In this document: positions 1 through 64,000 of the stretch, piece after piece
How the letters are laid out: each line of letters opens with the position of its first letter
How positions within the stretch are numbered: the first letter of the stretch is position 1
Source of the DNA: an uncultured delta proteobacterium
GTDB lineage: Bacteria > Desulfobacterota > Binatia > Binatales > Binataceae
Assembly: GCA_963756155.1 (NCBI GenBank)
Contig: CAVWMQ010000010.1
Span: 8,102 to 72,101 of the forward strand
Direction of reading: 5' to 3'
Length of the DNA: 64,000 nucleotides
The notes under the pieces: generated by a model
Told to the model about the DNA's origin: nothing
What the model saw: only the letters and a program-made list of their open reading frames with translations
Database searches by the model: none
Program-made: the position numbers and the translations under genes

Positions 1-548
1 CGCCACGCCGCATGGTCGCGCACCGCGGCCACGTTGAAGCGTCCGCTGTACCCGCGATGGATCGCGGACACGGCGGCCAGGTCGCGTCCCGGCTCGAAGA
101 CGTCGATCTCGTAGTTGCCGGCCGTGGAGATATTCGCGGCCTGGCTCAGCACGGTGAACTTGCGGCCCAGCTCGCGCCATCCGAACTGGTTGTAGAAGGT
201 CAGCCGCTCGGCGAACAGCAGCGAGACCTCGAAGCCCTCGCGCGCCATGGTGGTGACTGCCAGGCGCATCAGGTCCGACGCGACGCCTTTGTGCCGATAG
301 TCCTCGCGCGTGAACACCGACCCGATCCCGCCCATCGGGACCGGATGGCCGCCGAGGTTCACGGTGCGATCGAAAATCTGCACGGTCGAGACCAGCGCCT
401 TGCCGTCGTGCGCGACCAGGCACAGTTCATCGCGGAAGCCGGGATCGTTCTGATTGTAGCGGGCGAAGAAGACGCGGTCGTTGTACCACAGCGCGAGCAG
501 GTCGAGCACCTGGTCGCGCTCGCCGGGGCGCGCCGCGCGGATTTCCAT
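1..548 (-). CDS. GNAT family N-acetyltransferase with sterol-carrier-like C-terminus (Eis-like); partial, continues beyond window start
   Basis: My own minus-strand translation, absent from the ORF track because it has no stop in the window: MEIRAARPGERDQVLDLLALWYNDRVFFARYNQNDPGFRDELCLVAHDGKALVSTVQIFDRTVNLGGHPVPMGGIGSVFTREDYRHKGVASDLMRLAVTTMAREGFEVSLLFAERLTFYNQFGWRELGRKF... It is stop-free down to base 1. The ATG at 548-546 lies 2 nt after the TAG of the upstream GspC-like gene. The plus ORF 12..758 is its antisense shadow. Confidence 0.65.
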   Translation of the reverse strand, partial: MEIRAARPGERDQVLDLLALWYNDRVFFARYNQNDPGFRDELCLVAHDGKALVSTVQIFDRTVNLGGHPVPMGGIGSVFTREDYRHKGVASDLMRLAVTTMAREGFEVSLLFAERLTFYNQFGWRELGRKFTVLSQAANISTAGNYEIDVFEPGRDLAAVSAIHRGYSGRFNVAAVRDHAAW

Positions 549-550
549 CG

Positions 551-1507
551 CTACTGGAGGTCGAACTGCAGCGTCATCGGCGCGCCGCCGCGCGTCACGC
601 CGACCTTGATCGACTGGCCGCTGGTGATGGTCCCCATCTGGCCCATCGCCTGGAGGGGATTGCCGATCGGGTTGCCGTTGATGCTGGTGATTACGTCGCC
701 GTCCTTGAGGCCGGCCTGCTCGAAGGGGGAGCCGGGGACGACGCTGGAGATCGTGTAGCCGTCGTACTTGCCATCCTGCAGGAGCGGGGTGGCCTGCACG
801 TCAGTCATCAGGTCACCCGGCGCTCTCAGCTTGTCTTCCAAATCTTTTTTTTTAAGCGCGAAGTGGTTGTTGCCGAGCTGGTCGATGTTGAGCGAGTCGT
901 CGTCGTCCGATGCGTGGGGCTGCATCGGATTGTTTCTTCTGCGCAGATTGAGCTGGCGGCCGTGATGCATCCGCACCGGCGGCATCCGCACTATCCCTGA
1001 TGGATCGGAGGCGACCGGCACCGGGGCTCCGGGCTCGCCGCCGCCCGGATTTTCGATCTCGATCGCGACCCTCCGCCCGTTGTGGTCGATGACCGCGCGG
1101 CTCTTCTCGACGCCGACCAGGCGGCCCGCGTCGGGGATGTCCTCGCCGAGCTGATACAGATTCTGCGTGCCGGTACTGTCCTCGATAATCGCAAACGGCT
1201 TGGCCTGGGACAGTTGCGAGGTGCCAAGCAGCTTCAGGTTCAAGTCCTGGTCGGTAGCCACGACCGCCGGTTGCTCCTGCGGCACCAGGTTGAAGACGTC
1301 GCGGGTGACGATTTCCTGGTAGTAAGCGCGCGGATGGTTCGTCGAGTCGGCGGAGACCTCCGCCTGCGGACCCACCGGCGCGCCGCTGCCCGACAGCGAG
1401 CGCGCGATCAGGTCGTTAGCCGATGCCGCGGCGAAATACGCGAGCAGTATGATCGCAATGAAGTTAAGCGCGGTGACATGACGCTCGGTGAATCTGAGCT
1501 CCATCAC
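551..1507 (-). CDS. PDZ domain membrane protein, type II secretion GspC-like
   Basis: N-terminal TM helix (ALNFIAIILLAYFAAASA), a central Pro/Asp-rich region and a C-terminal PDZ-like domain (GYTISSVVPGSPFEQAGLKDGDVITSINGNPIGN...). This architecture is typical of GspC/PilP-type proteins. No other T2SS genes are nearby, so the function is uncertain. Confidence 0.55.
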   Translation of the reverse strand: MMELRFTERHVTALNFIAIILLAYFAAASANDLIARSLSGSGAPVGPQAEVSADSTNHPRAYYQEIVTRDVFNLVPQEQPAVVATDQDLNLKLLGTSQLSQAKPFAIIEDSTGTQNLYQLGEDIPDAGRLVGVEKSRAVIDHNGRRVAIEIENPGGGEPGAPVPVASDPSGIVRMPPVRMHHGRQLNLRRRNNPMQPHASDDDDSLNIDQLGNNHFALKKKDLEDKLRAPGDLMTDVQATPLLQDGKYDGYTISSVVPGSPFEQAGLKDGDVITSINGNPIGNPLQAMGQMGTITSGQSIKVGVTRGGAPMTLQFDLQ

Positions 1508-1510
1508 TTA

Positions 1511-2869
1511 CTACCCTTCGGCCCGGTACGAGGATTCCTCGATCAGGCGGCCCACGTCGTAATTCCAGCGGCCTTTCCAGCGGTCGATCGTGAGACTGGC
1601 CTGAGTTTGCCCGTTGCGCACCATTTCCGTCAATTTGAGCAGGTAGATGCTCTCATCCTCGCCGCGCTCGTTCAACATGTGCTGGCGCTCGAGTCCCTTG
1701 ATCGCGATCGACAACAACTCGAGTCCCAGTTCCTGGAAGCGGATTCGGCCGGCGCGCGCGTCGAGACCCAGCTTGTGCGCGGCGTCGGTGAGCGCCAGGC
1801 GTTCCGGGAAGCTCCAGCGCTTGACGAGGTCCCACGCGGCCCCGAGACAATCGTCGTCGTAGAGTATGCCTTTAAGCAGCGCGGGCAGCGAGAGCATCAG
1901 GTCGGGCGGCATGCTGTCGGCGCATCGCACCTCGATATAGCGCTTGAGGCGGACCTCGGTGAAAATCGTGGTGAGATGGTTGGTCCAGTCGTCAACCGTC
2001 GCGCGCTCCTTGCCGTAGCCGCGTTCCATGTACTGGCGGAAGGTGAGGCCGGGCGGCTTGGTGAGGTCGGTGTAATGATGATCGCGGATGAGGAAGTACA
2101 TCGGAACGTCGAGGGCGTATTCGGCATAGTCGTCGAAGGAGGCATCGTCGCGGAAGACGAAGGGCAGGATGCCGGAGCGATCGGGGTCGGTGTCGGTCCA
2201 GATATGGCCGCGGAAGCTGTGGTAGCCATTGAGGTTGCCATCGGAGAGCGAAGAATTGGCGAAGATCGCATAAATTAGGGGCACAATTCCCATGGAAACC
2301 CGCAACTTTCTCAGTGCGTCAACCTCGTCGCCATAGTCCAGATTGGCCTGCACCCCAGCCGTCTGCTTCATCATGCGCTGGCCGAGACGTCCCTTGCGCG
2401 CCATGTACGGATACATGATCTGATAGCGGACCTTGGGCAGCAGCTCGATCTCGTCGATGCGGCTGATCGGTTGCATCCCGAGACCGAGGATGCGCGCGCC
2501 GAGATCGTAGCCGACTTCGATGAGCTGCTGGATGTGTCCGGAGAACTCGCGCTGTGCGCAGTGGATCGTATCGCACTGCTCGCCGGAGAGTTCGATCTGG
2601 CCGCCGGGCTCGATCGTGATCGCGTCGCGCTTGCTCTTGAGCGCCAGGATGCGGCCGTTCTCGAATTCGGGTTCGTAGCCGAAGCGGTCGGCCAGCGCCT
2701 TGAGAATTTCCTCGACGCCGCCGGGACCGGAGAAGGGAAGGGCGCGGCCGTCGCGCAATGAGACCGCGACTTTCTCGTACTCGGAGCCGACTCGCCACTG
2801 CTCTCGCGGCTTGGCTCCGGTGGCGAAGTACCGAATCAGGTCCTCTTTTTTCTCGACCAACTCGCTCAT
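1511..2869 (-). CDS. gshA: glutamate--cysteine ligase (GCS2 / plant-proteobacterial type)
   Basis: 452 aa with GCS2-family features (…RISRIDEIELLPKVRYQIMYPYMARKGRLGQRMMKQTAGVQANLDYGDEVDA…FRGHIWTDTDPDRSG…). ATG at 2867-2869. The stop lies 3 nt before the GspC-like start. Confidence 0.85.
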   Translation of the reverse strand: MSELVEKKEDLIRYFATGAKPREQWRVGSEYEKVAVSLRDGRALPFSGPGGVEEILKALADRFGYEPEFENGRILALKSKRDAITIEPGGQIELSGEQCDTIHCAQREFSGHIQQLIEVGYDLGARILGLGMQPISRIDEIELLPKVRYQIMYPYMARKGRLGQRMMKQTAGVQANLDYGDEVDALRKLRVSMGIVPLIYAIFANSSLSDGNLNGYHSFRGHIWTDTDPDRSGILPFVFRDDASFDDYAEYALDVPMYFLIRDHHYTDLTKPPGLTFRQYMERGYGKERATVDDWTNHLTTIFTEVRLKRYIEVRCADSMPPDLMLSLPALLKGILYDDDCLGAAWDLVKRWSFPERLALTDAAHKLGLDARAGRIRFQELGLELLSIAIKGLERQHMLNERGEDESIYLLKLTEMVRNGQTQASLTIDRWKGRWNYDVGRLIEESSYRAEG

Positions 2870-3118
2870 TCAAGCGGCTCCCGAAGTGAAGGCCTGACCC
2901 CCAAGCGCGCCTATCATTGCCCCCACAATGACGCGAGGCAAGGCGGGTCGGCAAGCGTCGCGCGCTTCGCAGGGCGGCGCGCGACACCGCGAAACAGCAG
3001 CGGCGGTTGTTGCGTCACGCGGCCCGCATTAACATTCGCAGCGGACCGCGAAGGGTGATGCCGAAAATGATCAGGACCGCGACGACGATATCGACAACTT
3101 CACGCGCGGGGCGCGGCG

Positions 3119-4678
3119 ATGCCTGAGATCGTGCTCGCGATCGATCAGGGCACCACCGGAACCACCGTGTTCGCGGTCGACGATCGCGGCCGGATACGCG
3201 GCCGCGCCTATCGCGAGATTCGCCAGTTCTATCCGCGTCCCGGATGGGTCGAGCACGACCCGCAGGAGATCTATCGCTCGGTCGTCGCGCTCGCGAAGAA
3301 AGCACTCAGCGCGGCGCGCGCGGGCGCCGGCGATTTGCGCGCCGTGGGCATCACCAACCAGCGCGAGACGTTCGTGGTCTGGGAGCGGCGCACCGCGCGC
3401 CCGGTGTATCGCGCGATCGTATGGCAGTGCCGGCGCAGCGCGGAGATTTGCGAGGCGCTCCGCGAGCGCGAGCCGGAGGTGGCGCGCCGCACCGGATTGC
3501 TCGTCGATCCTTATTTCTCAGGCACCAAGCTGAAATGGCTGCTCGACGCGAAGCCCGAGTTGCGCGCACGCGCCGCGCGCGGCGAGCTTTGCTTTGGCAC
3601 TATCGACACCTGGCTCATCTTCAAACTCTCGCGCGGCCAGGATTTTGTAACCGACTACACAAATGCGTCGCGCACGATGCTGTTAAATCTCGCGCGGCTT
3701 GAGTGGGACGACGCGATGCTCGCGATGCTCGAGGTGCCGCGCGAGATGCTGCCGACACCAGTGAGTTCGCGCGGTCCCATGGCGGAGGCGGCGCCCGGAA
3801 CTATCTCCTCCCGCGCGGTTCCGATCGCGGCAGTAATCGGCGATCAGCAGTCCGCGCTCTTCGGCCAGGGCGCCGTGAATCCCGGCGACTCGAAGGCCAC
3901 CTACGGAACCGGCGCGTTCCTGCTGATGAACACCGGCGCGGAGATGATCGCGTCGCGCAACCGGCTGCTCGCGACGGCCGCGCTGGGTCCGATGGGTGAG
4001 CCGAAGTATGCGCTCGAAGGGTCGGTGTTCATTGCCGGCGCGGCGATACAGTGGCTTCGCGACGGACTCAAGCTGATAGCGAAAGCGCCACAGAGTCTCG
4101 CGCTGGCGCGCAAAAGCGCACAAAAAAACCGCGACCGCACGAGTCCCTACCTGGTGCCGGCCTTCGTGGGATTGGGTGCGCCGCATTGGGACGCAACCGC
4201 TCGTGGCGCGATCGTGGGAATCACGCGCGGCACCACCAGCGCCGACATCGTGCGCGCGGCACTGGACAGTATCGCGTACCAGGTGCGCGATGTATTCGTC
4301 GCGATGGAATCGGACGCGGGGCATCCGCTGTCCGAGCTTCGCGCTGACGGCGGCGCGGCGGCCAATCCCTATCTGATGCAGTTCCAGGCGGATATTCTGG
4401 ATAAGTTGGTGCGCCGTCCTAAGGTCGCAGAGACGACTGCGATGGGCGCGGCGATGCTGGCCGGCCTTGCGGTTGGAATCTGGAAAACGCCGGCGGATCT
4501 CGCGGCGCTCGGACGCGGCGCCGACCTGTTCATACCGAAAATGGGCGCAGCGGAACGTGAACGGCTGCTCGCCGGATGGCACGACGCGGTGACGCGCGTG
4601 CTCAGCGGAGCGAACGCGAACTCGAACGCGAATGCGAAAATCAAGTTAGCCGCGAGCTCAAATCGGTCGCCAAGCTAA
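3119..4678 (+). CDS. glpK: glycerol kinase
   Basis: MPEIVLAIDQGTTGTTVFAV…GITNQRETFVVWER…DTWLIFKLSRG…GTGAFLLMNTG… are classic FGGY/glycerol kinase motifs. There is a ~25-aa C-terminal low-complexity tail (ANANSNANAKIKLAASSNRSPS). Confidence 0.9.
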   Translation: MPEIVLAIDQGTTGTTVFAVDDRGRIRGRAYREIRQFYPRPGWVEHDPQEIYRSVVALAKKALSAARAGAGDLRAVGITNQRETFVVWERRTARPVYRAIVWQCRRSAEICEALREREPEVARRTGLLVDPYFSGTKLKWLLDAKPELRARAARGELCFGTIDTWLIFKLSRGQDFVTDYTNASRTMLLNLARLEWDDAMLAMLEVPREMLPTPVSSRGPMAEAAPGTISSRAVPIAAVIGDQQSALFGQGAVNPGDSKATYGTGAFLLMNTGAEMIASRNRLLATAALGPMGEPKYALEGSVFIAGAAIQWLRDGLKLIAKAPQSLALARKSAQKNRDRTSPYLVPAFVGLGAPHWDATARGAIVGITRGTTSADIVRAALDSIAYQVRDVFVAMESDAGHPLSELRADGGAAANPYLMQFQADILDKLVRRPKVAETTAMGAAMLAGLAVGIWKTPADLAALGRGADLFIPKMGAAERERLLAGWHDAVTRVLSGANANSNANAKIKLAASSNRSPS

Positions 4679-4701
4679 ATCGGAGTTAATACACATAGTC
4701 G

Positions 4702-5337
4702 ATGGCATCAGACGGACGACCACGAATCTCCACGATTTTCCCCGAACATTACGAGCAGGCCGCGGTCACGCTTGGCCGCGCCTTCATCAATGATCCACCC
4801 ATGAAAATGCTGCTGCCCGACGTAACCGATCCGGTCCAGCGCGCGCTGCATCTGGCCGACCTGTTCCGCGTGATGCTCGCGGTGCAGCGGCGCAACGGGC
4901 AGCCGGTGTTTGGCGTTATCGAAGACGGTAAGGTGATCGCGGCTGCAGTCGTCGAAGGCACCGGCCTTCCCAGCGTCACATCGACCGTCGTCACCGGTCT
5001 CGGCCAGATGCCGCGCATGATCCGTGCGGTGGGCTGGGGCGGCACGGTTCGCGGGGTCAATTTCCTGAGCGTGCTCGCAAATAATCATCCGCCGGAGCCG
5101 CATATCTATCTGAATCTGCTCGGCGTCGATCCGATCTATCAGAAACGGCACTGCGGCAGCGTCCTGCTCGACCATCTGCGAGAGTTGGCGAGCATCCGCG
5201 CGGATCTTGCGGGCGTTTACCTGGAGACCGCGACCGAGGCGAACGTCGCATATTACAGCGCGCGCGGCTACGAAGTGCTCGGCGAAATCTTTCCGCTGGG
5301 CGTGCGGATGTGGCGGATGTTCCAGCGCAAGCGGTGA
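4702..5337 (+). CDS. GNAT family N-acetyltransferase
   Basis: 211 aa. The acetyl-CoA binding region (…IYLNLLGVDPIYQKRHCGSVLLDHLRELASIRADLAGVYLETATEANVAYYSARGYEV…) is typical of GNAT. Confidence 0.7.
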   Translation: MASDGRPRISTIFPEHYEQAAVTLGRAFINDPPMKMLLPDVTDPVQRALHLADLFRVMLAVQRRNGQPVFGVIEDGKVIAAAVVEGTGLPSVTSTVVTGLGQMPRMIRAVGWGGTVRGVNFLSVLANNHPPEPHIYLNLLGVDPIYQKRHCGSVLLDHLRELASIRADLAGVYLETATEANVAYYSARGYEVLGEIFPLGVRMWRMFQRKR

Positions 5338-5341
5338 ACCT

Positions 5342-6178
5342 ATGTTGCGACGATCTCGACTGACGGCGCTGATCTTTCGACTATCCGCGATGCTCGCGAT
5401 CGCTCTCGGAGCCTTTCCCAGCGCATCGGCGTGGAGTTATCCGGGCGGCCCGCTCGACGACGTGACAGACGCGGCTCCTTATTGCGCGGGCTGCCACTCC
5501 TCGGTCGGAGTCGAGCAGTTGCGATCGCTGCCTCCTGCGCGCGCCGTGAAAATGACCGCGCAGAGTCACCTCGACGCGATCAAGGCCGGCACTGGCAACT
5601 ACTCCAAATTGAGCGCCGCGCAGCGCGCGCAACTGGCCGCCGACGTGCAGAGGGTCGATGACAACGCCACCATCTCACTGGAGGCGCCGCAGAGTGTAGC
5701 GCAGTTCCGAAACTTTACCGTGACGGTGACCGCGCGCGGAGGATCGGGCCCAGTGGTGGGCGTGGTCCTGCTCGACATCGACCTACGCAACCAGGCGCGA
5801 CCCATCCAGAGCGAGGGCTTCCAGATCACTTCGGCGCCGCAGGTGACCGGACCGGACGGCAACCCGCAGAACGATTGGCTCAACCGCCGCTACGACGATC
5901 TCGCGCGCAACTTGAGTTTCATCGTGGTGTTCGGCGTCCAGGCGGACCTCGCGGCGAATCGGTTCTCGACCTCGCGCGTCACCTACAACCTCAAAGCTCC
6001 CGACACACCGGGCAAATACACGATCTGCGCGGCGTTCCTGTATGGAACCGAGAAAGCCTCGCCTCTCGGGCGCGTGATGGTGCACGGACGCACGATGCCG
6101 CTGGGCGGATTCGACGGAGCCTCGGGCCGGATCAGCTTCAGCCCAGTCAAAGTGATCCAGGTACAAGCGGCTCGATAG
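5342..6178 (+). CDS. secreted hypothetical protein with a single CxxCH motif
   Basis: ATG at 5342 lies 4 nt after the upstream stop. Signal peptide MLRRSRLTALIFRLSAMLAIALGAFPSASA. One CAGCH motif (…AAPYCAGCHSS…) suggests a possible mono-heme c-type protein. Otherwise no recognisable family. Confidence 0.5.
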   Translation: MLRRSRLTALIFRLSAMLAIALGAFPSASAWSYPGGPLDDVTDAAPYCAGCHSSVGVEQLRSLPPARAVKMTAQSHLDAIKAGTGNYSKLSAAQRAQLAADVQRVDDNATISLEAPQSVAQFRNFTVTVTARGGSGPVVGVVLLDIDLRNQARPIQSEGFQITSAPQVTGPDGNPQNDWLNRRYDDLARNLSFIVVFGVQADLAANRFSTSRVTYNLKAPDTPGKYTICAAFLYGTEKASPLGRVMVHGRTMPLGGFDGASGRISFSPVKVIQVQAAR

Positions 6179-6206
6179 GCGACGCCCGTCAGTTGTTCGT
6201 CGCGCA

Positions 6207-6506
6207 TCAGCGATCGGGGTAGTCGCTGTCAATTCGCGCGCGCGGGCGAATCGTGGTGACGCGCAGCCCGCGCGACGTCCATCCGACGTCGAAGCCGACC
6301 ACGTCACCTTCGTTGATCAGATCGATCCCGGGCATCCGGCCGCCGATTCCCGCTCCGACTACCGCCACGAACGGGAACTCGAAGCGAATCTCACGGCCGC
6401 TGTGAGAGCGGACCACGCCGCGGCCGCGCGCGCGGTCCAGGCGCATGATCATGCCCTGGTAGAAGTTGCCGGGGAACCGCTCGCTGTCGAAGTCGTCCGT
6501 CATCAT
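6207..6506 (-). CDS. small hypothetical protein (possible OB-fold / cold-shock-like)
   Basis: 99 aa: MMTDDFDSERFPGNFYQGMIMRLDRARGRGVVRSHSGREIRFEF…DLINEGDVVGFDVGWTSRGLRVTTI. This loosely resembles cold-shock/OB-fold RNA-binding domains. The function is not established. Confidence 0.4.
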   Translation of the reverse strand: MMTDDFDSERFPGNFYQGMIMRLDRARGRGVVRSHSGREIRFEFPFVAVVGAGIGGRMPGIDLINEGDVVGFDVGWTSRGLRVTTIRPRARIDSDYPDR

Positions 6507-6566
6507 CTCAAGCTATGGACTAGCATCGCGAACCCGCGCGGAAAAGCCGGTCGCCCGCGCGGCGAT

Positions 6567-7403
6567 TCACAGCGGCACCGCGGTCCTGAACAGGATGAAG
6601 CGGCCCAGCATCTCTCCGACCAGCGCCGACATGACGGCGATATAGAGCAGGCCGGTGGCCGCCATGGTCTGCGGAATTTTGAGCGTCTGCCAGCACATCC
6701 ACACCAGCACCAGCGTCGCGATCGGCCCCAGCACCAGGCGGGTCGCCAGGAGCGCGAGATCCGAATCGAACAGCGTCCGGATCGCGGCGAAACCTGGGCC
6801 GCTGCCGATCGCGATCAATCCGATCGCGAGCATCAGTGCGATCAGGTCAGCGACCAGCGCGAGGCCGAGCAGCCGCACGAAGGTGCGCAAGTAGTCCACC
6901 GGCAGGTTGGGATCGATCAGATACCAGTGGCCGAAGAGCATCGCGCCGCTGACCAGTCCGAGCACCAGCGCCGAAGTGATCGCGGTGAGCGCGTACATCG
7001 CGCCCGCGATAATTCCGAACGACGCGGGCTCGAGCACCAACACGTTGGCAATCAGCGCCATCAATCCCGCGGCGAGCGCGAGCGCGTACAGGCGGGCGCG
7101 CAGCCGTCCGTTTTCGGTCCATAGCGTCGCCAGGTACATCGCCAGGACTATGCAGAACAGCGCCCACAGTCCCGCGGCGAACCATAGCGAGGTCTGCGAG
7201 AGCTCGCTTCCCTTGCCGCCGGCTCTGATCGCAAGCAGCCCAAGCCCAACCGCGCTGACCAGTCCCGAGGACAGGTAGACCGCGGCGCTGGATTTGTAGA
7301 ATCCCCGCTCGATCTCGAAGAAGGGAGGAATTGCAAGCGCGAACGCTCCGCCGAAGGCAAGCTCTCCAAACACTAGGAGAAAACAGACCGCAAACTTCGT
7401 CAC
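6567..7403 (-). CDS. polytopic inner-membrane protein of unknown function
   Basis: 278 aa with about 8 hydrophobic helices and no recognisable catalytic motif. Confidence 0.55.
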   Translation of the reverse strand: MTKFAVCFLLVFGELAFGGAFALAIPPFFEIERGFYKSSAAVYLSSGLVSAVGLGLLAIRAGGKGSELSQTSLWFAAGLWALFCIVLAMYLATLWTENGRLRARLYALALAAGLMALIANVLVLEPASFGIIAGAMYALTAITSALVLGLVSGAMLFGHWYLIDPNLPVDYLRTFVRLLGLALVADLIALMLAIGLIAIGSGPGFAAIRTLFDSDLALLATRLVLGPIATLVLVWMCWQTLKIPQTMAATGLLYIAVMSALVGEMLGRFILFRTAVPL

Positions 7404-7605
7404 GCACGAATCTTACCGGTCCGGGTTGGCGCCCGACAGGGGCTCGCGCGGCCTCGATTCGCGGGGCTCGAAGCGGCGCTTGCCGAGACGGCCGATCGGT
7501 GAAATAAATCATTCGGGGAAAAGCGAAGTAAGAATGACGTTTGCTGCGCGGCGCCACATGCGATTGTGCTAACCCTACGCCGAGACTAAGTTTGATTCAT
7601 ATTCC

Positions 7606-8070
7606 ATGGGGATGAGAACCACGATGCGTTTCTACAACATTGCGAAATTCCTTGTGATGGCGTCGCTCGCGACCGGCCTCGCGGCTTGCGGTGTAGTCGA
7701 GGCTCAGCGCCAGGCACAGGAAGCCAAGGAACAGGCCTTCGTGCACAAGGTCGATATCGCGCACATCTGGGTGAGCACCGAGTCGCCAGCGCCGGGCAAG
7801 CCTTACACCGTGCTCGGCGAGATGAGTTATACGGTGCCGTTTTCGCCGGACGCGATCGACGAGGATCAAATCCGCGACAAACTCAAGAAAGACGCGTATG
7901 AGAAGTGGCCAAATGATATCGATGCGATCGTGAAGGAAAACCAGTCAGTGTCGGCCGACGGTACCCAGGTGACGGTCACGGCGGAAGCGATCAAATACGA
8001 CTCATCGGTCGATCGCGAAGCGCTGCATCATATGAATGAGGGCACGGTCGCGTCGCCAAGCGGCAACTAG
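7606..8070 (+). CDS. lipoprotein of unknown function
   Basis: Signal peptide with lipobox (…LATGLAAC GVVEA). 154 aa. It sits in an AT-richer upstream region with a typical promoter context. Confidence 0.6.
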   Translation: MGMRTTMRFYNIAKFLVMASLATGLAACGVVEAQRQAQEAKEQAFVHKVDIAHIWVSTESPAPGKPYTVLGEMSYTVPFSPDAIDEDQIRDKLKKDAYEKWPNDIDAIVKENQSVSADGTQVTVTAEAIKYDSSVDREALHHMNEGTVASPSGN

Positions 8071-8092
8071 TCCGCGCTGAAAGTTCGCACGG

Positions 8093-8138
8093 AAACGGGC
8101 AGGCACGGATTGCGATCGCAATCCGTGCCTGCCCGTTT
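8093..8138. terminator. bidirectional rho-independent terminator hairpin between convergent genes
   Basis: Perfect ~20-bp inverted repeat aaacgggcaggcacggattgcgat / atcgcaatccgtgcctgcccgttt with T-tracts on both sides. It lies between the lipoprotein gene (+) and grxC (-). Further GC-rich hairpins follow at 8140-8230. Confidence 0.7.
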
Positions 8139-8340
8139 GCTTCACCGCCGCCGTCGCGATGCTCCGGCCCGCCCCCGCCGGGCCCCAGAGCGAATATGCG
8201 AAACCCGTCCCGGGTTTCGCATGTTCGCTCCGCGCCACGCTGGCGCCGCTCCGACACGCGCGGCCCCGCGGCGATGCCGCGGGGCCGCGCGCGTCTGCGT
8301 ATGCGAGCGATGCGCGCCGCCGCGCCCGCGCAGCCCGCGG

Positions 8341-8607
8341 CTACGCCGCGGGCCGCGCGAGCAGCGCGTCGAGCTTCTCTTCGTCGTCGAGCGCCTTCAG
8401 ATCATCGTAGCCGCCCACGATTTCGCCGTTGATGAAAATCTCCGGCACCGTGCGCCGCCCGCCCGACATCTCGACCATCTTCGCGCGCAGCGCATCGTCT
8501 TCGGTCACGTCGATTTCCACGAACGCAACGCCCTTGCTCTTGAGCAGGTTTTTGGCGCGGGTGCAGAACGGACAATAGGTGGTGGTGTAGACTTCGACTT
8601 TGGCCAC
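8341..8607 (-). CDS. grxC: glutaredoxin 3
   Basis: MAKVEVYTTTYCPFCTRAKNLLKSKGVAFVEIDV…VPEIFINGEIVGGYDDLKALDDE. Carries the CPFC active site and GG motif. Confidence 0.9.
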   Translation of the reverse strand: MAKVEVYTTTYCPFCTRAKNLLKSKGVAFVEIDVTEDDALRAKMVEMSGGRRTVPEIFINGEIVGGYDDLKALDDEEKLDALLARPAA

Positions 8608-8684
8608 GATATTCCTCTCAAATTGCGATTCTCGCGCTTCGGTTACCTCGAGTCCAACCTCGAGCGGCGGCGGATCGGCGCCGC

Positions 8685-9713
8685 TCAGCTGAATGTCACT
8701 CCGCGATTTCCGCGCGTCACTTCGCCGACGATATAAGCCGGCTGTCCGCGCCGGCGCAGATGCGCCGCGATGCGATCGGCGTCGCGCGCGGCGACAATCG
8801 CGACCATTCCGATTCCGTTATTGAAGGTTCGGTCCATCTCGGCGCGGCTCACGCGACCGACGCCTTGGATCAATTCGAAGATTGGCGGAACCGGCCAGCT
8901 CCCGCGATGGAACACGGCACCGAGGCCGCTCGGCAGCACGCGCGGCGTATTTTCGACCACGCCGCCGCCGGTTACATTGGCAAGCCCTTTGATCGCGAAG
9001 CGATCGAACAGCTCGACTACGACTTTTGCGTAAATTGTGGTGGGCCGGAGGAGTTCATCGGCCAGCGTGCATCCGAGTTCGGCGATGAAGGCGCGGAGGC
9101 GCAGGTTGCCCTTTTCCAGCAACACGCGGCGCGCGAGCGCGAAACCGTTGGAATGAAGTCCGTTGGACGCGAGCGCGATCAAAACGTCGCCTGCGCGGAT
9201 TTTCGCCGGCGCCGGAATTCGCGCGCGCTCGACGATTCCCACCGCGAAGCCCGCGAGGTCGTACTCGCCCGCGCGATACAGGCCCGGCAGTTGCGCGGTC
9301 TCGCCGCCGACCAGGCTGAGGCCGCCAAGCTCGCATCCGCGCGCGACGCCTTTGACCAGGTCGACCGCCGCGGTTTTTTTGAGCTTGCCGGTGCCGATGT
9401 AATCGAGAAAGAACAGCGGCTTGGCGCCGTGGCAGATGATGTCGTTGACGCACATCGCGACGCAGTCGATTCCGACGGTGTCGTGGCGCCCGGTCGCAAA
9501 CGCAATTTTGAGCTTGGTGCCGACGCTGTCGGTGCCCGCAACCAGCACCGGCGAATGCATCGCCTTGGCGGCATCGAGTCCGATCAGCGCGCCGAAGCCG
9601 CCGATCCCGCCGAGCACGCGCGCGCCCGAGGTCGGCTTCGCAAGCTCGCGAAACAACGGGATCAATTTTTCTTTCAGCGCGATATCGACGCCCGCCGACT
9701 TATAGGTCATCCG
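8685..9713 (-). CDS. purM: phosphoribosylformylglycinamidine cyclo-ligase (AIR synthetase)
   Basis: MTYKSAGVDIALKEKLIPLF… GGFGALIGL…VAGTDSVGTKLKIAF… Conserved PurM motifs are present. The likely start is the internal ATG at about 9713, not the listed alternative start at 9761. Confidence 0.88.
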   Translation of the reverse strand, partial: RMTYKSAGVDIALKEKLIPLFRELAKPTSGARVLGGIGGFGALIGLDAAKAMHSPVLVAGTDSVGTKLKIAFATGRHDTVGIDCVAMCVNDIICHGAKPLFFLDYIGTGKLKKTAAVDLVKGVARGCELGGLSLVGGETAQLPGLYRAGEYDLAGFAVGIVERARIPAPAKIRAGDVLIALASNGLHSNGFALARRVLLEKGNLRLRAFIAELGCTLADELLRPTTIYAKVVVELFDRFAIKGLANVTGGGVVENTPRVLPSGLGAVFHRGSWPVPPIFELIQGVGRVSRAEMDRTFNNGIGMVAIVAARDADRIAAHLRRRGQPAYIVGEVTRGNRGVTFS

Positions 9714-9724
9714 CGCCGCCATGC

Positions 9725-10288
9725 TCAACTCCCGCGCCGCGCGAGCGCCGAGGCGCGCCACGCGTGCGACCCGTCAGGATAGACGGTCAAGCCTTCGCGA
9801 TAGCTGAGCAGCTCGAGCCCGGCGAGCAGGTCGCGCAGCTCGTAGTGCTGCAGCATGAAATCGGGATTGCGCGGATGGCCGGTGGCGGCCTGGTCAATCA
9901 GAAACGTGTCGGCCAACAGGACGCCTCCGCGTTTCAGTCCGCGCGCGAAGGCGGGGAAGAGCGCGCGGTCGAGGTAGTTGATGTTCACGATCACATCATA
10001 TCCACGGTCGGCGATCTGAAAGCTACCAAAGTCGGCGACGACCGGGAACACAGACAGCCGATTCGCGCGCGCAGTGGCCGCGAGCGCTCGCATCGTGTCG
10101 ATCGAATAGTCGGCCGCGACCACGCGGATTCCCGCGCGCGCCATGGGGATCGCGTTGCGGCCGCGTCCCGCCGCGACGTCGAGCGCAAGGCCGCGCGGGA
10201 GCATCGGCAGCATTTCGAGCAGAAACGGCTCGGGATCGCCCGGCGGCTTGTCGCGATTACGCTGGTCCCAGTCCGCGCGTTCGCTCAT
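9725..10288 (-). CDS. class I SAM-dependent methyltransferase (small, ~187 aa)
   Basis: MSERADWDQRNRDKPPGDPEPFLLEMLPMLPRGLALDVAAGRGRNAIPMARAGIRVVAADYS… Shows motif I (LDVAAGRGRN) and motif II. The start ATG overlaps the comF stop (ATGA). Confidence 0.7.
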   Translation of the reverse strand: MSERADWDQRNRDKPPGDPEPFLLEMLPMLPRGLALDVAAGRGRNAIPMARAGIRVVAADYSIDTMRALAATARANRLSVFPVVADFGSFQIADRGYDVIVNINYLDRALFPAFARGLKRGGVLLADTFLIDQAATGHPRNPDFMLQHYELRDLLAGLELLSYREGLTVYPDGSHAWRASALARRGS

Positions 10289-11037
10289 AACACGCGCGCC
10301 AGCGTGAACACGTCGACGCTCTGCGCACCCGCAGCAAGAATCGCGCGCGCGCACGCATCGGCCGTAGCGCCGGTGGTCATGACGTCGTCGACCAGCAGCA
10401 CGCGGCGCGCGGCGATACGCTCGGGATGCTTCACGGCGAATGCGCGATAGACGTTGCGGCGGCGCTCGTCGTGATCGCGCGAGGTCTGCGCCGCGGTCGC
10501 TTTCCGCCGCACCACCGATGCGGTGTCGAGAGGGCGGCCGATGCGCCTGGCGACTTCGCCGGCCAGCAGCGTGGCCTGGTTGAATCCGCGCCACCATAGG
10601 CGGCGCCAATGGAGCGGCATCGGCACGACGACGTCGTAGTCGTCCGCGTGCAGCGGCAGGTCCGCTCCGAGGTACTCGGCGATCGCGCGGCCGACGGACT
10701 GATCGAGCCCGTACTTGTGACGGCGAATGAGGGCGGGCAGGGTGCCCGGCTCGTCCTCCGCGGTGGCGCGATAGCGTGCGATCGAATGCGCATGCGCGAA
10801 GCTCGGCCGGCTGAGAAGGCATCGCGCGCAGACGTCGCGGTCAGAAGTGGTGGACTCGAGCGGACCGCCGCACACGATGCACAGCGGCTCGGGAAGCCGC
10901 TCGAGGCGCGCGAGGCACTCGGCGCACACGCGCCGCCCCTCCTCGAGTCCAAACCGTGCGCCGCAAGCAGCACATCGCGGCGGATACAAAAAGTTGATGA
11001 GATGCCCGAGCACCATTCCAGTCCCAGCCCGAGTCAT
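10285..11037 (-). CDS. ComF family protein (phosphoribosyltransferase domain)
   Basis: N-terminal 4-Cys zinc finger (PPRCAACGARF…CAECL…CIVCGGPL…CARC). C-terminal PRTase motif (VLLVDDVMTTGATADACA). Confidence 0.8.
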   Translation of the reverse strand: MTRAGTGMVLGHLINFLYPPRCAACGARFGLEEGRRVCAECLARLERLPEPLCIVCGGPLESTTSDRDVCARCLLSRPSFAHAHSIARYRATAEDEPGTLPALIRRHKYGLDQSVGRAIAEYLGADLPLHADDYDVVVPMPLHWRRLWWRGFNQATLLAGEVARRIGRPLDTASVVRRKATAAQTSRDHDERRRNVYRAFAVKHPERIAARRVLLVDDVMTTGATADACARAILAAGAQSVDVFTLARVL

Positions 11038-11309
11038 TTGGACGTCGCTGTGGACGACGATCGCCTCCGCACGGCCGTCGGCCGCGCCTTCTGCCCGTGG
11101 AGTTCGGGAACCTCCGCGTCCGGGCCGATGCGCGCGGAGCGTTTCCGCAGGCGGCTGCCGAGCGGTGTCGCCGCGCGTTGCTTAGTCTTAAGGGCCTTGT
11201 GGAGAATCTTGCGCGCTTCCTCCTCCACGGTGCGGCCGTGAAGCTTCGCCCGGCGTCGAAGACGAGCCGCGAGACTTTCTGCGAGGTCTCTGACCACGAG
11301 ATGAGCCAT
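11034..11309 (-). CDS. ribbon-helix-helix (Arc/FitA/VapB-like) DNA-binding protein, orphan antitoxin-like
   Basis: MAHLVVRDLAESLAARLRRRAKLHGRTVEEEARKILHKAL is a typical RHH antitoxin N-terminus. No PIN or other toxin gene is adjacent. The stop overlaps the comF start (ATGA). Confidence 0.6.
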   Translation of the reverse strand: MAHLVVRDLAESLAARLRRRAKLHGRTVEEEARKILHKALKTKQRAATPLGSRLRKRSARIGPDAEVPELHGQKARPTAVRRRSSSTATSK

Positions 11310-11463
11310 TGAGTTTCTCCGATTACTCGATAACGACGCTCATTCTATGAAAAGGATCCGGACACTGAAACCTCACCGAGGTTTCGGCTTCTTTTCGGAA
11401 AACTTGCGCGCTTCGAGGACTAAGACTTGGGTGCGGGGGCTCGCCCCTGCTATAGAGAGAACC

Positions 11464-12678
11464 ATGAGTGCGCCTCTTACCGGAATCAGAATAATCGATT
11501 GGACGATCTGGCAGCAGGGGCCGGTGGCTACCCAGATGCTGGCCGACCTGGGCGCCGAAGTGATCAAGATCGAGGAGCGCGAGCGGGGCGACCCCGGGCG
11601 CGGAATCGTCGCGGTCGCCGGCGGGCCGACCGGGATGAGCGGGCGCAACTTTTACTTCGAGGCCAACAACAAGCACAAGCAGAGCATCGCGCTCGACCTC
11701 AAGCGTCCCGAGGCGCGCGAGATCGTCTACCGGCTGGCCGCCAAGAGTGACGTCTTCGTGCAGAATTTCCGCAAGGGCGTCGCCGCGCGCCTGGGGCTGG
11801 GCTACCCGGCGCTGAAAGCTCACAACCCGATGCTCATCTACGCGAGCTCGTCGGGCTATGGCCCGCAGGGACCGGATAGCGCCGAGCCGTCATTCGACTA
11901 CCTCGGGCAGGCGCGCTCCGGAATCATGAATGCGACCGGAGCCGACAGCGGCGAGCCGATTTATATATACGGCGGAATTGCCGACCAGATGGGCGCGATC
12001 ATGCTGGCCTACGGCGTGCTCGCGGCATTGTTCGCGCGCGAGCGCTTCGGAGTGGGGCAGGAAGTCGACGCCTCGCATCTCGGCTCGATGATCGCGCTGC
12101 AGGGACTCAACCTCGCGGCGCGAACTTTCATGGGCAAGGAGATGGCGCGGAACAAGCGCGCCAATGCCTTCAACCCGCTGTGGAACCATTATCGATGCGG
12201 CGACGGCAAATGGATCTGCCTCGGGATGCTGCAGCCGGACCGCTACTGGAAGGATTTCTGCACCGCCATCGGACGCCCGGATCTGATCGATGACGCGCGC
12301 TTCAGTGAGATGAGAACGCGCGGCAAACACGCCGTCGAGCTGATCGAGATCCTCGATGGCGTGTTCGCAACCAAGCCGCGCGACGATTGGATGCGCATCC
12401 TCAAGGCCGGCGGCGATTTTATTTTCACTATCGTGAACGCGGTCAACGACCTCCCCGACGACCCGCAGGTGATGGCCAACGAATACCTGGTCAGCCACGA
12501 GATTCCCGGCCTCGGCGCGACCCGCATGATCGGGATGCCGGTGAAGCTCAGCCAGACGCCCGGCGAGCCGCGCGGCCACGCGCCGGAACTGGGCGAGCAT
12601 ACCGAGACGCTGATGACCGAATTGCTCGGCTATAGCTGGGAGGATGTCGCGCGCCTGAAGGAAGCCAATGTGATCTGA
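11464..12678 (+). CDS. CoA-transferase family III (CaiB/BaiF) protein
   Basis: MSAPLTGIRIIDWTIWQQGPVATQMLADLGAEVIKIE…NKHKQSIALDLK… matches the family III CoA-transferase signature. The start is the internal ATG at 11464. Confidence 0.85.
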   Translation: MSAPLTGIRIIDWTIWQQGPVATQMLADLGAEVIKIEERERGDPGRGIVAVAGGPTGMSGRNFYFEANNKHKQSIALDLKRPEAREIVYRLAAKSDVFVQNFRKGVAARLGLGYPALKAHNPMLIYASSSGYGPQGPDSAEPSFDYLGQARSGIMNATGADSGEPIYIYGGIADQMGAIMLAYGVLAALFARERFGVGQEVDASHLGSMIALQGLNLAARTFMGKEMARNKRANAFNPLWNHYRCGDGKWICLGMLQPDRYWKDFCTAIGRPDLIDDARFSEMRTRGKHAVELIEILDGVFATKPRDDWMRILKAGGDFIFTIVNAVNDLPDDPQVMANEYLVSHEIPGLGATRMIGMPVKLSQTPGEPRGHAPELGEHTETLMTELLGYSWEDVARLKEANVI

Positions 12679-12721
12679 GCGCCGGCCCGACGCGGCGAAG
12701 CTGCCCTCGGAGGACAAAGTC

Positions 12722-13135
12722 ATGGCGAATATCGGTGGAACACTGGAAGACCGCGAAGAGATCCGCGAACTGTACTCGCGCTATGCGCTCGCGATCGACA
12801 ACGGCCAATACGACGCCTGGGTCGATTGCTTCACCGAGGACGGCGTCTTCGAGAGCTCGCGTTTCGGGAAGCATACCGGCGTGCAAGGGCTCAAGCGCTT
12901 CACCGCGATCTACCGTGAATCGCTCGGCGGCGCGCAGGTGCGTCACGTGATCAACAATCTCACTTTTCAGATCGAAGGCGACAGCGCCATCGGCAATTGC
13001 TACCTGCTGTACTACCACTGCAAGGCCTTGAAGGTGCAGCAAATGTCGGTGGGGCAGTATCGCGACAAATTGCGCAAAGCCAACGGCAAGTGGCTCTTCG
13101 AAAGCCGCCAGGTAGCCCTCGACGGCAGCCGCTGA
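12722..13135 (+). CDS. nuclear transport factor 2 / SnoaL-like fold protein
   Basis: 137 aa: …IRELYSRYALAIDNGQYDAWVDCFTEDGVFES… matches the NTF2-like superfamily pattern. Confidence 0.6.
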   Translation: MANIGGTLEDREEIRELYSRYALAIDNGQYDAWVDCFTEDGVFESSRFGKHTGVQGLKRFTAIYRESLGGAQVRHVINNLTFQIEGDSAIGNCYLLYYHCKALKVQQMSVGQYRDKLRKANGKWLFESRQVALDGSR

Positions 13136-13342
13136 GAGCAGGACTGCCCGGGATCGAAGGACCGCGCTGTCACGTCCCACTGGTAGTGCTCTACCTCGGG
13201 TATGCTGAATCGATGGCACGTGTGTTACTCGATGAGGACTCAGCTTCGCCTCGCACCGCCACCGCCCACGCCGATGCTTTCCTCTTTTCTGTGACGGTAT
13301 CCCAAGCTACGTTACGGGGAACCTGTACGGAAGCGTGAGGGA

Positions 13343-13888
13343 ATGGGGAAGCTCGTCTTCGGAATGATGCAGTCGCTCGACGGCTACGTCGACGACGCGG
13401 CGGGCGGGCTGCAATTGCCGCCGCCCGGTGCTGCGCTCCATCGTCACTTCAACGACCAAGTCCGTGGCTTGGCCGGCATTCTATACGGTCGTCGCATGTA
13501 CGAGGTGATGCGCTACTGGGACGAGGATCGGCCGGAGTGGGGCGCGCTCGAGCATGAGTTCGCGGCGGCGTGGCGGGCGCAGCCGAAATGGGTTGTGTCA
13601 CGCACGCTGAAGTCGGTTGGCGCCAACGCCACGCTGGTCGGTGACGACGTCGAAGCGTTCGTGCGCAGGCTGAAGGCCGAAGTCAAGGGCGACATCGACG
13701 TTGCCGGGCCCGATTTGGCGGGATGCCTAACCGACCTCGGCCTTATCGACGAGTATCGTCTCTACTTCCGCCCGTTCGTGCTTGGGCGCGGCAAGCCGTA
13801 CTTCGCCGGGGCCCGGCCACCGCTCCGCCTTGTCGCCACCGATTCCGTTGGCGAGGACGCGGTCAGGCTAACGTTCGTCCCTGCCTGA
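13343..13888 (+). CDS. dihydrofolate reductase family protein (RibD C-terminal domain-like)
   Basis: MGKLVFGMMQSLDGYVDD…EYRLYFRPFVLGRGKPYFAG… matches the RibD_C/YwjB-type pattern. Confidence 0.7.
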   Translation: MGKLVFGMMQSLDGYVDDAAGGLQLPPPGAALHRHFNDQVRGLAGILYGRRMYEVMRYWDEDRPEWGALEHEFAAAWRAQPKWVVSRTLKSVGANATLVGDDVEAFVRRLKAEVKGDIDVAGPDLAGCLTDLGLIDEYRLYFRPFVLGRGKPYFAGARPPLRLVATDSVGEDAVRLTFVPA

Positions 13889-14267
13889 TCGCGCTAGCCC
13901 ACTGGCCCGGTACACTCGGCCCAGCTCTGCCGCCGCGGCCCTCACCGGATGCTTGCTCTTTGGCGAAGTGTCACGCACATCGAACCGGTCACCAGGAGAC
14001 GGTCGGAATGTTCCCATTTCGGGTTCAAGCCTTCTACCGCAATCGACAAGTACCGAGGCTGACGAGCGCTGAGGCTGAGTCTGGAATTGAGAGAGATTCA
14101 GCGGTGGCCGTAATCCAAGCCGGACTCTCGCCTCGCAGTTGGCGAGAATGGTGATGCGCCGCGCACCAATCCGTCCGATCGCATCCTAGCTGAAACGGGT
14201 TCAGGCCATCAAATATAGGGGCGATCAGGTTGAGATCGCCTCATTTTTTTGTTCCGCTAAAGAACCT

Positions 14268-14310
14268 CTGAAAAAGGAAACGGGCGCAGGATCCGATTCC
14301 TGCGCCCGTT
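14268..14310 (-). terminator. rho-independent terminator downstream of the TolC-family gene
   Basis: On the minus strand the hairpin cgggcgcagg-aatcgga-tcctgcgcccg is followed by a U-rich tract (ttcctttttc). It lies about 25 nt after the tolC stop. Confidence 0.7.
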
Positions 14311-14333
14311 CGTTTCTCGTCATTTAATCGCGA

Positions 14334-16277
14334 TCAGAAGGCCGCGTACCACGGCACCTCGTGCGGATCCTGCACCTGGAAGTTGATCTGATATTGCTGC
14401 AGCAGCGTGCCGTCGGCGTGGTACAGCGCGAGCTTCGCGTTCTCGAGGTCGGTCTCCGCCTGGACCTCGTTGCCCTCGGCGCTCACCTGCTCCTCCTGGA
14501 ACTGCAGCAGGTCATGCGTGGTCGCCATTCCGACCCGGAACCGCACCTGCTCGTCGTGCAGTGACTGGCGCGCATAGTAGGTCGCCGACGCGGTCGCCTG
14601 TGCGCGCTTGTAGTCTGCGTACAGATTCGCAAGCCCGCTCTGCACATCGACCACCGCCTGCGACAGCGCAGCGCGATAAGTCAACCGCGACTGCTCGTAG
14701 CTCACGCGAGCCTGCGCCAATGCCGCGCGCGCGACCGCATTGTCCAACGGCATCGAGAACGTGATCACTGCGGCATAGCTGTAGAAGCCGAACGACCACA
14801 TCCGGTCCAGCGCGTTGCCATAGATTCCGTTGAAGGGAAGCCGGTTACCGGAGTTCATTGGGGGTATCGGGTCAGCGATAGAGGGCTTTGGCGTGCAATT
14901 GCCCGAATCTATGGTCGGCGTACCGAGGCTGGGGGTGCATAACGTCTTGCCGGCGGTGGAAGTAAGTCCAATCTGCGCGCCGATATTGAGCTGCGGCAGC
15001 ACCTGGTTCTCCGCAAAATGGACCTGCAGCAGCGAGTTGCGGATCGACTCGCGCAATCCGCCCAGCGACGGCCGATACTGCACCGCGAGCTCCAGCGCGC
15101 GCTCATGATCGATCACGATCTGTTCCTGCGGATTCGGCCGCGTGATCGGCTCGATCTCTTCGGGCAGGAAGGTGTCCTGCGGATTGAGCATCACGTCCTG
15201 GCGGAGCTGAGCCCGCGAGCTGCGCAGATTGGCCTCGGCGGTGTAGACGTTGGCCTCCGAGGTGGCCTCGGCGGATTGCGCCTCCTGCAGGTCGATCGGG
15301 GCCAGGGTGCCGACCTTTACCGAGATCGCGTTCTGCCGCACCAGGTCCTGGTTGAAGCGCAGCGCGGCGCGCGCGACCTCGAGGTTCTCTTCCGCCAGCA
15401 CCACCGCCCAATATTCGTTGCCGATTCGCTGCACGAAATCCTGCAGCGACTGGCCATAGTTCCACTGCGACTCCATCTGACCGGACTCCGCGATCTCCAC
15501 ATTGATAGTCGCGAACTTCCATCCGAAGTTCTGCAGCAGCGGCTGCGAAACCGACAGCGCCAGCGTCGGGTTGTATGACGGGTTGACCGAGGCGAACGCC
15601 GAGTTCGAGAACGACCGCTCGTTGTCGAAGATGACTCCCCAGGTGCCGTTGGTAAGAGCCGACACCTTGTTGATCCCGAAGTTCCAGTCGTAAAGCTTCT
15701 GCGTGAACGCGTCGGAACCGCCGGTCTGCAGGACCGAGGTGGTCGGCGCGGTGCTCTTTATTTCATCGATCTGTGAGGTCAGGTTCGGATCGAAACTGCC
15801 GTTGGCCTCCCGGATCGTCTCGACTGCCCCGACCGGAGTGAGTTCCGCTGCCTTGAGCGAGGGGTTGTTGCGCAGCGCGATGAAGATGGCCTCTTTGAGG
15901 GTCAGTCCGCGCGCGGCCGTGTCGGTGGAGCGCATGTAGCGCTCGCTGATCAGGTTCTCGGGCGGATATTCCCTGGTGAATGACCATTGATGCCCGAGGA
16001 TTCGCGGCAGCGAGAGGATGTCGTCGTGATGCTCGAACTGGTTGGCCGACGAGTTGGGCGTCACCACTTCCGGCGGAGTCTGCGGCTCGATGGGAATGGC
16101 CTGCAGCCGAATCGGGCCGCTGGTCGCCGGAGGAGTCGTCTTCTGATTGGGAGCGCCCTCGACCTTGAGCGAACCGGGTGGCGGCCATCCGGCATCCTGC
16201 GCCAATCCCGCCTGCGTGGCCGCGACCAGGAGCGCGCCGGCGCATATCGCCACAAAAATGATTTTATTCCGGAACAT
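14334..16277 (-). CDS. TolC family outer membrane efflux protein
   Basis: Signal peptide MFRNKIIFVAICAGALLVAATQAGLA (ATG at about 16277). Duplicated OEP repeats (…TLKEAIFIALRNNPSLKAAEL… / …LHDEQVRFRVGMATTHDLLQFQEEQ…). About 645 aa including an inserted Cys-containing loop. Confidence 0.85.
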   Translation of the reverse strand: MFRNKIIFVAICAGALLVAATQAGLAQDAGWPPPGSLKVEGAPNQKTTPPATSGPIRLQAIPIEPQTPPEVVTPNSSANQFEHHDDILSLPRILGHQWSFTREYPPENLISERYMRSTDTAARGLTLKEAIFIALRNNPSLKAAELTPVGAVETIREANGSFDPNLTSQIDEIKSTAPTTSVLQTGGSDAFTQKLYDWNFGINKVSALTNGTWGVIFDNERSFSNSAFASVNPSYNPTLALSVSQPLLQNFGWKFATINVEIAESGQMESQWNYGQSLQDFVQRIGNEYWAVVLAEENLEVARAALRFNQDLVRQNAISVKVGTLAPIDLQEAQSAEATSEANVYTAEANLRSSRAQLRQDVMLNPQDTFLPEEIEPITRPNPQEQIVIDHERALELAVQYRPSLGGLRESIRNSLLQVHFAENQVLPQLNIGAQIGLTSTAGKTLCTPSLGTPTIDSGNCTPKPSIADPIPPMNSGNRLPFNGIYGNALDRMWSFGFYSYAAVITFSMPLDNAVARAALAQARVSYEQSRLTYRAALSQAVVDVQSGLANLYADYKRAQATASATYYARQSLHDEQVRFRVGMATTHDLLQFQEEQVSAEGNEVQAETDLENAKLALYHADGTLLQQYQINFQVQDPHEVPWYAAF

Positions 16278-16533
16278 CTCGACAAATCCTCCTTGTCGTC
16301 GTGCCACTTGATGGGGTGGGACTTCGCCGACAAACTCAAACGGCAATCAGATCCAATACGAACCCGAAAGCGCAGCCGATTCACCTATATCGCAGAAACC
16401 ATGAAGCTAAGGCTATCCTCGTTGCGCACAGGCGCTTGCGCCGCGCCAATTTGGCCGCGATTATAGCCAAGGCTCTCGGGCTTGTCGCGAGACCGGGACA
16501 GCGTAGATGGTCATCGACAAATTGGGAGTGGAG

Positions 16534-17166
16534 ATGCGCTCAGCCAGACTGTTAATCGCGGTTTTCATCGCGACCCCGCTGTTCATGCTCGGGATCTGCG
16601 AGCTCGGACTGCCGTCGTCAATCGCGCGCGCGCAAATCGGCGGCGCGCCCGGCGCGCCGGTCGCGCCAAATCCGCCGCCGAGCGCGATCGCGCCTCCTGC
16701 GGTAGGCGCGCCGTCTCTGCTCGGGTTGCCGCCCGCACCGCCAGGGGCGCCTGCGGCATTCGCCACTCCCGCGGCAATCCCGCAGCTCAATCCCGCGCCC
16801 GCGGCGCCGTTGGCATCACTGGAGGTCGGGGCGCCGACCCCGCGCGTGTTCAGTTGCTCATGCGGCGGGCCGGGATTTCCCACCCAGTGGGTTGGCAACG
16901 TCAGCTCGACGAGTTTCCTGTTGGCCTCGCAGGCGGCCAGCAGCGCGTGCACCGCGTACAAGACCAACGCTCATGCGGCGTCGCCGTACATTACGCCGCC
17001 GTCGTTCGGATTTACGACGCCACCGTCGGCGCCTACCAGTCCTTACCTGGTCGGCAATGCGATCCCATTCACCAGCTCGATAGGATTGCAGCCCGGGGCG
17101 ACGCAACCGAAACGGATCAACAGCCTGCTGACAACCGAAAACTGCTCGCGATGCGCTTGCGACTAG
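16534..17166 (+). CDS. secreted proline-rich protein with Cys-rich C-terminal part, unknown function
   Basis: Signal peptide MRSARLLIAVFIATPLFMLGICELGLPSSIARA. Long PAPxxP-rich region followed by a Cys-containing C-terminus (…SCSCGGPGFP…CSRCACD). The stop shares CTAG with the convergent RluA gene. Confidence 0.5.
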   Translation: MRSARLLIAVFIATPLFMLGICELGLPSSIARAQIGGAPGAPVAPNPPPSAIAPPAVGAPSLLGLPPAPPGAPAAFATPAAIPQLNPAPAAPLASLEVGAPTPRVFSCSCGGPGFPTQWVGNVSSTSFLLASQAASSACTAYKTNAHAASPYITPPSFGFTTPPSAPTSPYLVGNAIPFTSSIGLQPGATQPKRINSLLTTENCSRCACD

Positions 17167-18120
17167 CGCGCGGCGTCGATTAACCCGGCAAGCTCGGGCT
17201 TGAGCGGCGCGCTCACGGTGATCGAGCCGCGCGCTGGTGATTCGAAACCGATCTCGCTCAGATGCAGCCAGAAGCGGCCCTCCGGCAGGCTCGCCACCGC
17301 CGGTCCGCCATAGAGCGTGTCGCCGACCAGCGGAAATCCGGCGTCGGCCAGATGTACGCGAATCTGATGGCGGCTGCCGGTCCGCGGCGCGACCGACACC
17401 AGCGTGTACGGCCCCGCGCGCCGAACCGGCTCGACGATCGTGACCGCGCGCCGTCCCGCGCGGCTGGGCGTGCTCGCGCCCGCATCGCCGATCGTCATCT
17501 TGCGCGGGTTCTTCGCGTGATGCGCGATCGGCGCGATGAGTTCGAGCGTGTGATCGAGATGGCCGGCTACCAGCGCATTGTAGCGTCGTATCACGCGGCC
17601 CGAGCGAACCGCCTCGCGCAGTTTCAAAAATGAATCGGAAGTGCGCGCGACGATCAACGCGCCTGACGTACCGTTGTCAAGGCGATGCACCAGCCCGCCC
17701 TCCAGCGGCTTGTCGCCCGCGCGCGCGGTCTCCGGAAAGCGCGCGACGATCGCGTTCATCACCGTATCGCGCTCCTCGGGGCGCAGCGGATGACACGGCA
17801 TCAGCCCCGGCTTGTTGACGACCAGCACCGCGTCGTCGTCGTAGAGCAGGTCGATAGATGGAACGAGGCCGGGATTCGGAACGATCGCGATCGATGACGA
17901 GTCAGATGACGGCGCGCCCGACGATCCGTCAACTTCGATGCGATCGTCGCGGCGCACCAGGTCGCCTTTGCGCGAACGCCGTCCGTTGATTCGCACCAGC
18001 CCACGCTCGACCAGTTCGCTCGCGGCGCGCCGCGACCTGGCCAGTCCGGTACGCACCAGGTAACGATCGAGCCGCTCGGTGGATGTGGATTCGGATTCCA
18101 CGCGCTGATCGCGCCGGACA
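17163..18120 (-). CDS. RluA family pseudouridine synthase (S4 + PseudoU_synth_2)
   Basis: …ERLDRYLVRTGLARSRRAASELVERGLVRING (S4 domain)… LLYDDDAVLVVNKPGLMPCHP…HRLDNGTSGALIVA (catalytic Asp motif). The true start is probably a GTG near 18.1 kb, so the 5' end coordinate is approximate. Confidence 0.75.
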
Positions 18121-18373
18121 ATTATTTTTTTGCCGTCGCGGCGGGAGCCGCTGCGGGAGGTGCGCCGGTGCGTGGATAAATCGCGGATTGCAGGTACGCC
18201 GCGTAATACAGGATCGCAATGACGATCGCCGCGGTGAGCACGTCTCCGAAGCCGAGCCGGATAGCACCGCGCTCGGACCTGAAGCGACGCAACAGCCTCG
18301 TCATCCACCGCCGCGCATTTTTTGTCGCGCTGCTCACCCGCATCCGATCGCTCCTGCGAATCTCCCGCACAGA

Positions 18374-21271
18374 TCAAGCTCCGGCGGCGCTGCGCAATGC
18401 CGAGCGCGCCTGCCGCCCGCTCTCGGGCAATCCAAACATCCGCCGGAGCTCCCGTCCCGTGATTGATTTGTCGGACCCCGCGACCGCCAGCGGTGCGCCC
18501 GCGGCGATCACGCGCCCGCCCTCATCGCCGCCCCCCGGTCCGAGATCAATGACATAGTCGGCGTTCGCGATGAACTCCAGGTTGTGCTCGATAACGACCA
18601 GCGTGTTGCCCTCGCTCACCAGGCGCCCGAGCACTTTGAGCAGGCGGCGGATGTCGGCGGAGCTGAGTCCGGTGGTCGGCTCGTCGAGCAGGAACATTCG
18701 CGGCAGCGGCTTACCGTCGCCGTCGAGAATCGCCGGTTCCAAATCGACCAGCAGGAAGCGCGCGAGCTTGAGCCGCTGCGCCTCGCCACCGGAGAGCGTC
18801 GAGGTGGTCTGCCCGAGGCGGACGTAACCGAGCCCGACGGCGGAGAGCGCGTTGAGGCGTTTGCCGATAGCGGGATTCTGCGCGAAGAACACGCGCGCTT
18901 CGTCAACCGTCAGATCGAGCACCTGGTTGACGTTCAAGCCGTGGAATCGGATCGCGAGGATGTGAGTCTGGAAGCGGCGGCCGTCGCAGGCCTCGCACTT
19001 GACCTCGAGGTCAGCCATGAAATGCATCTCGATGGTCACGGTGCCGGTGCCGCTGCATCGCTCGCAGCGTCCGCCGGCAACATTGAAGGAGAAGTGTCGC
19101 GCAGTGACTCCGAGCCGTCGCGCCTCGGCGCCGGAGGCGAACAATTTACGAATCTCATCGTAAATCTTGAGGTAAGTCGCGGGGTTAGATCGCATCGAGC
19201 GCGCGGGCAGCTCCTGCCCCATATGCACCAGTTCTCCAATCTGATCGAGTCCGTCAACCTGGTCGCATTCACCGGCCTCCGCCCCCCCAGCCTTGCCCCG
19301 TCGCTTGAGGTAGCCATTGTAGAGCACGTCCTCGACTAGCGACGACTTGCCGGAGCCTGAGACGCCGGTCACGCAGACCATCCGGCCGAGCGGAATCGCG
19401 ACGTCGATATTGCGCAGATTGTGTTCGCGCGCGCCGGTGATTCGGATCGCCGGGTCGCGACGGGTGAAGCGGCGCTCGCGCGCGATCGCGCGCATCATCA
19501 GCACGCGTCCCGGCGTCGCGATCATGCTCTCCAGCGCGGCCTTCCCAATCTTTCCCGCGTGCAGCAGACGGCCGCCCTCGCTGCCGCCGCCGGGTCCCAG
19601 CTCGACGACAAAGTCTCCGCCTTCGATCATGGTCGGATCGTGCTCGACGACGACTACCGTGTTATCGAGATCGCGCAGATGGCGCAGCACCGCGAGCAGC
19701 CGCCGCGCGTCGGAAGCGTGCAGGCCCACCGTCGGTTCGTCGAGCGCGTAGAGCGTGCCGACCAGCAGACTGCCCAGCGCGCTCGCGAGATGGATTCGTT
19801 GCGCCTCGCCGCCCGACAGCGTGCGCGCCTGCCGCTCGAGAGTCAGATAGCCCAGGCCGACCTCGGTGAGATAGCCGACGCGATTGCCAAGCTCGCGGAT
19901 CACGACGGCCGCGCGCGCCGCGATCGCCGGAATGCGCGCGATCTGACCGACCCACTCGGCGAGATCGCGCACCGCAAGTCGCCCGACGTCGGCGATCGAC
20001 ATCCCCGCGACGCGCACGTTGAGCGCCTCGGGCTTTAGCTTCGCGCCGCCGCAGGTGGGGCAGGTGACGAAGCGCCGATACTTGGCCAGCAGGATGCGGA
20101 CATGGGTTTTGTAGCGCCGTCCCTCGAGCCATTTGAAGAAGCCGCGGACCCCCGGCCACTGGTCGGGATCCCACGCGTCGCGCGGACCTTCTTCACCATC
20201 GAGCAGCCAGCGCCGCTCCTCGTCGGTCAGCTCGCGAAACGGCGCGCTGGTACGGATCCGCCTGCGGCGCGCCAGCTTCATCATCAAGTCGTTCATCTCG
20301 CGATAAGCGGGCGTGCGCCACGGCGCGATCACTCCCTGGCGCAGCGACAGGTTCGGATTGGGGATGACTTTCTCGATATCGAGCTCGACGGTGCGTCCGA
20401 AGCCTTCGCATCCGGGGCACGCACCGAGCGGGCTGTTGGCCGAGAACAATGCGGGAGTCGGCTCGGGGAACGCGCTGCCGCATTGTGAGCAATTGAAGCG
20501 CCGATCGAAGTCGAGCGCGGCTCCGGGGTGCATCCGTCCGTTGTCACGCTCGACCCGCACCGTGCGCGCGCGGCCGCCGCCCAGGTAAAAGGCCTTCTCG
20601 AGCGCCTCGCGCACGCGCTCGTTCTCGGAGACGCCGTTGACCGCGACGCGATCGATCACGACCATCATCGGGCCGGCCAGCGCCGGCGTTCCATTGCCGA
20701 AGCCCGCGGCGAACTCCAAAGTTTCAGTCACGGCGTCATTGGCGAACAGGCGATGGTACCCGTTCTGGATCAGGAACGCCGCGGCGTCCGCGAGCGTGCG
20801 CGATCCGGTCTCGAACGGCGCGAGGAACAAGTACGCGCCCGGCGCCGCGAGCACGCGCGCGCTTGCATTGTCGACGCTGTCGCGGCTGACCTCGTTGTCG
20901 CATCGCGGACACACCGTCCGTCCCACGGTCGCGAAGAGCAGCCGCACGTAGTCGCTGATTTCAGTTACCGTCCCGACGGTCGAGCGCGCATTCTTGATGG
21001 TGTTCTTCTGCCGCAGCGCGAGCGCCGGCGGTATCTGCGAGATGGAATCGACGTCGGGCCGTTCCATCCGCTCCAGGAACAGACGCGCATAAGTGGAAAG
21101 ACTCTGCACGTAGCGGCGCTGGCCCTCGGCATAGAGCGTGTCGAACACGAGGCTCGACTTGCCGGAGCCGGACACGCCGGTCACCACGGTGAGTTTGCCG
21201 CGCGGAACGTCGAGCGAAATATTGGCGAGATTGTGAGTGCGCGCTCCGCGGATACTGATCGAGCCGTCCAA
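18374..21271 (-). CDS. uvrA: excinuclease ABC subunit A
   Basis: 965 aa: MDGSISIRGARTHNLANISLDVPRGKLTVVTGVSGSGKSSLVFDTLYAEGQRRYVQSLSTYARLF… Two ABC ATPase modules and zinc fingers (CPRC…CSQC; CERC…CEAC). Confidence 0.95.
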   Translation of the reverse strand: MDGSISIRGARTHNLANISLDVPRGKLTVVTGVSGSGKSSLVFDTLYAEGQRRYVQSLSTYARLFLERMERPDVDSISQIPPALALRQKNTIKNARSTVGTVTEISDYVRLLFATVGRTVCPRCDNEVSRDSVDNASARVLAAPGAYLFLAPFETGSRTLADAAAFLIQNGYHRLFANDAVTETLEFAAGFGNGTPALAGPMMVVIDRVAVNGVSENERVREALEKAFYLGGGRARTVRVERDNGRMHPGAALDFDRRFNCSQCGSAFPEPTPALFSANSPLGACPGCEGFGRTVELDIEKVIPNPNLSLRQGVIAPWRTPAYREMNDLMMKLARRRRIRTSAPFRELTDEERRWLLDGEEGPRDAWDPDQWPGVRGFFKWLEGRRYKTHVRILLAKYRRFVTCPTCGGAKLKPEALNVRVAGMSIADVGRLAVRDLAEWVGQIARIPAIAARAAVVIRELGNRVGYLTEVGLGYLTLERQARTLSGGEAQRIHLASALGSLLVGTLYALDEPTVGLHASDARRLLAVLRHLRDLDNTVVVVEHDPTMIEGGDFVVELGPGGGSEGGRLLHAGKIGKAALESMIATPGRVLMMRAIARERRFTRRDPAIRITGAREHNLRNIDVAIPLGRMVCVTGVSGSGKSSLVEDVLYNGYLKRRGKAGGAEAGECDQVDGLDQIGELVHMGQELPARSMRSNPATYLKIYDEIRKLFASGAEARRLGVTARHFSFNVAGGRCERCSGTGTVTIEMHFMADLEVKCEACDGRRFQTHILAIRFHGLNVNQVLDLTVDEARVFFAQNPAIGKRLNALSAVGLGYVRLGQTTSTLSGGEAQRLKLARFLLVDLEPAILDGDGKPLPRMFLLDEPTTGLSSADIRRLLKVLGRLVSEGNTLVVIEHNLEFIANADYVIDLGPGGGDEGGRVIAAGAPLAVAGSDKSITGRELRRMFGLPESGRQARSALRSAAGA

Positions 21272-21278
21272 ACCGGAA

Positions 21279-21500
21279 TTACCTGGGATCGCTGAGCGGC
21301 CGCGCTTTCTTTTTGCGCTCGCCGGGAAATTCGTCGGCCACTTGCGCGTAGAGCGCGCGCAGTTTTACGTCGAACTGCGCCTCGAGCCGCTTGGTCTCGG
21401 CAGTGCGCTCAGCGCCCGGCAGATTGGTGATTTTGCCGAGCGCATCCTCGAGTTGCTGCATCAGGCGGTTGCGCGCGATGAGATATTGATAGCCGTCCAT
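21279..21500 (-). CDS. small hypothetical protein immediately upstream of uvrA (possible co-transcribed)
   Basis: 73 aa, helical, charged: MDGYQYLIARNRLMQQLEDALGKITNLPGAERTAETKRLEAQFDVKLRALYAQVADEF… The stop is 8 nt before the uvrA ATG. No family assignment. Confidence 0.35.
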   Translation of the reverse strand: MDGYQYLIARNRLMQQLEDALGKITNLPGAERTAETKRLEAQFDVKLRALYAQVADEFPGERKKKARPLSDPR

Positions 21501-21570
21501 ATGGTGTTCAAAACCTCAAATTCCAAACCTTCAGATTATAGGTTATCTTTGACTGGGCTAACAACCAGAA

Positions 21571-22374
21571 GTGGGAACTCAAGTCGAATCGCAGTCGCAT
21601 GCCGGCGCCGTTCCGGTCCTGCGTGCGTGGGATGATCGCGGGACCGATCACGCGCCGTCACATGGATTTCTGTCGCGCGAAGGCGGCGTGAGCCGTGGCG
21701 CGTTCGCCTCCATGAACCTGTCGTACTGGGTGGGTGATGATCGCGCCGCTGTCGATGAGAACTGGCGCCGGTTTCGAACGGTTCTCCCGCGGGACGCGAC
21801 TGTCGCGCGATTGAACCAGGTTCATGGCGCCGTAGTTCGCAGAGTTACGCGCGAGAACGCGGCCGAGCGGCCGGCTGCCGACGGCATGGTGACTGCCGAG
21901 CCGGGAATTATTCTTGGCATCTATACCGCCGACTGCGTTCCGATCTTGTTGGCCGATCGCAGCGCGCGAATCGTCGGTGCGATCCATGCTGGATGGCGCG
22001 GCATCATCGCGGGAATCCCGGGGGCGGGAGTGCGCGCAATGATCGAGCTGGGCGGCGCGCCGGAGCGGATCGCGGCGGCGCTCGGACCGTCGATTGGTCT
22101 GTGCTGTTTCGAGGTCGACGCTCAGCTGGCCGAACGTTTCGCCGGCGAGATTCCGGGCAGCGCGGCGCACTCGCGGTCCGGGCGCGCGGGAAAGTCATAT
22201 CTCGACCTGCGCGCGATCGTGCGCGACGAATTGGTTCGCGCCGGGCTTCCAGATGCGAATATTTCCAGCGTCGGGCCATGCACGCGATGCGCAAGCGATC
22301 GGTTTTTCTCGCGGCGCGCGGCGGGCGGGGCGACCACCGGCCTGCAGATGAGCTTCATCGGGTTCGGCGCCTGA
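21571..22374 (+). CDS. pgeF: peptidoglycan editing factor PgeF / YfiH (laccase-domain purine nucleoside phosphorylase family)
   Basis: …FLSREGGVSRGAFASMNLSYWVGDD…GIYTADCVPILLAD…AIHAGWRG… matches the conserved YfiH/DUF152 motifs. The true start is probably internal to the listed ORF. Confidence 0.8.
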   Translation: MGTQVESQSHAGAVPVLRAWDDRGTDHAPSHGFLSREGGVSRGAFASMNLSYWVGDDRAAVDENWRRFRTVLPRDATVARLNQVHGAVVRRVTRENAAERPAADGMVTAEPGIILGIYTADCVPILLADRSARIVGAIHAGWRGIIAGIPGAGVRAMIELGGAPERIAAALGPSIGLCCFEVDAQLAERFAGEIPGSAAHSRSGRAGKSYLDLRAIVRDELVRAGLPDANISSVGPCTRCASDRFFSRRAAGGATTGLQMSFIGFGA

Positions 22375-22386
22375 GGGCGACGCGCG

Positions 22387-22539
22387 ATGCCAACTCGCAA
22401 ACCCAAAAAAAGTGTTCGCGGCGCGTTAATCGCGAAGCTGCGCAAACCGATGGCGCCGCCCGCGCGCGTCGACGAAGACCTAAAGAAGTATCAGCGTGCG
22501 CGCGAGCGCGAGCGGATCCGACGCGAGAGGGGTTCGTGA
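22387..22539 (+). CDS. possible small highly basic ORF (~50 aa), translationally coupled to downstream oxidoreductase
   Basis: ATG at 22387: MPTRKPKKSVRGALIAKLRKPMAPPARVDEDLKKYQRAREREERIRRERGS. The TGA overlaps the ATG of the next gene (GTGATGG). It is below the ORF-track cutoff. It could be a ribosomal-protein-like basic peptide or may not be real. Confidence 0.25.
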   Translation: MPTRKPKKSVRGALIAKLRKPMAPPARVDEDLKKYQRARERERIRRERGS

Positions 22540-23645
22540 TGGCTGCGCCCCTCACTGGCCAAATCCGCATCGGTCTTATCGGCGCCGGCCTTATCGGCCA
22601 GACCCATTCGATGATGATTCGTCAGATCGCTGACCGCACCGAGAACAGTGCGCGCGTGGTCGCCGTCGCCGACATGGCGCACGAGGCCGCCGAGCGACTT
22701 GCGGCGCGATGGCAGGGGGCGCATGCGCTGGCCACCGCCGAGGAAATTTTCCGCGATCCTTCAATCGACGCGGTATGGATTTGCACTCCGACCGCGACCC
22801 ATCGCGAGCTCTGTATCGCCGCCGCTCACGCCGGCAAGCACATCTTTTGCGAGAAGCCGCTCGCGATGAGCGCCAACGAAGCCGCTGCGATGGACGATGC
22901 GATCTGCGCCGCCGGTGTCGCCAGCCAGGTCGGACTGGTGTTGCGCTTCTCGCCCGTCTACACGGTGATCAAGGCGATGTTCGCGGAGCCCGCGGCGGGC
23001 CGCATGCTCGCGGTCACGATGCGCGACGATCAGGATTTTCCGACCCGCGGCGCGCATGCCAGCGCATGGCGGAACGATCCGTCGCTGACCGCCGGCGGCA
23101 CGCTTATCGAGCACAGCGTCCACGACTTCGATTTGATGACGTGGATGTTCGGGCCAGTCGAACGTCTCTACTGCCGCGTGCGCAACTTGAACGGCGCTAA
23201 AGGCGTCGAAGATTTCGGAGCCACCGAGTTGGAGTTCGCCGGCGGCTTCGACGGCCAGCTCACCTCGGTGTGGCATCGGATGATAGGGCGCGTGAGCAAT
23301 CGCCGGCTGGAGGTGTTCGCGGAGAATCTGTTCGTTGCATCGGACCACGACACGATTGGGCCGATAATCGTGCAGCGCGGCGAGGCTGCTCGCGAGGAAA
23401 CGATCGACGAGGGCGAAGTGATGCGCCGCTTCACGGAAATTATTCTCCGCGAACGGCCTTACCTTGAGCCGCTCAGAAACTATCTTGCGGTGCCGTACGC
23501 GCTCGAGGACATGACTTTTCTGGCGGCGCTGCGCGGGCAGTGTGAGACCGACCCGCCATTTGCCGCCGGAGTCACCGCGCAGCGGATGGTCGAGGCCGCG
23601 TATGAGTCGGCCCGGAGCGGACGCGCGGTCGAAATCAAAAGCTGA
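22539..23645 (+). CDS. Gfo/Idh/MocA family NAD(P)-dependent oxidoreductase
   Basis: MAAPLTGQIRIGLIGAGLIGQTHSMMIRQ… (Rossmann GxGxxG)…EKPLAMS… The C-terminal dimerisation domain is present. ATG at 22539. Confidence 0.8.
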   Translation: MAAPLTGQIRIGLIGAGLIGQTHSMMIRQIADRTENSARVVAVADMAHEAAERLAARWQGAHALATAEEIFRDPSIDAVWICTPTATHRELCIAAAHAGKHIFCEKPLAMSANEAAAMDDAICAAGVASQVGLVLRFSPVYTVIKAMFAEPAAGRMLAVTMRDDQDFPTRGAHASAWRNDPSLTAGGTLIEHSVHDFDLMTWMFGPVERLYCRVRNLNGAKGVEDFGATELEFAGGFDGQLTSVWHRMIGRVSNRRLEVFAENLFVASDHDTIGPIIVQRGEAAREETIDEGEVMRRFTEIILRERPYLEPLRNYLAVPYALEDMTFLAALRGQCETDPPFAAGVTAQRMVEAAYESARSGRAVEIKS

Positions 23646-23740
23646 AGTGTTGCTTTAGATTTATCTCGTCCAGCTTCAAATATGCGAACGGCCTGGGCGC
23701 TATAGTTAGATGCTCCAATCCGGAGGTTGCGGATTTCGAA

Positions 23741-24850
23741 ATGATCGACTTCGAACTGAGCGAAGAACAACAGATGATTCGCGACTCGGTCGGCAGTTTC
23801 GCGCGCGAGGAGATTCGTCCGGCGGCGCGGCCCGCGGATGAGTCGGGCGCGATTCCGCCCGAGCTCATTGCCAAGGCGTGGCAGCTCGGCCTGGTGCGCG
23901 GCCCCATTCCAGAGAAGTTCGGCGGTGACGGCGGCGAGCGCTCCGCGGTGACCGGCGCGATCGTTGCCGAGGAGCTCGGCTTTGGCGACCTTGCGATCGC
24001 GCTTGCGGTGCTCGCGCCTCGCCTGCTCGCATACCCGGTGCTCGAGATGGGCACCGATGATCAGCGCGCTAAGTACCTGAAGCGCTTCACCGGCGACAGC
24101 TTTGTTGCCGCGAGCGCGGCGCTGATGGAACCGCGTTACGATTTCGATCTCACCGCGCCGCAGGCGAGCGCGCGCCGTGACGGAGCGAGCTTCATGTTGA
24201 ACGGCGCAAAGTGCATGGTGCCGCTCGCGAAGGAATCCGACACGATTCTCATCTACGCGGCGACCGACCCGGGCGCGGGCTTTGCCGGCGTCGATGGGTT
24301 TATCGTGCCCCGCGATGCGCAGGGCGTGAGCGTGTCGGAGCGCGAAAAAAACATGGGCCTCAAGGCGCTGGCAACCTATGGAGTCACGCTCAAGGATTGC
24401 CTCGTAAACGCGGACGCGCGCCTGGGCGGTGAGCAGCGCGCGAACTATTCCCGCCTGATGAGCGAGGGGCGCGTCGCGCTATGCGCGATCGCGGTGGGCA
24501 TGATGAACGCGGCGTTCGAGTACGCGCGCGACTACGCCAAGGAGCGCAAGGCGTTCGGCGTGCCGATAGCGACCAAGCAAGCGATCGCGTTCATGCTCGC
24601 CGACATGGCGATCGAAATCGATGCGGCGCGTTTGCTGGTGTGGGAGGCCGCGTCGCATCTGGACCGCGGGGAGGACGCGCTCAAGGAAAGCTACCTCGCC
24701 AAGAACTACGTCGCGGCCAGCGCGCTGAAGGTCACCGACAACGCGGTGCAGGCGCTCGGCGGTCACGGCTATATCCGTGAGCATCCGGTGGAGATGTGGC
24801 TGCGCAACGCGCGCGGACTTTCCGCGCTGGACGGGCTCGCGACGGTTTAG
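23741..24850 (+). CDS. acyl-CoA dehydrogenase family protein
   Basis: 369 aa: MIDFELSEEQQMIRDSVGSFAREEI…GGHGYIREHPVEMWLRNARG… Shows the ACAD N-terminal, middle and C-terminal signatures. Confidence 0.85.
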   Translation: MIDFELSEEQQMIRDSVGSFAREEIRPAARPADESGAIPPELIAKAWQLGLVRGPIPEKFGGDGGERSAVTGAIVAEELGFGDLAIALAVLAPRLLAYPVLEMGTDDQRAKYLKRFTGDSFVAASAALMEPRYDFDLTAPQASARRDGASFMLNGAKCMVPLAKESDTILIYAATDPGAGFAGVDGFIVPRDAQGVSVSEREKNMGLKALATYGVTLKDCLVNADARLGGEQRANYSRLMSEGRVALCAIAVGMMNAAFEYARDYAKERKAFGVPIATKQAIAFMLADMAIEIDAARLLVWEAASHLDRGEDALKESYLAKNYVAASALKVTDNAVQALGGHGYIREHPVEMWLRNARGLSALDGLATV

Positions 24851-24880
24851 GCATTCAGAAATTATTCGACGGAGACGACG

Positions 24881-27174
<2,294 letters not shown>

Positions 27175-27272
27175 CTACCGGCGGTTTGAAGGTCTCCTCT
27201 CAGCAGCCCGTCGCGCGCAATCGCGAGGGCACGCGACCGCTTGGTAGCCGCGTGATCGCGCGGCTTAGCTAA

Positions 27273-27965
27273 TCAGTAGAACCACTTGTCGTGGTCCCAG
27301 CGGAAAATTTCGGTGGTGTGCGTATCGCTTAAGGCTTTGGGCGCAGCGTGCTTAGCCTCGTCCTCGGTCTTGCCGATGATGTAGTAGTTGAATTCCTCGT
27401 AGGTCAGCTTGCCGATCGCAAATCCGCCCTTGGACTCATGCGACTCGCAGCTCGTGACCTTGCCGTATCCGGTGTAGGTCGCGGTGTCCCATCCGTCTTT
27501 GATCTGGAAGGCGAGGTGATTGAGATTATTAGTGGTCCGATCGCGCAGCTTCTGCTCCCATTCGTGGCAGAAATCGGGAAACAGGGCCGCGGCTTTCTTG
27601 AACTCGCGATCCATCTTCATCCGCTCGGGCGTGAGCTTGGCGATGACCGCGGTGACCTTCTGATGAAGGGCGGACCTGGCCGGTGACGGCTGGGCCCTGG
27701 CCTCGAGCGACTTTTGAGCTTCCGAAGAGATCGAACGCACGGTCGCCTGCTCTCCCATCTTATTGGTGGTGCTGGGCGGCGGATGTGCCACAGCGGTGGC
27801 GCTTTCAGGTGACGCGGCTGCGTCGGGGGAAGCCGCTGTGTCCGAGGCCTGAGCCTGCGGTTGGGAAGGTTGCTCTTGGGCCCGCACGGCCGATGGCCAT
27901 AGCATTCCGGCGATTGCCAGCGCCGCGAGGGCCGACCTGATTCCCTGCAATTGTGACGGCGTCAT
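27273..27965 (-). CDS. secreted hypothetical protein
   Basis: ATG at about 27965. Signal peptide MTPSQLQGIRSALAALAIAGMLWPSAVRA. Low-complexity Pro/Ala/Ser linker then a ~120-aa C-terminal domain (…FPDFCHEWEQKLRDRTTNNLNHLAFQIKDGWDTATYTGYGKVTSCESHE…). GC is lower than the surroundings. Confidence 0.5.
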   Translation of the reverse strand: MTPSQLQGIRSALAALAIAGMLWPSAVRAQEQPSQPQAQASDTAASPDAAASPESATAVAHPPPSTTNKMGEQATVRSISSEAQKSLEARAQPSPARSALHQKVTAVIAKLTPERMKMDREFKKAAALFPDFCHEWEQKLRDRTTNNLNHLAFQIKDGWDTATYTGYGKVTSCESHESKGGFAIGKLTYEEFNYYIIGKTEDEAKHAAPKALSDTHTTEIFRWDHDKWFY

Positions 27966-28063
27966 AGTCGGTCTGTATAGCAATTGATCATCGGGATGTT
28001 CAATAAAGGAGCGCCCCTGATGCCCAGCGCCGCCGGTAACAGAGCGATACGACACTACCTACG

Positions 28064-28849
28064 CTAGTTTTCCGGCATCAGCTCGACGCGGCGATTCTCC
28101 GCGCGGCCCTCCGCAGTCTGATTGCTCGCGAGAAACGCGGTCTTGCCATAGCCATGCGCGAGGAGCCGGTCCGGCCCGACGCCCTGCGCCACGAGATAGG
28201 CGGCGACAGCCTGCGCGCGCTGTTCGGATAGTTTCTGATTGGAAGCGGGGGAGCCTACGTCGTCGCAGTAGCCGTCGATGTTGATGTGCAGGTTCGGATG
28301 CGTTTTGAGAATGTCGGCGGTTTCGTCCAGCACCGCTTCGTCACCCGGGCGGACGTCCGCTTTGGCGGGATCGAAGTGCACGCCGCGCAGCACGATCTTC
28401 TCGTGTGCCGGGGTATTTTTCGGAGGCACCGCGGCGGGCGTCGTCGCTGCGAGTACCGCCGGCGTGGGAGCCGCCTCCAGCGGCGTCGGGGCCGGGGTCG
28501 CGCCTGCTGAGTTGGCCAGCTCGGGCCATGGGCGCTCGTGCGAACCAACCAGCGGATCGCAATAGTCGTGGGCGATCAGCGCACCGAGCGATGCGCCCAT
28601 CGCAGCGCCACCCGCGCCGGCGGCGGCGATGGCACCCCCGTCGTGGCTGGCGGCGCCGGCGGCGACTCCAAGGCCGAGGCCCGCGCCGATTCCAGCGCCG
28701 ATCAGTCCGCCCGCTAGCCCGCACACTCCCCAGGTACGCTGCTCCATCCCGCATCCCGACAGAACCACCATCAGCGGGGCGCATAGCAGCGCGCAGCAGA
28801 CAACGGTCCACACCGATGGCCGGCGCGAGGGCGTGGTTGGAGGGCTCAC
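28064..28849 (-). CDS. OmpA family lipoprotein (Pal-like peptidoglycan-binding)
   Basis: Lipobox (VVLSGCG), glycine-zipper segment (GLAGGLIGAGIGAGLGLGVAAGAA), Pro/Thr/Ala linker and a C-terminal OmpA_C domain (…NIDGYCDDVGSPASNQKLSEQRAQAVAAYLVAQGV…NRRVEL). Confidence 0.85.
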   Translation of the reverse strand: MSPPTTPSRRPSVWTVVCCALLCAPLMVVLSGCGMEQRTWGVCGLAGGLIGAGIGAGLGLGVAAGAASHDGGAIAAAGAGGAAMGASLGALIAHDYCDPLVGSHERPWPELANSAGATPAPTPLEAAPTPAVLAATTPAAVPPKNTPAHEKIVLRGVHFDPAKADVRPGDEAVLDETADILKTHPNLHINIDGYCDDVGSPASNQKLSEQRAQAVAAYLVAQGVGPDRLLAHGYGKTAFLASNQTAEGRAENRRVELMPEN

Positions 28850-28973
28850 ACTCAGTTGATTCGCAAAATTGCCGGGGTGTGTCGATTCGATAGCGGAAGG
28901 GACAAATGTTGACGGCCGCGGCCCCGTGATCGGGGCCGCGGCCGCAGCTAGCAGTCAGTAACCGGACCGGGTC

Positions 28974-29684
28974 TTACTGCACCGGCACCAGTTCGACACG
29001 ACGGTTCTGAGCGCGTCCTTCCGGCGTGTCATTGGTCGCGACGAAATCAGTCTTGCCGTAGCCGTGCGGAACCAGCCGGCTGGCAGGAATTCCCTGCTCG
29101 ACCAGGTAATTCACGACGGCGTTGGCGCGGCGATCCGACAGCTTGAGGTTGTAGGCATCGCTTCCGATCGAATCGCAGTACCCGTTCACGTCGACCGTGA
29201 TGTTCGGATTCGCCTTCAGGGTCGCGGCGGCTTCATCCAACACAGCCGCGTCGCCCGGACGAATGTTGTACTTGTTGAAGTCAAAATGCACTCCACGCAG
29301 CACTATCTTCTGCGCCATTGGCGGCGGCGGAGGAGGTGGCGGCGGTGGAGGCGGTGGCGGCGGAGGAGGTGGTGGCGGCGGAGGCGGCGGAATCACCTGA
29401 TCGCACAGATAGTGACCCAGCAGCGTTCCGAGACCAGCGCCGATTACCGCGCCAGCAACGCCAGCGTACACGCGGCGATCATGATCGCTGGAGTTGCGAT
29501 GGGTTTGCGTAACGATCGCGATACCCGAAGCGGCGCCGGCGCCGGCGCCCAGCAGGCCCCCGATTATCGCGCACGATCCCCATTCACGCGGCTGCTCGAG
29601 GTATGCGCAACCTCCCAAGGAGCTGGCAAGTAATGCAGCACCAGCAACCGAAGCGATTGCTTTTAACGCGGACTTCCGTCTCAT
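28974..29684 (-). CDS. OmpA family lipoprotein paralog with 26-residue poly-proline linker
   Basis: Lipobox (LASSLGGCA), glycine zipper, an uninterrupted P26 run, then an OmpA_C domain (…DVNGYCDSIGSDAYNLKLSDRRANAVVNYLVEQGI…NRRVEL). Confidence 0.85.
   Translation of the reverse strand: MRRKSALKAIASVAGAALLASSLGGCAYLEQPREWGSCAIIGGLLGAGAGAASGIAIVTQTHRNSSDHDRRVYAGVAGAVIGAGLGTLLGHYLCDQVIPPPPPPPPPPPPPPPPPPPPPPPPMAQKIVLRGVHFDFNKYNIRPGDAAVLDEAAATLKANPNITVDVNGYCDSIGSDAYNLKLSDRRANAVVNYLVEQGIPASRLVPHGYGKTDFVATNDTPEGRAQNRRVELVPVQ
29318..29400. repeat. simple-sequence repeat (GGN)n on plus strand encoding the poly-Pro linker of the OmpA paralog
   Basis: About 80 nt of ggc/gga/ggt triplets (…ggcggcggtggaggcggtggcggcggaggaggtggtggcggcggaggcggcgg…). 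It is a slippage-prone tract inside a CDS. Confidence 0.8.
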
Positions 29685-30297
29685 GAGCTCCTCCTCACCC
29701 GAGTGCGTGTTGGCGCGCTGCCGAACCTACAACGCGCGCGCTATGTCCCCCAACGGCCCCGAAGCGTAGTGTTTCGAGGCGATAAGCACAATCTAAGCGA
29801 ACTTTTTCTGGTCCCGAATATCCCCGTTCGAACTTCGCCGAACCCATCGGCGCGTCGTTCCGCGACGCTCGTCCACCGTCATCGCGGAGCCGATTCTTTC
29901 GCTTTTCTAATCCCCCAGTTCCCCAGCAAACGCTTCGTGAGCCCAATTGAGCGGGAAATATAGTTATATTTGGGACAGGAATGCAACTGGGCCGGTCGTA
30001 TTTTCCAGCCTTATGCCGAATATTTGTCGATCTTGGTAAACTCTGAGTAATACGTAAGCAACCGCCTCCAGCCATGAGGGAAGGGGCCGAAACCGAGGAT
30101 TCACGAATGAATCAGGAAGCAAAATTCGCGTGCAACCTCGGCTCGTAGCCGAGGCGAGGGCGGGGCGCATGCGGGTGAAAATGCGACGGCCGCATCGTCG
30201 CCAAGCGTGGCAGAATCGATGCGGCCGCCGTCGATGACCTGAAGCGTCGGAGGAGGTTCAGGTCGCAGCCCTAGGCAGTCGAAGTACTACTTGAATA

Positions 30298-31353
30298 CTA
30301 CTTCCTGTCTTCGCTGTGACCGCCTTCGGATTTTCCCTCCGATCTCGACTGCTGCTGATGAGCGGCTTGCTCGTGCTGCGGCTGCTGATGCGAGGCCTGC
30401 GCCTGGCTGTGCTGCGTACGCGACTGCTGCTCGGCGCGCGCCTGCTGTTGCTGCCCGCGATTGGCCTGCTGCTTATGGGTCGCATGCTGCTGAGTCGCAG
30501 TCGCATGCTGCTGCGTTGCGGTCGCGCGCTGCTGGCGGTCCTGCGCATTGCTTGCCTGCTGTTGACGATTCGCGTGCTCATGACGACTAGCCTGCTGCTT
30601 GCGGGTCGCTTCCTGTTGCGTTGCAGTCGCGCGCTGCTGACGATCCTGCGCGTTGCTGGCCTGCTGCTGGCGATTCTGCTGCTGCTGACGCGTGTTCTGC
30701 TGCTGGCGGGTCGCCTCCTGTTGCACCGACGCCGCGCGTAGGTTGCGATCCTGTTCGTTCATCGCGAGGTTCTGGTTGTTCATCGTGGCTCGATGATCAG
30801 AAATTTCGGTGTGCCTGGCCCAGTTCTGATGCTGGCTCATCCAGTTAGGATGATTGCTCGCCACCCAGCCCGGATTCTGGTTGTACCACCATTCGCCGTA
30901 GTGCCACGTGTGATTGGTGTCGTAGGCGCCGTCCTGCGCGAGCCACAGCGGGTTGAACGAAACCCATTGCGGATGATTGCTATAGAAGAAGTCGGGATTG
31001 TTCTGATGCCACCAATAGGCGTCGTGCCACACGTTGCTGTTGTCATAGTCGCCATAGCTCATGAGCTGAGCCCACATCGCGGGATTCGCGTTCAGGTAGG
31101 CCTGCAGCGCGGGATGTGAGGCGCGCCAGTTGGCGTTGTAGATCAGCTCCGGATTCTGCGCGAGTTCGTTGCCGACCACGGGATGATTGGCCAGGAACTG
31201 TCCAAAGCTCTCGCCCATCGGGTCGGAGAACCAGGGGTAGTTGACCGGGAAGCTCAGTACCTGCACAGATGGCGGTTCTCCATACTGTGCCCACGCCGGC
31301 GTTGCGAGTGCCAGCGCGAAAACCGCGCCGAGCACAATTGCGGATCGTTTCAT
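30298..31353 (-). CDS. secreted repeat protein: Trp/Asn-rich N-terminal domain plus Gln-rich tandem-repeat C-terminal tail
   Basis: Signal peptide MKRSAIVLGAVFALALATPAWA. Repeated (N/S)NHP.W / NP..W motifs (…NHPQWVSFNPLW…NPGWVASNHPNWMSQHQNW…). The C-terminus carries ~35-aa tandem repeats (NRQQQASNAQDRQQRATATQQ…), also visible as DNA direct repeats at 30350-30700. Confidence 0.6.
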   Translation of the reverse strand: MKRSAIVLGAVFALALATPAWAQYGEPPSVQVLSFPVNYPWFSDPMGESFGQFLANHPVVGNELAQNPELIYNANWRASHPALQAYLNANPAMWAQLMSYGDYDNSNVWHDAYWWHQNNPDFFYSNHPQWVSFNPLWLAQDGAYDTNHTWHYGEWWYNQNPGWVASNHPNWMSQHQNWARHTEISDHRATMNNQNLAMNEQDRNLRAASVQQEATRQQQNTRQQQQNRQQQASNAQDRQQRATATQQEATRKQQASRHEHANRQQQASNAQDRQQRATATQQHATATQQHATHKQQANRGQQQQARAEQQSRTQHSQAQASHQQPQHEQAAHQQQSRSEGKSEGGHSEDRK

Positions 31354-31422
31354 TTCAAAACCTCCGGTTTCACAACCTGATGCCCGCAGCGGCGCGGCGG
31401 ACCAGCAGGCCGGAAATATCGT

Positions 31423-31475
31423 CTCTGTAGGGACTGCGTCTCGGGTAGGGACTGGATCTCTGTAGGGACAGTATC
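31423..31475. promoter_or_regulatory. array of three tandem 18-bp direct repeats (core GTAGGGAC) ~160 nt upstream of uvrB
   Basis: tctctgtagggactgcg t / ctcgggtagggactgga t / ctctgtagggacagtat c, with an exact 18-bp period. Candidate transcription-factor binding array. The third unit reads CTGT-N4-ACAG. Confidence 0.5.
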
Positions 31476-31637
31476 GAGCCTACCACCCGCCGTCAGCCGC
31501 GTCGCTGAACGGTTCGCAAGGTCACCGCGAATCGCGGGTGATTCGTGACAATTGGTACCTCAGGGCACGGCTAATACTCATGCGCCCGCATCCCTGCTAA
31601 ACTGGGTCAACTATCCGGCTGAACTGGAGCGATTGCG

Positions 31638-33872
<2,235 letters not shown>

Positions 33873-33882
33873 TCACCCACGC

Positions 33883-33926
33883 GATCGTGCGAGCGGCACG
33901 CGCGATGCGCGCCGCTCGCACGATCG
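33883..33926. terminator. bidirectional terminator hairpin between uvrB (+) and SDR gene (-)
   Basis: Perfect 16-bp inverted repeat cgatcgtgcgagcggc … gccgctcgcacgatcg with a 13-nt loop. It starts 11 nt after the uvrB stop. Confidence 0.6.
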
Positions 33927-33989
33927 CTCCCCGCCCGCCGCGCCGCGCGCCGAAACGGCGCGCGCCGCACCAAATCGCCTGCGACTCGC

Positions 33990-34832
33990 TCAGCCCTCGA
34001 ACGACGGCCCCATGAATCCGCCCGGCAGGATGAATCCCGCCCCATCCGCCGCCTGCGCGGCCTGGTAACTGGCCCCCAGCGTCAAGCCGCCGTCGACCAC
34101 CAGCGCATGACCGGTGATGAATTCCGCCTCGTCGCTGGCCAGGAACAACGCCGCGTTGCAGATGTCCTCGGGATGTCCTGCGCGCGGGTACGGCTGCGAC
34201 TTCGCGAGCATCTGCTCGAGCGCTTCGGACACGCCGGGCTGGTTGCGATGCAGGATCGGAGTGTTGATGCCGCCCGGGCAGATGCAATTGACCCGGATCC
34301 GATCCTTGCCGAACTCCAGTGCCGCGCTGCGCGTCAGGTTCACCACTCCGGCCTTCGCCGCGCAGTAGGCGTGCAGACTCGCGTAGCCGCGGATGCCGGC
34401 GACCGACGCGGTCGAGACGATAGAGCCGCCGCCGCGCTTGCGCATCTCGGACACCGAGTACTTGATTCCCAGGAACACGCCGCGCAGCAGCACTGCCTGC
34501 GAGCGGTCCCAGTTCTCCACCGTAATTTTTTCCAGCGGCCCAATGGCCCCGCCGATTCCCGCGTTGTTGTACGTGATGTCGAGGCCGCCGAATTCCTTGA
34601 CCGCGCGATCGATCATCGCCTTGACGCCTTCCTCGGCCGACACGTCGGTTTTCTGAAACACCGCGCGTCCGCCGTTCTCCTTGCAGTCGCGCACCGTCGC
34701 CTCGCCGCCTTCCGCGTTCAGGTCCGCGACCACCACCGCGGCGCCTTCGCCGGCGAAGCGAATCGCCGTCGCGCGTCCCATCCCGCTGGCCGCACCGGTG
34801 ATGACCGCAACTTTTCCATTCAGTCTGCCCAT
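33990..34832 (-). CDS. SDR family NAD(P)-dependent oxidoreductase
   Basis: MGRLNGKVAVITGAASGMGRA… (TGxxxGxG)…NNAG…catalytic YxxxK (YCAAK). Confidence 0.85.
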   Translation of the reverse strand: MGRLNGKVAVITGAASGMGRATAIRFAGEGAAVVVADLNAEGGEATVRDCKENGGRAVFQKTDVSAEEGVKAMIDRAVKEFGGLDITYNNAGIGGAIGPLEKITVENWDRSQAVLLRGVFLGIKYSVSEMRKRGGGSIVSTASVAGIRGYASLHAYCAAKAGVVNLTRSAALEFGKDRIRVNCICPGGINTPILHRNQPGVSEALEQMLAKSQPYPRAGHPEDICNAALFLASDEAEFITGHALVVDGGLTLGASYQAAQAADGAGFILPGGFMGPSFEG

Positions 34833-35050
34833 GTCGAATTACCTGCCTCGTTAAAATTGAGAGCGCCTCGGCGCTCTGCTTTCTCATCCGACTTGCTAGC
34901 ACCAAGGAACCCGCACGCGCCAACCGCCGTCGGGTCCAGCGCAATGCCGCTCAAACCACATGAACGTAACTGCGCGTCGATGCCGCGGTTCATGCGGGCA
35001 TGATCTTCTATTGCTAAAGAATAAAAAAACTTTACCGTTAAACTATTCGG

Positions 35051-37225
35051 TTGGATCCTGACCGAGAAGTTATTTTGCAGAGTCTCACCGAAAAACAAGT
35101 TCTGTATCTGTTAGCTCAGTTCGTGCTGCTGATGTTCACCGCTCGCTTTCTTGCCGATCTGATGCGGCGATGGGGGCAGGCTACGGTGATCGGCGAGCTG
35201 CTAGCCGGTCTGATTCTGGGTCAGTCGATTCTGGGCCATTTTGCGCCCGGCATTTTCCACCTGATCTTCCCGCCCGATCTCGTTGGCCCTCATTTGCTGG
35301 AGGGCTTGGCATGGGTCGGCGTCATCATGCTGCTGCTATGCACCGGCCTCGAGACCGAACTCGAGATCCTGCGCGGGATGGGCCACCTCGCGACCCTCGT
35401 ATCGACGCTGGGTATTGTCGTGCCGCTCGCGGGCGGTTTCGCGCTCGGATGGTGGATGCCAGCGGCTTACCTGGCCGCCCCAAACCAGCGCCTGATCTTT
35501 TCCATGTTCTTGGCTATTACCATGGCGATTTCCGCGGTGCCGGTAATCGCGAAAATTCTCATCGACCTCGACTTGTTAAGGCGCGAACTCGGCTTGCTGA
35601 TTCTCGCCGCCGGCATTCTCGATGACTCCGTTGGATGGCTGCTGCTCTCGATCGTTGCGGGACTGGCGGCGCGCGGCAAGGTCGATCTGCGCAGCCTGCT
35701 CGTGATTGTCGCTTACTCCAGCTCGTTTTGCGTCTTCTGTTACTTCCTCGGCTTTCGTTTGATCTCGCGCGTCATGCGCTGGGTGGACGATCACGCGGTC
35801 GTCGAATATGCCGCGGTGACCACGATGGTCACCATCGCTTTCGGATGCGCCGTTATCACGCAAGCTATCGGCATCCACGCCGTGTTCGGCGCATTCGTTG
35901 CCGGCGTGATGTTGCGGGGCGCGGCGCGCACGCGCAAAATCGATCGCGAACAGCTCGAGGCGGTCACGATGGGCGTTCTGGCGCCGCTGTTCTTTGCCTA
36001 CTCGGGGCTCAAGACCGATCTTTTCAGTCTGACCGGCTTTGCGATTCCATTGCTGGTGCTGGGCGTTGCGTGCGCCGGCAAGATTGTCGGTTGCAGCTTG
36101 GGTGGCTTGCTCGGTGGACTCAAGTGGCGCGAGGCGATCGCGGTTGCCTCGGGCATGAATGCGCGCGGAGGCATGGAGATAGTCGCTGCGCTGCTCGGAC
36201 TCAGCCTCGGAATCCTGACCCCGCAGATGTACACCGTGATCGTACTAGTCGCGGTGGTGACCTCGATCATGGCGCCGCCGATGCTTGCCTGGGCGCTGAG
36301 CGACGTTCCGGAGCGAGCCAGCGAGGTAGAGCGCTCCGAGCGCGAGAAAATTCGCGCGCTGATGCCCTTCTCGCGCGAGGGCGCCAAGCTCCTGGTGGTG
36401 GATGGCGGAGGGCCGCATACCCAGCTCGCGACGCACTTGGCGGCCGCGCTGGGCAATCATACCGAGGCCACTATCGCGGTTCTCCAACTGAGCAACGCGA
36501 CCAGCGCCAGCGATGAAAAGGCGGACCTCAACGAACGCTTCGCCAAACTCAAGATGATCGCCGAATTGTGCGATGCCGCCCACGTCATCCAGCGCTCTGC
36601 CGCCGGCGAGTCGATTTCGGAAGCAATCATCCAGGAAGCGCAGCGCGGTTACGACGCGATCTTTGTGGGCGTGTCCCAGGTCCAGGGAGAGGAGTTGCTC
36701 AAGGACCCGGTCTTGCTCGAGGTCCTGCGTGATTCGCCCGCTCCGGTCGTGATCGTCCGGTATCTCGAAGGCGCTGCCGTGCCCTTCCAGCGGGTGATCG
36801 CGCCCGTAACCGGCGCCGCGTACTCGCGCCGCGGCGCCATTATGGCGATGCTGTATGCGCAGGCCATCGCGACCCGGGTCACTGCGCTCTACGTGATGGA
36901 GAATCCCGAAGGGCGCTTTCCCGGAATGCTCCGCGGAATTCGTATGGCCCGCACCGGGCAGCAGATCGTCGACGAGATCAAAGTGCTTGGCACCGAACTG
37001 GATCTCGTGATCGATGGGCAAGTCGGCGCCGGCCGCAAACCCGAGTCGGTAATTCTACATACCGTCGAGACCGGCAAGTTCGACCTGCTGGTCATGGGAG
37101 TACTCTCCCGCACCGCCGAGCAGCGTTTGTACTTTGGCCCAAAGGTCGATCGGCTTCTCAGAGACTCCAATTGCTCAGTCGCGATCGTCGTCTCTCCCGC
37201 CACTGAGACAGCGCTAAAGAACTAG
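35051..37225 (+). CDS. cation:proton antiporter (CPA2/Kef-type) fused to two C-terminal universal stress protein (UspA) domains
   Basis: N-terminal ~400 aa with ~12 TM helices (…VIGELLAGLILGQSILG…). The C-terminus has two Usp-like modules (…LLVVDGGGPHTQLATHLAAALG… and …VIAPVTGAAYSRRGAIMAMLYAQA…VLSRTAEQRLYFGPKVDRLLRDSNCSVAIVV). The start is uncertain; 35051 is an alternative codon. Confidence 0.75.
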   Translation: MDPDREVILQSLTEKQVLYLLAQFVLLMFTARFLADLMRRWGQATVIGELLAGLILGQSILGHFAPGIFHLIFPPDLVGPHLLEGLAWVGVIMLLLCTGLETELEILRGMGHLATLVSTLGIVVPLAGGFALGWWMPAAYLAAPNQRLIFSMFLAITMAISAVPVIAKILIDLDLLRRELGLLILAAGILDDSVGWLLLSIVAGLAARGKVDLRSLLVIVAYSSSFCVFCYFLGFRLISRVMRWVDDHAVVEYAAVTTMVTIAFGCAVITQAIGIHAVFGAFVAGVMLRGAARTRKIDREQLEAVTMGVLAPLFFAYSGLKTDLFSLTGFAIPLLVLGVACAGKIVGCSLGGLLGGLKWREAIAVASGMNARGGMEIVAALLGLSLGILTPQMYTVIVLVAVVTSIMAPPMLAWALSDVPERASEVERSEREKIRALMPFSREGAKLLVVDGGGPHTQLATHLAAALGNHTEATIAVLQLSNATSASDEKADLNERFAKLKMIAELCDAAHVIQRSAAGESISEAIIQEAQRGYDAIFVGVSQVQGEELLKDPVLLEVLRDSPAPVVIVRYLEGAAVPFQRVIAPVTGAAYSRRGAIMAMLYAQAIATRVTALYVMENPEGRFPGMLRGIRMARTGQQIVDEIKVLGTELDLVIDGQVGAGRKPESVILHTVETGKFDLLVMGVLSRTAEQRLYFGPKVDRLLRDSNCSVAIVVSPATETALKN

Positions 37226-37324
37226 TCGACGCGACGCTGTAAACGCGAGCGGCCCTCCGGGGGCTCCGGACGCGACGCTAGATCGCGACGGTAGAATGAT
37301 GCCGCGCTGGAGTTCCCCTCCGCT

Positions 37325-38362
37325 TTGCGATTGCCGCACTGCCGCGGGGCATGTCAGGCTAGGCGCGTGGAATGGCAACTCGAGGCGGACGCGCGCCCCG
37401 ACTTCGCGGCGGCGCTCCGTGAGCGCGCGCTCGCGCCGCTGGTCCGCCGCGGGCCGCGCACGTTGCAGGTCAACGTCGGCAAACTCTGCAACCAGGCCTG
37501 CCATCATTGCCACGTCGACGCCGGCCCCAAGCGCCGCGAGCAGATGAACGCGGATACGGCAGAGCGCGTGATACGAATACTCGAGCGCAGCGCCGGAGCG
37601 GAAACGATCGACATTACCGGCGGCGCGCCGGAATTGAACCAAAACTTTAGATTCCTCGTAGAAGCCGCGCGCGCGCTCGGCCGCCGCGTCATCGTGCGAT
37701 GCAACCTTACCGTCATCCTCGAGCCCGCGATGGAATGGCTGCCGGAGTTTTATCGCGCCAATAAAGTCGAGCTGGTCTGCTCGCTGCCTTGCTATACCGC
37801 CGACAACACGGACCGCCAGCGCGGCGCGGGCGTCTTTCACAAGAGCATCGAGGCGCTGCACCTATTAAATGACCTCGGCTACGGACGCGCCGGAATCGCC
37901 CTGCGCCTTGACCTGGTCTACAATCCCGTCGGCGCAAGCCTGCCGCCGGCGCAGGCGGAGCTCGAGGCTCGCTACCGCGCCGAGCTTAGCAACGGATTTG
38001 GAATCGAGTTCGGCAATCTACTGACGATCACCAACATGCCGATCAGCCGCTTTGCCGATCAGCTCGCGCGCTGGGGCATGGAGCGCGAGTACATGAGCCT
38101 GCTGGTGAATCACTTCAATCCCGCGACGGTCGAGAACCTGATGTGCCGCGACCTGGTAAGCGTCGGCTACACCGGCGCGCTGTACGACTGCGACTTCAAC
38201 CAGATGCTGGAAATCCCGCTACGCGGCCGCAACGCCCGCGCGCTCACCATCTGGGATCTCGACGACCTCGATACCCTCCGCGACGCGCCAATCGCAACCG
38301 GCGCCCATTGCTTCGGATGCACCGCGGGCGCGGGCTCAAGCTGCGGCGGCGCTCTAGCCTGA
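37325..38362 (+). CDS. radical SAM / Cys-rich domain protein (ArsS-like, TIGR04167-type), Cys-form
   Basis: CNQACHHCHV (Cx3Cx2C radical-SAM cluster motif)…VCSLPCYT…C-terminal HCFGCTAGAGSSCGG. Many members of this family carry selenocysteine in the C-terminal CxxU/C motif. Here the position is Cys with no in-frame TGA. Confidence 0.65.
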   Translation: MRLPHCRGACQARRVEWQLEADARPDFAAALRERALAPLVRRGPRTLQVNVGKLCNQACHHCHVDAGPKRREQMNADTAERVIRILERSAGAETIDITGGAPELNQNFRFLVEAARALGRRVIVRCNLTVILEPAMEWLPEFYRANKVELVCSLPCYTADNTDRQRGAGVFHKSIEALHLLNDLGYGRAGIALRLDLVYNPVGASLPPAQAELEARYRAELSNGFGIEFGNLLTITNMPISRFADQLARWGMEREYMSLLVNHFNPATVENLMCRDLVSVGYTGALYDCDFNQMLEIPLRGRNARALTIWDLDDLDTLRDAPIATGAHCFGCTAGAGSSCGGALA

Positions 38363-38436
38363 AAACAGGCAGCCCGCGCTCAGCAGACGACCCCAAGAAT
38401 TTCGTAGAGTGTCTCCCTTGATGAGATCGGCGCCTG

Positions 38437-40143
38437 TTACGTGGGCGACGACATTCGCGCGGGTCCGCGGAGATTGCGCACTGCCGGATGCACGCCTTGA
38501 TCGGGCGGACGTAGGTGTTCGACATCTGATACTGAAACGCGATGGCCGCCTCCGGCCTTGATGGCTACCGATGCCGGCGGTCTGACCGGCACACCGTCGA
38601 TCAGTGCTCCCCTCACATCGCGCAGCATCATGACCGGCTCCGGACCCGCGACCGTGTTCGTGTGCAGACCGGTGATCTTTAGTCTCGCGACGTCGTCGAA
38701 CCACAGGGCGGGCCGTTGATCGGGCTTGTTGCAGCGCTCACGCCAATTTGTGATCGCGAGCTCGTCGACGTGGCGGGCATACAACGAATGCGTGGGCAGC
38801 GGACCGAACATCTCGCCGCCGGGATAGTCAGCCGGCAGTTCCGGGACCTGGATTTGAACGAATGAACCGCCGCCCGGCTCGCTCACGTCGATATTGCGCA
38901 GAGCCACATCGCAGATCGGACTGCCGGGCAGTCCGGAGATTGAGCTGGGGCGCGCGGAATCCATCGCGATGACCCGGTCGATAGTAATGTTGCGCATCGC
39001 GCCGGGACGGCGCAGCGCCATTCCGCGCCCGCGCTCGCCCAGGCGCAGAAAAATGGGCGTGCGGACGCCGCGCATCACCACGCCAGAAATCGTCACCCCA
39101 TCGACCGTGCCGCCATCCACCGACGTGATCGAGATGCCCGCGATCGGAGCGCGTCCGCGGCTGCGGTTCATTATCACGCAGTGGCACATGGTGACCGCGT
39201 GCAGGTCGCCCTCGCTTTCAGTTCCGAACTTGAACCCGTTGCAGGAGGTCCTGAGTATGCAATTGTCCACGGTGAGATTATTAGTGGCGAGGCGGCGGCC
39301 GAGTGCCAGGCTGGCCTTTGCGCAAATCGCATCATCGAACGTGTCGATATAGCAATTGGAGATACGCACATCCGAGGAATCGTCGGGGTCAATCCCATCG
39401 GCATAGCCATTTAGTATTCGGACATTGTCAATATCGACGTCGCGGCTGCCGACCAGGCTGATGTTGTAGTTCGAGGAATTGCGCAGGGTGATATCCCGGA
39501 TGGCCACGTGGCGGCAGTTTTTGAGCGCAATCAACTTCGGACCACCGCGCTCGCTCCGATTGCCGTCGATGGCGCCCGCGCCGTCGATAGCTACATCAGT
39601 TACCCCGTCACCCGACAGAAGTGAGTAATGAGTATAGGTCGTGTCCGGGTCGTCGATAGTGCGCCGGAGCAGGGCGGGCCGGAATAGCGCAGCGATCGGA
39701 TGATCGACGATGCCGCGCGCCGACCAGGTGACGGGACCATAACTGATGCTGGCGGCGGGCGGCATCTCGTAGGAGTCGAAGTCGGAATCGTTGCGGCTCG
39801 CAAGCAGCACCGCGCCGTCGGCTAGCCGCAGCATCACCCGGCTGCGCAGATGGATGGTTCCGCTGCGATAGGTTCCCGCGGGCAGGATCACGGTTCCGCC
39901 GCCGGCTGTAGCAGCGGCGTCGACGGCAGCCTGGATCGCGGCTGTATCACTGGAGACACCGTTGCCGCGCGCGCCATAGTGACGGATGTCGTAATACGGC
40001 GGCGGTCGGTTCTGGATCAGACAGATTGCCAGCACGAGAAGTGAAAGCGAGGCCGCCAGTGCGACTAGGCCCTCGACAGCCGAGCGTTTGCGGTTGAACA
40101 GGCTATTCAGATTCATAGTGGCGGGAAAGGAAACACCCGCCAT
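38437..40143 (-). CDS. right-handed beta-helix glycoside hydrolase family 28 / pectate-lyase-superfamily protein, membrane-anchored
   Basis: N-terminal TM anchor, then …YYDIRHYGARGNGVSSDTAAIQAAVDAAATAGGGTVILPAGTY…NCYIDTFDDAICAKAS…CNGFKFGTESEG… These are typical GH28/PbH1 repeats. Confidence 0.75.
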   Translation of the reverse strand: MAGVSFPATMNLNSLFNRKRSAVEGLVALAASLSLLVLAICLIQNRPPPYYDIRHYGARGNGVSSDTAAIQAAVDAAATAGGGTVILPAGTYRSGTIHLRSRVMLRLADGAVLLASRNDSDFDSYEMPPAASISYGPVTWSARGIVDHPIAALFRPALLRRTIDDPDTTYTHYSLLSGDGVTDVAIDGAGAIDGNRSERGGPKLIALKNCRHVAIRDITLRNSSNYNISLVGSRDVDIDNVRILNGYADGIDPDDSSDVRISNCYIDTFDDAICAKASLALGRRLATNNLTVDNCILRTSCNGFKFGTESEGDLHAVTMCHCVIMNRSRGRAPIAGISITSVDGGTVDGVTISGVVMRGVRTPIFLRLGERGRGMALRRPGAMRNITIDRVIAMDSARPSSISGLPGSPICDVALRNIDVSEPGGGSFVQIQVPELPADYPGGEMFGPLPTHSLYARHVDELAITNWRERCNKPDQRPALWFDDVARLKITGLHTNTVAGPEPVMMLRDVRGALIDGVPVRPPASVAIKAGGGHRVSVSDVEHLRPPDQGVHPAVRNLRGPARMSSPT

Positions 40144-40312
40144 CAGGATACAAGCGCGCCGTGGCTGCCGTCAAAATGGCGAAATCCAGTATTGGGCCTA
40201 CCGAAAGGCTGATCAGGCGCAGCGCCCGGATCCGAATCCCTCTCCCACCCAGTTATGGTAGAGCAATTCGGACCTTAACTCGAATTAGCGGCGAATCATC
40301 TCGTCCCGAACA

Positions 40313-43300
40313 CTACGCCGCCAGATCTTCGAGCAGCGCCTTTGCCTCTCTCAGGTCAACGGTGTCGAAGCCTTCGCTAAACCAGTCGTAGATTTCACCA
40401 AGCGCAGCGCGCGCCTCCTCGCGGCGTTCCTGGTTGGCGAGCAGACGCGCGAGGCTGGTCGTCGCGCGTAGTTCGTACATCTTTGCTGATTGCTTCTGCG
40501 CAATCTCGATCGCCGTGTGGAAGCAGTGCTTGGCTTCCGCAACGCGGTCGGCGCCGAGCTTGAGCAGCAGTTCGCCCCTGACCCTATGCAGTTGGGACGC
40601 GTCCACCTGGTCGTCGATTCGGGCCAGTGTCTCGAGCGCCGCGGTCACGCGGCAAAGGCTTTCCTGCGGGTCGTGGCCGGCGCCATAAAGCATCGCGAAA
40701 CGGTACTGTGGGGAGAACTCCGAGGGGGCAGGAAACCCTTCGGCTTCGACCTCCGCGAGGATGCGACGCATTTCGGTCGTGCCCTTCTCCAGCTTTCCGA
40801 GGCGGCACAGAGCATCCGCGCGCAGCAGCGACGAGACGCGCGCGATGTGAGTGAGCCCATGATAGTTGGCGACCTGGATGGATAGTTCCGCGAGGTCCAG
40901 CGCCCGCCGCGAATCGCCGCTCTCCAGATGGAGCGCGCCGTCGCACATGCTCGTCACGGCGATCCAGAGCGGTTGGTCCAGCGTCTTGGCGTCGCGGACC
41001 GCGTCGCCTGATTCTCGCAACGCCTTCGCCGGGTAGCCGAGGTTGAAAAGCAGCGCGCTCAACCAATATCGGCTCCACCAGTAACGGCTCCACCAATAAG
41101 TGCTGGAGAAGTTCATGTCGTTGCGCAGCGCGGGGTCAAATAACTCCAGCGCGCGCTCATAGTGCCCCAGCGCAGCGGTGAAATCTCCCGCTACGACCGC
41201 CTCGTGGCCCGCGGCCTCGGAGGCAAAAGTGAGCGCTAACCGGCTGTCACCGAGCGAAAAGTCCCGCGCACCTTCCGCCATTCTCATCAGTTCGGCCGTG
41301 AGCTCGCGCGAGCGCGTAAGCTCACGCCGATTACAATGAAAAGCGCGCGCCACCGCGATCGCGCCAAACAGCTCCCGGTTATCACCGAGCTTCGCCGCCA
41401 GTTCACGCCATCGTTCCAAAGGAGTCAGGAGCTCGACGGCCGCATAGTCTCTGGTCAGCTGGATGCAATTGCACAGCGAGGCCTGCAGCCGCAGTTCACT
41501 CCGATCACGCTTTTCGCCATGAGGAAGCTCGGAGAGTTTGTCCAGCGCGCTGCGGGTCAGCCCCAGCGCGTCGCCGTAGGTAGCGCGTTTCGCCGCTTGC
41601 TTGGCCGCGAGGGTCAGGTACTCGACGGCGCTCTCCGCGTTGCCGCCCCGGTCGTAGTGATGCGCGAGCTCGGACAGATGATCGTCCAGATGGTCGTGCC
41701 ACACCGCGTCGATCGCGGCCGCGATTCGCTCGTGCAGCATCTTGCGCCGCTCGCTCAGAATCGAGTTGTAGGTAACATCGTGCGTGAGCGCGTGCTTGAA
41801 GGCGTACTCGATGTCCCCGCCTGCCACCTGTTCGAAGATGAATTCGCGCTCCTGCAGCGTCGACAGCATCGGTAGCAGTTTTCCCTCCGAGGTCCCGACC
41901 ACGTGCGTCGCAAGTTTCAGCGAGAACTCGGTGCCGATCACCGCCAGCGTCTGCAACAACTGTTTGTGAGCTGGCTCCAGCCGGTCGATGCGCGATGCCA
42001 GCACGGCCTGCACCGTTGCCGGAATGCGCAACTTGTTGACTGATCGCGTGATCTTCGTGTGGCCGTTGCGGACCAGCGTTCCGTCTTCGAACAGCGCCTG
42101 GATCGTCTCTTCGATAAAGAACGGCGTGCCTTCGCTTTTGTCGATAATCAGACGCTTGAGCGGCGCGACTTCCGCGCCCTCGCCCAACAGCGCGGTCAGC
42201 ATCTCGTCGGCGCTTTCTTTGCCGAGCGGCTCCAGCCGCAGTCGCGTGTACGAGGTCCGGTTGCTCCAATCGTGGTTGTATTCGGGCCGATAGTTCACCA
42301 GCAGCAGAACTCGCGAAAACGGAATCGCGTCGGTCAGCAGGTCGAGCAGCGCCTGAGTCTCGTCGTCGATCCAATGGAGGTCCTCGAATATCAGCATCAG
42401 CGGCTGGTCGGCGCTCTCGCGCAGCAGGATGCGCTTGATCGCGTCGACCGTGCGCCGCCGCCGGATCTGAGAATCCATCTGGGCGAGCGGATCGGTGCCC
42501 TCAATCAGGGCCAGCAACCCGAACAGATACGGCAGCGTATCTTCCAGCGAGCGGTCGAGCGTGACGATTCTGCCGTTGACTTTTTCGCGCCGCGTGCGCT
42601 GGTCGTCCTCGGGCGCGATTCGAAAATACGAGTGCAACAGGTCTATCAACGGGAGATACGCGGACGCCTTGCCGTGCGATACCGAGTAGGCCTCCAGCAC
42701 CATCCAGCCGCTCTGATGGCGCAGCTTGAACTCATAGAACAGCCGCGATTTGCCGACCCCCGCCCCCGCGACGACGGCGGCGATCTGACCATGTCCCGTC
42801 CTGGCCTGTTCGGCCGCGCGCGCGATCGCCTGGATCTCGGGCTCGCGCCCGACAAACCTGGTCAGACCGCGGCGCACCGAGAGCTGCAGGCGGGTGCGTA
42901 GCGGCCCCAGGCCGAGCGCTTCGAAAACCTCTACCGGCCCGCTGACGCCTTTGACCCGCGCCGGTCCCAGCGCTTTGAAGGTGAAATAGCCTTCACACAA
43001 TTTCCGCGTGCTCTCGGTAACCGCGATCGATCCGGTCGGCGCGAGCGCCTGCATGCGCGCGGCCAACCCGGTGGAGTGTCCGACCGGAACGTACTCGGTA
43101 TGCGCGTCCGCGGTTTTGAGCGAACGGACCACCACTTCTCCCGTGTTGATCCCGATGCGCGACTCGATCGGCGCCTGCCCCGACTCACGGAGCTTGGCCG
43201 CGTAGCGCCGCAGTTCCTCCTGCATACGCAGCGCCGCATAGAGCGCGCGCTGTGGATGATCTTCGTGAGCGACCGGCGCACCGAACAAAGCGAAGATACC

Positions 43301-43720
43301 GTCGCCGGTCGACTGCGCGACGTAACCCTCGTAGCGATGGACCGCGTCGATCATCAGCTTCAGCGCCGGATCGACGATCGCGCGCGCTTCTTCGGGGTCG
43401 AGATCTTCGATCAGCTCCATCGAGCCCTTGATGTCGGCAAACAGCGCGGTGACGCTCTTGCGTTCGCCGTCGGTGGGTGCGTCCGCGGTCGAGATGCTCA
43501 CCCGCTCGCCGGCGCCATTTTTTTCAGCCGGTGGCTTGTCTGGCCTTGCGCTCGCGCTCCGCTCGGGCGCGGCGAGCGAATTTCCGCATTCCTGACAAAA
43601 CTTTGCGCCGGCGGGATTCTGATAAGTACAGCGTGAACAGCTCTGAGCGAACGGCAGGCCACATCCTACGCAAAACTTTGCATCCTGGGGATTTTTCAAA
43701 TCACAGCCTGAACAGCGCAT
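40313..43720 (-). CDS. STAND-type signalling protein: double zinc-ribbon + class III adenylate/guanylate cyclase + AAA(NACHT-like) ATPase + TPR repeats
   Basis: Likely start MRCSGCDLKNPQDAKFCVGCG…CSRCTYQNPAGAKFCQECG (zinc ribbons). Cyclase core (…VTALFADIKGSMEL…STGDGIFALFGAP…IGINTGEVVV…). Walker A GAGVGKSRL. C-terminal TPR-like helical repeats with an unusual WWSRYWWSRYW duplication. The listed ORF extends to 43894 with an alternative start. Confidence 0.8.
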   Translation of the reverse strand: MRCSGCDLKNPQDAKFCVGCGLPFAQSCSRCTYQNPAGAKFCQECGNSLAAPERSASARPDKPPAEKNGAGERVSISTADAPTDGERKSVTALFADIKGSMELIEDLDPEEARAIVDPALKLMIDAVHRYEGYVAQSTGDGIFALFGAPVAHEDHPQRALYAALRMQEELRRYAAKLRESGQAPIESRIGINTGEVVVRSLKTADAHTEYVPVGHSTGLAARMQALAPTGSIAVTESTRKLCEGYFTFKALGPARVKGVSGPVEVFEALGLGPLRTRLQLSVRRGLTRFVGREPEIQAIARAAEQARTGHGQIAAVVAGAGVGKSRLFYEFKLRHQSGWMVLEAYSVSHGKASAYLPLIDLLHSYFRIAPEDDQRTRREKVNGRIVTLDRSLEDTLPYLFGLLALIEGTDPLAQMDSQIRRRRTVDAIKRILLRESADQPLMLIFEDLHWIDDETQALLDLLTDAIPFSRVLLLVNYRPEYNHDWSNRTSYTRLRLEPLGKESADEMLTALLGEGAEVAPLKRLIIDKSEGTPFFIEETIQALFEDGTLVRNGHTKITRSVNKLRIPATVQAVLASRIDRLEPAHKQLLQTLAVIGTEFSLKLATHVVGTSEGKLLPMLSTLQEREFIFEQVAGGDIEYAFKHALTHDVTYNSILSERRKMLHERIAAAIDAVWHDHLDDHLSELAHHYDRGGNAESAVEYLTLAAKQAAKRATYGDALGLTRSALDKLSELPHGEKRDRSELRLQASLCNCIQLTRDYAAVELLTPLERWRELAAKLGDNRELFGAIAVARAFHCNRRELTRSRELTAELMRMAEGARDFSLGDSRLALTFASEAAGHEAVVAGDFTAALGHYERALELFDPALRNDMNFSSTYWWSRYWWSRYWLSALLFNLGYPAKALRESGDAVRDAKTLDQPLWIAVTSMCDGALHLESGDSRRALDLAELSIQVANYHGLTHIARVSSLLRADALCRLGKLEKGTTEMRRILAEVEAEGFPAPSEFSPQYRFAMLYGAGHDPQESLCRVTAALETLARIDDQVDASQLHRVRGELLLKLGADRVAEAKHCFHTAIEIAQKQSAKMYELRATTSLARLLANQERREEARAALGEIYDWFSEGFDTVDLREAKALLEDLAA

Positions 43721-44086
43721 CGCGACCCTCCCAAATGCTGCGGTACAATAACAAATTGTAGAACGAGCGAATATTTGTGGCAAACGACGCGGCGCCGATA
43801 CCGGGCGGCGCATGCTCGAGGATTTTGCCGCGCTCGCGGTCTTAACCCGGCTAGAGATCCGATCGAAACCCATCGTTAACAGCTGGCGGCCCACACCTTG
43901 GGTGTTCCCGTTTCTTATTCTGAAAGAGCGTCAGAGAGGGGTTACGTGCAGCGGTCGACCTGTTGCTGAAGAATTCGCGCCGCGAAACCGAAGCAATCAG
44001 CGAAGTGTGGGCGCCCTATGACTGTTCACCGAGGGTTTTGATACTCCTATCCTCGCACAGGCCCGAACTCATCTTGACGAGCCTCG

Positions 44087-44430
44087 GTCCTGAAAGTCCC
44101 TGGCGATAGGCAATTTCTCCTGCGTCCTCTAATGATTGCGGAAAGGGTCTCGCAGTTCGAAGTGTCGTAGTACGGCTGGATGATTTGAAGATTGCGGACA
44201 ACCGGATCGCGCGTGGCGGCGAGGTCCTGCACGGCTGCAGGCGTGTCGTACAGAAGCGGTGTCGTCTGATGAGGCAAGAGTTTATCCGAGCCGCTCTACT
44301 CGGGGTCCAGAAATGTAAGCTAGCTTTTCTCGCTTTCGTCAGTCCTGAAACTCCGCTGCTTCCATTGGCGATAGGCATTCTCCGGCGTCGCTTTATGGTT
44401 GCGGAAAGTGTCTCGTAGGAATCGCGAGCA
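44087..44430. repeat. two imperfect ~80-nt direct repeats in a low-GC non-coding stretch
   Basis: Unit 1 at 44087-44170 (tcctgaaagtccctggcgataggcaatttctcctgcgtcctctaatgattgcggaaagggtctcgcag). Unit 2 at 44337-44425 (tcctgaaactccgctgcttccattggcgataggcattctccggcgtcgctttatggttgcggaaagtgtctcgtag). About 85% identity. No convincing ORF covers them. Confidence 0.5.
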
Positions 44431-44569
44431 GAGAAAAGTGGCTCATTTTCGCCCAGAGCGGAAACATCCTACTCTCTACGAGTGCCACGCCAACCGTGAA
44501 TTCACGCGAGAGGATCGCAAAAGGGTACTTTCTGGAGAGTCGGTCGAAGAGAAGCCAGACGCTGCGACT

Positions 44570-44762
44570 CGGTAGCGGAGTGAGTGGGATTTTGAACCGC
44601 CCCTTTACCTCAGCGCTTTGCGCTCGGACCCGATCGCGCAGCAGCGCGCTCGAAGCGGACATTCTGCACTCGGTTCCAACGTCCGCTCATCAGAAATCCC
44701 GACACCTGGCCTCCCGGATCGCGCGTGAAACGAACGCTTATACCGTCGGAGATAGAGGAATT
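44570..44762 (-). repeat. copy A of ~190-bp repeat family with tRNA-Ser-like 3' terminus (most divergent copy)
   Basis: Plus strand tagcggagtgagtgggattttgaacc… …cgaagcggacattctgcactcggttccaacgtccgctcatcagaaatcccgacacctggcctcccggatcgcgcgtgaaacgaacgcttataccgtcggagat. The minus strand ends …GGTTCAAAATCCCACTCACTCCGCTA. It abuts the stop of the GATase gene. Confidence 0.6.
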
Positions 44763-45462
44763 ACTCGATCGAGTTCAGCCACTCGTCGAAACACTTGTGC
44801 GCCTGAATTTCCAGGCGCGCCGCGTAGCGCGCGGTTTCGGCGCGAAGCGCCGTGATGGAAAGCTTCACGCCCGCGAGTTCGCACGCGTGCCCGATGTACC
44901 ATTGCTCGAGCCGTGCCGTGATTGCCTCCGGATGAAACTGGAAGCCGAGCGCGTTGCGGCCCCAGGAGAAAGCCTGATTGCGGCAGATCTCTGTCGATGC
45001 GAGCAGAGTCGCGCCCGCGGGCAAATCGAAGGTATCGCCATGCCAGTGGAGCACCGCAGTATTGTCCTGGCCTAAGTGGCGAACCACCGACTCGCATCCC
45101 GCGGGCCACAGCGTGATTTGACCCCACCCAATTTCCTTGCGTTGGCCCGGATAAACGCGCGCGCCCAGCGCGCGCGCCATCAACTGGGCCCCAAGACATA
45201 TGCCGATCGTCGGCCGCTTCGCGCTCAGCCGCATTTCAAGCAGGTTCAGCTCGTCTTTGAGCGTCGGATAAAGATCATCTTCGTATGCGCCGATTGGTCC
45301 GCCGAGCACGACGACGAGATCCGGCGCGGTCGCATCCAGCGATGCGATGTCATCGACCCCGCAATCGGCGTAACGGACGCGATAGCCGGCGCGCTCGAGC
45401 GCTGGCTCCAGGCTGCCGAGATCTTCGAAGTGCACATGCCTGATCGCTATCGCAGTTTTCAT
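44761..45462 (-). CDS. class I glutamine amidotransferase (GATase1, GuaA-N-like) protein
   Basis: MKTAIAIRHVHFEDLGSLEPALERAGY…VVLGGPIGAYED…IGICLGAQLMARALG…FQFHPE. The Cys-His triad context is present. ATG at about 45462. Confidence 0.8.
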   Translation of the reverse strand: MKTAIAIRHVHFEDLGSLEPALERAGYRVRYADCGVDDIASLDATAPDLVVVLGGPIGAYEDDLYPTLKDELNLLEMRLSAKRPTIGICLGAQLMARALGARVYPGQRKEIGWGQITLWPAGCESVVRHLGQDNTAVLHWHGDTFDLPAGATLLASTEICRNQAFSWGRNALGFQFHPEAITARLEQWYIGHACELAGVKLSITALRAETARYAARLEIQAHKCFDEWLNSIE

Positions 45463-45520
45463 GAGCGGGTGGACCCGAAGCAGTGCGTGCTGCGCGTCGA
45501 GGCGGCGAGTAAAGCGCCCT

Positions 45521-46171
45521 CTATGACGATGTGGGCGTAGCGGAAGCCGCCGACACCAGCAGCACCACCGCATCGCGCTTCCCCAGCGCGGCGAGGCGAT
45601 GCGGCGTGCGCGCGTCGAAATGCGCCGCATCGCCGGGTTGCAGCGAATGCTCTTCGTTTTCGAAAATGAGATTCAACCCGCCCGAAATCACGTACAGCCA
45701 TTCCTCGCCCTCGTGCCGATAGAATTTGTCGTGATGCCGGCTCGCAGGGATTCGCATCTCCATCGCCTGCAAGCCCGTCAGCGCGCCGCCGCCGGAGACT
45801 GCGCGATAGGCAAGACCGTTGGCGATTCTCGGCGCCGAAGTTCCCGAGCGAATAATTCTGCACGGCGGCATCGTCAGTAAGTCGCCATCGAGCAAGGTGC
45901 GCACCGGGATGTTGTAAACCTGCGCCAGGGTCAGCAGTGCCGCGAGCGACGGCTGGCGACCCCCGCTTTCCAGCCGTGACAGGTACGGTTCCGACAACTT
46001 GCTGAGCTTGCTCAGCCTCTCCAGCGTCCAACCGCGCTGACTGCGCAACGTCTTGAGCCGCGTGCCGAGCGAGGAGAGAACCTGCTCGAGCGGTTTCGCG
46101 ATTCCGATTCCAACCGCCATCGAGATTGAACTAACATCAAGCATGCCTGCAGGGCAACCAAGATTGTCCAC
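45521..46171 (-). CDS. XRE-family HTH transcriptional regulator with C-terminal cupin domain
   Basis: …LGTRLKTLRSQRGWTLERLSKLSKLSEPYLSRLESGGRQPSLAALLTLAQVYNIPVRTLL (HTH_XRE)… cupin (…FYRHEGEEWLYVISGGLNLIFENEEHSLQPGDAAHFDARTPHR). Confidence 0.8.
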   Translation of the reverse strand: MDNLGCPAGMLDVSSISMAVGIGIAKPLEQVLSSLGTRLKTLRSQRGWTLERLSKLSKLSEPYLSRLESGGRQPSLAALLTLAQVYNIPVRTLLDGDLLTMPPCRIIRSGTSAPRIANGLAYRAVSGGGALTGLQAMEMRIPASRHHDKFYRHEGEEWLYVISGGLNLIFENEEHSLQPGDAAHFDARTPHRLAALGKRDAVVLLVSAASATPTSS

Positions 46172-46319
46172 CAGGCGCGGTCGCTATCCCTGAGGAGGCA
46201 GCATCCCCACCACCTGGCGCCAGCGGGGAACCCAACGCATGCAAACGCATAACGTCTTACTCGAAAGCGGTTCTTTTTGTCCCTCGCTCTTCTCGACGGT
46301 GACCGTCATTCCCCGCAGG

Positions 46320-47144
46320 TTACGCCCCCTCGATTTTCACCACGTCGCCGCTGCGGATTACTCCTGAGCGTTCGACCGTCGCGTAGACTCCGACGTTTGC
46401 ATGATTGGCCGAAACGGCGGTTTTCAGAATCCCCAGGTCCTTGGGCAGGGCACCCTGCGGCAGCGTGGTCATTACGCAGCGCCCGGTCGCGCAGGTGACT
46501 TTCAAACGCACCCCTTCGCCAATCACCAGCGTGCGTCCGACCCAGGAATTTTCGACGAAGCCCTCCTCCCTCGGCGCTACGATCAGGTTCGGCCGAAAGC
46601 GCCGCGCTTCGAAGCTGCCTTGCGGATAGACGCTCTGAAGTTGCTGCAAGGTCGCGGTGGTAAGTATGTGCACGACCGCGCCGTCGAAAAACGTGTCCGG
46701 CGGCATCGCCTCTTCAGTCACGGTCTCGCGATGGGCCAGATCATCAATATCGGGCCAATACTCCTCGAGCTCCGGACTTTCGGGCGGCTTCGATTGCAGC
46801 GAAACGCTGGCGCCCAGTGCGCGCGACAGCAAGCTGTCGAGATTGGCTTGCGTACTGACCGCCGATGCGCCATCGGGCATCGTGATCCGCACCGGAGGAA
46901 TGCCTTCGTGCATGTCGGGAGGTTCGACATACGCCGCGCGGAAGCCGAACATGCCCGGCCACTTGCGCGGATTTTTTGCGCTGACCACTTTGCCGGTGGC
47001 CAGGTCGACCAACGCATAGGACCGATCGCCCAGTAGTCCGCGTTCGGTGACCAGGCTTGAATTAATTTCCTCCCCCATCATCGACTTCACCGGGTAGCGC
47101 CACAGCGAGACGATCGATCCGGCGGTGTTTGCTTCGTGTTCCAT
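46320..47144 (-). CDS. MOSC domain-containing protein (YcbX-like)
   Basis: …IVSLWRYPVKSMMGEEINSSLVTERGLLGDRSYALVD…FRPNLIV…RCVMTT… (conserved Cys). The likely start is MEHEANTAGS. Confidence 0.8.
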   Translation of the reverse strand: MEHEANTAGSIVSLWRYPVKSMMGEEINSSLVTERGLLGDRSYALVDLATGKVVSAKNPRKWPGMFGFRAAYVEPPDMHEGIPPVRITMPDGASAVSTQANLDSLLSRALGASVSLQSKPPESPELEEYWPDIDDLAHRETVTEEAMPPDTFFDGAVVHILTTATLQQLQSVYPQGSFEARRFRPNLIVAPREEGFVENSWVGRTLVIGEGVRLKVTCATGRCVMTTLPQGALPKDLGILKTAVSANHANVGVYATVERSGVIRSGDVVKIEGA

Positions 47145-47204
47145 GGCTTGTGCGTTCTCCCTCATTTCCGTTTCGCCTCGTCTCGGGCCTTCGCGAGGTC
47201 CGAT

Positions 47205-48662
47205 TCAAGCGGTCGCCTTTTCGCGGGTTTCGATGTCTGGGGCGGCCGCCACTACCAATCTGACCGGCGCGCTAGCGTGTTCAGCGTGAATGCGATTCTT
47301 GACGCTGTCGATGAACTCAGGATTGCGCCGCAGAATCATGAACCAGGTCATTCCGATCGCGAGATAGCCCAGGAAGATGTATGGGAAAATATTGACCGGC
47401 CACGATGGCACCGGATAGACGCTGCCGACCGCCGGGACCATCAGCAACACGACCGATGCTACCGAGAACGCAACCGCGCCCGCGCCGAGTTCACGGCGTT
47501 TGCTGAGATATACCGGGGCCGCAATCGAGATCAGAAAGTAGGCCCCGAGAAAGCCGAAGGCGCCAAATGTTCCGGCGTCGTTGAAGGCGTCGAGAATTTC
47601 GAGCTTGAACACCTGGGTCAGGGCGACCGCGGACAGGAAAATCAGGACTGACATGACGGTCACGGCGACGTGAGGCGTCGCGTTGGTTTCGTGCGAAGTT
47701 CCGATCGAGCTGTGAAACACGCCTAGCTTTCCCATCGGATAGAGGATGCGCGCGCCGGAGTTCATGCACGACAGCGCCAGCGAATAGAAACTCGCCATCG
47801 CACCGAAGGAGAGCGGCGCCTTCAGCCAACCGACCTTCATCATGTCGGAGAGCACGTTGAGCGGCGCATCAATTTTGTCCAGCGTGGTCTTGTAGCCGGT
47901 AAAGCCGAGTACTTCGGTGTAGGAAACGAGCACGAAGAATGCTCCGGTCAGCAGCAGGCTGACAATTACCGCTCTGGGAATCGTCGTGAGCGGATTTCTC
48001 GCTTCTTCGCCAAACGCGGTGGCGCACTCGAATCCGACCAGGCTGAAAATCGCGACCACCACGCCGAGGCTGATTCCTGAGAAGGACGCGCCTTGCAGCC
48101 TAATTTGGGCCGGGTCAATCGCCGATTTCTGGCCGAACAGAACGATCGCGCAGAGCAAAAGAATCAGCGCAACCGACAACCCCTCCACTACCAACATCAA
48201 GCCGCTCGAAAGCCGGATGTCCTTGTAGCCGAGGTACCAGATACTGGCGGCGCATACGACAAACAGCGCCAGAGCCGGCACGTGGATACCCATCATGTCG
48301 AGCAGCGTGCTGGCAAAGATGGTGAAGCCGGTCATGCCCGCGGTGCCGATGAACAGGTAGGCCCACACCAGACACCAACCAGACAGGTTGCCGAGAGTCG
48401 TGCCCAGGCCCATCACCGTGTAGGCGTACATCGAACCCGCGGAGGTCGAGCGCTTGGCAAACTGGTTCAGATTCAGCGCCACGAAGAGCAGCATCACGGT
48501 GCCGAACAGATATGCGAGCCAGCTCGCGTTGCCGGCGTTGCTGTACATCAACGGCACGATCAACGCCGCCGTCATGGTCGGCGAAATAAGCGCGATTGCC
48601 ATCGCGGTGATGCCTGAGAAGCCGAGACATTCCTTGCGTAATGATCCGCTGGATTCACCCAT
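47205..48662 (-). CDS. APC-superfamily amino acid permease
   Basis: About 485 aa with 12 TM helices (…MAIALISPTMTAALIVPLMYSNAGNASWLAYLFGTVMLLFVALNLNQFAKRSTSAGSMYAYT…). The likely ATG is at about 48662. The listed ORF (to 48791) runs through the upstream operator array using an alternative start. Confidence 0.8.
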   Translation of the reverse strand: MGESSGSLRKECLGFSGITAMAIALISPTMTAALIVPLMYSNAGNASWLAYLFGTVMLLFVALNLNQFAKRSTSAGSMYAYTVMGLGTTLGNLSGWCLVWAYLFIGTAGMTGFTIFASTLLDMMGIHVPALALFVVCAASIWYLGYKDIRLSSGLMLVVEGLSVALILLLCAIVLFGQKSAIDPAQIRLQGASFSGISLGVVVAIFSLVGFECATAFGEEARNPLTTIPRAVIVSLLLTGAFFVLVSYTEVLGFTGYKTTLDKIDAPLNVLSDMMKVGWLKAPLSFGAMASFYSLALSCMNSGARILYPMGKLGVFHSSIGTSHETNATPHVAVTVMSVLIFLSAVALTQVFKLEILDAFNDAGTFGAFGFLGAYFLISIAAPVYLSKRRELGAGAVAFSVASVVLLMVPAVGSVYPVPSWPVNIFPYIFLGYLAIGMTWFMILRRNPEFIDSVKNRIHAEHASAPVRLVVAAAPDIETREKATA

Positions 48663-48728
48663 GGAACGTACCTCCAAGCTGCGCGCGCCCGGCACCCGCG
48701 ATGGTGCAAACGGGCTAGCGGTCAAAAA

Positions 48729-48791
48729 TTGCCTGTCAGGCAACCATGCAAGTGAGATGCCTGACAGGCAATGACGCGACCTGTCAGGCAA
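48729..48791. promoter_or_regulatory. array of three 7-1-7 palindromes TTGCCTG-N-CAGGCAA upstream of the APC permease gene
   Basis: ttgcctgtcaggcaa (48729-48743), tgcctgacaggcaa (48758-48771), cctgtcaggcaa (48780-48791). Spacing is about 25 bp, 70-130 nt upstream of the permease ATG. Candidate operator sites for a dimeric regulator. Confidence 0.55.
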
Positions 48792-48920
48792 TCAAGGAGA
48801 AATAACCACCACGCGCAGGCTGGTATGACTCGGCGCGGGTCAGATGACGCCAAATCGAGCAGCGCGGCCGTCGCCGAACCCCCAACCACCGAAAAAAACT
48901 ACTGCCGTCCCGATCGCTGG

Positions 48921-48964
48921 AAGCGAACGTTCCGCACTCGATTCCAACGTCCGCTCATCAGAAG
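48921..48964 (-). repeat. partial copy E of the repeat family (hairpin module only)
   Basis: gaagcgaacgttccgcactcgattccaacgtccgctcatcagaa matches the central module of copies A, B and C. It carries compensating differences in the stem. Confidence 0.5.
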
Positions 48965-49504
48965 GTTTGTCTCGCTTGGCGATCAGGCCGGCCTTGCGCT
49001 TGTCCTTGAGTCGATCGCTGTCACCGTTGATGTTGACGATAATGAAGTGATGCAGAATGACGATCGAGCATCGCAACGGTGAGGACGCTGTCGCCGGCGA
49101 AAGCCGAGTCTCAACTGGTCTCGCTCTCGTGGACTGTTCGAGCTCGATGCGCTGGTCGTTCCGCATGCCGACGTCGAGCAAGCGATCGAGGCGCGCGCAC
49201 GGGAGCTCGGCACCAAAATCCGGCGCGCACACGAGCTGACCGATCTGCACCATGAGGAGGGTCTCGTGAGGGTGGGAGTCATGGGGCCGAGCGGTGCCTA
49301 CGAGGAGCGCAGCCGCTATCTCGCATTCGCTCTGGCCATGGTGACACTGACCCCCTCATCAGGTACAAGGCGGAAGCACCGGCGGAGCGCAGGACTTAAT
49401 TACACAGAGGTATATTCGCGGCTCGCGTTTGAACCGCGCGGAGGGTTTCGCCGCAATCGTTCCCGAAGGAAGAGGTCCCGAGTAGAAGTCACCGAGGAGA
49501 TCCG

Positions 49505-50200
49505 ATGACGGTTAACCGCCGGCGTCCTGCGTGGCTCTCGATACTCGTTGCGAGCGTCGCCTCTGCTTTGTCGTTCTCATTGCCAGGTCTCGCCGTTCTC
49601 CCTGCTCGAGCCCAGAACTCGCCAACGCTGCAGGGCACCGTTACCAACAATGTTCCCGCGACGGCGCTCTCCAGAAACGACCTCGACACCAAGCACCAGA
49701 TCGACGAGGAAGACGATCAGCACGATGGCAACGACGCCGCTATCGACGGTGCGGTTCGCGCGGAGAACGTCGCGCATGATTACCACTTAGACCCGGACAC
49801 GGGTCTGGTCTCGCAGGATGGGAATCACTTCTATAGCGATATCGACCTTCACGGGGTTTATGATAGCGAGGGCAACGATGTCACGCGGCAGTTTTTCAAC
49901 GAGTTAATGAAAAATCCGCAGTACCGCGACGGCCCGCTACAGGACCTGATTCAGCATTATCCGCAGGATTGGTGGCAATTTAGAAATAACCCCGCGGTGG
50001 CGGGCACGAACTATGGCCACCAGGTAGGAGGCGGCAAGACCGCGACGGCTTATTTGCCGGACTCAACGGTGCGTCTGGATTCCATCGCACAGATGCGCGC
50101 GCTTTATGCTGAAAACCACATCAACTTTTCGTGGCTCTATCCCACCACTGATCGAGCCGTCATTGATGCGGCCGCTCGCGTCCAGGTCCGCCGCAATTGA
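49505..50200 (+). CDS. secreted hypothetical protein
   Basis: Signal peptide MTVNRRRPAWLSILVASVASALSFSLPGLAVLPARAQ. Acidic N-terminal region, then …QYRDGPLQDLIQHYPQDWWQFRNNPAVAGTNYGHQVGG… GC is lower than the genome average. The stop abuts the stop of the convergent gene. Confidence 0.5.
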   Translation: MTVNRRRPAWLSILVASVASALSFSLPGLAVLPARAQNSPTLQGTVTNNVPATALSRNDLDTKHQIDEEDDQHDGNDAAIDGAVRAENVAHDYHLDPDTGLVSQDGNHFYSDIDLHGVYDSEGNDVTRQFFNELMKNPQYRDGPLQDLIQHYPQDWWQFRNNPAVAGTNYGHQVGGGKTATAYLPDSTVRLDSIAQMRALYAENHINFSWLYPTTDRAVIDAAARVQVRRN

Positions 50201-50902
50201 CTAGTGATACTGCATATACCGCGTAATAGTCAGCGCGTCGGCGGAGCTCACCTTCTCGAGACCACCGTAGAAAAGCCGGACCGCGTTGCACTTCTCCTCC
50301 GCGGCCACACTCCCGGAAGTATTCGTCGCCATCGCCCGGATAGCGGCTTGATCGGTGGGCGATATCGTCGCCATCAGCCGGTCCATCGCGGCATTGAACT
50401 GAACCTGCGGCGCCGCCGGCATTGCCGGTTGGTTTTTTATCGTCGCGAGCGCAGCCATGTCGAAAAGCTGGGCCGATTGACGCTGCTGGTCGTCGGGCAG
50501 CGCTTCGATCGCGCGCACCAGCACGTCGCTATTCCCGCCCGACCACATTTCCGAACAGGCCTCCGCGTTGGCGCGCCGGACGAAGTCAGACCGCAGCCGA
50601 GCGATCGGGATCAGAGTCGGATCGTCGAGGCGCTGGAATCCCTGCACCGCTGCGAGCCGGACCACCCCCGCCACGTCGATATGCGAGGCATCGATATGCT
50701 GCGCGTTGGCCTCGCGCGCACCGGCCAACAGCAGCGCCTCGACGATGTCCGGGTAGCCCTTCTGCAGAGAAGTTTCGAAGACCGTGGGCGCGGTGCCGGA
50801 TTCGGTCGTGTCGGCGCCGGGCACCTTGTAGGTGCGCTGAACCACGAACCACAAGAGCACTAGCAGCGCGAGTACCGCTATCAAGGTCAGAAACCTTCCC
50901 AT
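50201..50902 (-). CDS. membrane-anchored hypothetical protein
   Basis: N-terminal TM helix MGRFLTLIAVLALLVLLWFVVQ, then a ~200-aa soluble domain with no family match. Confidence 0.5.
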   Translation of the reverse strand: MGRFLTLIAVLALLVLLWFVVQRTYKVPGADTTESGTAPTVFETSLQKGYPDIVEALLLAGAREANAQHIDASHIDVAGVVRLAAVQGFQRLDDPTLIPIARLRSDFVRRANAEACSEMWSGGNSDVLVRAIEALPDDQQRQSAQLFDMAALATIKNQPAMPAAPQVQFNAAMDRLMATISPTDQAAIRAMATNTSGSVAAEEKCNAVRLFYGGLEKVSSADALTITRYMQYH

Positions 50903-51163
50903 CGATCGGCTCTCGCCAAGGCGTCATTTGAATTCAACGATCGACAATCAGAACCGCGCAAAAAACCCGGCCACTCGGGTGCCGCTGGATTTCACGCGAG
51001 ATATCATTTCATCGAAACTAACTGCGAATCACAACTGCCGAATCAATTCCCGGATTGAATTCAAGCAGCGCCGCGCGATTGCGGCGGCAATACCTACTCG
51101 CTTGTGCCCGCGGCCGGCCATTTGCGGCGATCTCCCTCGGCCCGGCGCCGGAGGCGGTCGGGG

Positions 51164-52999
51164 TCAGGGAATCGGACAACTGCGCGCCAACGCGAACCTT
51201 GCTGAGAGCGTTTTGCCCTGACCTAAGCTGAAGTCATATTTGAAGCGAACATCGTAGGAACCATTTTCAAAGATAGGACCCAGAAATTGCAGTGTGCGAC
51301 CCGTGTCGAGGTCCAGATAGTAGGGGGCGTTGTTAAACTGTCCGCCGCTCGCGGGATGACGCGTCACGGCGAGGCTGCCGGCGGTCGGTCGGCCTTGGTA
51401 ATCGATTACCGCAACAATCATTCCGTCGGTGCGGTAGCGCGTCGTTGGACACCCTTCGGTTCCTGTGATCGTCGAACCCGGAGGATAGATTTTCGTTGCG
51501 GCCGGAAGCTTCGCTCGCGACCCCTGTCCGGTCACCGAGCCGTCCACAAACGCGAAACCGGTCAGGCTGGCGTTCGCGTCGGCGCTGGCAGAGAAGGACC
51601 GTGTCGCATCAGACACCTGCATCGACGGATATTTCACGTTGATCGTCAGATTCAGCGTGCCGGTTCGGTAGGGAAACTTCGCCGCGTCGTAGCTGAGTAG
51701 TCCGGAGGGTGCGTTGGGGTTGTTCGACAGTCCAACGCCCTCGCGCGGAGTGCCATTCGGGTTCAGCTCGAGCACATGGGTGCTGTCCTCGTCGTGAAAC
51801 ACCAGGATCGCGTAAGAACCGGGGTCTTGACTCTCGAAGTCGCATCCGGCGCGTCGATTGGTGATCGTCGACGCAGTGCTCGCCGCGTTCCCATCGGTGT
51901 TCGAGGGGAAGTCTTGGGCCGACTCAAACAGCTGGCAATAGACCTGCCCCCGGTTGTTTCGCAGCCCCGCGATCTCGACATGGATAAGGTTGTCGGATTG
52001 ACCTCCTTCCTCCTCCTGGTCGGAGTTGGCAAGTCTTGCGTCGTTTTGATCTGGCAACTCGGCTAGAACGACACCCTGCTCGTCGAGTGCCGAATCGATG
52101 ACCCATTCGGTGCCGAAGACCCCGATGCTACCGGCGGCATATGAGCCGCGGCCATAATTTTCGAGATGCGCGCTTTTGATCCGCTTACCGCGCAGCCCTT
52201 TTGCTCGCAGTTTCGCCACCGCTGCGGGTAGATCCATAAAGCTCGCAGGTAACGCACGTTGATCCCTGGGATCGGCGCTGGAGCCGGGCATCAACTCGCT
52301 GGCGGGCGAATTAGGCATAAGGGTGAGCGTCTGCTGCTGTCCGGGAGAGAAGAAGTTGAACTCGACCAGCACACCCCCCTGCGGGGATTGCGCATTGCTG
52401 ATACTGGAGGTCAGCTCCATCTGGATCGACGTCAGGAAGGCGTCGGGTTGCCATTTGGTCCGAACGTACGCGAGTGCACGCTGCGCGATCGCCGGCACGT
52501 CTCCGATCGGCCATTGGACTTGCTCCGGGAGCACCTGGCTTGCGGCCGCGCTCCGCATTGGGGCCTCGGACGAACTGCGGGTCCACTCGATATCGGCGCC
52601 GGGGGCGGTTCGGGTCGTCATATGTTTGCTGCCTTCGAGGCGAAACGCACCGACCATCCCCGAGATGCTGCCCCCCATGATCATGAACGTGCCGCTGTCC
52701 TTGCCGGTGACGTAAAGGTTTGGCGCAAAGGTACCGTTTGGCAGGCTCGTAATAGTGGCCTGCTGACTAGTCAGCGGCATCGGGCACGAATCGCCGTAGG
52801 CGATCTGCCCCGTATCGCCAATTTCCATCACGCATCGCTGACGTTGGCCGGCCGGGTTGGAAATTTCCGCCTGCCACCGGCCCACGGTCGTACTCTTCGC
52901 TGGCGCCGATGTATCGGACTCGGAATGTCGGCACCCCCAGATACCGGCGGCGATCACGATCGCGAGACTAAAGCGTACGATCGCGCTCATTTGGGACAA
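51164..52999 (-). CDS. large lipoprotein of unknown function with DUF2141-like segment
   Basis: Signal/lipobox (…AIVIAAGIWGC). 611 aa. The segment …IHVEIAGLRNNRGQVYCQLFESAQDFPSN… resembles the DUF2141 pattern as I remember it. Many Gly/Ser/Thr-rich beta-like regions. Confidence 0.55.
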   Translation of the reverse strand: MSQMSAIVRFSLAIVIAAGIWGCRHSESDTSAPAKSTTVGRWQAEISNPAGQRQRCVMEIGDTGQIAYGDSCPMPLTSQQATITSLPNGTFAPNLYVTGKDSGTFMIMGGSISGMVGAFRLEGSKHMTTRTAPGADIEWTRSSSEAPMRSAAASQVLPEQVQWPIGDVPAIAQRALAYVRTKWQPDAFLTSIQMELTSSISNAQSPQGGVLVEFNFFSPGQQQTLTLMPNSPASELMPGSSADPRDQRALPASFMDLPAAVAKLRAKGLRGKRIKSAHLENYGRGSYAAGSIGVFGTEWVIDSALDEQGVVLAELPDQNDARLANSDQEEEGGQSDNLIHVEIAGLRNNRGQVYCQLFESAQDFPSNTDGNAASTASTITNRRAGCDFESQDPGSYAILVFHDEDSTHVLELNPNGTPREGVGLSNNPNAPSGLLSYDAAKFPYRTGTLNLTINVKYPSMQVSDATRSFSASADANASLTGFAFVDGSVTGQGSRAKLPAATKIYPPGSTITGTEGCPTTRYRTDGMIVAVIDYQGRPTAGSLAVTRHPASGGQFNNAPYYLDLDTGRTLQFLGPIFENGSYDVRFKYDFSLGQGKTLSARFALARSCPIP

Positions 53000-53330
53000 T
53001 AGGACTCGGCGTAGGACTGAATGGCAGATGAACGGGTGATCTCTCTTTGCCGTGGCCCTAAGCTCCTGCGATAGGGTGGTGAGCGCCGCTCTCAGCCAGC
53101 GCCTTCAAAGACAATAATCCTGTAGGCGTTGAGAAATCTACGCCGGTTCCAATCACGTCCCCGCCAAAGTGCCAGATAGGAAAAGAAGTGCTGATGCAAT
53201 TCCGCAACCGAAGCGAGTCGGCACCGAAGACCTTCATCTGCCCCGAAATTTCTCCGGTCCCCTCAGGCAGCAAAAAATCCGCGCACCTGCGGACTATTGT
53301 CGAGTTTCCTGCGGAGATAGCGAAATATGG

Positions 53331-53386
53331 AGACTGCTTGGCGGTGAGGGTGGGATTTGAACCGTCGCGCCCCTTGATTTTCAGCG
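53331..53386 (-). repeat. partial copy D of the repeat family (tRNA-Ser-like 3' terminus module only)
   Basis: Plus gactgcttggcggtgagggtgggatttgaaccgtcgcgccccttgattttcagcgg. The minus strand ends …GGTTCAAATCCCACCCTCACCGCCA. By my memory this is identical to the 3' end of enterobacterial tRNA-Ser(GCU) (…CCCTCACCGCCA). Confidence 0.55.
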
Positions 53387-53776
53387 GTTTGGTGCCGGTG
53401 CGCGGATCGAGCTGGACGCGCTCAGTGGTGGGCGAATACTAGAGGCCTTGTCCCGACTAACCGCGCGGCGGCCTGCGCACCGCCCTGCGGGCGATCGCGC
53501 GTGAGCGCGACTGCTGGCGGCGGCCGTCCTACGAGCGCTGGTTGATCAGATCGATCATCGCCTGCTGACAGTCGCCGGAGTCCGAAGTGCGCTGATAGCT
53601 GCGGTCCGGGCGCATCTGCCAGGCGCATCGATTGGGCGCGAGCTGGCTGTCGGGCACCGCGCGCCAGCTCCTTGCGCAGGGCAGGATCCTCAACGGGCGC
53701 AAGCGCTTCGACCCAGGGCCGCCGGCGGCTTTCTTACCGCCTGCTGACCCTGAGTCGTTCACAAGGAAAATCTACC

Positions 53777-54454
53777 TTAGTGGCCAGTCGTTCGCTTATA
53801 GCTGATGAGCGCGAAGTTGAGTTCCTGCGGTGACGAGGACTCCGCCTTGACGAAAAAGCCCACCGGCTCTGGGGCGTACCACAATGTTGTCCGATCGCTC
53901 GGGCCGTGGCGCGAGTCGATGCGATAGGCTTCGTACGTCCCTGCCGGCACGGTCACCCTCTCGACTCCAACCACCGTTCCAGTGCCCGTTAGTGGAATGA
54001 ACTCGCCGCCAGCAGTCGACGCGGCATAGATAACTGTCCAAGTCTTGCCGATCGTCAGCGGAAAGTTGGCACTCTGATCGCACGGACGAAAGCGCGTCAA
54101 CGTGTTATTGACCTGAAATTGCGTCGGGCACATGTGCGAGTCCAACTCCATCGTGAAAGCGCCGGCATCCGATTGAGGCGTTTGCTTGCTGGCGAATACG
54201 ACGGAATCGCCGTCGTGCTTCACAACCAGGTCCACGTCGCCCGGAAGCTGAAGGCCTGATGCGGTATCCGTCGGGAAACGAATCGCGAAGTCGTCGCCGT
54301 CCGTAAACGTGGGCGCATTGACTGCCGGGCTGCCCGCCGCTATCGACGTGGCCGGCGCAGGAGTGCCGCCCGAAGGCGCCGCCCCCTGCTGGCCGGCACA
54401 TCCCCCCGTAAGAACAGTTACTGCCAGCACAAAGACGATCAATGGCGCGCGCAC
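53777..54454 (-). CDS. lipoprotein of unknown function
   Basis: MRAPLIVFVLAVTVLTGGCAG (lipobox), then a 200-aa domain with no family match. Confidence 0.55.
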   Translation of the reverse strand: MRAPLIVFVLAVTVLTGGCAGQQGAAPSGGTPAPATSIAAGSPAVNAPTFTDGDDFAIRFPTDTASGLQLPGDVDLVVKHDGDSVVFASKQTPQSDAGAFTMELDSHMCPTQFQVNNTLTRFRPCDQSANFPLTIGKTWTVIYAASTAGGEFIPLTGTGTVVGVERVTVPAGTYEAYRIDSRHGPSDRTTLWYAPEPVGFFVKAESSSPQELNFALISYKRTTGH

Positions 54455-54725
54455 GTTGGCCTCCTCAAGGGCGTAGCGATGAAGTGAGGCCCGGTATACT
54501 GCCGTCCGGCGCAGTGATGCAACTGCTGAGCGCGGAAGAGAGTCCCAGCTCTGGGTCTGGCTCTACCGATTGTGGCCGCGCTGTCAGGAGGGCGATGGTG
54601 TTGGTGAAGCCGGCCACGGTTGTCCGATGGCATCGTCAGGGCTTCCGCTTGTTTTGGCGATGGCGTTCGAGATCAGTGCGGCCGTCAGCCATGCCCCGCT
54701 CAGTAAAAAGCAGCACCGTATTCCC

Positions 54726-55262
54726 TCAGCGCCGCTCGGTGTCTGTGTCGCGCTTGTTCGCGAATACATGGTAGGCGGTGCTGTCCCATGCGTTGTGGAT
54801 GCCGATGAAGAGTAACAAGAGCGCCGCGGCTCCGACGCCAAACAGGGCTTCGCGCGTGCGGGAGGGAGCCGCGAATGCCGATAGCGCGAGCATCGCGTAC
54901 GCCGCCAGAGGTAGCAGAGCGTGAAATAGCCAGTCCTCGAACTCCGGTTGGTATACGGTTTGCCGACGAATCCGCCCAGTTACGATGAGCGCGTATGCTA
55001 CCCCGCTAGAGGCCGATAAGGCCGCAAAGAGCTGCGGCGGGAATGATCGATTGCCATGGAACTCGTAGGAGTGTCGACAAAAGCAACGCGGTGCTGAAGT
55101 GAATGATTGTCGGCGTGGCAAATGCGGCGCCGGCCTCCGCCACACGCAGTGGAGGACTCGCGGCAACGAGCGTCATAACGACGAACTGCAATCCGATCAG
55201 GGCGCCTGCGGCCGAGCCGACGATTACGTAGAAACTGTCCCATGCGGTGAGCGCTGACATAT
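54726..55262 (-). pseudogene. polytopic membrane protein gene split by a frameshift (two overlapping minus-strand frames)
   Basis: The listed ORF 55006..55383 (…MSALTAWDSFYVIVGSAAGALIGLQFVVMTLVAASPP…IIPAAALCGLIGL*) and the listed ORF 54726..55166 (…LFAALSASSGVAYALIVTGRIRR…LLPLAAYAMLALSAFAAP…GVGAAALLLLFIGIHNAWD…) are both TM-rich. They overlap by about 40 nt in different frames. A single-nt indel near 55010-55045 would join them into one ~180-aa protein. Confidence 0.45.
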
Positions 55263-55320
55263 CGACAAACTGGGAGCATACATCTCCTGGCGCGTAGCGC
55301 GGAACCGGATCCGAACGTGG

Positions 55321-55760
55321 CGCCGCGCTCCGTACGCAGATGCCGTCTACGGCTGGACGAGCTAGGGCACAGCAGCGCAGCATTGCACTTCGAGCAGCAG
55401 CCCCGGGACCATCAGCGCGGAGACGCCGATCGTCGCGCTCGTATATGTGGGTCTGGTCAGGAGGTTTTTTCTGACTTCGACATAGCGCTGCCCGTTGCGC
55501 GAAAGATCAACGACAAAGCTCGTCATCTAGAGAATCTGATCCAGCCCGGATCCTGCCGCCCGCAGCACCGCTTCGATGTTCTGGTAGGTCTTCGCAGTCT
55601 GCTTCTCGATGTCTTCGCCCACGATCCGGCCTTGCGGGTCGAGAGCGGAGATGCCCGAAAGGTACAGCACGTCGCGATAGCGCACGCAGTTGGTGAAACC
55701 GAACCGCTCCTACTGCAGTATCCCAGTCGTAGGAACGACTTGTATCATCGACGTGCCTCC
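55321..55760 (-). pseudogene. RidA/YjgF-family gene interrupted by two in-frame TAG codons
   Basis: Minus-strand reading: MIQVVPTTGILQ * ERFGFTNCVRYRDVLYLSGISALDPQGRIVGEDIEKQTAKTYQNIEAVLRAAGSGLDQIL * MTSFVVDLSRNGQRYVEVRKNLLTRPTYTSATIGVSALMVPGLLLEVQCCAAVP. It is colinear with RidA over the full length (…SGQ…DP.TG…QT…L.NI.A.LEAAG…KTTVF…PAR..V.V..LP.G…EIE). TAG stops sit at about 55721 and 55528. Confidence 0.6.
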
Positions 55761-55992
55761 TGTTTCGTGGTGCTGGAATATATTGGCTGAAGCCGGACCA
55801 TCTGAAGAACAAACCAGGCTCCACAATCGCGGGAAGGACACCGGCTGAGAACGGCGGGTCGAAAACCCTCGGGCCGCTGGGGATTCGCCAAGGCGTGATA
55901 TCCGGCAGCAGCTGTAAGGGCGCGGAGGTGATAGCCCTGATTCAGGCCGAGTGCCAGGGAAAGGGTTTCCGAGCCGAACGGAGGGTTTAGTC

Positions 55993-56808
55993 ATGGATGA
56001 AACGCACGAATTTGAGACGATCAAGGTCGCAGTCGATGGCGCCCTGGGCAGACTGACTCTCAACCGGCCCGAACGGCTGAATGCAATCGGCGCGACAATG
56101 CTCCGTGAGCTGGCGGAGGCCGCGCGCTGGTTCGATACGCATCATGATCTACGGGTTGTAATCGTGAGCGGAGCGGGCCGCGCATTCTCCGCCGGCGCCG
56201 ATCTCAAAGATTCACCACTGGCGCAAAGCGCTCCAACGTCGCGCAGATCGTGGCTCGCACGACGCGAAGGCGGGCAACTGGGACTGCGCGCCGCCGACGC
56301 GCTCGAGAACATGCACGCGGTGACGATCGCGCAAGTTCATGGCTACGCGGTCGGCGGCGGAGTCGTGCTGACGGCGGTATGCGATCTGCGGGTCGTTGCC
56401 GACGACGCATCGTTCTTTATTCCCGAGGTTGAGCTGGGGATTCCGCTAGCGTGGGGCGGTATCCCGCGCCTGGTGCGCGAAATAGGGCCGGCGCTCACCA
56501 AGGAGCTGGTGATGACATGTCGGCGATTCAGTCCCGAGGAAGCCAAATCGATCGGCTTCGTGAACCGCGTCGTGCCGCCCACTCGATTGAAAGACGAAGT
56601 AGAAGAACTCGCGCTGCAGTTGATTGCGATGCCGTCGGTACCGGTAGCGATTACCAAAGAGCACGTCAATTCGGTGGTGCGTGCGATGTCCGCGGGAACG
56701 ACATCGTTTGCCGACGGTGACGTGCTGCTCGGTTCGTTCGGCGAGGAAGAGTCGCGTGCTGCCGCGGCCGCTTATCGCGAAAAAACCTTTGGCAAAGAAA
56801 GGCCCTGA
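55993..56808 (+). CDS. enoyl-CoA hydratase/isomerase (crotonase) family protein
   Basis: MDETHEFETIKVAVDGALGRLTLNRPERLNAIGATMLRELAEAARWFDTHHDLRVVIVSGAGRAFSAGADLKD…AQVHGYAVGGGVVLTAVCDLRVV… carries the crotonase signature. Confidence 0.85.
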   Translation: MDETHEFETIKVAVDGALGRLTLNRPERLNAIGATMLRELAEAARWFDTHHDLRVVIVSGAGRAFSAGADLKDSPLAQSAPTSRRSWLARREGGQLGLRAADALENMHAVTIAQVHGYAVGGGVVLTAVCDLRVVADDASFFIPEVELGIPLAWGGIPRLVREIGPALTKELVMTCRRFSPEEAKSIGFVNRVVPPTRLKDEVEELALQLIAMPSVPVAITKEHVNSVVRAMSAGTTSFADGDVLLGSFGEEESRAAAAAYREKTFGKERP

Positions 56809-56924
56809 TTGCTTCGAAGGGTTTGACGGGAGACCCTCCGCCGTGCGTGATTACAGCAAACGATCAGGTTGCCACGCGGAGCGTCGACGCATTGATAGCG
56901 ATCGATCGCACAGGAGGCGCGGCC

Positions 56925-58163
56925 ATGGTGGACGATCTCGATTTGACCAATCTCGATTTGTTCCTCGCGGGCGATCCACACTCGGTATGGAAGGAGCTTC
57001 GCGCCACTGATCCGGTCCACTGGACCGAGCGGCAGAACAAAAGAGGCTTCTGGTCGATCACCAAACATGCCGACGCGCAGCGCGTTTATCGCGATCCGGC
57101 GACCTTCAGCTCGCGGGGCGGGGTCGCGCTCGGATCTGCCGACGCGCAGGATCCAACTCAGCCGCAGATGCAATCCGGCTTCGGCCAGATGATGATCCTC
57201 ACCGATCCTCCGCGTCATGGCCGCATGCGCCAGATGCTGAACCGGCGTTTCACGCCGCGCGCACTGGCGCCGCATGAGCCGCACATCCGGGCGATAACGA
57301 CTGAGATCCTCGATGCGATCGCCGAGCAGGGCCGCTGCGACCTGGTGGTCGATGTCGCGGCGAAGTTGCCCACCGCAGTTATCTGCGAGATGCTCGCCAT
57401 CCCACGCGAGGATTGGGACCTCATGTTCGCGCTCGGCAACATGACGCTAGGCAGCGAAGATCCCGAGTACCAGGTCGATGGATCTTCGCAGAAGACCAGT
57501 GCGCAGGCGCAAAAGGAGATATTCAGCTACTTCATGAAGCTGATCGGCGAGCGCCGCAGCAATCCCGGCCCCGACCTGGTCAGCGCGCTCGTCAACGGCG
57601 AAATCGACGGGGATCGCCTGACCGACGTGGAGGTTCTCTTCAACTGCTTCCTGCTGATACTCGGCGGCCAGGAGACCACTCGCAATGCGATAAGCGGTGG
57701 CATGAACGCGCTGATGCGCAATCCGTCCGATCGCGAGCGGCTCTCGCGCGACGCTTCGCTGATGCCGTCGGCGATTGAGGAAATCCTGCGCTGGACTTCA
57801 CCGATCACGCACATAATGCGCACCGCTACGCGCGAGGTCGAAATCCGGGGGCGCACTATTCAGCAAGGCGCTCGCGTGGTCATCTGGAATCCTTCCGGAA
57901 ATCGCGATGAGGAAGTGTTCGATGATCCTTACCGTTTCGATATCGCTCGCCAGCCAAACGACCATATCGCGTTCGGGTACGGCGAACATTTCTGCATTGG
58001 CGCCAACCTGGCCCGCCTGGAAATGCGCGTGATGCTGGACGAGCTATTGCGGCGCATGCCCGACATGGCGCCCGCCGGGCCGGTCGAGCGGCTGCGCTCC
58101 AACCTGCTTGCCGGCATCAAGCATCTGCCGGTCACATTCAGTCCGGCCAAGCGCGCAGCCTGA
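56925..58163 (+). CDS. cytochrome P450
   Basis: …EILRWTSPI… (ExxR)…FGYGEHFCIGANLARLEM (heme-binding FxxGxHxCxG). I-helix LLILGGQETT. ATG at 56925. Confidence 0.9.
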   Translation: MVDDLDLTNLDLFLAGDPHSVWKELRATDPVHWTERQNKRGFWSITKHADAQRVYRDPATFSSRGGVALGSADAQDPTQPQMQSGFGQMMILTDPPRHGRMRQMLNRRFTPRALAPHEPHIRAITTEILDAIAEQGRCDLVVDVAAKLPTAVICEMLAIPREDWDLMFALGNMTLGSEDPEYQVDGSSQKTSAQAQKEIFSYFMKLIGERRSNPGPDLVSALVNGEIDGDRLTDVEVLFNCFLLILGGQETTRNAISGGMNALMRNPSDRERLSRDASLMPSAIEEILRWTSPITHIMRTATREVEIRGRTIQQGARVVIWNPSGNRDEEVFDDPYRFDIARQPNDHIAFGYGEHFCIGANLARLEMRVMLDELLRRMPDMAPAGPVERLRSNLLAGIKHLPVTFSPAKRAA

Positions 58164-58367
58164 TCGCCGCGGCCGCTGATCGCGGAAAAGCCTTTGGCAA
58201 GGAAGGCCCTGGTTAAATCCGCGAGCCTCCCGCGTCGACATCCGAGCGGCCGACCGAATCTTATAGCTGGCCGCCGGGGATCACGCCCTGGCGAATCGCC
58301 TCGACCTGCTCGGCGGAGAACGGCGGGTCGAAAACCTCGGACCGCTGGTGATAGACGCGGAAGAGGT

Positions 58368-58559
58368 AACCCTCGGTGGCGGAGACGGTGGGATTTGAAC
58401 CGTCGCGCCCCTTGATTTTCAGCGGGTTGCGCTCGGATCCGATTGCGCGCCGGCGCGCTCGGGTGCTCTCTCGAAGCGAACGTTCTGCGCTCGATTCCAA
58501 CGTCCGCTCATCAGAAATCCCGATACCTGGCCTCCCGGGTCGCGACTGAAACGAACAGC
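58368..58559 (-). repeat. copy B of ~190-bp repeat family with tRNA-Ser-like 3' terminus
   Basis: Plus tggcggagacggtgggatttgaaccgtcgcgccccttgattttcagcgggttgcgctcggatccgattgcgcgccggcgcgctcgggtgctctctcgaagcgaacgttctgcgctcgattccaacgtccgctcatcagaaatcccgatacctggcctcccgggtcgcgactgaaacgaacagc. The minus strand ends …CGACGGTTCAAATCCCACCGTCTCCGCCA. Confidence 0.65.
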
Positions 58560-59153
58560 CTAACCAGCGCCTTGAACTCGGCAGCGGCGCGTTCAACGCG
58601 CTCTGCTGTGAAGAAATGCGGCGCAAACGCGTCCCAGAACGCGTCGTCTGCCCACCACGAAGCCATCGCTTAACCTGACGGGCTAACATAGGGGAGGGCG
58701 TCGAGTTTCTCATGCGCGCAGGCAGGATCTGGCCGCGCCCGTGGAGCGGCCACCGAAGTCAAAGCCTAACGAATCCGGTGAGCCCTGATTAGCCCGCCTA
58801 GCGTGGCCTGCTAGCAGTCAGCTACATTCAGGCCGCGGGCCTGGAGATTAAACTGTCGCGCAAAGGGGGAGGACGCACCAGTGAGAATTCAGAAGGTAGC
58901 GCCTTTGTCGCTAACCCCGAAAGCCCGCATCGAGGCTGCGGCTCCTATACCGGTCAAAGGGTTTTTGGCGCACGAGCAGAAATCGAAAATCACCAGGTCC
59001 GGGGCCTCAATATAGAGTGAAGGGAATCGGAACTTTGCAAGAAGAGTGAACACCGTTTCGGGGGACGCCTGCGAAGCGCCGGGGACAACTGGGCAATGGT
59101 GATACGGCTATCTTTGTTCGACGCGGCAAAGTGTAAATCTCGTATAAAATCTC

Positions 59154-60125
59154 ATGTTTGCCAAGTTAAACTGGAAATTCCGGAATAAGAGGGGAGTCGT
59201 CTTGAATACAAGAAACGTCCTGTCAGCTTCGCTAGTTTCATTTTGTAGCTTGCTCTTGTTTATCTCAAGTGCGAGCGCACAGACAGCCTGTACGCCTGTT
59301 GTTTATGCCTTCCGTCACGCAGAAGATGTGTCGGGGACGGCGCCCCAATCCGATTGCTTCCCCGGCTCCACTGTCAAGTGTTCTACTGCACTCAAACCGA
59401 CGGGGACCGAGCACGCCAATCTTTACGTCGAGATGATAACCAGTTTCGAACACCTCAAGAAATATTGCCCCGTGGCGACTGTCTATTCAGTTAACCCGGT
59501 TTTGCCGACTGGTGGCGGGGGCACAAATAATCCATTTTATACAGCTCGGCCGTTAGCTAACACCGTGATGAATGACGACCCTATTATCACGATCGATGGT
59601 AAGAACCTGGATGAATTCTTGACGCAGGTCACACCGGAGAACTTACGCGCTGAACTGGTAAACAGCATGACATCAGGTTCAACGGCAGTGTTTTGGACAA
59701 GTGACGGTTTACACGACCTTGGTAATGCTATCGTTGAGGGCTTCCAGGGTATTCCAGTCAAAAATAAAGCCACAGGTGTGCCGCCGAGAAATGCGGCTTA
59801 TGTTTTTGAATATAACGGGCTCGGCGGCTTTTCTCCACCAATGACCAACTCGCCATACGAGGGCAGTACGCAATTTGTACAATGCTTCAATTGGGCTCCC
59901 TTTAGGGCTGTCGGCGATGTGAGTTCTACAAAATACTTCTGTGGAAAAGCAATGGCGGCGGGTAGCATAAGCGATTTAATAGGCGATTCGAATCTCTATA
60001 AGTTACACGGAAGGATTTGTGATACATGCACCATCGCTTCTGCTACCTGCCCCAGCCCCCTTAAGGCCGTAACACAATCTGTGGACTATTACGGCTACTG
60101 TGAATCGCCGCCTTCGGCTCAATAA
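59154..60125 (+). CDS. Cys-rich secreted protein of unknown function in low-GC islet
   Basis: Signal peptide …LSASLVSFCSLLLFISSASAQ. 12+ Cys residues (…QTACTPVVYAF…SDCFPGSTVKCST…KYCPV…QCFNW…YFCGKAM…RICDTCTIASATCPSP…YYGYCES). Local GC is about 45-50%, against about 68% in the flanks. Confidence 0.6.
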   Translation: MFAKLNWKFRNKRGVVLNTRNVLSASLVSFCSLLLFISSASAQTACTPVVYAFRHAEDVSGTAPQSDCFPGSTVKCSTALKPTGTEHANLYVEMITSFEHLKKYCPVATVYSVNPVLPTGGGGTNNPFYTARPLANTVMNDDPIITIDGKNLDEFLTQVTPENLRAELVNSMTSGSTAVFWTSDGLHDLGNAIVEGFQGIPVKNKATGVPPRNAAYVFEYNGLGGFSPPMTNSPYEGSTQFVQCFNWAPFRAVGDVSSTKYFCGKAMAAGSISDLIGDSNLYKLHGRICDTCTIASATCPSPLKAVTQSVDYYGYCESPPSAQ

Positions 60126-60240
60126 TTGTCGCCAAGGCACAAGGCGGATGGCCTATACCTGCGCCAGCGTCGGTAACCAGCGCAACCTTACCGTTAATCT
60201 CTAGACTCCTTTTCAGAATGAAAGAGGAAAGGGAGAGCAA

Positions 60241-61185
60241 TCAAAATGTACGCGGTCGCTTTCTTTGTTCGGACGCGCTGCGCGTGCTCGACCCTCGGCG
60301 CTCTGTCATCGGAATGGCTTCCAGCCCAGGACCGGGGACGAGTTGATCGTAGGAGACGCCTAGCAGCCAAACGAAGGCGACCGCGCCTGTTCCGGATGAG
60401 GCGTGATTGAGTGCGATTTGTGCGCCCACGTTGATCTCGAACGTATCGTTCATCCATGCGATTGCCGGGGTTAGCTCGAGATCGGGTGCCGAAGAATTGT
60501 TGTGTGCGCTCAGGTACTGCGCGTAGTCGAAATCCAGATGAGGCGTGAAGTTGCGCAACAGCGTCGCAACCGAATTTGCCGCGACATTGGCCTCGAGGTA
60601 GCCAAGCGAGTATTCGAGCTCCAGGTCGGCGCTCAGCAGGTCGTCGCGTGCGCCAGTGACTTTGCTGTCGAATCCCGCATCGCCCTCGATAGCAGCGGGG
60701 CGTAACAGACCGATCGACTCGGGCAAGTCGCCGAAGCCTTTCTGAAAAAGAACCTCGCCGCCGGCGCGCGTGTGGGTTTCGGAAACCCCGCTGTCGCCAA
60801 CCGGCAACTCAAGAGTCGGGTTGATCGTGAGAAGGAATTCATTGGCAGGCAGCGATAAAAGCAGGTGTTTGTATCCGAGACCCAGGTTGGTGAATCCGCT
60901 GAGCGCGGCGTCCTCGCCTTCCTGTTCGAGCCGCTGGTAGCCGACGAAGAGCGAGAAGCTGGCGTCGGAGGAGATGGTTTTTTCGAGGTACAGCGACTCG
61001 AAGTTCTGTGCGCGATCGAGGCCGCCGGATACGGAGAGATAGTTTTCAACGGTCGCGTCGTTGCCGATGAAGTTGCCGACGAAGTTGCGCGGTGCCGGAG
61101 CCGATGAGCCGGCCAAGACCGAGCGCGGCAGGATCGAGGCGAGCGTTATCAGGAACATCGCGGCTAATGTGCGGAGGAGACTCAT
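60241..61185 (-). CDS. secreted / putative outer-membrane protein of unknown function
   Basis: ATG at about 61185. Signal peptide MSLLRTLAAMFLITLASILPRSVLA. About 290-aa mature part with alternating hydrophobic residues and a C-terminal aromatic residue before the basic tail. It may belong to the small OM beta-barrel families (for example MetA-pathway/'transporter'-like). This assignment is not firm. Confidence 0.5.
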   Translation of the reverse strand: MSLLRTLAAMFLITLASILPRSVLAGSSAPAPRNFVGNFIGNDATVENYLSVSGGLDRAQNFESLYLEKTISSDASFSLFVGYQRLEQEGEDAALSGFTNLGLGYKHLLLSLPANEFLLTINPTLELPVGDSGVSETHTRAGGEVLFQKGFGDLPESIGLLRPAAIEGDAGFDSKVTGARDDLLSADLELEYSLGYLEANVAANSVATLLRNFTPHLDFDYAQYLSAHNNSSAPDLELTPAIAWMNDTFEINVGAQIALNHASSGTGAVAFVWLLGVSYDQLVPGPGLEAIPMTERRGSSTRSASEQRKRPRTF

Positions 61186-61717
61186 GCGATGATGCAGCGC
61201 GACTGCTGATAGTTTCGCGGTCTTGCACTCCTGATTTGGCATGGAGTGATCACCGATGGTGGGCAATTTCTACCATATAGTGGTCCGAGCGTATGGGCGC
61301 CACACCATCGGCAGCTTCGTTCCCTCCAAAATGTTTTTCGATGGGAGAGTGGAGTTTCCAGAAGAGTGGACGAGAGTACAGCGTGGTGCGCGATGCGCAT
61401 GCGTCATTGTTAACAGGGTTAGAGCGTAGGCATAAGGCGGAAAAGTTCAGTGGTGGTGAAGCATGGGAACCTAACCCCTAACCCCTTGCGCAGAACCCTC
61501 ACCCCAGGCGAGGACGCCGTTCCCTCTCCCGCAAAGCGGGCGAGGGTAATTCGGTACTCCGAGCGACACCGGGGAAGGGGGACCAGAAAAAAATGGAATC
61601 GTGTCGTCCTATCCCCCTCACCCCTTTCCGGTGGCGAGTATTCGGATGTTCCCTTCAAGCATTAGAACGCCGCACACACGCGGCATCTTTTCGCACATCT
61701 CTGAAATCGCAGACTGC

Positions 61718-61917
61718 TTGGCGGAGAGGCTGGTATTTGAACCGTCGCGGCCCTTGATTTTCAGCGGGTTGCGCTCGGATCCGATCGCGCGCCGGCGCGC
61801 TCGGGTGCTCTCTCGAAGCGGAACGTTCTGCACTCGATTCCAACGTTCGCTCATCAGAAATCCCGATACCTGGCCTCCCGGATCGCGAGTGAAACGAACG
61901 CTGATGCCGTCGGAGAT
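61718..61917 (-). repeat. copy C of ~190-bp repeat family with tRNA-Ser-like 3' terminus
   Basis: Plus ttggcggagaggctggtatttgaaccgtcgcggcccttgattttcagcgggttgcgctcggatccgatcgcgcgccggcgcgctcgggtgctctctcgaagcggaacgttctgcactcgattccaacgttcgctcatcagaaatcccgatacctggcctcccggatcgcgagtgaaacgaacgctgatgccgtcggagat. The minus strand ends …GGTTCAAATACCAGCCTCTCCGCCA. Same orientation as B, 3.35 kb away. Confidence 0.65.
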
Positions 61918-62172
61918 GATCCTGCCGCGTCACGCCCAGATTTTCCGCCGGATTGGCGGAAGCCGCTGCGAACGTGTTGCTTTCTACGTCTCGCAGCTCG
62001 GTATCCCGCTGCCTCCGCGGCTACAGCATTTGGGACATTCAGATTGCAGGTTGTCTCTCTTGAGCGCTTCCATTCCATCGCAGACCGAGCAGCCGCTTGG
62101 ATTTCGGTTCAGATGCAATTTTTGGTAGAGACAGGGGTCGTTCCCCGTCGGAATACTTGGTGGCTTGGTGAT

Positions 62173-62691
62173 TCACTTGGAGCAATAAACGGTGCCGCTG
62201 TAATCTCCGGAAATTGACCTATCGGGTTTGATTATTGCCGAGTATGTGCCGGTCCCGCGAAGGCCCGCCAGACCGCCAGTTCCGCTCTCTTCAATCATTT
62301 GCCATCGTCCTTGAAAGTTACCTTTGCTGTCGGTAGAGAATTGCTGCTGATAAACCACGCTACCGGTGCCGCAACCACTGATCGTTCCAGTGAAATGGTC
62401 TACCCCGCCGCCGTACATATGGGCCGAAGGAAGTGTGAACAATCCGTATGTGTATTCGCTTTGACCTTGCCAGTCTCCGGTTAGCCTCATTGGCCCGGAG
62501 TTCCGAGCTAGTCCGCGACAGGTGCCCTTACTCGGTAGTGAAGTCAATGCCGAGCAGGGCGGCACCATGTCGAGGTGGTCGGGAGTGGTTTCGTAATGCG
62601 CCTTGATTTCTATTGGTCCTGCCTTCTTATCCGCCGCGGCGGCGTTCGCAATTCCGTGCAAGACTAGAAAGGTGCACAGCGCAAGGACCAT
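62173..62691 (-). CDS. secreted hypothetical protein (possible DUF3224-like lipocalin fold)
   Basis: Signal peptide MVLALCTFLVLHGIANAAAA, then …DHFTGTISGCGTGSVVYQQQFSTDSKGNFQGRWQMIEESGTGGLAGLRGTGTYSAI… The Gly-rich beta pattern is loosely DUF3224-like. Confidence 0.45.
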   Translation of the reverse strand: MVLALCTFLVLHGIANAAAADKKAGPIEIKAHYETTPDHLDMVPPCSALTSLPSKGTCRGLARNSGPMRLTGDWQGQSEYTYGLFTLPSAHMYGGGVDHFTGTISGCGTGSVVYQQQFSTDSKGNFQGRWQMIEESGTGGLAGLRGTGTYSAIIKPDRSISGDYSGTVYCSK

Positions 62692-63199
62692 CGCCACTGG
62701 GCTGGTTCCGGATGCGCTGGCTCTCCAATGGGAACGTTCGACTCGCGGTGATTTCTGCTCTCGCACGATTTGCTCCTTCATGAGGTTTTCACCCGCGCGC
62801 GTATGGATCGTCAATTACGAAACGCCAAGTGCCGTCATCTTGCCGACGCACGATTTCCATCACTTTGTGCTGCATACTGAACGAAGAACCATCCGCAATC
62901 TTTCCCGCATGTTCCAGTCGTTGTAGAGCACTGCGAGATTTTCAGCGAATTACCACTCGATCCGCCACAGGGCAAACAGGGGTTCGCCCGTGCGGTTCTT
63001 GTCGAGCAGGGACGCTGAGTGGCAAGGCCGATCCGTAAATGCTCGGCGAGACTTACAGATACGAAACCGCCCGCCGGCGTTGCCCGTCAGACGTCCTTGC
63101 AGCTAAGCCGCGTCCCCACGCTGACAGGCTCGTCTTCAGAGCTCCGGGTCACGGGGCTGGATTCTCTGGTTATGTATTATGGCGAAACAATCACTTGGG

Positions 63200-64000
63200 C
63201 TACTCGTTTGCGGCCCCGCCGGCGCCCTGCGGTTTGACAAACTTTAACATGAATCGGTCCTGCTCGCCCCGATGCTGGAACACCAGCCAACTGCGGTCGT
63301 CCTTGGGATTACGCAAGGCGTCAGAAGCGGCCACCAGCACAAAGCCGGCGCTTTTGATCTGATTCACCTCGTAGGCTTCGTCGATGCGATGGAGCGTGCT
63401 GACGTCACGAGCACCCGAGCCCGGCGCAGCGCTGTTGTCGATAATCCCATAAATCCCGCCCCGCTTGAGAGAATTCAACACCGCGGCATTGATTTTCGCG
63501 GTGTCATATCCGAATCCGACCATGTCGTGGTAGTTCATGTTGCAGATCACGGCATCGAGCGAGCCGGGCGGCACCGGCAGGATTTCATCAGGATTGGTGA
63601 ACGGCTTTAGTAACTCGACTATCGCGCTCATCCCCGGCTCTTTGATCCGCCCCTTCCATGCATCTTCCGCCTCGCCGTTCTGTGAATAGACCTTCCCGCT
63701 CGGACCAACCACACGCGCAAGCAATTCAGTGGTGTAGCCGCCGCCCGCCCATAGATCCGCGACCTTCATGCCGGGCTCGATCCCGAAGAAGGCTAGCATC
63801 TGCTCTGGCTTACGTCCCGGGTCAAGCTGCTTGTCGGCGGCCGGACGATCCGGAGAGTTGACCGCGCTTAGAACCGATTGCGGAATCTTCGCAGGGTCAA
63901 TCGCCTTCTCGTGTGTCGCGCCGGCCTCGGCCGCCGCGTCCTTTTCCTCGGCTGCTCTTGCCGCGGCTGGCGCAAGGGCCGCCGCTACGAACAAGAGGGC
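63200..64000 (-). CDS. secreted class I SAM-dependent methyltransferase; partial, N-terminus beyond window end
   Basis: The reading frame is open to base 64000 (…ALLFVAAALAPAAARAAEE signal-like). The listed start at 63994 is TTG. Methyltransferase motifs: KVADLWAGGGYTTELLARVVGPSGKVYS…LDAVICNMNYHDM. Confidence 0.65.
   Translation of the reverse strand, partial: ALLFVAAALAPAAARAAEEKDAAAEAGATHEKAIDPAKIPQSVLSAVNSPDRPAADKQLDPGRKPEQMLAFFGIEPGMKVADLWAGGGYTTELLARVVGPSGKVYSQNGEAEDAWKGRIKEPGMSAIVELLKPFTNPDEILPVPPGSLDAVICNMNYHDMVGFGYDTAKINAAVLNSLKRGGIYGIIDNSAAPGSGARDVSTLHRIDEAYEVNQIKSAGFVLVAASDALRNPKDDRSWLVFQHRGEQDRFMLKFVKPQGAGGAANE

Follow-up and report, generated by a model that had tools for sequence, protein, structure and literature searches.

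The window, by which we mean the whole 64-kb stretch of DNA that was analysed, derives from an uncultured Candidatus Binataceae bacterium of the phylum Binatota, a phylum for which we know of no cultured member; the assignment to this family agrees with the homologues of its UvrB. Within it, a 284-bp intergenic region separates uvrB, on the plus strand, from a divergently transcribed gene specifying a secreted protein, and this region contains an array of three tandem repeat units of 17–18 bp each. Around it lie genes of the OmpA family, uvrB and a short-chain dehydrogenase gene, a chromosomal housekeeping and envelope setting in which synteny is kept across the Binataceae. In all Binataceae loci examined an orthologue of the secreted-protein gene is divergent from uvrB. 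The genes and repeat units are as follows:

30298–31353, minus strand: divergent secreted-protein gene (signal peptide, Trp-rich, Gln-rich tail, family unassigned), the likely target of the array
31421–31434, plus strand: repeat unit 1, GTCTCTGTAGGGAC, which adjoins the candidate -10 hexamer of the minus-strand gene and is unchanged in contig 29 of the MAG SMAG_U263
31438–31452, plus strand: repeat unit 2, GTCTCGGGTAGGGAC, with one G more than in SMAG_U263
31456–31469, plus strand: repeat unit 3, ATCTCTGTAGGGAC, the next two bases being AG, which gives CTGT-N4-ACAG
31638–33872, plus strand: uvrB

The secreted protein, of 351 residues, has an N-terminal domain rich in Trp in addition to its signal peptide, and ends in a repetitive tail rich in Gln. 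It had no match in Pfam or NCBIfam; the core of its AlphaFold prediction is confident, yet no fold in the PDB matches it. The alignment of the family contains 16 invariant columns, mostly Trp. The C-terminal half is encoded by 105-bp tandem repeats (30487–30753) specifying Gln-rich segments, whereas the tails of its relatives are His-rich. When closer orthologues were sought, the next-best full-length matches were at most 59% identical, and two partial matches proved to be paralogues without arrays. Upstream of paralogues in L160 (1310–1345) and L161 (1069–1100) there is a conserved fragment resembling a tRNA 3' end, GATTCGAGTCCGGCTCTGATCCAGCCCA; in L161 it adjoins IS1595 transposase fragments, which suggests that some members of this protein family ride integrated elements.

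Two other elements of the window were recorded. Between the convergent uvrB and short-chain dehydrogenase genes lies a long GC-rich inverted repeat (33880–33930; GCGATCGTGCGAGCGGC ... GCCGCTCGCACGATCGC), probably a bidirectional terminator without a T-run. Upstream of the uvrA gene (18374–21271, minus strand) are an ORF of 70 codons and a promoter close to consensus, TTGTTA-18-TATAAT (within 21290–21570), and an AACCT-N9-AGGTT inverted repeat overlapping its -10 region is a candidate operator.

Structure of the repeat array

On the plus strand the array (31421–31471) reads cGTCTCTGTAGGGACtg cGTCTCGGGTAGGGACtg gATCTCTGTAGGGACag, with the core 8-mer GTAGGGAC exact at 31427–31434, 31445–31452 and 31462–31469. 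These are the three units reported in the preliminary description, which was also correct about the distance to uvrB (the array lies 167–217 nt upstream of the ATG at 31638) and about the CTGT-N4-ACAG outline of unit 3. The exact 18-bp period given there has to be amended. The cores are spaced 18 and then 17 bp apart and the TCTC heads (31422, 31439 and 31457) 17 and then 18 bp, the two series differing because unit 2 has an extra G; Tandem Repeats Finder returned a period of 17/18, 2.9 copies, 82% matches, 5% indels and a score of 70. Among themselves the units differ by approximately 20%. What that description omitted is the divergent gene, from whose ATG (31353) the array is separated by just 68 nt (68–118 nt for the array as a whole).

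A fourth copy of GTAGGGAC is present in the window at 4143–4150 on the minus strand, and there are no others; the total of four compares with a mean of 0.59 in dinucleotide shuffles, of which 0/100 reached four. Any 8-mer occurring three times inside 60 nt was found at three sites, the array included, against a mean of 0.2 in shuffles, the remaining two being a coding repeat rich in GGC and the palindrome of a terminator. Because the array recurs base for base in L001, L005 and L116, three independent assemblies of this species, an assembly artefact is ruled out; the copy number is three in 5/5 assemblies. The array is real and non-random. A dyad symmetry within the unit (GTCnCT..AGnGAC, 5/7 positions) was also considered; by our own estimate it is non-significant once every possible centre is allowed.

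Separation of the array from uvrB

Among other readings, a non-canonical SOS box upstream of uvrB had been suggested for the array. As a LexA or response-regulator site it would act on uvrB from -120 to -170. In the window species it does lie next to uvrB, within the upstream intergenic region, and unit 3 has the CTGT-N4-ACAG outline. The evidence that bears most directly on this reading comes from SMAG_U263, for which three further features are needed:

30086–31525: segment with the secreted-protein gene, block A and the array, absent at the uvrB locus of contig 32, the equivalent of 30179–31658 being translocated to contig 29
31379–31409: block A, GC-rich, 31 nt, invariant at all aligned columns of both lineages and unique in the window
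31550–31569, plus strand: start of the proximal uvrB promoter, AATTGGTACCTCAGGGCACG, kept in the window, contig 29 and contig 32, with the array outside it

When 185,579 species genomes were scanned with the strict pattern of two adjacent units, one match was relevant, contig 29 of SMAG_U263 (L006; DATDGX010000029.1). This is the orthologous locus, at which all three units are found upstream of the orthologous secreted-protein gene (71% protein identity). A second match, L007 from a member of the Gaiellales, is an 18-bp repeat within coding sequence. The 90%-identity cluster of the window UvrB also includes a SMAG_U263 protein, and this one is encoded on contig 32 (L159; DATDGX010000032.1). 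Contig 32 is collinear with the window on both sides, through the OmpA-family genes (27272–30054, 83% identity) and through uvrB and the short-chain dehydrogenase gene (31550–34929, 88–89%); for the two flanks of its uvrB locus the range of identity is 82–89%. The segment listed above, approximately 30086–31525, is missing from contig 32. Its intact, syntenic uvrB keeps the proximal promoter from AATTGGTACCTCAGGGCACG onwards, and no array motif was found in the contig. The order on contig 29 begins with the terminator hairpin of the secreted-protein gene and the gene itself; block A and the array follow, then another uvrB promoter copy with the first eight uvrB codons, and from there the sequence runs into the tail of an unrelated gene. 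In this foreign context uvrB is a dead 8-codon stub.

The two uvrB promoter copies of SMAG_U263 are 78–86% identical to each other and have derived characters in common relative to the window, which indicates that the duplication took place within the SMAG_U263 lineage and is old. From these alignments we conclude that SMAG_U263 has undergone an old duplicative translocation followed by a deletion at the syntenic uvrB locus; the array is intact despite the old split. Contigs 29 and 32 both belong to one short-read MAG, for which a binning or assembly artefact is formally possible; since any genome needs an intact uvrB, and since the promoter copies share derived characters, both contigs fit a single genome.

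Several details of the rearranged DNA were noted in passing. In contig 32 (2855–3021) about 1.44 kb was lost between two short stretches that resemble each other (GATTCACGAA and GATTCGTGACAA of the window), and in contig 29 (6112–7647) the translocated unit is fused to a C-terminal fragment of another gene. The -10/leader region of uvrB contains a 22-bp tandem duplication (CCTGCTAAACTGG and CCGGCTGAACTGG; 31593–31605 and 31615–31627 in the window, 2966–2977 and 2988–2999 in contig 32) which is common to the clade and absent from three other Binataceae (L002, L003 and L004), in which a single CCTGCTAAArTG is found 12–14 nt before the uvrB ATG.

By this comparison the array co-segregates with the secreted-protein gene and not with uvrB, the gene having moved as a complete transcription unit. 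An array maintained beside a dead uvrB stub, a working uvrB without the array and a uvrA without the motif together remove the SOS/uvrB reading. The same three Binataceae, with 84–87% UvrB identity, share the CCTGCTAAArTG element near the uvrB ATG with the window, and upstream of their uvrB there is neither an array nor any intergenic tandem repeat. At uvrA we confirmed the earlier remark that no similar motif precedes the gene, since 21272–21570 contains no GTAGGGAC even with one mismatch; recA and lexA are outside the window. In the sequence available, none of the repair genes proved to have a further copy upstream. Within the intergenic region, more than 75 nt separate the array from the conserved uvrB promoter block downstream, but it abuts the -10-like hexamer of the divergent gene.

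The alphaproteobacterial-type LexA box is GTTC-N7-GTTC; in the window this pattern is no more frequent than by chance and is absent at uvrA and uvrB. Two relatives have a sequence of this form about 40 nt upstream of the uvrB ATG, GTTC-N7-GTTC in L002 (1947–1961) and GTGC-N7-GTTC in L003 (approximately 1108–1122). Overall, we regard a role of the array at uvrB as largely refuted and very unlikely. A tempting mis-annotation is thereby corrected: proximity to uvrB does not make an SOS box, and a natural rearrangement parts the two.

Conservation of the array and alternative explanations

Between the window and contig 29 the array is identical at 50/51 positions, the sole change being one G fewer in unit 2 of SMAG_U263, where the period is therefore 17 and 17 bp. 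Apart from this G each unit is identical to its own orthologue, despite the difference of about 20% among units. Across the region the two lineages show 79% nucleotide identity overall. In a global alignment the block 31380–31476 is identical at 92/97 positions, against 74% for the non-coding flank 31477–31594, 72% for the whole downstream flank 31477–31637 and 81% for the adjacent coding DNA (Fisher test, p = 3e-6 versus the flank 31477–31637 and 6e-4 versus the coding DNA). Fourfold-degenerate sites of the secreted-protein gene are 46/69 = 67% identical and another non-coding stretch 75%. At 27% divergence, the binomial probability of finding no substitution in 51 nt is 1e-7. The differences in the conserved block are concentrated in the linker, 12 nt long, that joins block A to the array and has three substitutions; strain L005 has an extra A in this linker. 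A variable linker within a conserved block indicates two constrained elements rather than a recently transferred tract.

The array is thus under purifying selection. We take the element to be functional, and to be a local control element of the neighbouring secreted-protein gene rather than a regulatory site for DNA repair. The suggestion that the repeats are a site for a multimeric regulator thus survives in part: near-invariance against a neutral identity of 67–75% points to a functional, probably protein-bound cis-element, while the link to uvrB and the SOS response falls away.

Tandem duplications are common at the locus (the 22-bp duplication in the uvrB leader and the 105-bp repeats in the neighbouring gene), which counts for the array as a product of functionless replication slippage. 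Units that differ from each other by about 20%, and are each identical to their orthologue, with a copy number of three in all five assemblies, do not fit such an origin. Nor does a recent short recombination tract account for the similarity, since differences located in a linker inside the block are unexpected after a fresh transfer. We consider this explanation, in either form, quite improbable.

Further arrays and an enrichment of the motif, which the preliminary description had proposed to look for, did not emerge: in the 64-kb window outside the array the exact core, the core with one mismatch and the 15-mer with up to three mismatches all occur at chance level. In a metagenome scan for the core pattern the matches listed were mostly unrelated tandem repeats or GTAG REPs, and the only relevant locus among them was L116, of the same species. 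A viral scan gave chance or coding repeats only, and Rfam, applied at gathering and relaxed thresholds to the window and ten metagenome loci, identified tRNA only. Literature searches with the GTAGGGAC 8-mer retrieved just primers in unrelated papers, while those on Binatota retrieved ecological MAG papers only, with no regulatory work and no LexA motif described. The array is a local, single-promoter element with no sign of a wider system.

A different pair of repeats was encountered in L010 (3510–3537), where two copies of GTAGGGACAG lie 18 bp apart with conserved flanks; they are also present in L012, L040, L047, L084, L100 and L106. On these contigs of 70% GC the repeats are located about 75 nt upstream of a gene for a 123–135 amino acid RsbW/SpoIIAB-like anti-sigma-factor kinase, oriented to that gene as the Binataceae array is to its own. 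This may be coincidence.

GTAG/CGTC-tagged REPs consist of a stem of 5–13 bp beside the tag with a short loop, admit G.T pairs and may form tandem clusters (Di Nocera et al. 2013, PMC3733652). The units could be a small head-to-tail cluster of degenerate palindromes of this type, landed once and left as a relic or co-opted as a promoter element. Each carries GTAG followed by GGGAC-N3-GTCTC, which could form a 5-bp, G.T-containing stem (GGGAC-TGC-GTCTC), and CGTC is present in two units. On closer inspection, GGGAC-TGC-GTCTC and GGGAC-TGG-ATCTC form five pairs including one G.T, the lower limit of the published range (PMC3733652), and unit 3 is without a partner arm. Stems as short as 5 bp, many G.T pairs and reiteration in tandem are all on record for GTAG REPs (PMC3733652), and tandemly reiterated heads were likewise seen in the GTAG-headed perfect hairpins that make up 30/120 of the metagenome matches listed. 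Such an origin is nevertheless improbable. The array is not dispersed: in the 64 kb taken together with roughly 30 kb from related loci it occurs once, and the strict pattern had one orthologous match in the species genomes. Its stems are at the margin of what is described, its position between divergent genes is one in which REPs are seldom found (PMC3733652), and a relic would not remain 98% identical across lineages with about 30% neutral divergence.

The metagenome hairpins are of some interest in themselves. Among the matches listed, each of the 30 (e.g. GTAGGGACAGGTCGCGACCTGTCCCTAC) is preceded by one to five tandem copies of the head and left arm, and GTAGGGAC is the head of many such GTAG-tagged palindromic repeats. 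The loci include L008, L076, L082, L090, L101, L107, L108, L117–L119, L122, L020, L022, L023 and L071, the last with REPIN-like inverted pairs (paired REP elements) bearing several heads on each side. These hairpins fit the published tandem GTAG-tagged REPs, although it is striking how regularly the head and left arm, and nothing else, are duplicated.

The conserved 95-nt block might alternatively act as RNA, either as a plus-strand hairpin RNA or through repeats in the 5' leader of the secreted-protein mRNA. In the first version, unit 1 would pair with unit 3 in a hairpin extending over 31384–31512 (plus strand) with unit 2 at its tip, yielding a cis-antisense or small RNA that possibly presents three AGGGA motifs, 17–18 nt apart, to an RNA-binding protein. 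The plus strand of 31380–31515 (136 nt) has a predicted folding energy of -64.8 kcal/mol (z = -3.15 versus shuffles), and the array alone, on the same strand, one of -25.1 kcal/mol (z = -2.1). The pairing relies on G-U pairs that are workable on the plus strand only, the array indel is located in the predicted apical loop, two flank substitutions convert G-C to G-U, and the conservation reaches the spacers and block A, as RNA would predict. Compensatory changes, however, number 0/41 pairs, the SMAG_U263 version shows no folding advantage over shuffles (z = -1.25), and the outer stem has its right arm in DNA of low conservation (70–77% identity). No plus-strand promoter or terminator was found, and Rfam gave for 31250–31750 noise-level matches only (E = 4–8) at relaxed thresholds and none at the gathering threshold. 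The mRNA-sense (minus-strand) fold has a z of 0.14. Moreover, a hairpin of this kind arises automatically from any quasi-palindromic direct repeat. An RNA function of the block is, on balance, a minor possibility.

Taking the structural alternatives together, it is rather doubtful that the 95-nt block (block A and the units) is something other than a protein operator, namely a small structured plus-strand RNA or a co-opted GTAG palindrome cluster. Were it so, the AGGGA/GUAGGGAC motifs 17–18 nt apart would act at the level of RNA or single-stranded DNA, for instance by titration of an RNA-binding protein or as antisense to the secreted-protein promoter, and the block would be a lineage-specific riboregulator in an uncultured phylum.

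A candidate operator and its relation to known systems

The array is most likely an ordinary local promoter or operator element of the secreted-protein gene, not an SOS box. The promoter to which it may belong is marked by one further feature:

31415–31420, minus strand: candidate -10 hexamer, GATATT (GAAATT in SMAG_U263), of a putative weak promoter (7/12)

Read along the minus strand, the array is followed by the candidate -10 and then by variable DNA; block A, which is invariant, comes next, and after it a ribosome-binding site, GGAGG, and the ATG. The candidate -10 is flush with the array, at a constant distance, and the DNA downstream of the hexamer varies in both sequence and length. A -35-like GAGACG is located in unit 2, 16–17 nt upstream of the candidate -10, and the single array indel falls upstream of this putative -35, so that the 17-nt spacing between the two is kept. 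A sigma-70 consensus scan of 31200–31800 and of the contig 29 copy revealed nothing stronger than this weak candidate. The use of a near-consensus sigma-70 promoter at uvrA, and of a poor promoter under three conserved sites here, suggests a factor-dependent promoter. Two other promoter classes were considered by eye: a sigma-54 reading of TGGTAC-N-GGCAC has the wrong spacing, and ECF-type readings were unconvincing.

If GATATT (31420–31415) is the -10, transcription would start near 31408, placing the GTAGGGAC cores at about -22, -40 and -57, with GAGAC of unit 2 as a poor -35. Block A would then lie in the mRNA, and is probably the 5' untranslated leader of the secreted-protein transcript. 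We tentatively favour, at somewhat short of even confidence, the view that the three units are adjacent sites for an oligomeric, sequence-specific DNA-binding regulator, overlapping this weak promoter. With a protein as the ligand, either direction of regulation could be accommodated: the bound protein might repress, as unit 1 would lie in the promoter spacer, or activate, with units 2 and 3 at class II and class I positions.

The absence of a fold signal in minus-strand RNA counts for an operator of this kind. On the other side, the spacers between the cores are invariant too, which exceeds the need of a typical operator; with only two lineages carrying the array, there is no positional variation by which contact bases might be told from spacers. 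No second site was found: across the 185,579 genomes the strict two-unit pattern had its one relevant match at the orthologous locus, and the motif is not enriched in the window, so that any regulon would comprise a single promoter. The more distant secreted-protein orthologues have no upstream tandem repeats, no regulator gene is adjacent to the array, and a period of 17–18 bp corresponds to 1.7 helical turns, which places successive sites off one face of the DNA.

Transcriptional control in Binatota is undescribed so far, and a footprint as sharp as this one provides a usable handle, since a 50-bp duplex could fish out the putative binding protein. The array also shows where control is exerted over a family of Trp-rich secreted proteins that is abundant, uncharacterised and without a known fold.

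Plasmid and phage iterons are likewise direct repeats of 17–22 bp in arrays of three or more; the present array is without a replication-initiator gene, origin features or a plasmid or phage context, and the iteron-like character once suggested for it was not borne out. It resembles LexA operators in lying upstream of a nucleotide-excision-repair gene and in the CTGT...ACAG outline of unit 3, but the spacing is N4 as against N8 in the gammaproteobacterial box, and the array is absent at uvrA and at the uvrB of other Binataceae and is separable from uvrB. With the GTAG/CGTC REPs it has in common the GTAG tag, what may be a short stem with G.T pairs and a 3-nt loop, and the head-to-tail reiteration known from some families (PMC3733652). 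A REP family, by contrast, numbers tens to hundreds of scattered copies, for the most part downstream of genes, whereas here we have one locus between divergent genes, with stems of 5 bp, strong orthologous conservation and a copy number far from that of a REP family. The ARG boxes of ArgR, the three subsites of LysR-type regulators and the pho boxes of PhoB similarly consist of two or three adjacent imperfect sites of 14–18 bp, situated at about -20 to -60 of a weak promoter and with a footprint conserved between related species. Tandem operator arrays of these three types repeat every 10–11 or 21–22 bp, i.e. in whole turns, as do the sites of OmpR/PhoB- or LytTR-type regulators, in contrast to 18/17 bp in the window and 17/17 bp in SMAG_U263; the period thus tells against the response-regulator array that had been proposed. 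Set beside these systems, the array is a familiar kind of feature in a new example, from a phylum without a described cis-element.

Follow-up and report, generated by a model that had tools for sequence, protein, structure and literature searches.

What kind of element is a 200-nt repeat that ends like a tRNA, contains an apparent hairpin and recurs between unrelated gene blocks of a Candidatus Binatus genome? A first-pass annotation, made from the letters of the window (the whole stretch of 64,000 nt analysed here), described three long copies (A, B and C) and two partial ones (D and E), and proposed as explanations attL/attR-type remnants of an element integrating into tRNA-Ser genes, a tRNA-derived MITE or SINE-like element, or a small structured ncRNA family. 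The copies are where it placed them, all in one orientation. We conclude that they are an ordinary recombination scar at the joints of a patchwork, strain-variable island of an uncultured Binatus, and that they have no RNA function and are not a new RNA.

Results

Extent of the repeat

Copies A, B and C are co-oriented and share 78-94% pairwise identity over 180-200 nt. A sixth copy, F, is found on related metagenome contigs, and the copy count in all searchable sequence collections is ~6. Each repeat comprises the 3' end of one protein-coding gene (gene X hereafter) and, behind it, ~45-55 nt of downstream flank that holds a decayed tRNA-Ser 3' end. The 5' ends of the copies are ragged, with B, D and E truncated, and A and C have exactly the same 5' limit (Table 1).

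Table 1. Repeat copies and associated features in the window
Feature	Position	Strand	Description and basis
Copy A, homology limits	44549/44568-44754		measured
Copy A, coding-derived part	44610-44753	-	47 codons plus stop (ISDGISVRFTRDPGGQVSGFLMSGRWNRVQNVRFERAAARSGPSAKR); sequence reading, translation, BLASTP
Copy A, decayed tRNA-Ser 3' remnant	44573-44609	-	GGTAAAGGGGCGGTTCAAAATCCCACTCACTCCGCTA; homology to F runs on to ~44549
Copy B, homology limits	58372-58556		measured
Copy B, coding-derived part	58419-58556	-	45 codons plus stop (VRFSRDPGGQVSGFLMSGRWNRAQNVRFERAPERAGAQSDPSATR); translation
Copy B, tRNA-Ser 3' remnant	58377-58418	-	AAATCAAGGGGCGCGACGGTTCAAATCCCACCGTCTCCGCCA; tRNA-Ser(GCU) match, shuffle test
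Fragment after copy B	58264-58371	-	encodes ...PFSAEQVEAIRQGVIPGGQL plus stop; tblastn, blastn
Copy C, homology limits	61710-61917		measured
Copy C, coding-derived part	61761-61917	-	5' limit as A (ATCTCCGACGG); one-C frameshift
Copy C, tRNA-Ser 3' remnant	61711-61760	-	CCA at 61719-61721, plus 8 nt AGCAGTCT in common with D
Copy D	53331-53391	-	measured homology limits, weakly to 53423; last codons of gene tail plus stop, TGA 53381-53383; tRNA-Ser 3' remnant 53339-53380; AGCAGTCT
Copy E, 50-nt internal coding piece	48914-48963	-	measured homology limits; LMSGRWNRVRNVRFQ; IS21-family IstB pseudogene fragment joined at 5' side
IS21-like IstB helper ATPase C-terminal fragment (pseudogene)	48978-49058	-	NCBIfam NF006616 (E=4.8e-6; profile positions 226-252 of 253); sequence reading
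Lower-GC, strain-variable stretch	44549-64000	.	composition, Pfam, strain contigs L038, L040, L047

Coding origin

Read on the minus strand, each copy begins with ~140 nt of coding sequence (ISDGISVRFTRDPGGQVSGFLMSGRWNRVQNVRFER…stop), and translation gives this open frame in A, B and F. The coding part is the C-terminus of gene X, a beta-lactamase/DUF3471 serine hydrolase. The 47-aa peptide of copy A aligns with the C-terminus of protein P0129 at 22 of 32 identical positions (BLASTP, E=1e-13); the domains assigned to P0129 are PF11954 (DUF3471) and PF00144, with a Beta-lactamase ORF just upstream. A longer gene (P0001, P0126), 53% identical to P0129 (E=2e-61), terminates in the repeat block in contigs L024 and L040, and in L047 the long gene likewise ends in it. 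This C-terminus is conserved in orthologs 53-58% identical, and the homologs P0127 and P0128 retain GFLMSGRWNRVQNL(K/R)FER. The peptide encoded by the repeat aligns at the extreme C-terminus of serine hydrolases of the PF00144 plus PF11954 type (P0129, P0127, P0128), and copy F and the copy in L040 are the ends of such a gene, whereas A to E are fragments without catalytic domain or start codon. The differences between copies are those of a coding sequence too, as 8 of the 14 variable sites fall on codon position 3 and pairwise dN/dS among copies is 0.11-0.51. With a family-homologous open frame and synonymous-biased substitutions the region qualifies as a protein-coding 3' end, and the remark in the first-pass annotation that the ORF track leaves it unannotated was misleading, since the repeat is coding-derived.

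The junctions on the 5' side vary. The coding part of A, which has no start codon, starts 7 nt past the GATase stop codon (44761-44763), and that of B is cut and fused to the start of an unrelated 35-codon ORF (58562-58666). In L040 and L047 a small ORF lies ~450 nt beyond the A-type block, on its downstream side; the end of this ORF is 64% identical over 33 aa to the fragment after copy B, which indicates that the duplicated unit once extended further downstream.

The tRNA-Ser remnant

The assignment of the terminal module to the 3' end of a tRNA-Ser was confirmed. The last ~40 nt of the copies are such a remnant, with the best database matches flush with tRNA-Ser 3' ends: copy B shares 89% identity with the 3'-terminal 37 nt of tRNA-Ser(GCU) from Priestia, F aligns with tRNA-Ser(CGA) of Acidiphilium, and D, by its last 29 nt compared with annotated E. 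coli tRNA-Ser genes, with tRNA-Ser(GGA), the latter two again flush with the 3' end. The score at which the last 40 nt align to three tRNA-Ser genes was reached by 0 of 500 shuffles; the 57 nt upstream of the remnant align to tRNA-Ser genes no better than shuffles do. Every terminal module contains a 7-nt TTCAAAT-type loop (8 nt in A) and then exactly 16 nt, made up of 5 + 7 + G + CCA (CTA in A), and what the remnant preserves is half of the T arm and, of the acceptor, the 3' strand with G and CCA. Only 1-4 of the 5 T-stem positions are paired.

A complete tRNA gene was rejected, as ARAGORN found no cloverleaf and Rfam gave no tRNA match even at E<=10. ARAGORN detected 0 tRNA or tmRNA genes in the window, in line with the expectation that no intact tRNA would be present, and none at the copies in L022-L025, L038-L041 and L047; neither the window nor any fetched locus of the lineage contains an intact tRNA-Ser gene. 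A tmRNA was likewise rejected, none being found in the window by model or by ARAGORN. Copy B yields a truncated alignment of the tmRNA/tRNA clan, covering T arm and acceptor only (6.5 bits), and the real tmRNA of the relatives (L027, 187.8 bits) resembles the repeats in the T-arm/acceptor part only (25 nt, 84%, E=0.6). The last ~28 nt of copy F also match the consensus GGGGUUCGAAUCCCCCCCUCUCCGCCA of the Xanthomonas sRNA sX4 (RF02223), which is itself tRNA-Ser-3'-like; however, with 21.6 bits against a gathering threshold of 70 and only the tRNA-like stretch aligning well, F is not a member of this family.

The hairpin

Copies A, B, C and E contain CUGAUGAG and a 9-bp stem. The first-pass annotation held the hairpin to be preserved by compensating substitutions and thus under selection as RNA or as cruciform DNA. 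Neither claim was supported when 9 different stem sequences were compared, taken from the window copies, their strain orthologs, F and one distant ortholog: two-sided changes occur at 0 of the 9 pairs, the covariation score of 0.093 was reached by 404 of 500 shuffles, and 4 of the 9 sequences lack pair 13-34. What looked like compensation amounts to wobble changes on one side only, of which two out of three lie at third codon positions and are synonymous. The first-pass list had included the bulged C and A-U pair of copy C; the extra C, which shifts the reading frame, and the accompanying G-to-A change are both missing in the orthologs of C in L038 and L023. Read as codons, CUGAUGAG is Leu-Met-Ser and the hairpin S-G-R-W-N-R-V-Q-N-V-R, and the orthologs in L039 and L050 retain the protein though not the stem. 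Folding energies are no better than those of shuffles (z = -0.26 and +0.65), and the suggested Rfam search matched the repeat to no family.

The core of the hammerhead ribozyme consists of CUGAUGA, stem II and GAAA, together with a cleavage-site helix. In the repeat, as in this core, CUGAUGAG directly precedes a G-C-closed stem. However, this motif is a run of codons, the stem is followed by UUCGAG instead of GAAA, a cleavage-site helix is lacking and Rfam gives no match at gathering or at E<=10, and a hammerhead was therefore rejected.

The island and its variation between strains

GC content drops at 44 kb, from ~0.64 in 1-44 kb, where core genes such as uvrB are located, to 0.56-0.62 in 44549-64000, and the lower-GC stretch extends from 44.5 to beyond 64 kb. 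All five co-oriented copies lie at joints where 3-5 kb blocks of mutually unrelated genes meet. The IstB fragment adjoins copy E and points to past IS activity at that joint; besides this scrap, searches with Pfam, NCBIfam, PHROGs and PADLOC found no integrase, transposase or phage genes in 24-64 kb. The locus thus has direct repeats of the 3' part of a target bounding strain-variable DNA, as in an att array, but neither an integrase per element (24-64 kb) nor an intact target gene, tRNA-Ser being the one sought. Integron attC arrays have imperfect palindromic attC sites after single-gene cassettes and IntI nearby. Such an array was rejected, because the units are not long palindromes, the blocks comprise several genes on both strands and no integrase was found in 24-64 kb.

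In window-type strains (L015, L017, L018) GATase precedes A. In L040 and L047 an A-type block directly adjoins gene X, and A's own flank comes next; in L024 the block after gene X is of F type and its flank is a different one. Relatives have the GATase-permease block in three settings, one of them directly abutting the 3' end of a tmRNA. The copies are mosaics of one another: A in L015 has a B/D-type patch, and the blocks of L040 and L047 are A/F mosaics. Between L024 and L040 divergence is gradual over ~200 nt with no single sharp crossover, which fits homologous recombination better than integrase action.

Discussion

How then did pieces of one gene end come to lie at every joint of the island? 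On balance we favour, as somewhat better than an even guess, a history in which successive insertions of foreign DNA into one locus left the copies behind as att-like or homology duplications, which now recombine with each other. Long ago an integrase acting at a tRNA-Ser gene may have left a displaced tRNA 3' fragment beside gene X. Foreign circles carrying their own segment of gene X end, tRNA scar and downstream sequence would then have inserted repeatedly by Campbell-type recombination, be it site-specific or homologous, each insertion adding one more direct copy and displacing the earlier one. Deletions and an IS21 element could subsequently have shortened the displaced copies from the 5' side to varying extents, leaving them as mere homology patches that would undergo gene conversion and allow intervening blocks to be lost or rearranged. 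This history is built on six copies, one of which, F, is known from related contigs; its place upstream of C on the same replicon is putative, as no contig runs on past the window end. The 5' limit common to A and C has no explanation in random trimming; it fits a putative homology segment of fixed length on the incoming DNA.

Integrative elements are known to regenerate their target and leave a displaced fragment, to form tandem arrays and to recombine within them (PMC4383910, PMC7192596). The closest known systems are the Islander/TIGER arrays at the 3' ends of tRNA, tmRNA or protein genes (PMC4383910, PMC7192596). As in these, foreign-looking, lower-GC and strain-variable blocks lie here between direct repeats that reproduce the 3' portion of the target in one orientation, contain a tRNA 3' end flush to CCA and recombine within the array. 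The Binatus locus differs in that no integrase or intact tRNA-Ser is visible, in that the repeat is mostly a protein-gene end with a decayed tRNA scar, in its ~200-nt copies being 78-94% identical rather than near-identical, and in strain breakpoints that resemble homologous recombination. Among the three initial proposals the att remnant thus came closest, except that most of the repeat comes from the 3' end of a protein-coding gene and is not element DNA of an unknown kind.

Possible, though clearly less probable, is that gene X or its end was duplicated in situ and decayed, the copies arising by unequal or illegitimate recombination and no circles coming in. The nature of the copies, coding-derived fragments without start codons, would agree with this, as would the lack of mobility genes nearby, the gene conversion seen among copies and the piece of downstream ORF carried by B, which a larger duplicated segment would include. 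However, the copies differ by up to 22%, and divergence with dN/dS of 0.11-0.51 means that much of it arose in working gene ends, which is impossible for truncated in-situ copies. The blocks between copies, moreover, are mutually unrelated, lower in GC and strain-variable, and the GATase block occurs elsewhere in relatives. A still-active site-specific cassette system, in which the composite would be the site of a recombinase that is encoded outside the window and moves the 3-5 kb blocks, we regard as improbable. It would account for co-oriented copies at every block joint, for the identical 5' limit of A and C and for the empty-site-like arrangement in one strain, and a tRNA-derived core is typical of the att sites of tyrosine integrases (PMC4383910); yet no recombinase gene is seen in 24-64 kb, the copies are ragged with three of them truncated, strains part at gradual or mosaic breakpoints, and T-arm and core sequences differ among copies. 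The bolder form of this idea, that the ~200-nt composite is the working site of an unrecognised, integrase-poor Binatota cassette system whose recombinase, located elsewhere, shuffles blocks at one chromosomal hot spot, appears more doubtful still.

The remaining two proposals of the first-pass annotation have very little left to recommend them. MITEs are characterised by terminal inverted repeats, target-site duplications and many copies. A unit that is short and repeated, looks intergenic, ends like a tRNA and has the same limits in A and C may call to mind a MITE or SINE-like element, but terminal inverted repeats are absent, the aligned flanks show no target-site duplications, all searchable data hold only those few copies, the 5' ends are ragged, and the supposed element runs collinear with an orthologous gene at that gene's native 3' end; we consider such an element very unlikely. 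Hardly any probability attaches either to a family of small structured ncRNAs that would be minus-strand transcripts and resemble a tRNA at the 3' end. What had spoken for it were the stem in four window copies with its wobble-compatible changes and the T-loop-like, CCA-like end. Against it stand the coding origin and coding-type substitutions of the region, distant orthologs that conserve the protein and not the stem, the zero compensatory changes with covariation no higher than in shuffles, the shuffle-like folding, the missing Rfam family and a T stem with only 1-4 of 5 positions paired.

The locus thus carries a caution: a ribozyme-like motif, a "compensating" stem and a tRNA-like tail can all arise from duplicated coding sequence beside an old att scar, and synonymous third-position transitions mimic covariation that preserves wobble pairs. 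A new mechanistic question would be opened only if a dedicated recombinase turned up. To our knowledge, the phylum of Candidatus Binatus is known from metagenomes only. In the Candidatus Binatus population the locus marks a recombination hot spot, whose junction sequences can be used to track the gain and loss of gene blocks between strains.

Results

The first-pass annotation had described a repeat family in a single orientation, and this family is real, with the sequence features ascribed to it. The window carries three long and two partial copies, of which the long ones share 78-94% identity over 180-200 nt. Read on the minus strand, the TTCAAAT-type loop of every terminal module (the tRNA-Ser-like repeat end) precedes a tail of exactly 16 nt (5 + 7 + G + CCA, with CTA in place of CCA in copy A). 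Four of the copies, A, B, C and E, contain the central module, CUGAUGAG with a 9-bp stem.

Repeat copies and other features of the window
Feature	Coordinates (strand)	Remarks
Copy A	about 44549-44754	long; same orientation as B-E
Copy B	58372-58556	long; same orientation as A, C-E
Copy C	61710-61917	long; same orientation as A, B, D, E
Copy D	53331-53391	partial; same orientation as other copies
Copy E	48914-48963	partial; same orientation as other copies
Inter-copy gene block		GATase/HTH-cupin/MOSC/permease
Inter-copy gene block		hypotheticals + DUF2141
Inter-copy gene block		DUF3108-like, enoyl-CoA hydratase, P450
Inter-copy gene block		two hypotheticals
Inter-copy gene block		DUF3224 + methyltransferase-like gene
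IstB fragment	48978-49058 (-), to about 49090	C-terminal, frameshifted
Chimeric ORF	58261-58713 (-)	150 codons
44-nt direct repeat	56761-56804 / 58166-58209	86% identical; flanks P450 gene
Cytochrome P450 gene	56823-58163
GGN-type triplet repeat tract	29319-29387	within OmpA-family ORF
351-aa ORF	30298-31353	no Pfam match; degenerate tandem repeats, 18 to 105 nt, at 30458-30744
Adenylate-cyclase/AAA/TPR ORF	40313-43894	1193 codons
55-nt direct repeat	43596-43650 / 43671-43725	71% identical; near 5' end of adenylate-cyclase/AAA/TPR ORF

A pattern scan across 185,579 species genomes turned up chance matches only and no further copies, and a DNA scan of a viral collection gave none. In metagenome contigs, loci A and E recurred at strain level on L015-L021, about 98% identical, and a single new copy, F, lay on the equivalent contigs L022, L024 and L025. 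Near-identical contigs of this Binatus population come from samples 3300062790, 3300075518 and ERZ25039605. A six-frame peptide search for ORFs spanning other copies and an exhaustive HMMER search returned orthologous contigs and known loci only, adding the orthologous contigs L023 and L038, the latter 99.3% identical to window positions 56812-64000. Since copies occur only in strain-level loci and as F, and are absent from the close relatives L026-L036 (GATase identity 85-87%), the family comprises few copies and is limited to this lineage. Homologs of the GATase adjoining copy A are named Candidatus Binatus or Binataceae, and the GC content of the window is 62.5%.

On the minus strand, about 140 nt at the start of the repeats are of coding origin. 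There A, B and F have a single open frame, (ISDGIS)VRFTRDPGGQVSGFLMSGRWNRVQNVRFER plus 11-15 residues and a stop, and the same frame ends a longer gene on L024 (predicted protein P0001) and L040 (P0126), here called gene X, a beta-lactamase-family serine hydrolase gene with DUF3471-type C-terminal domains. P0001 shares 53% identity (E=2e-61) with P0129, a predicted protein of 324 aa in which the tail of PF00144 occurs together with DUF3471 (PF11954) and which is preceded by a Beta-lactamase ORF. The 47-residue peptide of copy A is identical to residues 288-319 of P0129 at 22 of 32 positions (E=1e-13), and GFLMSGRWNRVQNL(K/R)FER is kept in homologs at 58% identity. Because the repeat frame is a gene end with homologous C-termini, CUGAUGAG reads as Leu-Met-Ser and the presumed hairpin as the codons S-G-R-W-N-R-V-Q-N-V-R. 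The substitution pattern among the copies fits coding sequence, with 8 of the 14 variable sites of an 87-nt core at codon position 3 and pairwise dN/dS values, from small counts, of 0.11-0.51. What had appeared in copy C as a bulged base is an inserted C that shifts and thereby destroys the frame; this extra C and a G-to-A change (61812-61861) are both missing in the L038 and L023 orthologs and reflect either recent mutation or an assembly error. The central module is almost certainly coding-derived and not a structured RNA.

In the first-pass annotation the stem had been taken as a hairpin kept by compensating substitutions and hence under selection for RNA or DNA structure, a claim that did not survive comparison of nine distinct stem versions. 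No pair has changed on both sides, the covariation score was equalled by 404 of 500 shuffles, and four of the nine versions do not form pair 13-34. The supposedly compensating changes are one-sided transitions, three in all: two synonymous ones in A and one in C that turns Gly into Glu. Whole-copy folding energies are ordinary for composition (z-scores of -0.26 and +0.65), and the orthologs on L039 and L050 retain the protein but the stem only in part. RNA covariation is lacking, and there is no evidence of structural selection on the stem.

A small structured ncRNA family, another of the proposed identities, fails its defining test, as pairs are not maintained by compensatory changes. Rfam yielded zero matches in the whole window at gathering thresholds; searched in E-value mode, B, its terminal module and F (L024) gave nothing beyond chance or tRNA-clan fragments below threshold. 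The proposed MITE, an attC site and a hammerhead each fail their defining tests at this locus, the hammerhead reading of CUGAUGAG being ruled out by the absence of GAAA after the stem.

The tRNA-Ser-like 3' ends, also noted in the first pass, were borne out. Over 37 nt the end of B shares 89% identity with the Priestia tRNA-Ser(GCU) 3' end. The end of F resembles Acidiphilium tRNA-Ser(CGA) and that of D resembles tRNA-Ser(GGA) of E. coli, a match that recurs in 5412 of 5426 genomes of this species; in all three cases the match stops exactly at the 3' terminus of the tRNA. In alignments to three tRNA-Ser genes, the final 40 nt scored above 500 of 500 shuffles. The 57 nt upstream did not score above shuffles, so that the full ~97 nt after RFER were rejected as a decayed complete tRNA-Ser, and only 1-4 of the 5 T-stem positions are paired. 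The repeat ends are a scar in the form of a tRNA-Ser 3' remnant and not a whole pseudogene. The F end also aligns, well under threshold, with the tRNA-Ser-like stretch of Rfam sX4. As anticipated, ARAGORN finds no intact tRNA in the window, and no tmRNA; no tRNA-Ser remnant lies downstream of the gene X orthologs of other lineages (L039, L041, L050).

GC content is about 0.64 across 1-44 kb as compared to 0.56-0.62 across 44-64 kb. To the left of the repeats are core genes, uvrB among them, and in the right part the copies sit at joints between blocks of mutually unrelated genes. Integrase, transposase, phage or defence genes were not detected across 24-64 kb, nor did PHROGs and PADLOC match the unannotated ORFs between the copies. 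Fused directly to E is a fragment of IstB, the IS21-family helper ATPase (NF006616 positions 226-252 of 253, E=4.8e-6), with neither istA nor an intact IS nearby; the repeat as the right end of an IS21 element was rejected, as the IstB piece is merely fused to a gene X coding fragment. Further to the left, the 55-nt direct repeat possibly sits in the true upstream region of the adenylate-cyclase/AAA/TPR gene.

The GATase-permease block has two other contexts in relatives. In the Ca. Binatus relatives L027-L031 and L035 (10759-11116 in L027) the GATase is followed by a tmRNA gene (tag ADNNGYALAA) and smpB, the tmRNA 3' end lying 2 nt from the GATase stop, and L026 shows a third GATase context. 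In the window copy A occupies the place of the tmRNA (44570-44763), and tmRNA and smpB are both absent; a tmRNA fragment as the origin of the repeat was dismissed for its wrong strand and lack of similarity.

On contigs L040 and L047, a tRNA-Val (which ARAGORN calls in L040 only) is followed by APH, gene X and an A-type block, and the block leads into the downstream flank of copy A itself, 97.8% identical to window positions 44754-44156; in the window, L015, L017 and L018 it is instead the GATase that precedes A. Upstream, L024 and L040 are 99.9% identical up to about position 750, past which the match fades gradually and L024 continues with an F-type block and a different flank. In the L040 and L047 blocks, A-type and F-type markers form a fine mosaic. 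Copy A of L015 (about 4330-4400) has a B/D-type patch, TGAAAATCAAGGGGCGTGACGGTTCAAATCCCAC, in the tRNA remnant of an otherwise A-type block, which indicates gene conversion between dispersed copies. The synteny of L038 with the window ends at 56812, beside the first copy of the 44-nt direct repeat.

The chimeric ORF around B starts with 35 unrelated codons (MASWWADDAFWDAF...), continues through copy B, read in the wrong frame, and ends in a 33-aa C-terminal fragment (...PFSAEQVEAIRQGVIPGGQL and a stop); pieces of it are called by gene callers in other assemblies (P0123), and a methyltransferase-like nature of its start is unsupported by comparison with the relatives' neighbouring methyltransferase. 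In L040 and L047, a small ORF downstream of the A-type block has an end that is 64% identical to this 33-aa fragment, whose presence after B means that the duplicated unit formerly reached further downstream.

Discussion

How did gene X ends come to be scattered over these joints? We lean slightly towards a history of serial insertion. A displaced tRNA-Ser fragment would have become fixed beside gene X, and DNA with diverged versions of this gene end and scar would have inserted repeatedly in Campbell fashion, each insertion adding one direct copy. Older copies may then have been trimmed through deletions and IS activity, and those of the present day shaped by gene conversion and by copy-mediated loss or rearrangement of blocks. 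Duplication in situ is a rival history; the dN/dS values below 1 between copies that cannot now function argue that their divergence built up in different lineages, while each was still a working gene end, and import is favoured for this reason. Serial insertion agrees with the known logic of integrative elements, with their regenerated targets, displaced fragments and tandem arrays (PMC4383910; PMC7192596), but a history driven purely by an integrase is opposed by the missing integrase and tRNA-Ser gene and by breakpoints that are gradual and mosaic.

Serial insertion aside, the locus behaves like the att/homology scar array of a genomic-island hot spot and differs from a currently definable integrative element in that both an integrase and an intact target are missing from it. 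It is a further instance of a known feature type. Its use is mainly in marking how plastic Binatota genomes are and in warning that duplicated coding sequence can show covariation-like patterns.

Follow-up and report, generated by a model that had tools for sequence, protein, structure and literature searches.

A palindromic operator-like array upstream of an amino-acid permease gene in the uncultured Binatota and its probable XRE-cupin regulator

Closely spaced palindromic repeats lie directly upstream of a gene for an amino-acid permease in the DNA analysed here, a stretch of 64,000 nucleotides from a member of the Binataceae (hereinafter, the window), and the locus thus raises the question of what these repeats do, which protein recognizes them, and how they relate to the promoter of the permease gene. 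An earlier note on this DNA, made from the letters of the sequence, described three 15-bp palindromes of the 7-1-7 form, spaced about 25 bp apart. The coordinates given there are right and two of the copies are full; the third is only partial, and the starts of the three copies are actually 28 and 20 bp apart. The three sites are listed below with the names that we use for them as putative operators; positions relative to the start of transcription refer to the predicted start discussed in a later section.

48729-48743: palindrome 1, a perfect 7-1-7 palindrome that reads TTGCCTGTCAGGCAA on the plus strand; on the minus (gene) strand, the promoter-proximal putative operator C, TTGCCTGACAGGCAA, at about -7 to +8, covering the predicted start
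48757-48771: palindrome 2, with one mismatch, reading ATGCCTGACAGGCAA on the plus strand; on the minus strand, putative operator B, TTGCCTGTCAGGCAT, at about -35 to -21
48777-48791: partial copy in which one outer arm is missing, so not a full 15-bp palindrome, reading CGACCTGTCAGGCAA on the plus strand; on the minus strand, the distal, partial putative operator A, TTGCCTGACAGGTCG, at about -55 to -41

Conservation of the array and its relation to the permease gene

When up to two mismatches are allowed, the 15-mer is found in two places in the 64-kb window (48729 and 48757) compared with 0.16 expected, so the array is more than a chance occurrence; the copy at 48777-48791 has only the 12-nucleotide CCTGTCAGGCAA in common with the full palindromes. 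The relaxed form of the motif, TTGCC-N5-GGCAA with at most one mismatch, yields six matches in the window against 2.1 expected, of which two belong to the array, one is located at 46143-46157 and three fall within long open reading frames.

The array precedes a cluster of genes that are all located on one strand, in the order permease, MOSC, XRE/cupin, glutamine amidotransferase, and the arrangement permease-MOSC-XRE/cupin, followed in some cases by the amidotransferase, is retained in approximately 27 Binataceae loci. The features of the cluster and of the permease leader are as follows.

47205..48662, minus strand: APC-family amino-acid permease of 485 amino acids, first gene of the cluster (Pfam AA_permease, AA_permease_2)
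46320..47165, minus strand: MOSC-domain protein (Pfam MOSC, MOSC_N), syntenic in Binataceae
45521..46120, minus strand: XRE-cupin transcription factor of 199 amino acids, third gene of the cluster (Pfam HTH_3, HTH_31, Cupin_2)
44761..45495, minus strand: class-I glutamine amidotransferase at the end of the cluster (347 bits with NCBIfam PRK07053, for which the cut-off is 250), with an uncertain exact start at about 45465-45495
48671..48675, minus strand: Shine-Dalgarno sequence GGAGG of the permease gene, invariant in the alignment
48682..48720, minus strand: GC-rich hairpin in the predicted 5' leader, from single-sequence folds

In NCBIfam, the permease has generic matches only. Its start codon, ATG 48662, which had been proposed from the sequence, is confirmed and, together with the GGAGG box at 48675-48671, is conserved among the relatives. 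The longer open reading frame that begins at TTG 48791 adds 43 in-frame codons across the repeats, an extension that the earlier note dismissed as implausible; in the orthologues, the distances between the motif and the ATG (100, 99, 101, 89, 98, 59 and so on) take all three values modulo 3, that is, they vary by non-multiples of three, so this extension is not translated and the dismissal was justified. The leader of the permease transcript is predicted to be 74 nt long and, despite differing sequences, a single long hairpin is predicted in 12 of the 12 orthologous leaders, in each case by folding of single sequences given that the leaders are too divergent for alignment folding. An NtrC-like element, TGCACC-N6-GGTGCC at 48708-48691, was considered and rejected because the orthologues do not conserve it and it belongs to the leader hairpin.

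For the comparative analysis, the permease protein was searched against one genome per species, which gave a set of 80 loci. The best matches, with 91-93% amino-acid identity, come from metagenome-assembled genomes (MAGs) of Candidatus Binatus and Binataceae (phylum Binatota), and the more distant loci belong to Armatimonadota, Acidobacteriota, Planctomycetota, Alphaproteobacteria and Burkholderiales. Per-position statistics were obtained from 32 sequences, namely, 31 Binataceae loci and the window. The array is present in all of these, 58-134 nt upstream of the permease ATG; in most Binataceae loci, its core CCTGNCAGG, flanked by TTG and CAA, precedes the permease start by 70-146 nt, and the rest of these loci is nearly devoid of it. 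The aligned layout, in gene orientation, is [TTGCCTGACAGGT]-8/9 nt-TTGCC-N4-AGGCA(T/C)-N5-TTGCA-2 to 5 nt-TTGCCT-N3-AGGCAA. Across 373 kb of Binataceae loci, 86 of the 115 motif matches are located within two short promoter segments.

The best conserved of the three sites is operator C, with TTGCCT-N3-AGGCAA in 32 of 32 sequences. Its half-sites, and generally TTGCC(T) and (A)GGCAA, carry approximately 2 bits of information per position, compared with about 0.5 bit in the centre (positions 7-9 of operator C). Operator A combines a good left half-site with a weak right one (three mismatches); the close relatives and the group of loci L023-L029 retain it, 20-21 bp upstream of B, a conservation that may reflect another function. 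The distance between A and B thus places the two on one face of the helix, separated by about two turns, and the distance between B and C is 27-30 bp. The conserved motif TTGCC-N5-GGCAA with a variable centre is, by its sequence, the operator pattern expected for a dimer: the conservation of the half-sites, the freedom of the centre and the lack of compensatory changes together point to a dimeric DNA-binding protein rather than to an RNA or DNA hairpin. The interpretation of the array as the operator of a dimeric regulator, which the earlier note had reached from the window, is thus borne out by palindromic half-sites with a free centre in 32 sequences.

The alternative that the repeats act as nucleic-acid structures, either as hairpins in a 5' leader transcribed from a promoter further upstream or as a cruciform, deserves consideration in view of the properties of the window itself, where the arm 48728-42 is fully (100%) complementary to the arm 48758-72, B and C pair in 15 of 15 positions, and the region folds with z = -3.2. 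However, the spacer of B is the reverse complement of that of C in only two of the 32 sequences, so the perfect complementarity of B and C in the window is not a conserved trait. There is no covariation, and the inner positions of the 7-1-7 palindrome pair in only 11-17 of the 32 sequences. Furthermore, the predicted start of transcription falls in the middle of operator C, and the same motif occurs at the -35 position of the probably leaderless regulator gene described below, where it could not be transcribed. With these observations taken together, we regard a structural role as very improbable. A scan of positions 45900-49400 against Rfam, with E-values of up to 1, gave no match.

Equally, the repeats could be thought of as a mobile or dispersed palindromic element of the REP or MITE type that has no regulatory role, inasmuch as a dispersed repeat flanks the cassette and the genomic context of the cassette differs among related genomes. 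Yet this flanking dispersed repeat is a different sequence; within the 64-kb window, the palindrome is confined to the array and to the promoter of the regulator gene; and in 31 genomes its placement with respect to the gene start is fixed, leaving this origin an extremely slim prospect. The tRNA-like appearance of the flanking repeat prompted a scan of the window for tRNA and tmRNA genes, which detected none. Upstream of the array, an open reading frame for 137 amino acids (48840-49253) was rejected as a gene, having no Pfam match and no homologue in any locus, and the conserved GTCATCTGA at its end was likewise rejected as a conserved C-terminus because the relatives show changes in first and second codon positions.

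The XRE-cupin protein and the site at its own promoter

Which protein, then, would occupy these operators? The earlier note found no regulator gene adjacent to the array and mentioned an XRE/cupin gene 2.5 kb away; this gene, however, is the third member of the syntenic, same-strand cluster that begins with the permease. In the numbering of the open reading frame 45521-46171, its product contains HTH_3/HTH_31 (residues 35-91) followed by Cupin_2 (residues 138-206), and the nearest solved relative with both domains is 1y9q. In the helix-turn-helix domain, the LSxxYLSRLExGxRQPS stretch is conserved across phyla, the longer stretch GWTL..L...LS..YLSRLE.G.RQPS being nearly invariant across Binataceae and the other phyla. 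Orthology with PuuR, the putrescine utilisation repressor, was ruled out: the protein scores 37.4 bits against the NCBIfam model NF007408, for which the cut-off is 211.

A search for further copies of the motif beside a regulator gene, which had been suggested as a check, led to one in the window, over the promoter of the XRE-cupin gene itself.

46143..46157, minus strand: fourth putative operator, TTGCCCTGCAGGCAT on the gene strand, overlapping the -35 position of the regulator promoter

This site is located 22 nt upstream of the regulator ATG at 46120. On the gene strand, the promoter region reads GTTGCCCTGCAGGCAT-gcttga-TG-t-TAGTTC-aatctcg-ATG, that is, TG-T-TAGTTC at 46136-46128 is followed by 7 nt and then by the ATG, an arrangement that probably represents a sigma-70-type promoter with an extended -10 element and the operator over the -35 position. 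Given that the ATG is found where transcription should start, the regulator transcript is probably leaderless. This arrangement, again with a free operator centre, precedes the regulator gene in 27 of the 27 Binataceae loci examined.

The pairing of regulator and motif recurs in Armatimonadota, Acidobacteriota and Planctomycetota. In seven loci outside Binataceae (Armatimonadota, Capsulimonadaceae, Terriglobus, Tepidisphaeraceae), the regulator gene is located directly upstream of the permease gene and is preceded by GTTGAC-N5-GGCAAC or, in L043, by TTGCC-N5-GGCAA. In these cases, the regulator operators overlap the -35 box of a promoter of the form TTGACT-17-TATAAT; in L030, for example, TTGACT is followed by 17 nt, TATAAT, 5 nt and the ATG.

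Across the 80 loci, the motif is present at the permease or the regulator promoter in all 33 loci that have the regulator, and 41 of the 47 loci that lack the regulator also lack the motif (Fisher p = 1e-16 for the co-occurrence, a value that overstates independence since the loci are related). Of the six loci with the motif in the absence of an intact regulator, five can be explained: the regulator gene is frameshifted or fragmentary in L012 and L029, the contig of L066 ends inside the permease gene, and L017 and L018 are paralogous permease operons, the former coming from the same MAG as L002, which carries the regulator elsewhere. The sixth, L057, is likely to be a chance match.

Transcription factors of the XRE-cupin type are local, often autoregulated dimeric repressors that act on palindromes beside metabolic or transport genes (PMC7901475; PMC12565409), a family habit with which the identification of the present protein as the binder agrees well. 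Because of its position in the cluster, the site at its own promoter and the co-occurrence across loci, we believe that the sites are very probably bound by this XRE-cupin protein, and it is quite likely, if somewhat less so, that the protein acts as a repressor. By contrast, the earlier note favoured a regulator of the GntR, LysR or MarR type, an assignment that does not survive the comparison given that it is the XRE-cupin gene that co-occurs with the motif across the 80 loci, which represent several phyla. More generally, the sites could be bound not by the XRE-cupin protein but by a regulator encoded elsewhere, either of one of these types or an enhancer-binding activator, and the permease operons of L017 and L018, which have the array but no regulator gene in the fetched locus, could be taken to speak for such an arrangement. 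The genome of L017, which is that of L002, nevertheless has the regulator; the co-occurrence of the motif with the XRE-cupin gene is strict across 80 loci from four phyla; and the motif covers the promoter of the regulator gene everywhere. An enhancer-binding activator, in addition, is incompatible with sites that overlap the -24 element and +1. Moreover, Burkholderiales that have a MocR-type regulator beside the permease are devoid of the motif: in Pararobbsia (L061), where the homologous permease-amidotransferase-M24 module adjoins such a regulator, there is no match to the CCTGNCAGG core anywhere in the locus. A binder encoded elsewhere is, accordingly, improbable in our estimation.

A sigma-54-type promoter signature within the array

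The consensus of the -24 and -12 elements recognized by sigma-54 is TGGCAC-N5-TTGCW. At positions 48761-48747 of the window, on the gene strand, GGCATCTCACTTGCA contains GGCAT-N5-TTGCA with the GG-N10-GC spacing, and this is the only exact match to GGCAY-N5-TTGCW in the 64 kb. The occurrence of a sigma-54-type promoter signature within the array is a point that the earlier note missed. The corresponding features are the following.

48757..48761, minus strand: predicted sigma-54 -24 element GGCAT, which is the right arm of operator B; the GG is invariant
48747..48751, minus strand: predicted sigma-54 -12 element TTGCA; TTGC is invariant in 32 of 32 sequences, always 5 nt after GGCAY
48736, minus strand: predicted transcription start, 12 nt downstream of the C of the -12 GC, as expected from sigma-54 geometry
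48826..48863, minus strand: conserved upstream block GCTGC-N9-GGCGTCATCTGAC-N9-GAGTCA, at about -127 to -90, forming the 5' edge of the conserved cassette

The pattern GG[CT]A[CT]-N5-TTGC is found between operators B and C in all 32 sequences, and in 26 of 30 loci at least six of the seven flanking positions agree with the sigma-54 consensus. Several features of the alignment argue for the -24/-12 pair as a promoter in its own right, as opposed to a side effect of the operator sequences. All 32 sequences keep the N5 spacing unchanged whereas the gap between TTGCA and operator C amounts to 2, 3, 4 or 5 nt; the GG-N10-GC pattern persists in those loci in which the left arm of operator B has been lost (L024, L026 and L041); and position 15 of operator B is T or C in every one of the 32 sequences, and never A, while the same position of operator C is invariably A. 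The base that precedes the GG is A, as opposed to the T of the consensus. The half-sites of the operators (TTGC.., ..GCAA/GGCA) are similar in sequence to the -12 and -24 elements, so that some of the apparent promoter signal could stem from the operators. We consider the permease promoter to be probably sigma-54-dependent.

It is also conceivable that, with the operators and the regulator unchanged, the permease promoter is of the sigma-70 type, the -35 box being TTGCAT (48751-48746) and a weak -10 box lying within or after operator C. TTGCAT indeed resembles TTGACA, a T-rich AATTT follows operator C in the closest relatives, and the promoters of the regulator itself and of the other phyla are of the sigma-70 type. 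The -10 candidates would be TTTTTG in the window and TTTAGT or TTTATT in relatives. Against such a promoter, no TAnnnT hexamer is conserved in the aligned loci at the right distance (16-18 nt) downstream of TTGCAT, the distant loci offer AACACC, AAATCG and CTTGCG as -10 candidates, and a scan of positions 45900-49300 for consensus promoters reported no sigma-70-like site. Furthermore, a -35 box would not need the GG-N10-GC pattern, which is invariant in 32 of 32 sequences, including L024, L026 and L041. A sigma-70 promoter at this position thus appears unlikely, and the sigma-54-type promoter is the reading that we adopt in what follows.

Among the close relatives, sequence conservation begins abruptly about 135 nt upstream of the predicted start, with the block 48863-48826, and within this block the columns GCTGC, CAT, TGA and G.CA are invariant in 16 aligned loci. 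By its position, the block is, perhaps, a candidate site for an activator, that is, an enhancer-binding protein. Six-frame translations of the window and of the 80 loci contained neither the enhancer-binding protein signatures (GAFTGA, Walker A) nor a match to the RpoN box, and nothing on sigma-54 in Binatota or Binatia was found in the literature searched.

Proposed regulation and comparison with known systems

The computed results, namely, the sites and how far they are conserved, the joint occurrence of motif and regulator, and the -24/-12 signature, lead us to infer a model in which operators for an XRE-cupin repressor are arranged around a sigma-54-type permease promoter and the repressor is autoregulated; taken as a whole, this model seems to us moderately probable. 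Under this model, dimers of the XRE-cupin protein would bind operators C and B, and operator A cooperatively with B. The bound repressor would exclude the sigma-54 RNA polymerase from the -24/-12 elements and the start site, so that the closed complex either is not formed or is not used. A ligand sensed by the cupin domain would release the repressor; this ligand is probably the substrate that the permease transports, or its product. Upon release, an enhancer-binding activator encoded elsewhere would still be required, perhaps bound at the -127 to -90 block. Nitrogen-control activators are common for amino-acid permeases, and the activator could be of that type. The regulator would, in addition, repress its own sigma-70-type promoter through the fourth operator at 46143-46157.

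A further, more tentative suggestion, to which we give somewhat less than even credence, is that the half-site TTGCC/GGCAA of a single repressor mimics core promoter elements of two sigma factors: the sigma-54 -24 element in operator B, the sigma-54 -12 element at an M24-peptidase gene in relatives, and the sigma-70 -35 element at the repressor's own promoter and in other phyla. If so, a single protein would directly occlude both kinds of RNA polymerase holoenzyme, and the uncultured phylum Binatota would have its first mapped cis-regulatory circuit.

The closest known systems share parts of this scheme. The arrangement of an N-terminal XRE helix-turn-helix domain and a C-terminal cupin sensor is the same as in PauR, PsdR and ErfA of Pseudomonas aeruginosa and PuuR of E. 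coli. The PuuR cluster encodes an APC-type importer and a class-I amidotransferase-like hydrolase, and the present cluster also pairs an APC permease with a class-I amidotransferase. In phage lambda, cI and Cro act on the operator arrays OR1-OR3, and the autoregulated repressor gene is leaderless. The likeness to lambda lies in the XRE-type helix-turn-helix dimer, the tandem palindromic operators about two helical turns apart (20-21 bp between A and B), and the operator at the repressor's own promoter, with a transcript that is probably leaderless here as well. Unlike the lambda system, the present regulator would sense a metabolic ligand rather than serve as a phage immunity switch, there is no divergent pair of promoters, and a sigma-54 promoter appears to be involved.

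Palindromes for dimers, targets among the neighbouring metabolic and transport genes, autoregulation and organization as a small transferable unit are shared with the described XRE-cupin repressors (PMC7901475), in the present case at the level of sequence only. In contrast to these repressors, the putative operators described here overlap a sigma-54-type promoter, a single regulon has operators on the -24 element, the start site and the sigma-70 -35 element, and the lineage, Binatota, is uncultured. The motif TTGCC-N5-GGCAA was not found in either of the two papers on this family (PMC7901475; PMC12565409). The hutU promoter of Pseudomonas, a sigma-54 promoter activated by NtrC or CbrB and gated by the specific repressor HutC (PMC8871633), is the nearest functional precedent for the logic proposed here, that of a sigma-54 promoter for amino-acid uptake or catabolism under a global activator combined with a substrate-specific repressor. 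HutC, however, belongs to the GntR family, the activator of hutU and its sites are known, and in the array described here two or three predicted repressor sites are located directly on the core promoter.

Operators that sit on a sigma-54 core promoter, with one half-site re-used as a look-alike of the -24, -12 or -35 element, amount to a variant, not a new principle; the array represents a common type of local gene switch, found in a lineage that has received little study, and the current understanding of bacterial regulation is unchanged by this result. Candidatus Binatus, a lineage widespread in soil, has neither cultured members nor any described regulation of its genes, and the present analysis provides for it a testable regulator-operator pair (TTGCC-N5-GGCAA), with a proposed regulon made up of the permease operon, the regulator gene and, among relatives, the M24-peptidase gene. 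If the model is correct, it supplies a clear case of a sigma-54 core promoter directly occupied by a local repressor, with control by a global activator together with a substrate-specific repressor. When its inducer has been identified, the regulator-operator pair could be put to use as a ligand-responsive switch.

Two further elements were observed in relatives. Upstream of the M24-peptidase gene, L001 and L002 contain GGCAA-N5-TTGCC-N5-GGCAA, in which the left half of the operator would be the -12 box. In L014 and L021, TGGCAT-N5-CTGCTT is conserved upstream of a gene for an ABM-domain protein, within an otherwise diverged intergenic region. By their sequence, these elements hint at promoters of the sigma-54 type at other genes of Binataceae.

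Sequence elements around the permease promoter

Two elements, both on the minus strand, stand out in the DNA around the predicted start site of the permease transcript.

Window 48826-48863, minus strand: conserved non-coding block, GCTGC-N9-GGCGTCATCTGAC-N9-GAGTCA
Window 48682-48720, minus strand: GC-rich hairpin in the predicted 5' leader, immediately before the ribosome-binding site

The conserved block, which lies approximately 90-127 nt 5' of the predicted start and holds the inverted repeat TGAC-N9-GTCA, may be an activator site or the edge of the cassette that runs from the permease to the amidotransferase gene. A comparable leader hairpin is predicted in all 12 of the 12 orthologous leaders despite their differing sequences, with z-scores between -0.35 and -4.2.

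Operator and sigma-54-like elements in relatives

Related loci, from a set of 80 permease-homologue loci in other genomes, contain further elements that resemble the operator (the palindrome TTGCC-N5-GGCAA) or a sigma-54-type promoter.

L001:9915-9939 and L002:4556-4580: GGCAA-N5-TTGCC-N5-GGCAA, preceding an M24-peptidase-family gene
L014:4810-4826 and L021:4840-4856, minus strand: TGGCAT-N5-CTGCTT
L024:6526 and L026:3126, 3258: additional perfect TTGCC-N5-GGCAA sites

In L001 and L002, from two close relatives, the amidotransferase gene is followed by a gene of the M24 peptidase family (227 aa), which is missing in the window; many Alphaproteobacteria and Burkholderiales have it in linkage with the permease gene. 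The element that precedes this gene is -24/-12-like, and its -12 box would be the left half of the operator. The element of L014 and L021, kept in an otherwise diverged intergenic region some 75 nt 5' of a gene for an ABM-domain (antibiotic biosynthesis monooxygenase-like) protein, is a second candidate for a sigma-54 promoter in Binataceae. The additional perfect sites belong to one Binataceae subgroup, where they are located at the permease gene's end, immediately 5' of the MOSC gene.

The XRE-cupin gene and its replacement

The gene for the XRE-cupin protein, the proposed binder of the operator, is apparently leaderless. Between the -10 hexamer and the ATG there are 7 nt in the window (46118-46136, minus strand) and 5 nt in L030 (5235-5273), and the gene lacks a Shine-Dalgarno sequence. 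One Binatus MAG, JBEKLS01, carries two paralogous permease-MOSC operons (L002 and L017), both with an operator array, and the XRE-cupin gene is found within the fetched locus for just one of the two, which suggests that the second operon is regulated in trans. In Pararobbsia (L061:4374-5921, minus strand), the homologous permease-amidotransferase-M24 module adjoins genes for a MocR-type regulator (GntR plus aminotransferase) and a ferredoxin reductase in place of the XRE-cupin gene; this is a non-orthologous regulator replacement.

Genomic setting of the cassette

Closely related genomes differ in the genomic context of the four-gene cassette. The 6 kb on its upstream side (window 48870-54870) have no homologue among the 80 loci, and in L001 (1-5860) the first 414 nt match the DNA 3' of the amidotransferase gene in L004, L007 and L008. 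The cassette either is mobile or lies within a rearrangement-prone region. An ORF directly 5' of the operator array (48840-49253, minus strand, 137 aa, ATG start) is probably not a gene; a Pfam search yields no match for it, and none of the related loci contains a homologue.

The window also contains a dispersed direct repeat.

Window 44647-44720, 48915-48963, 58470-58538 and 61812-61884: four repeat copies, all on the same strand, 90-95% identical

A tRNA scan ruled out that the repeat is a tRNA, and no copy was found in any of the 80 loci from other genomes. Three copies extend over approximately 150-180 nt, and a 49-nt core makes up the copy at 48915. The permease-to-amidotransferase cassette is flanked by two of the copies, which are separated by 4268 bp.
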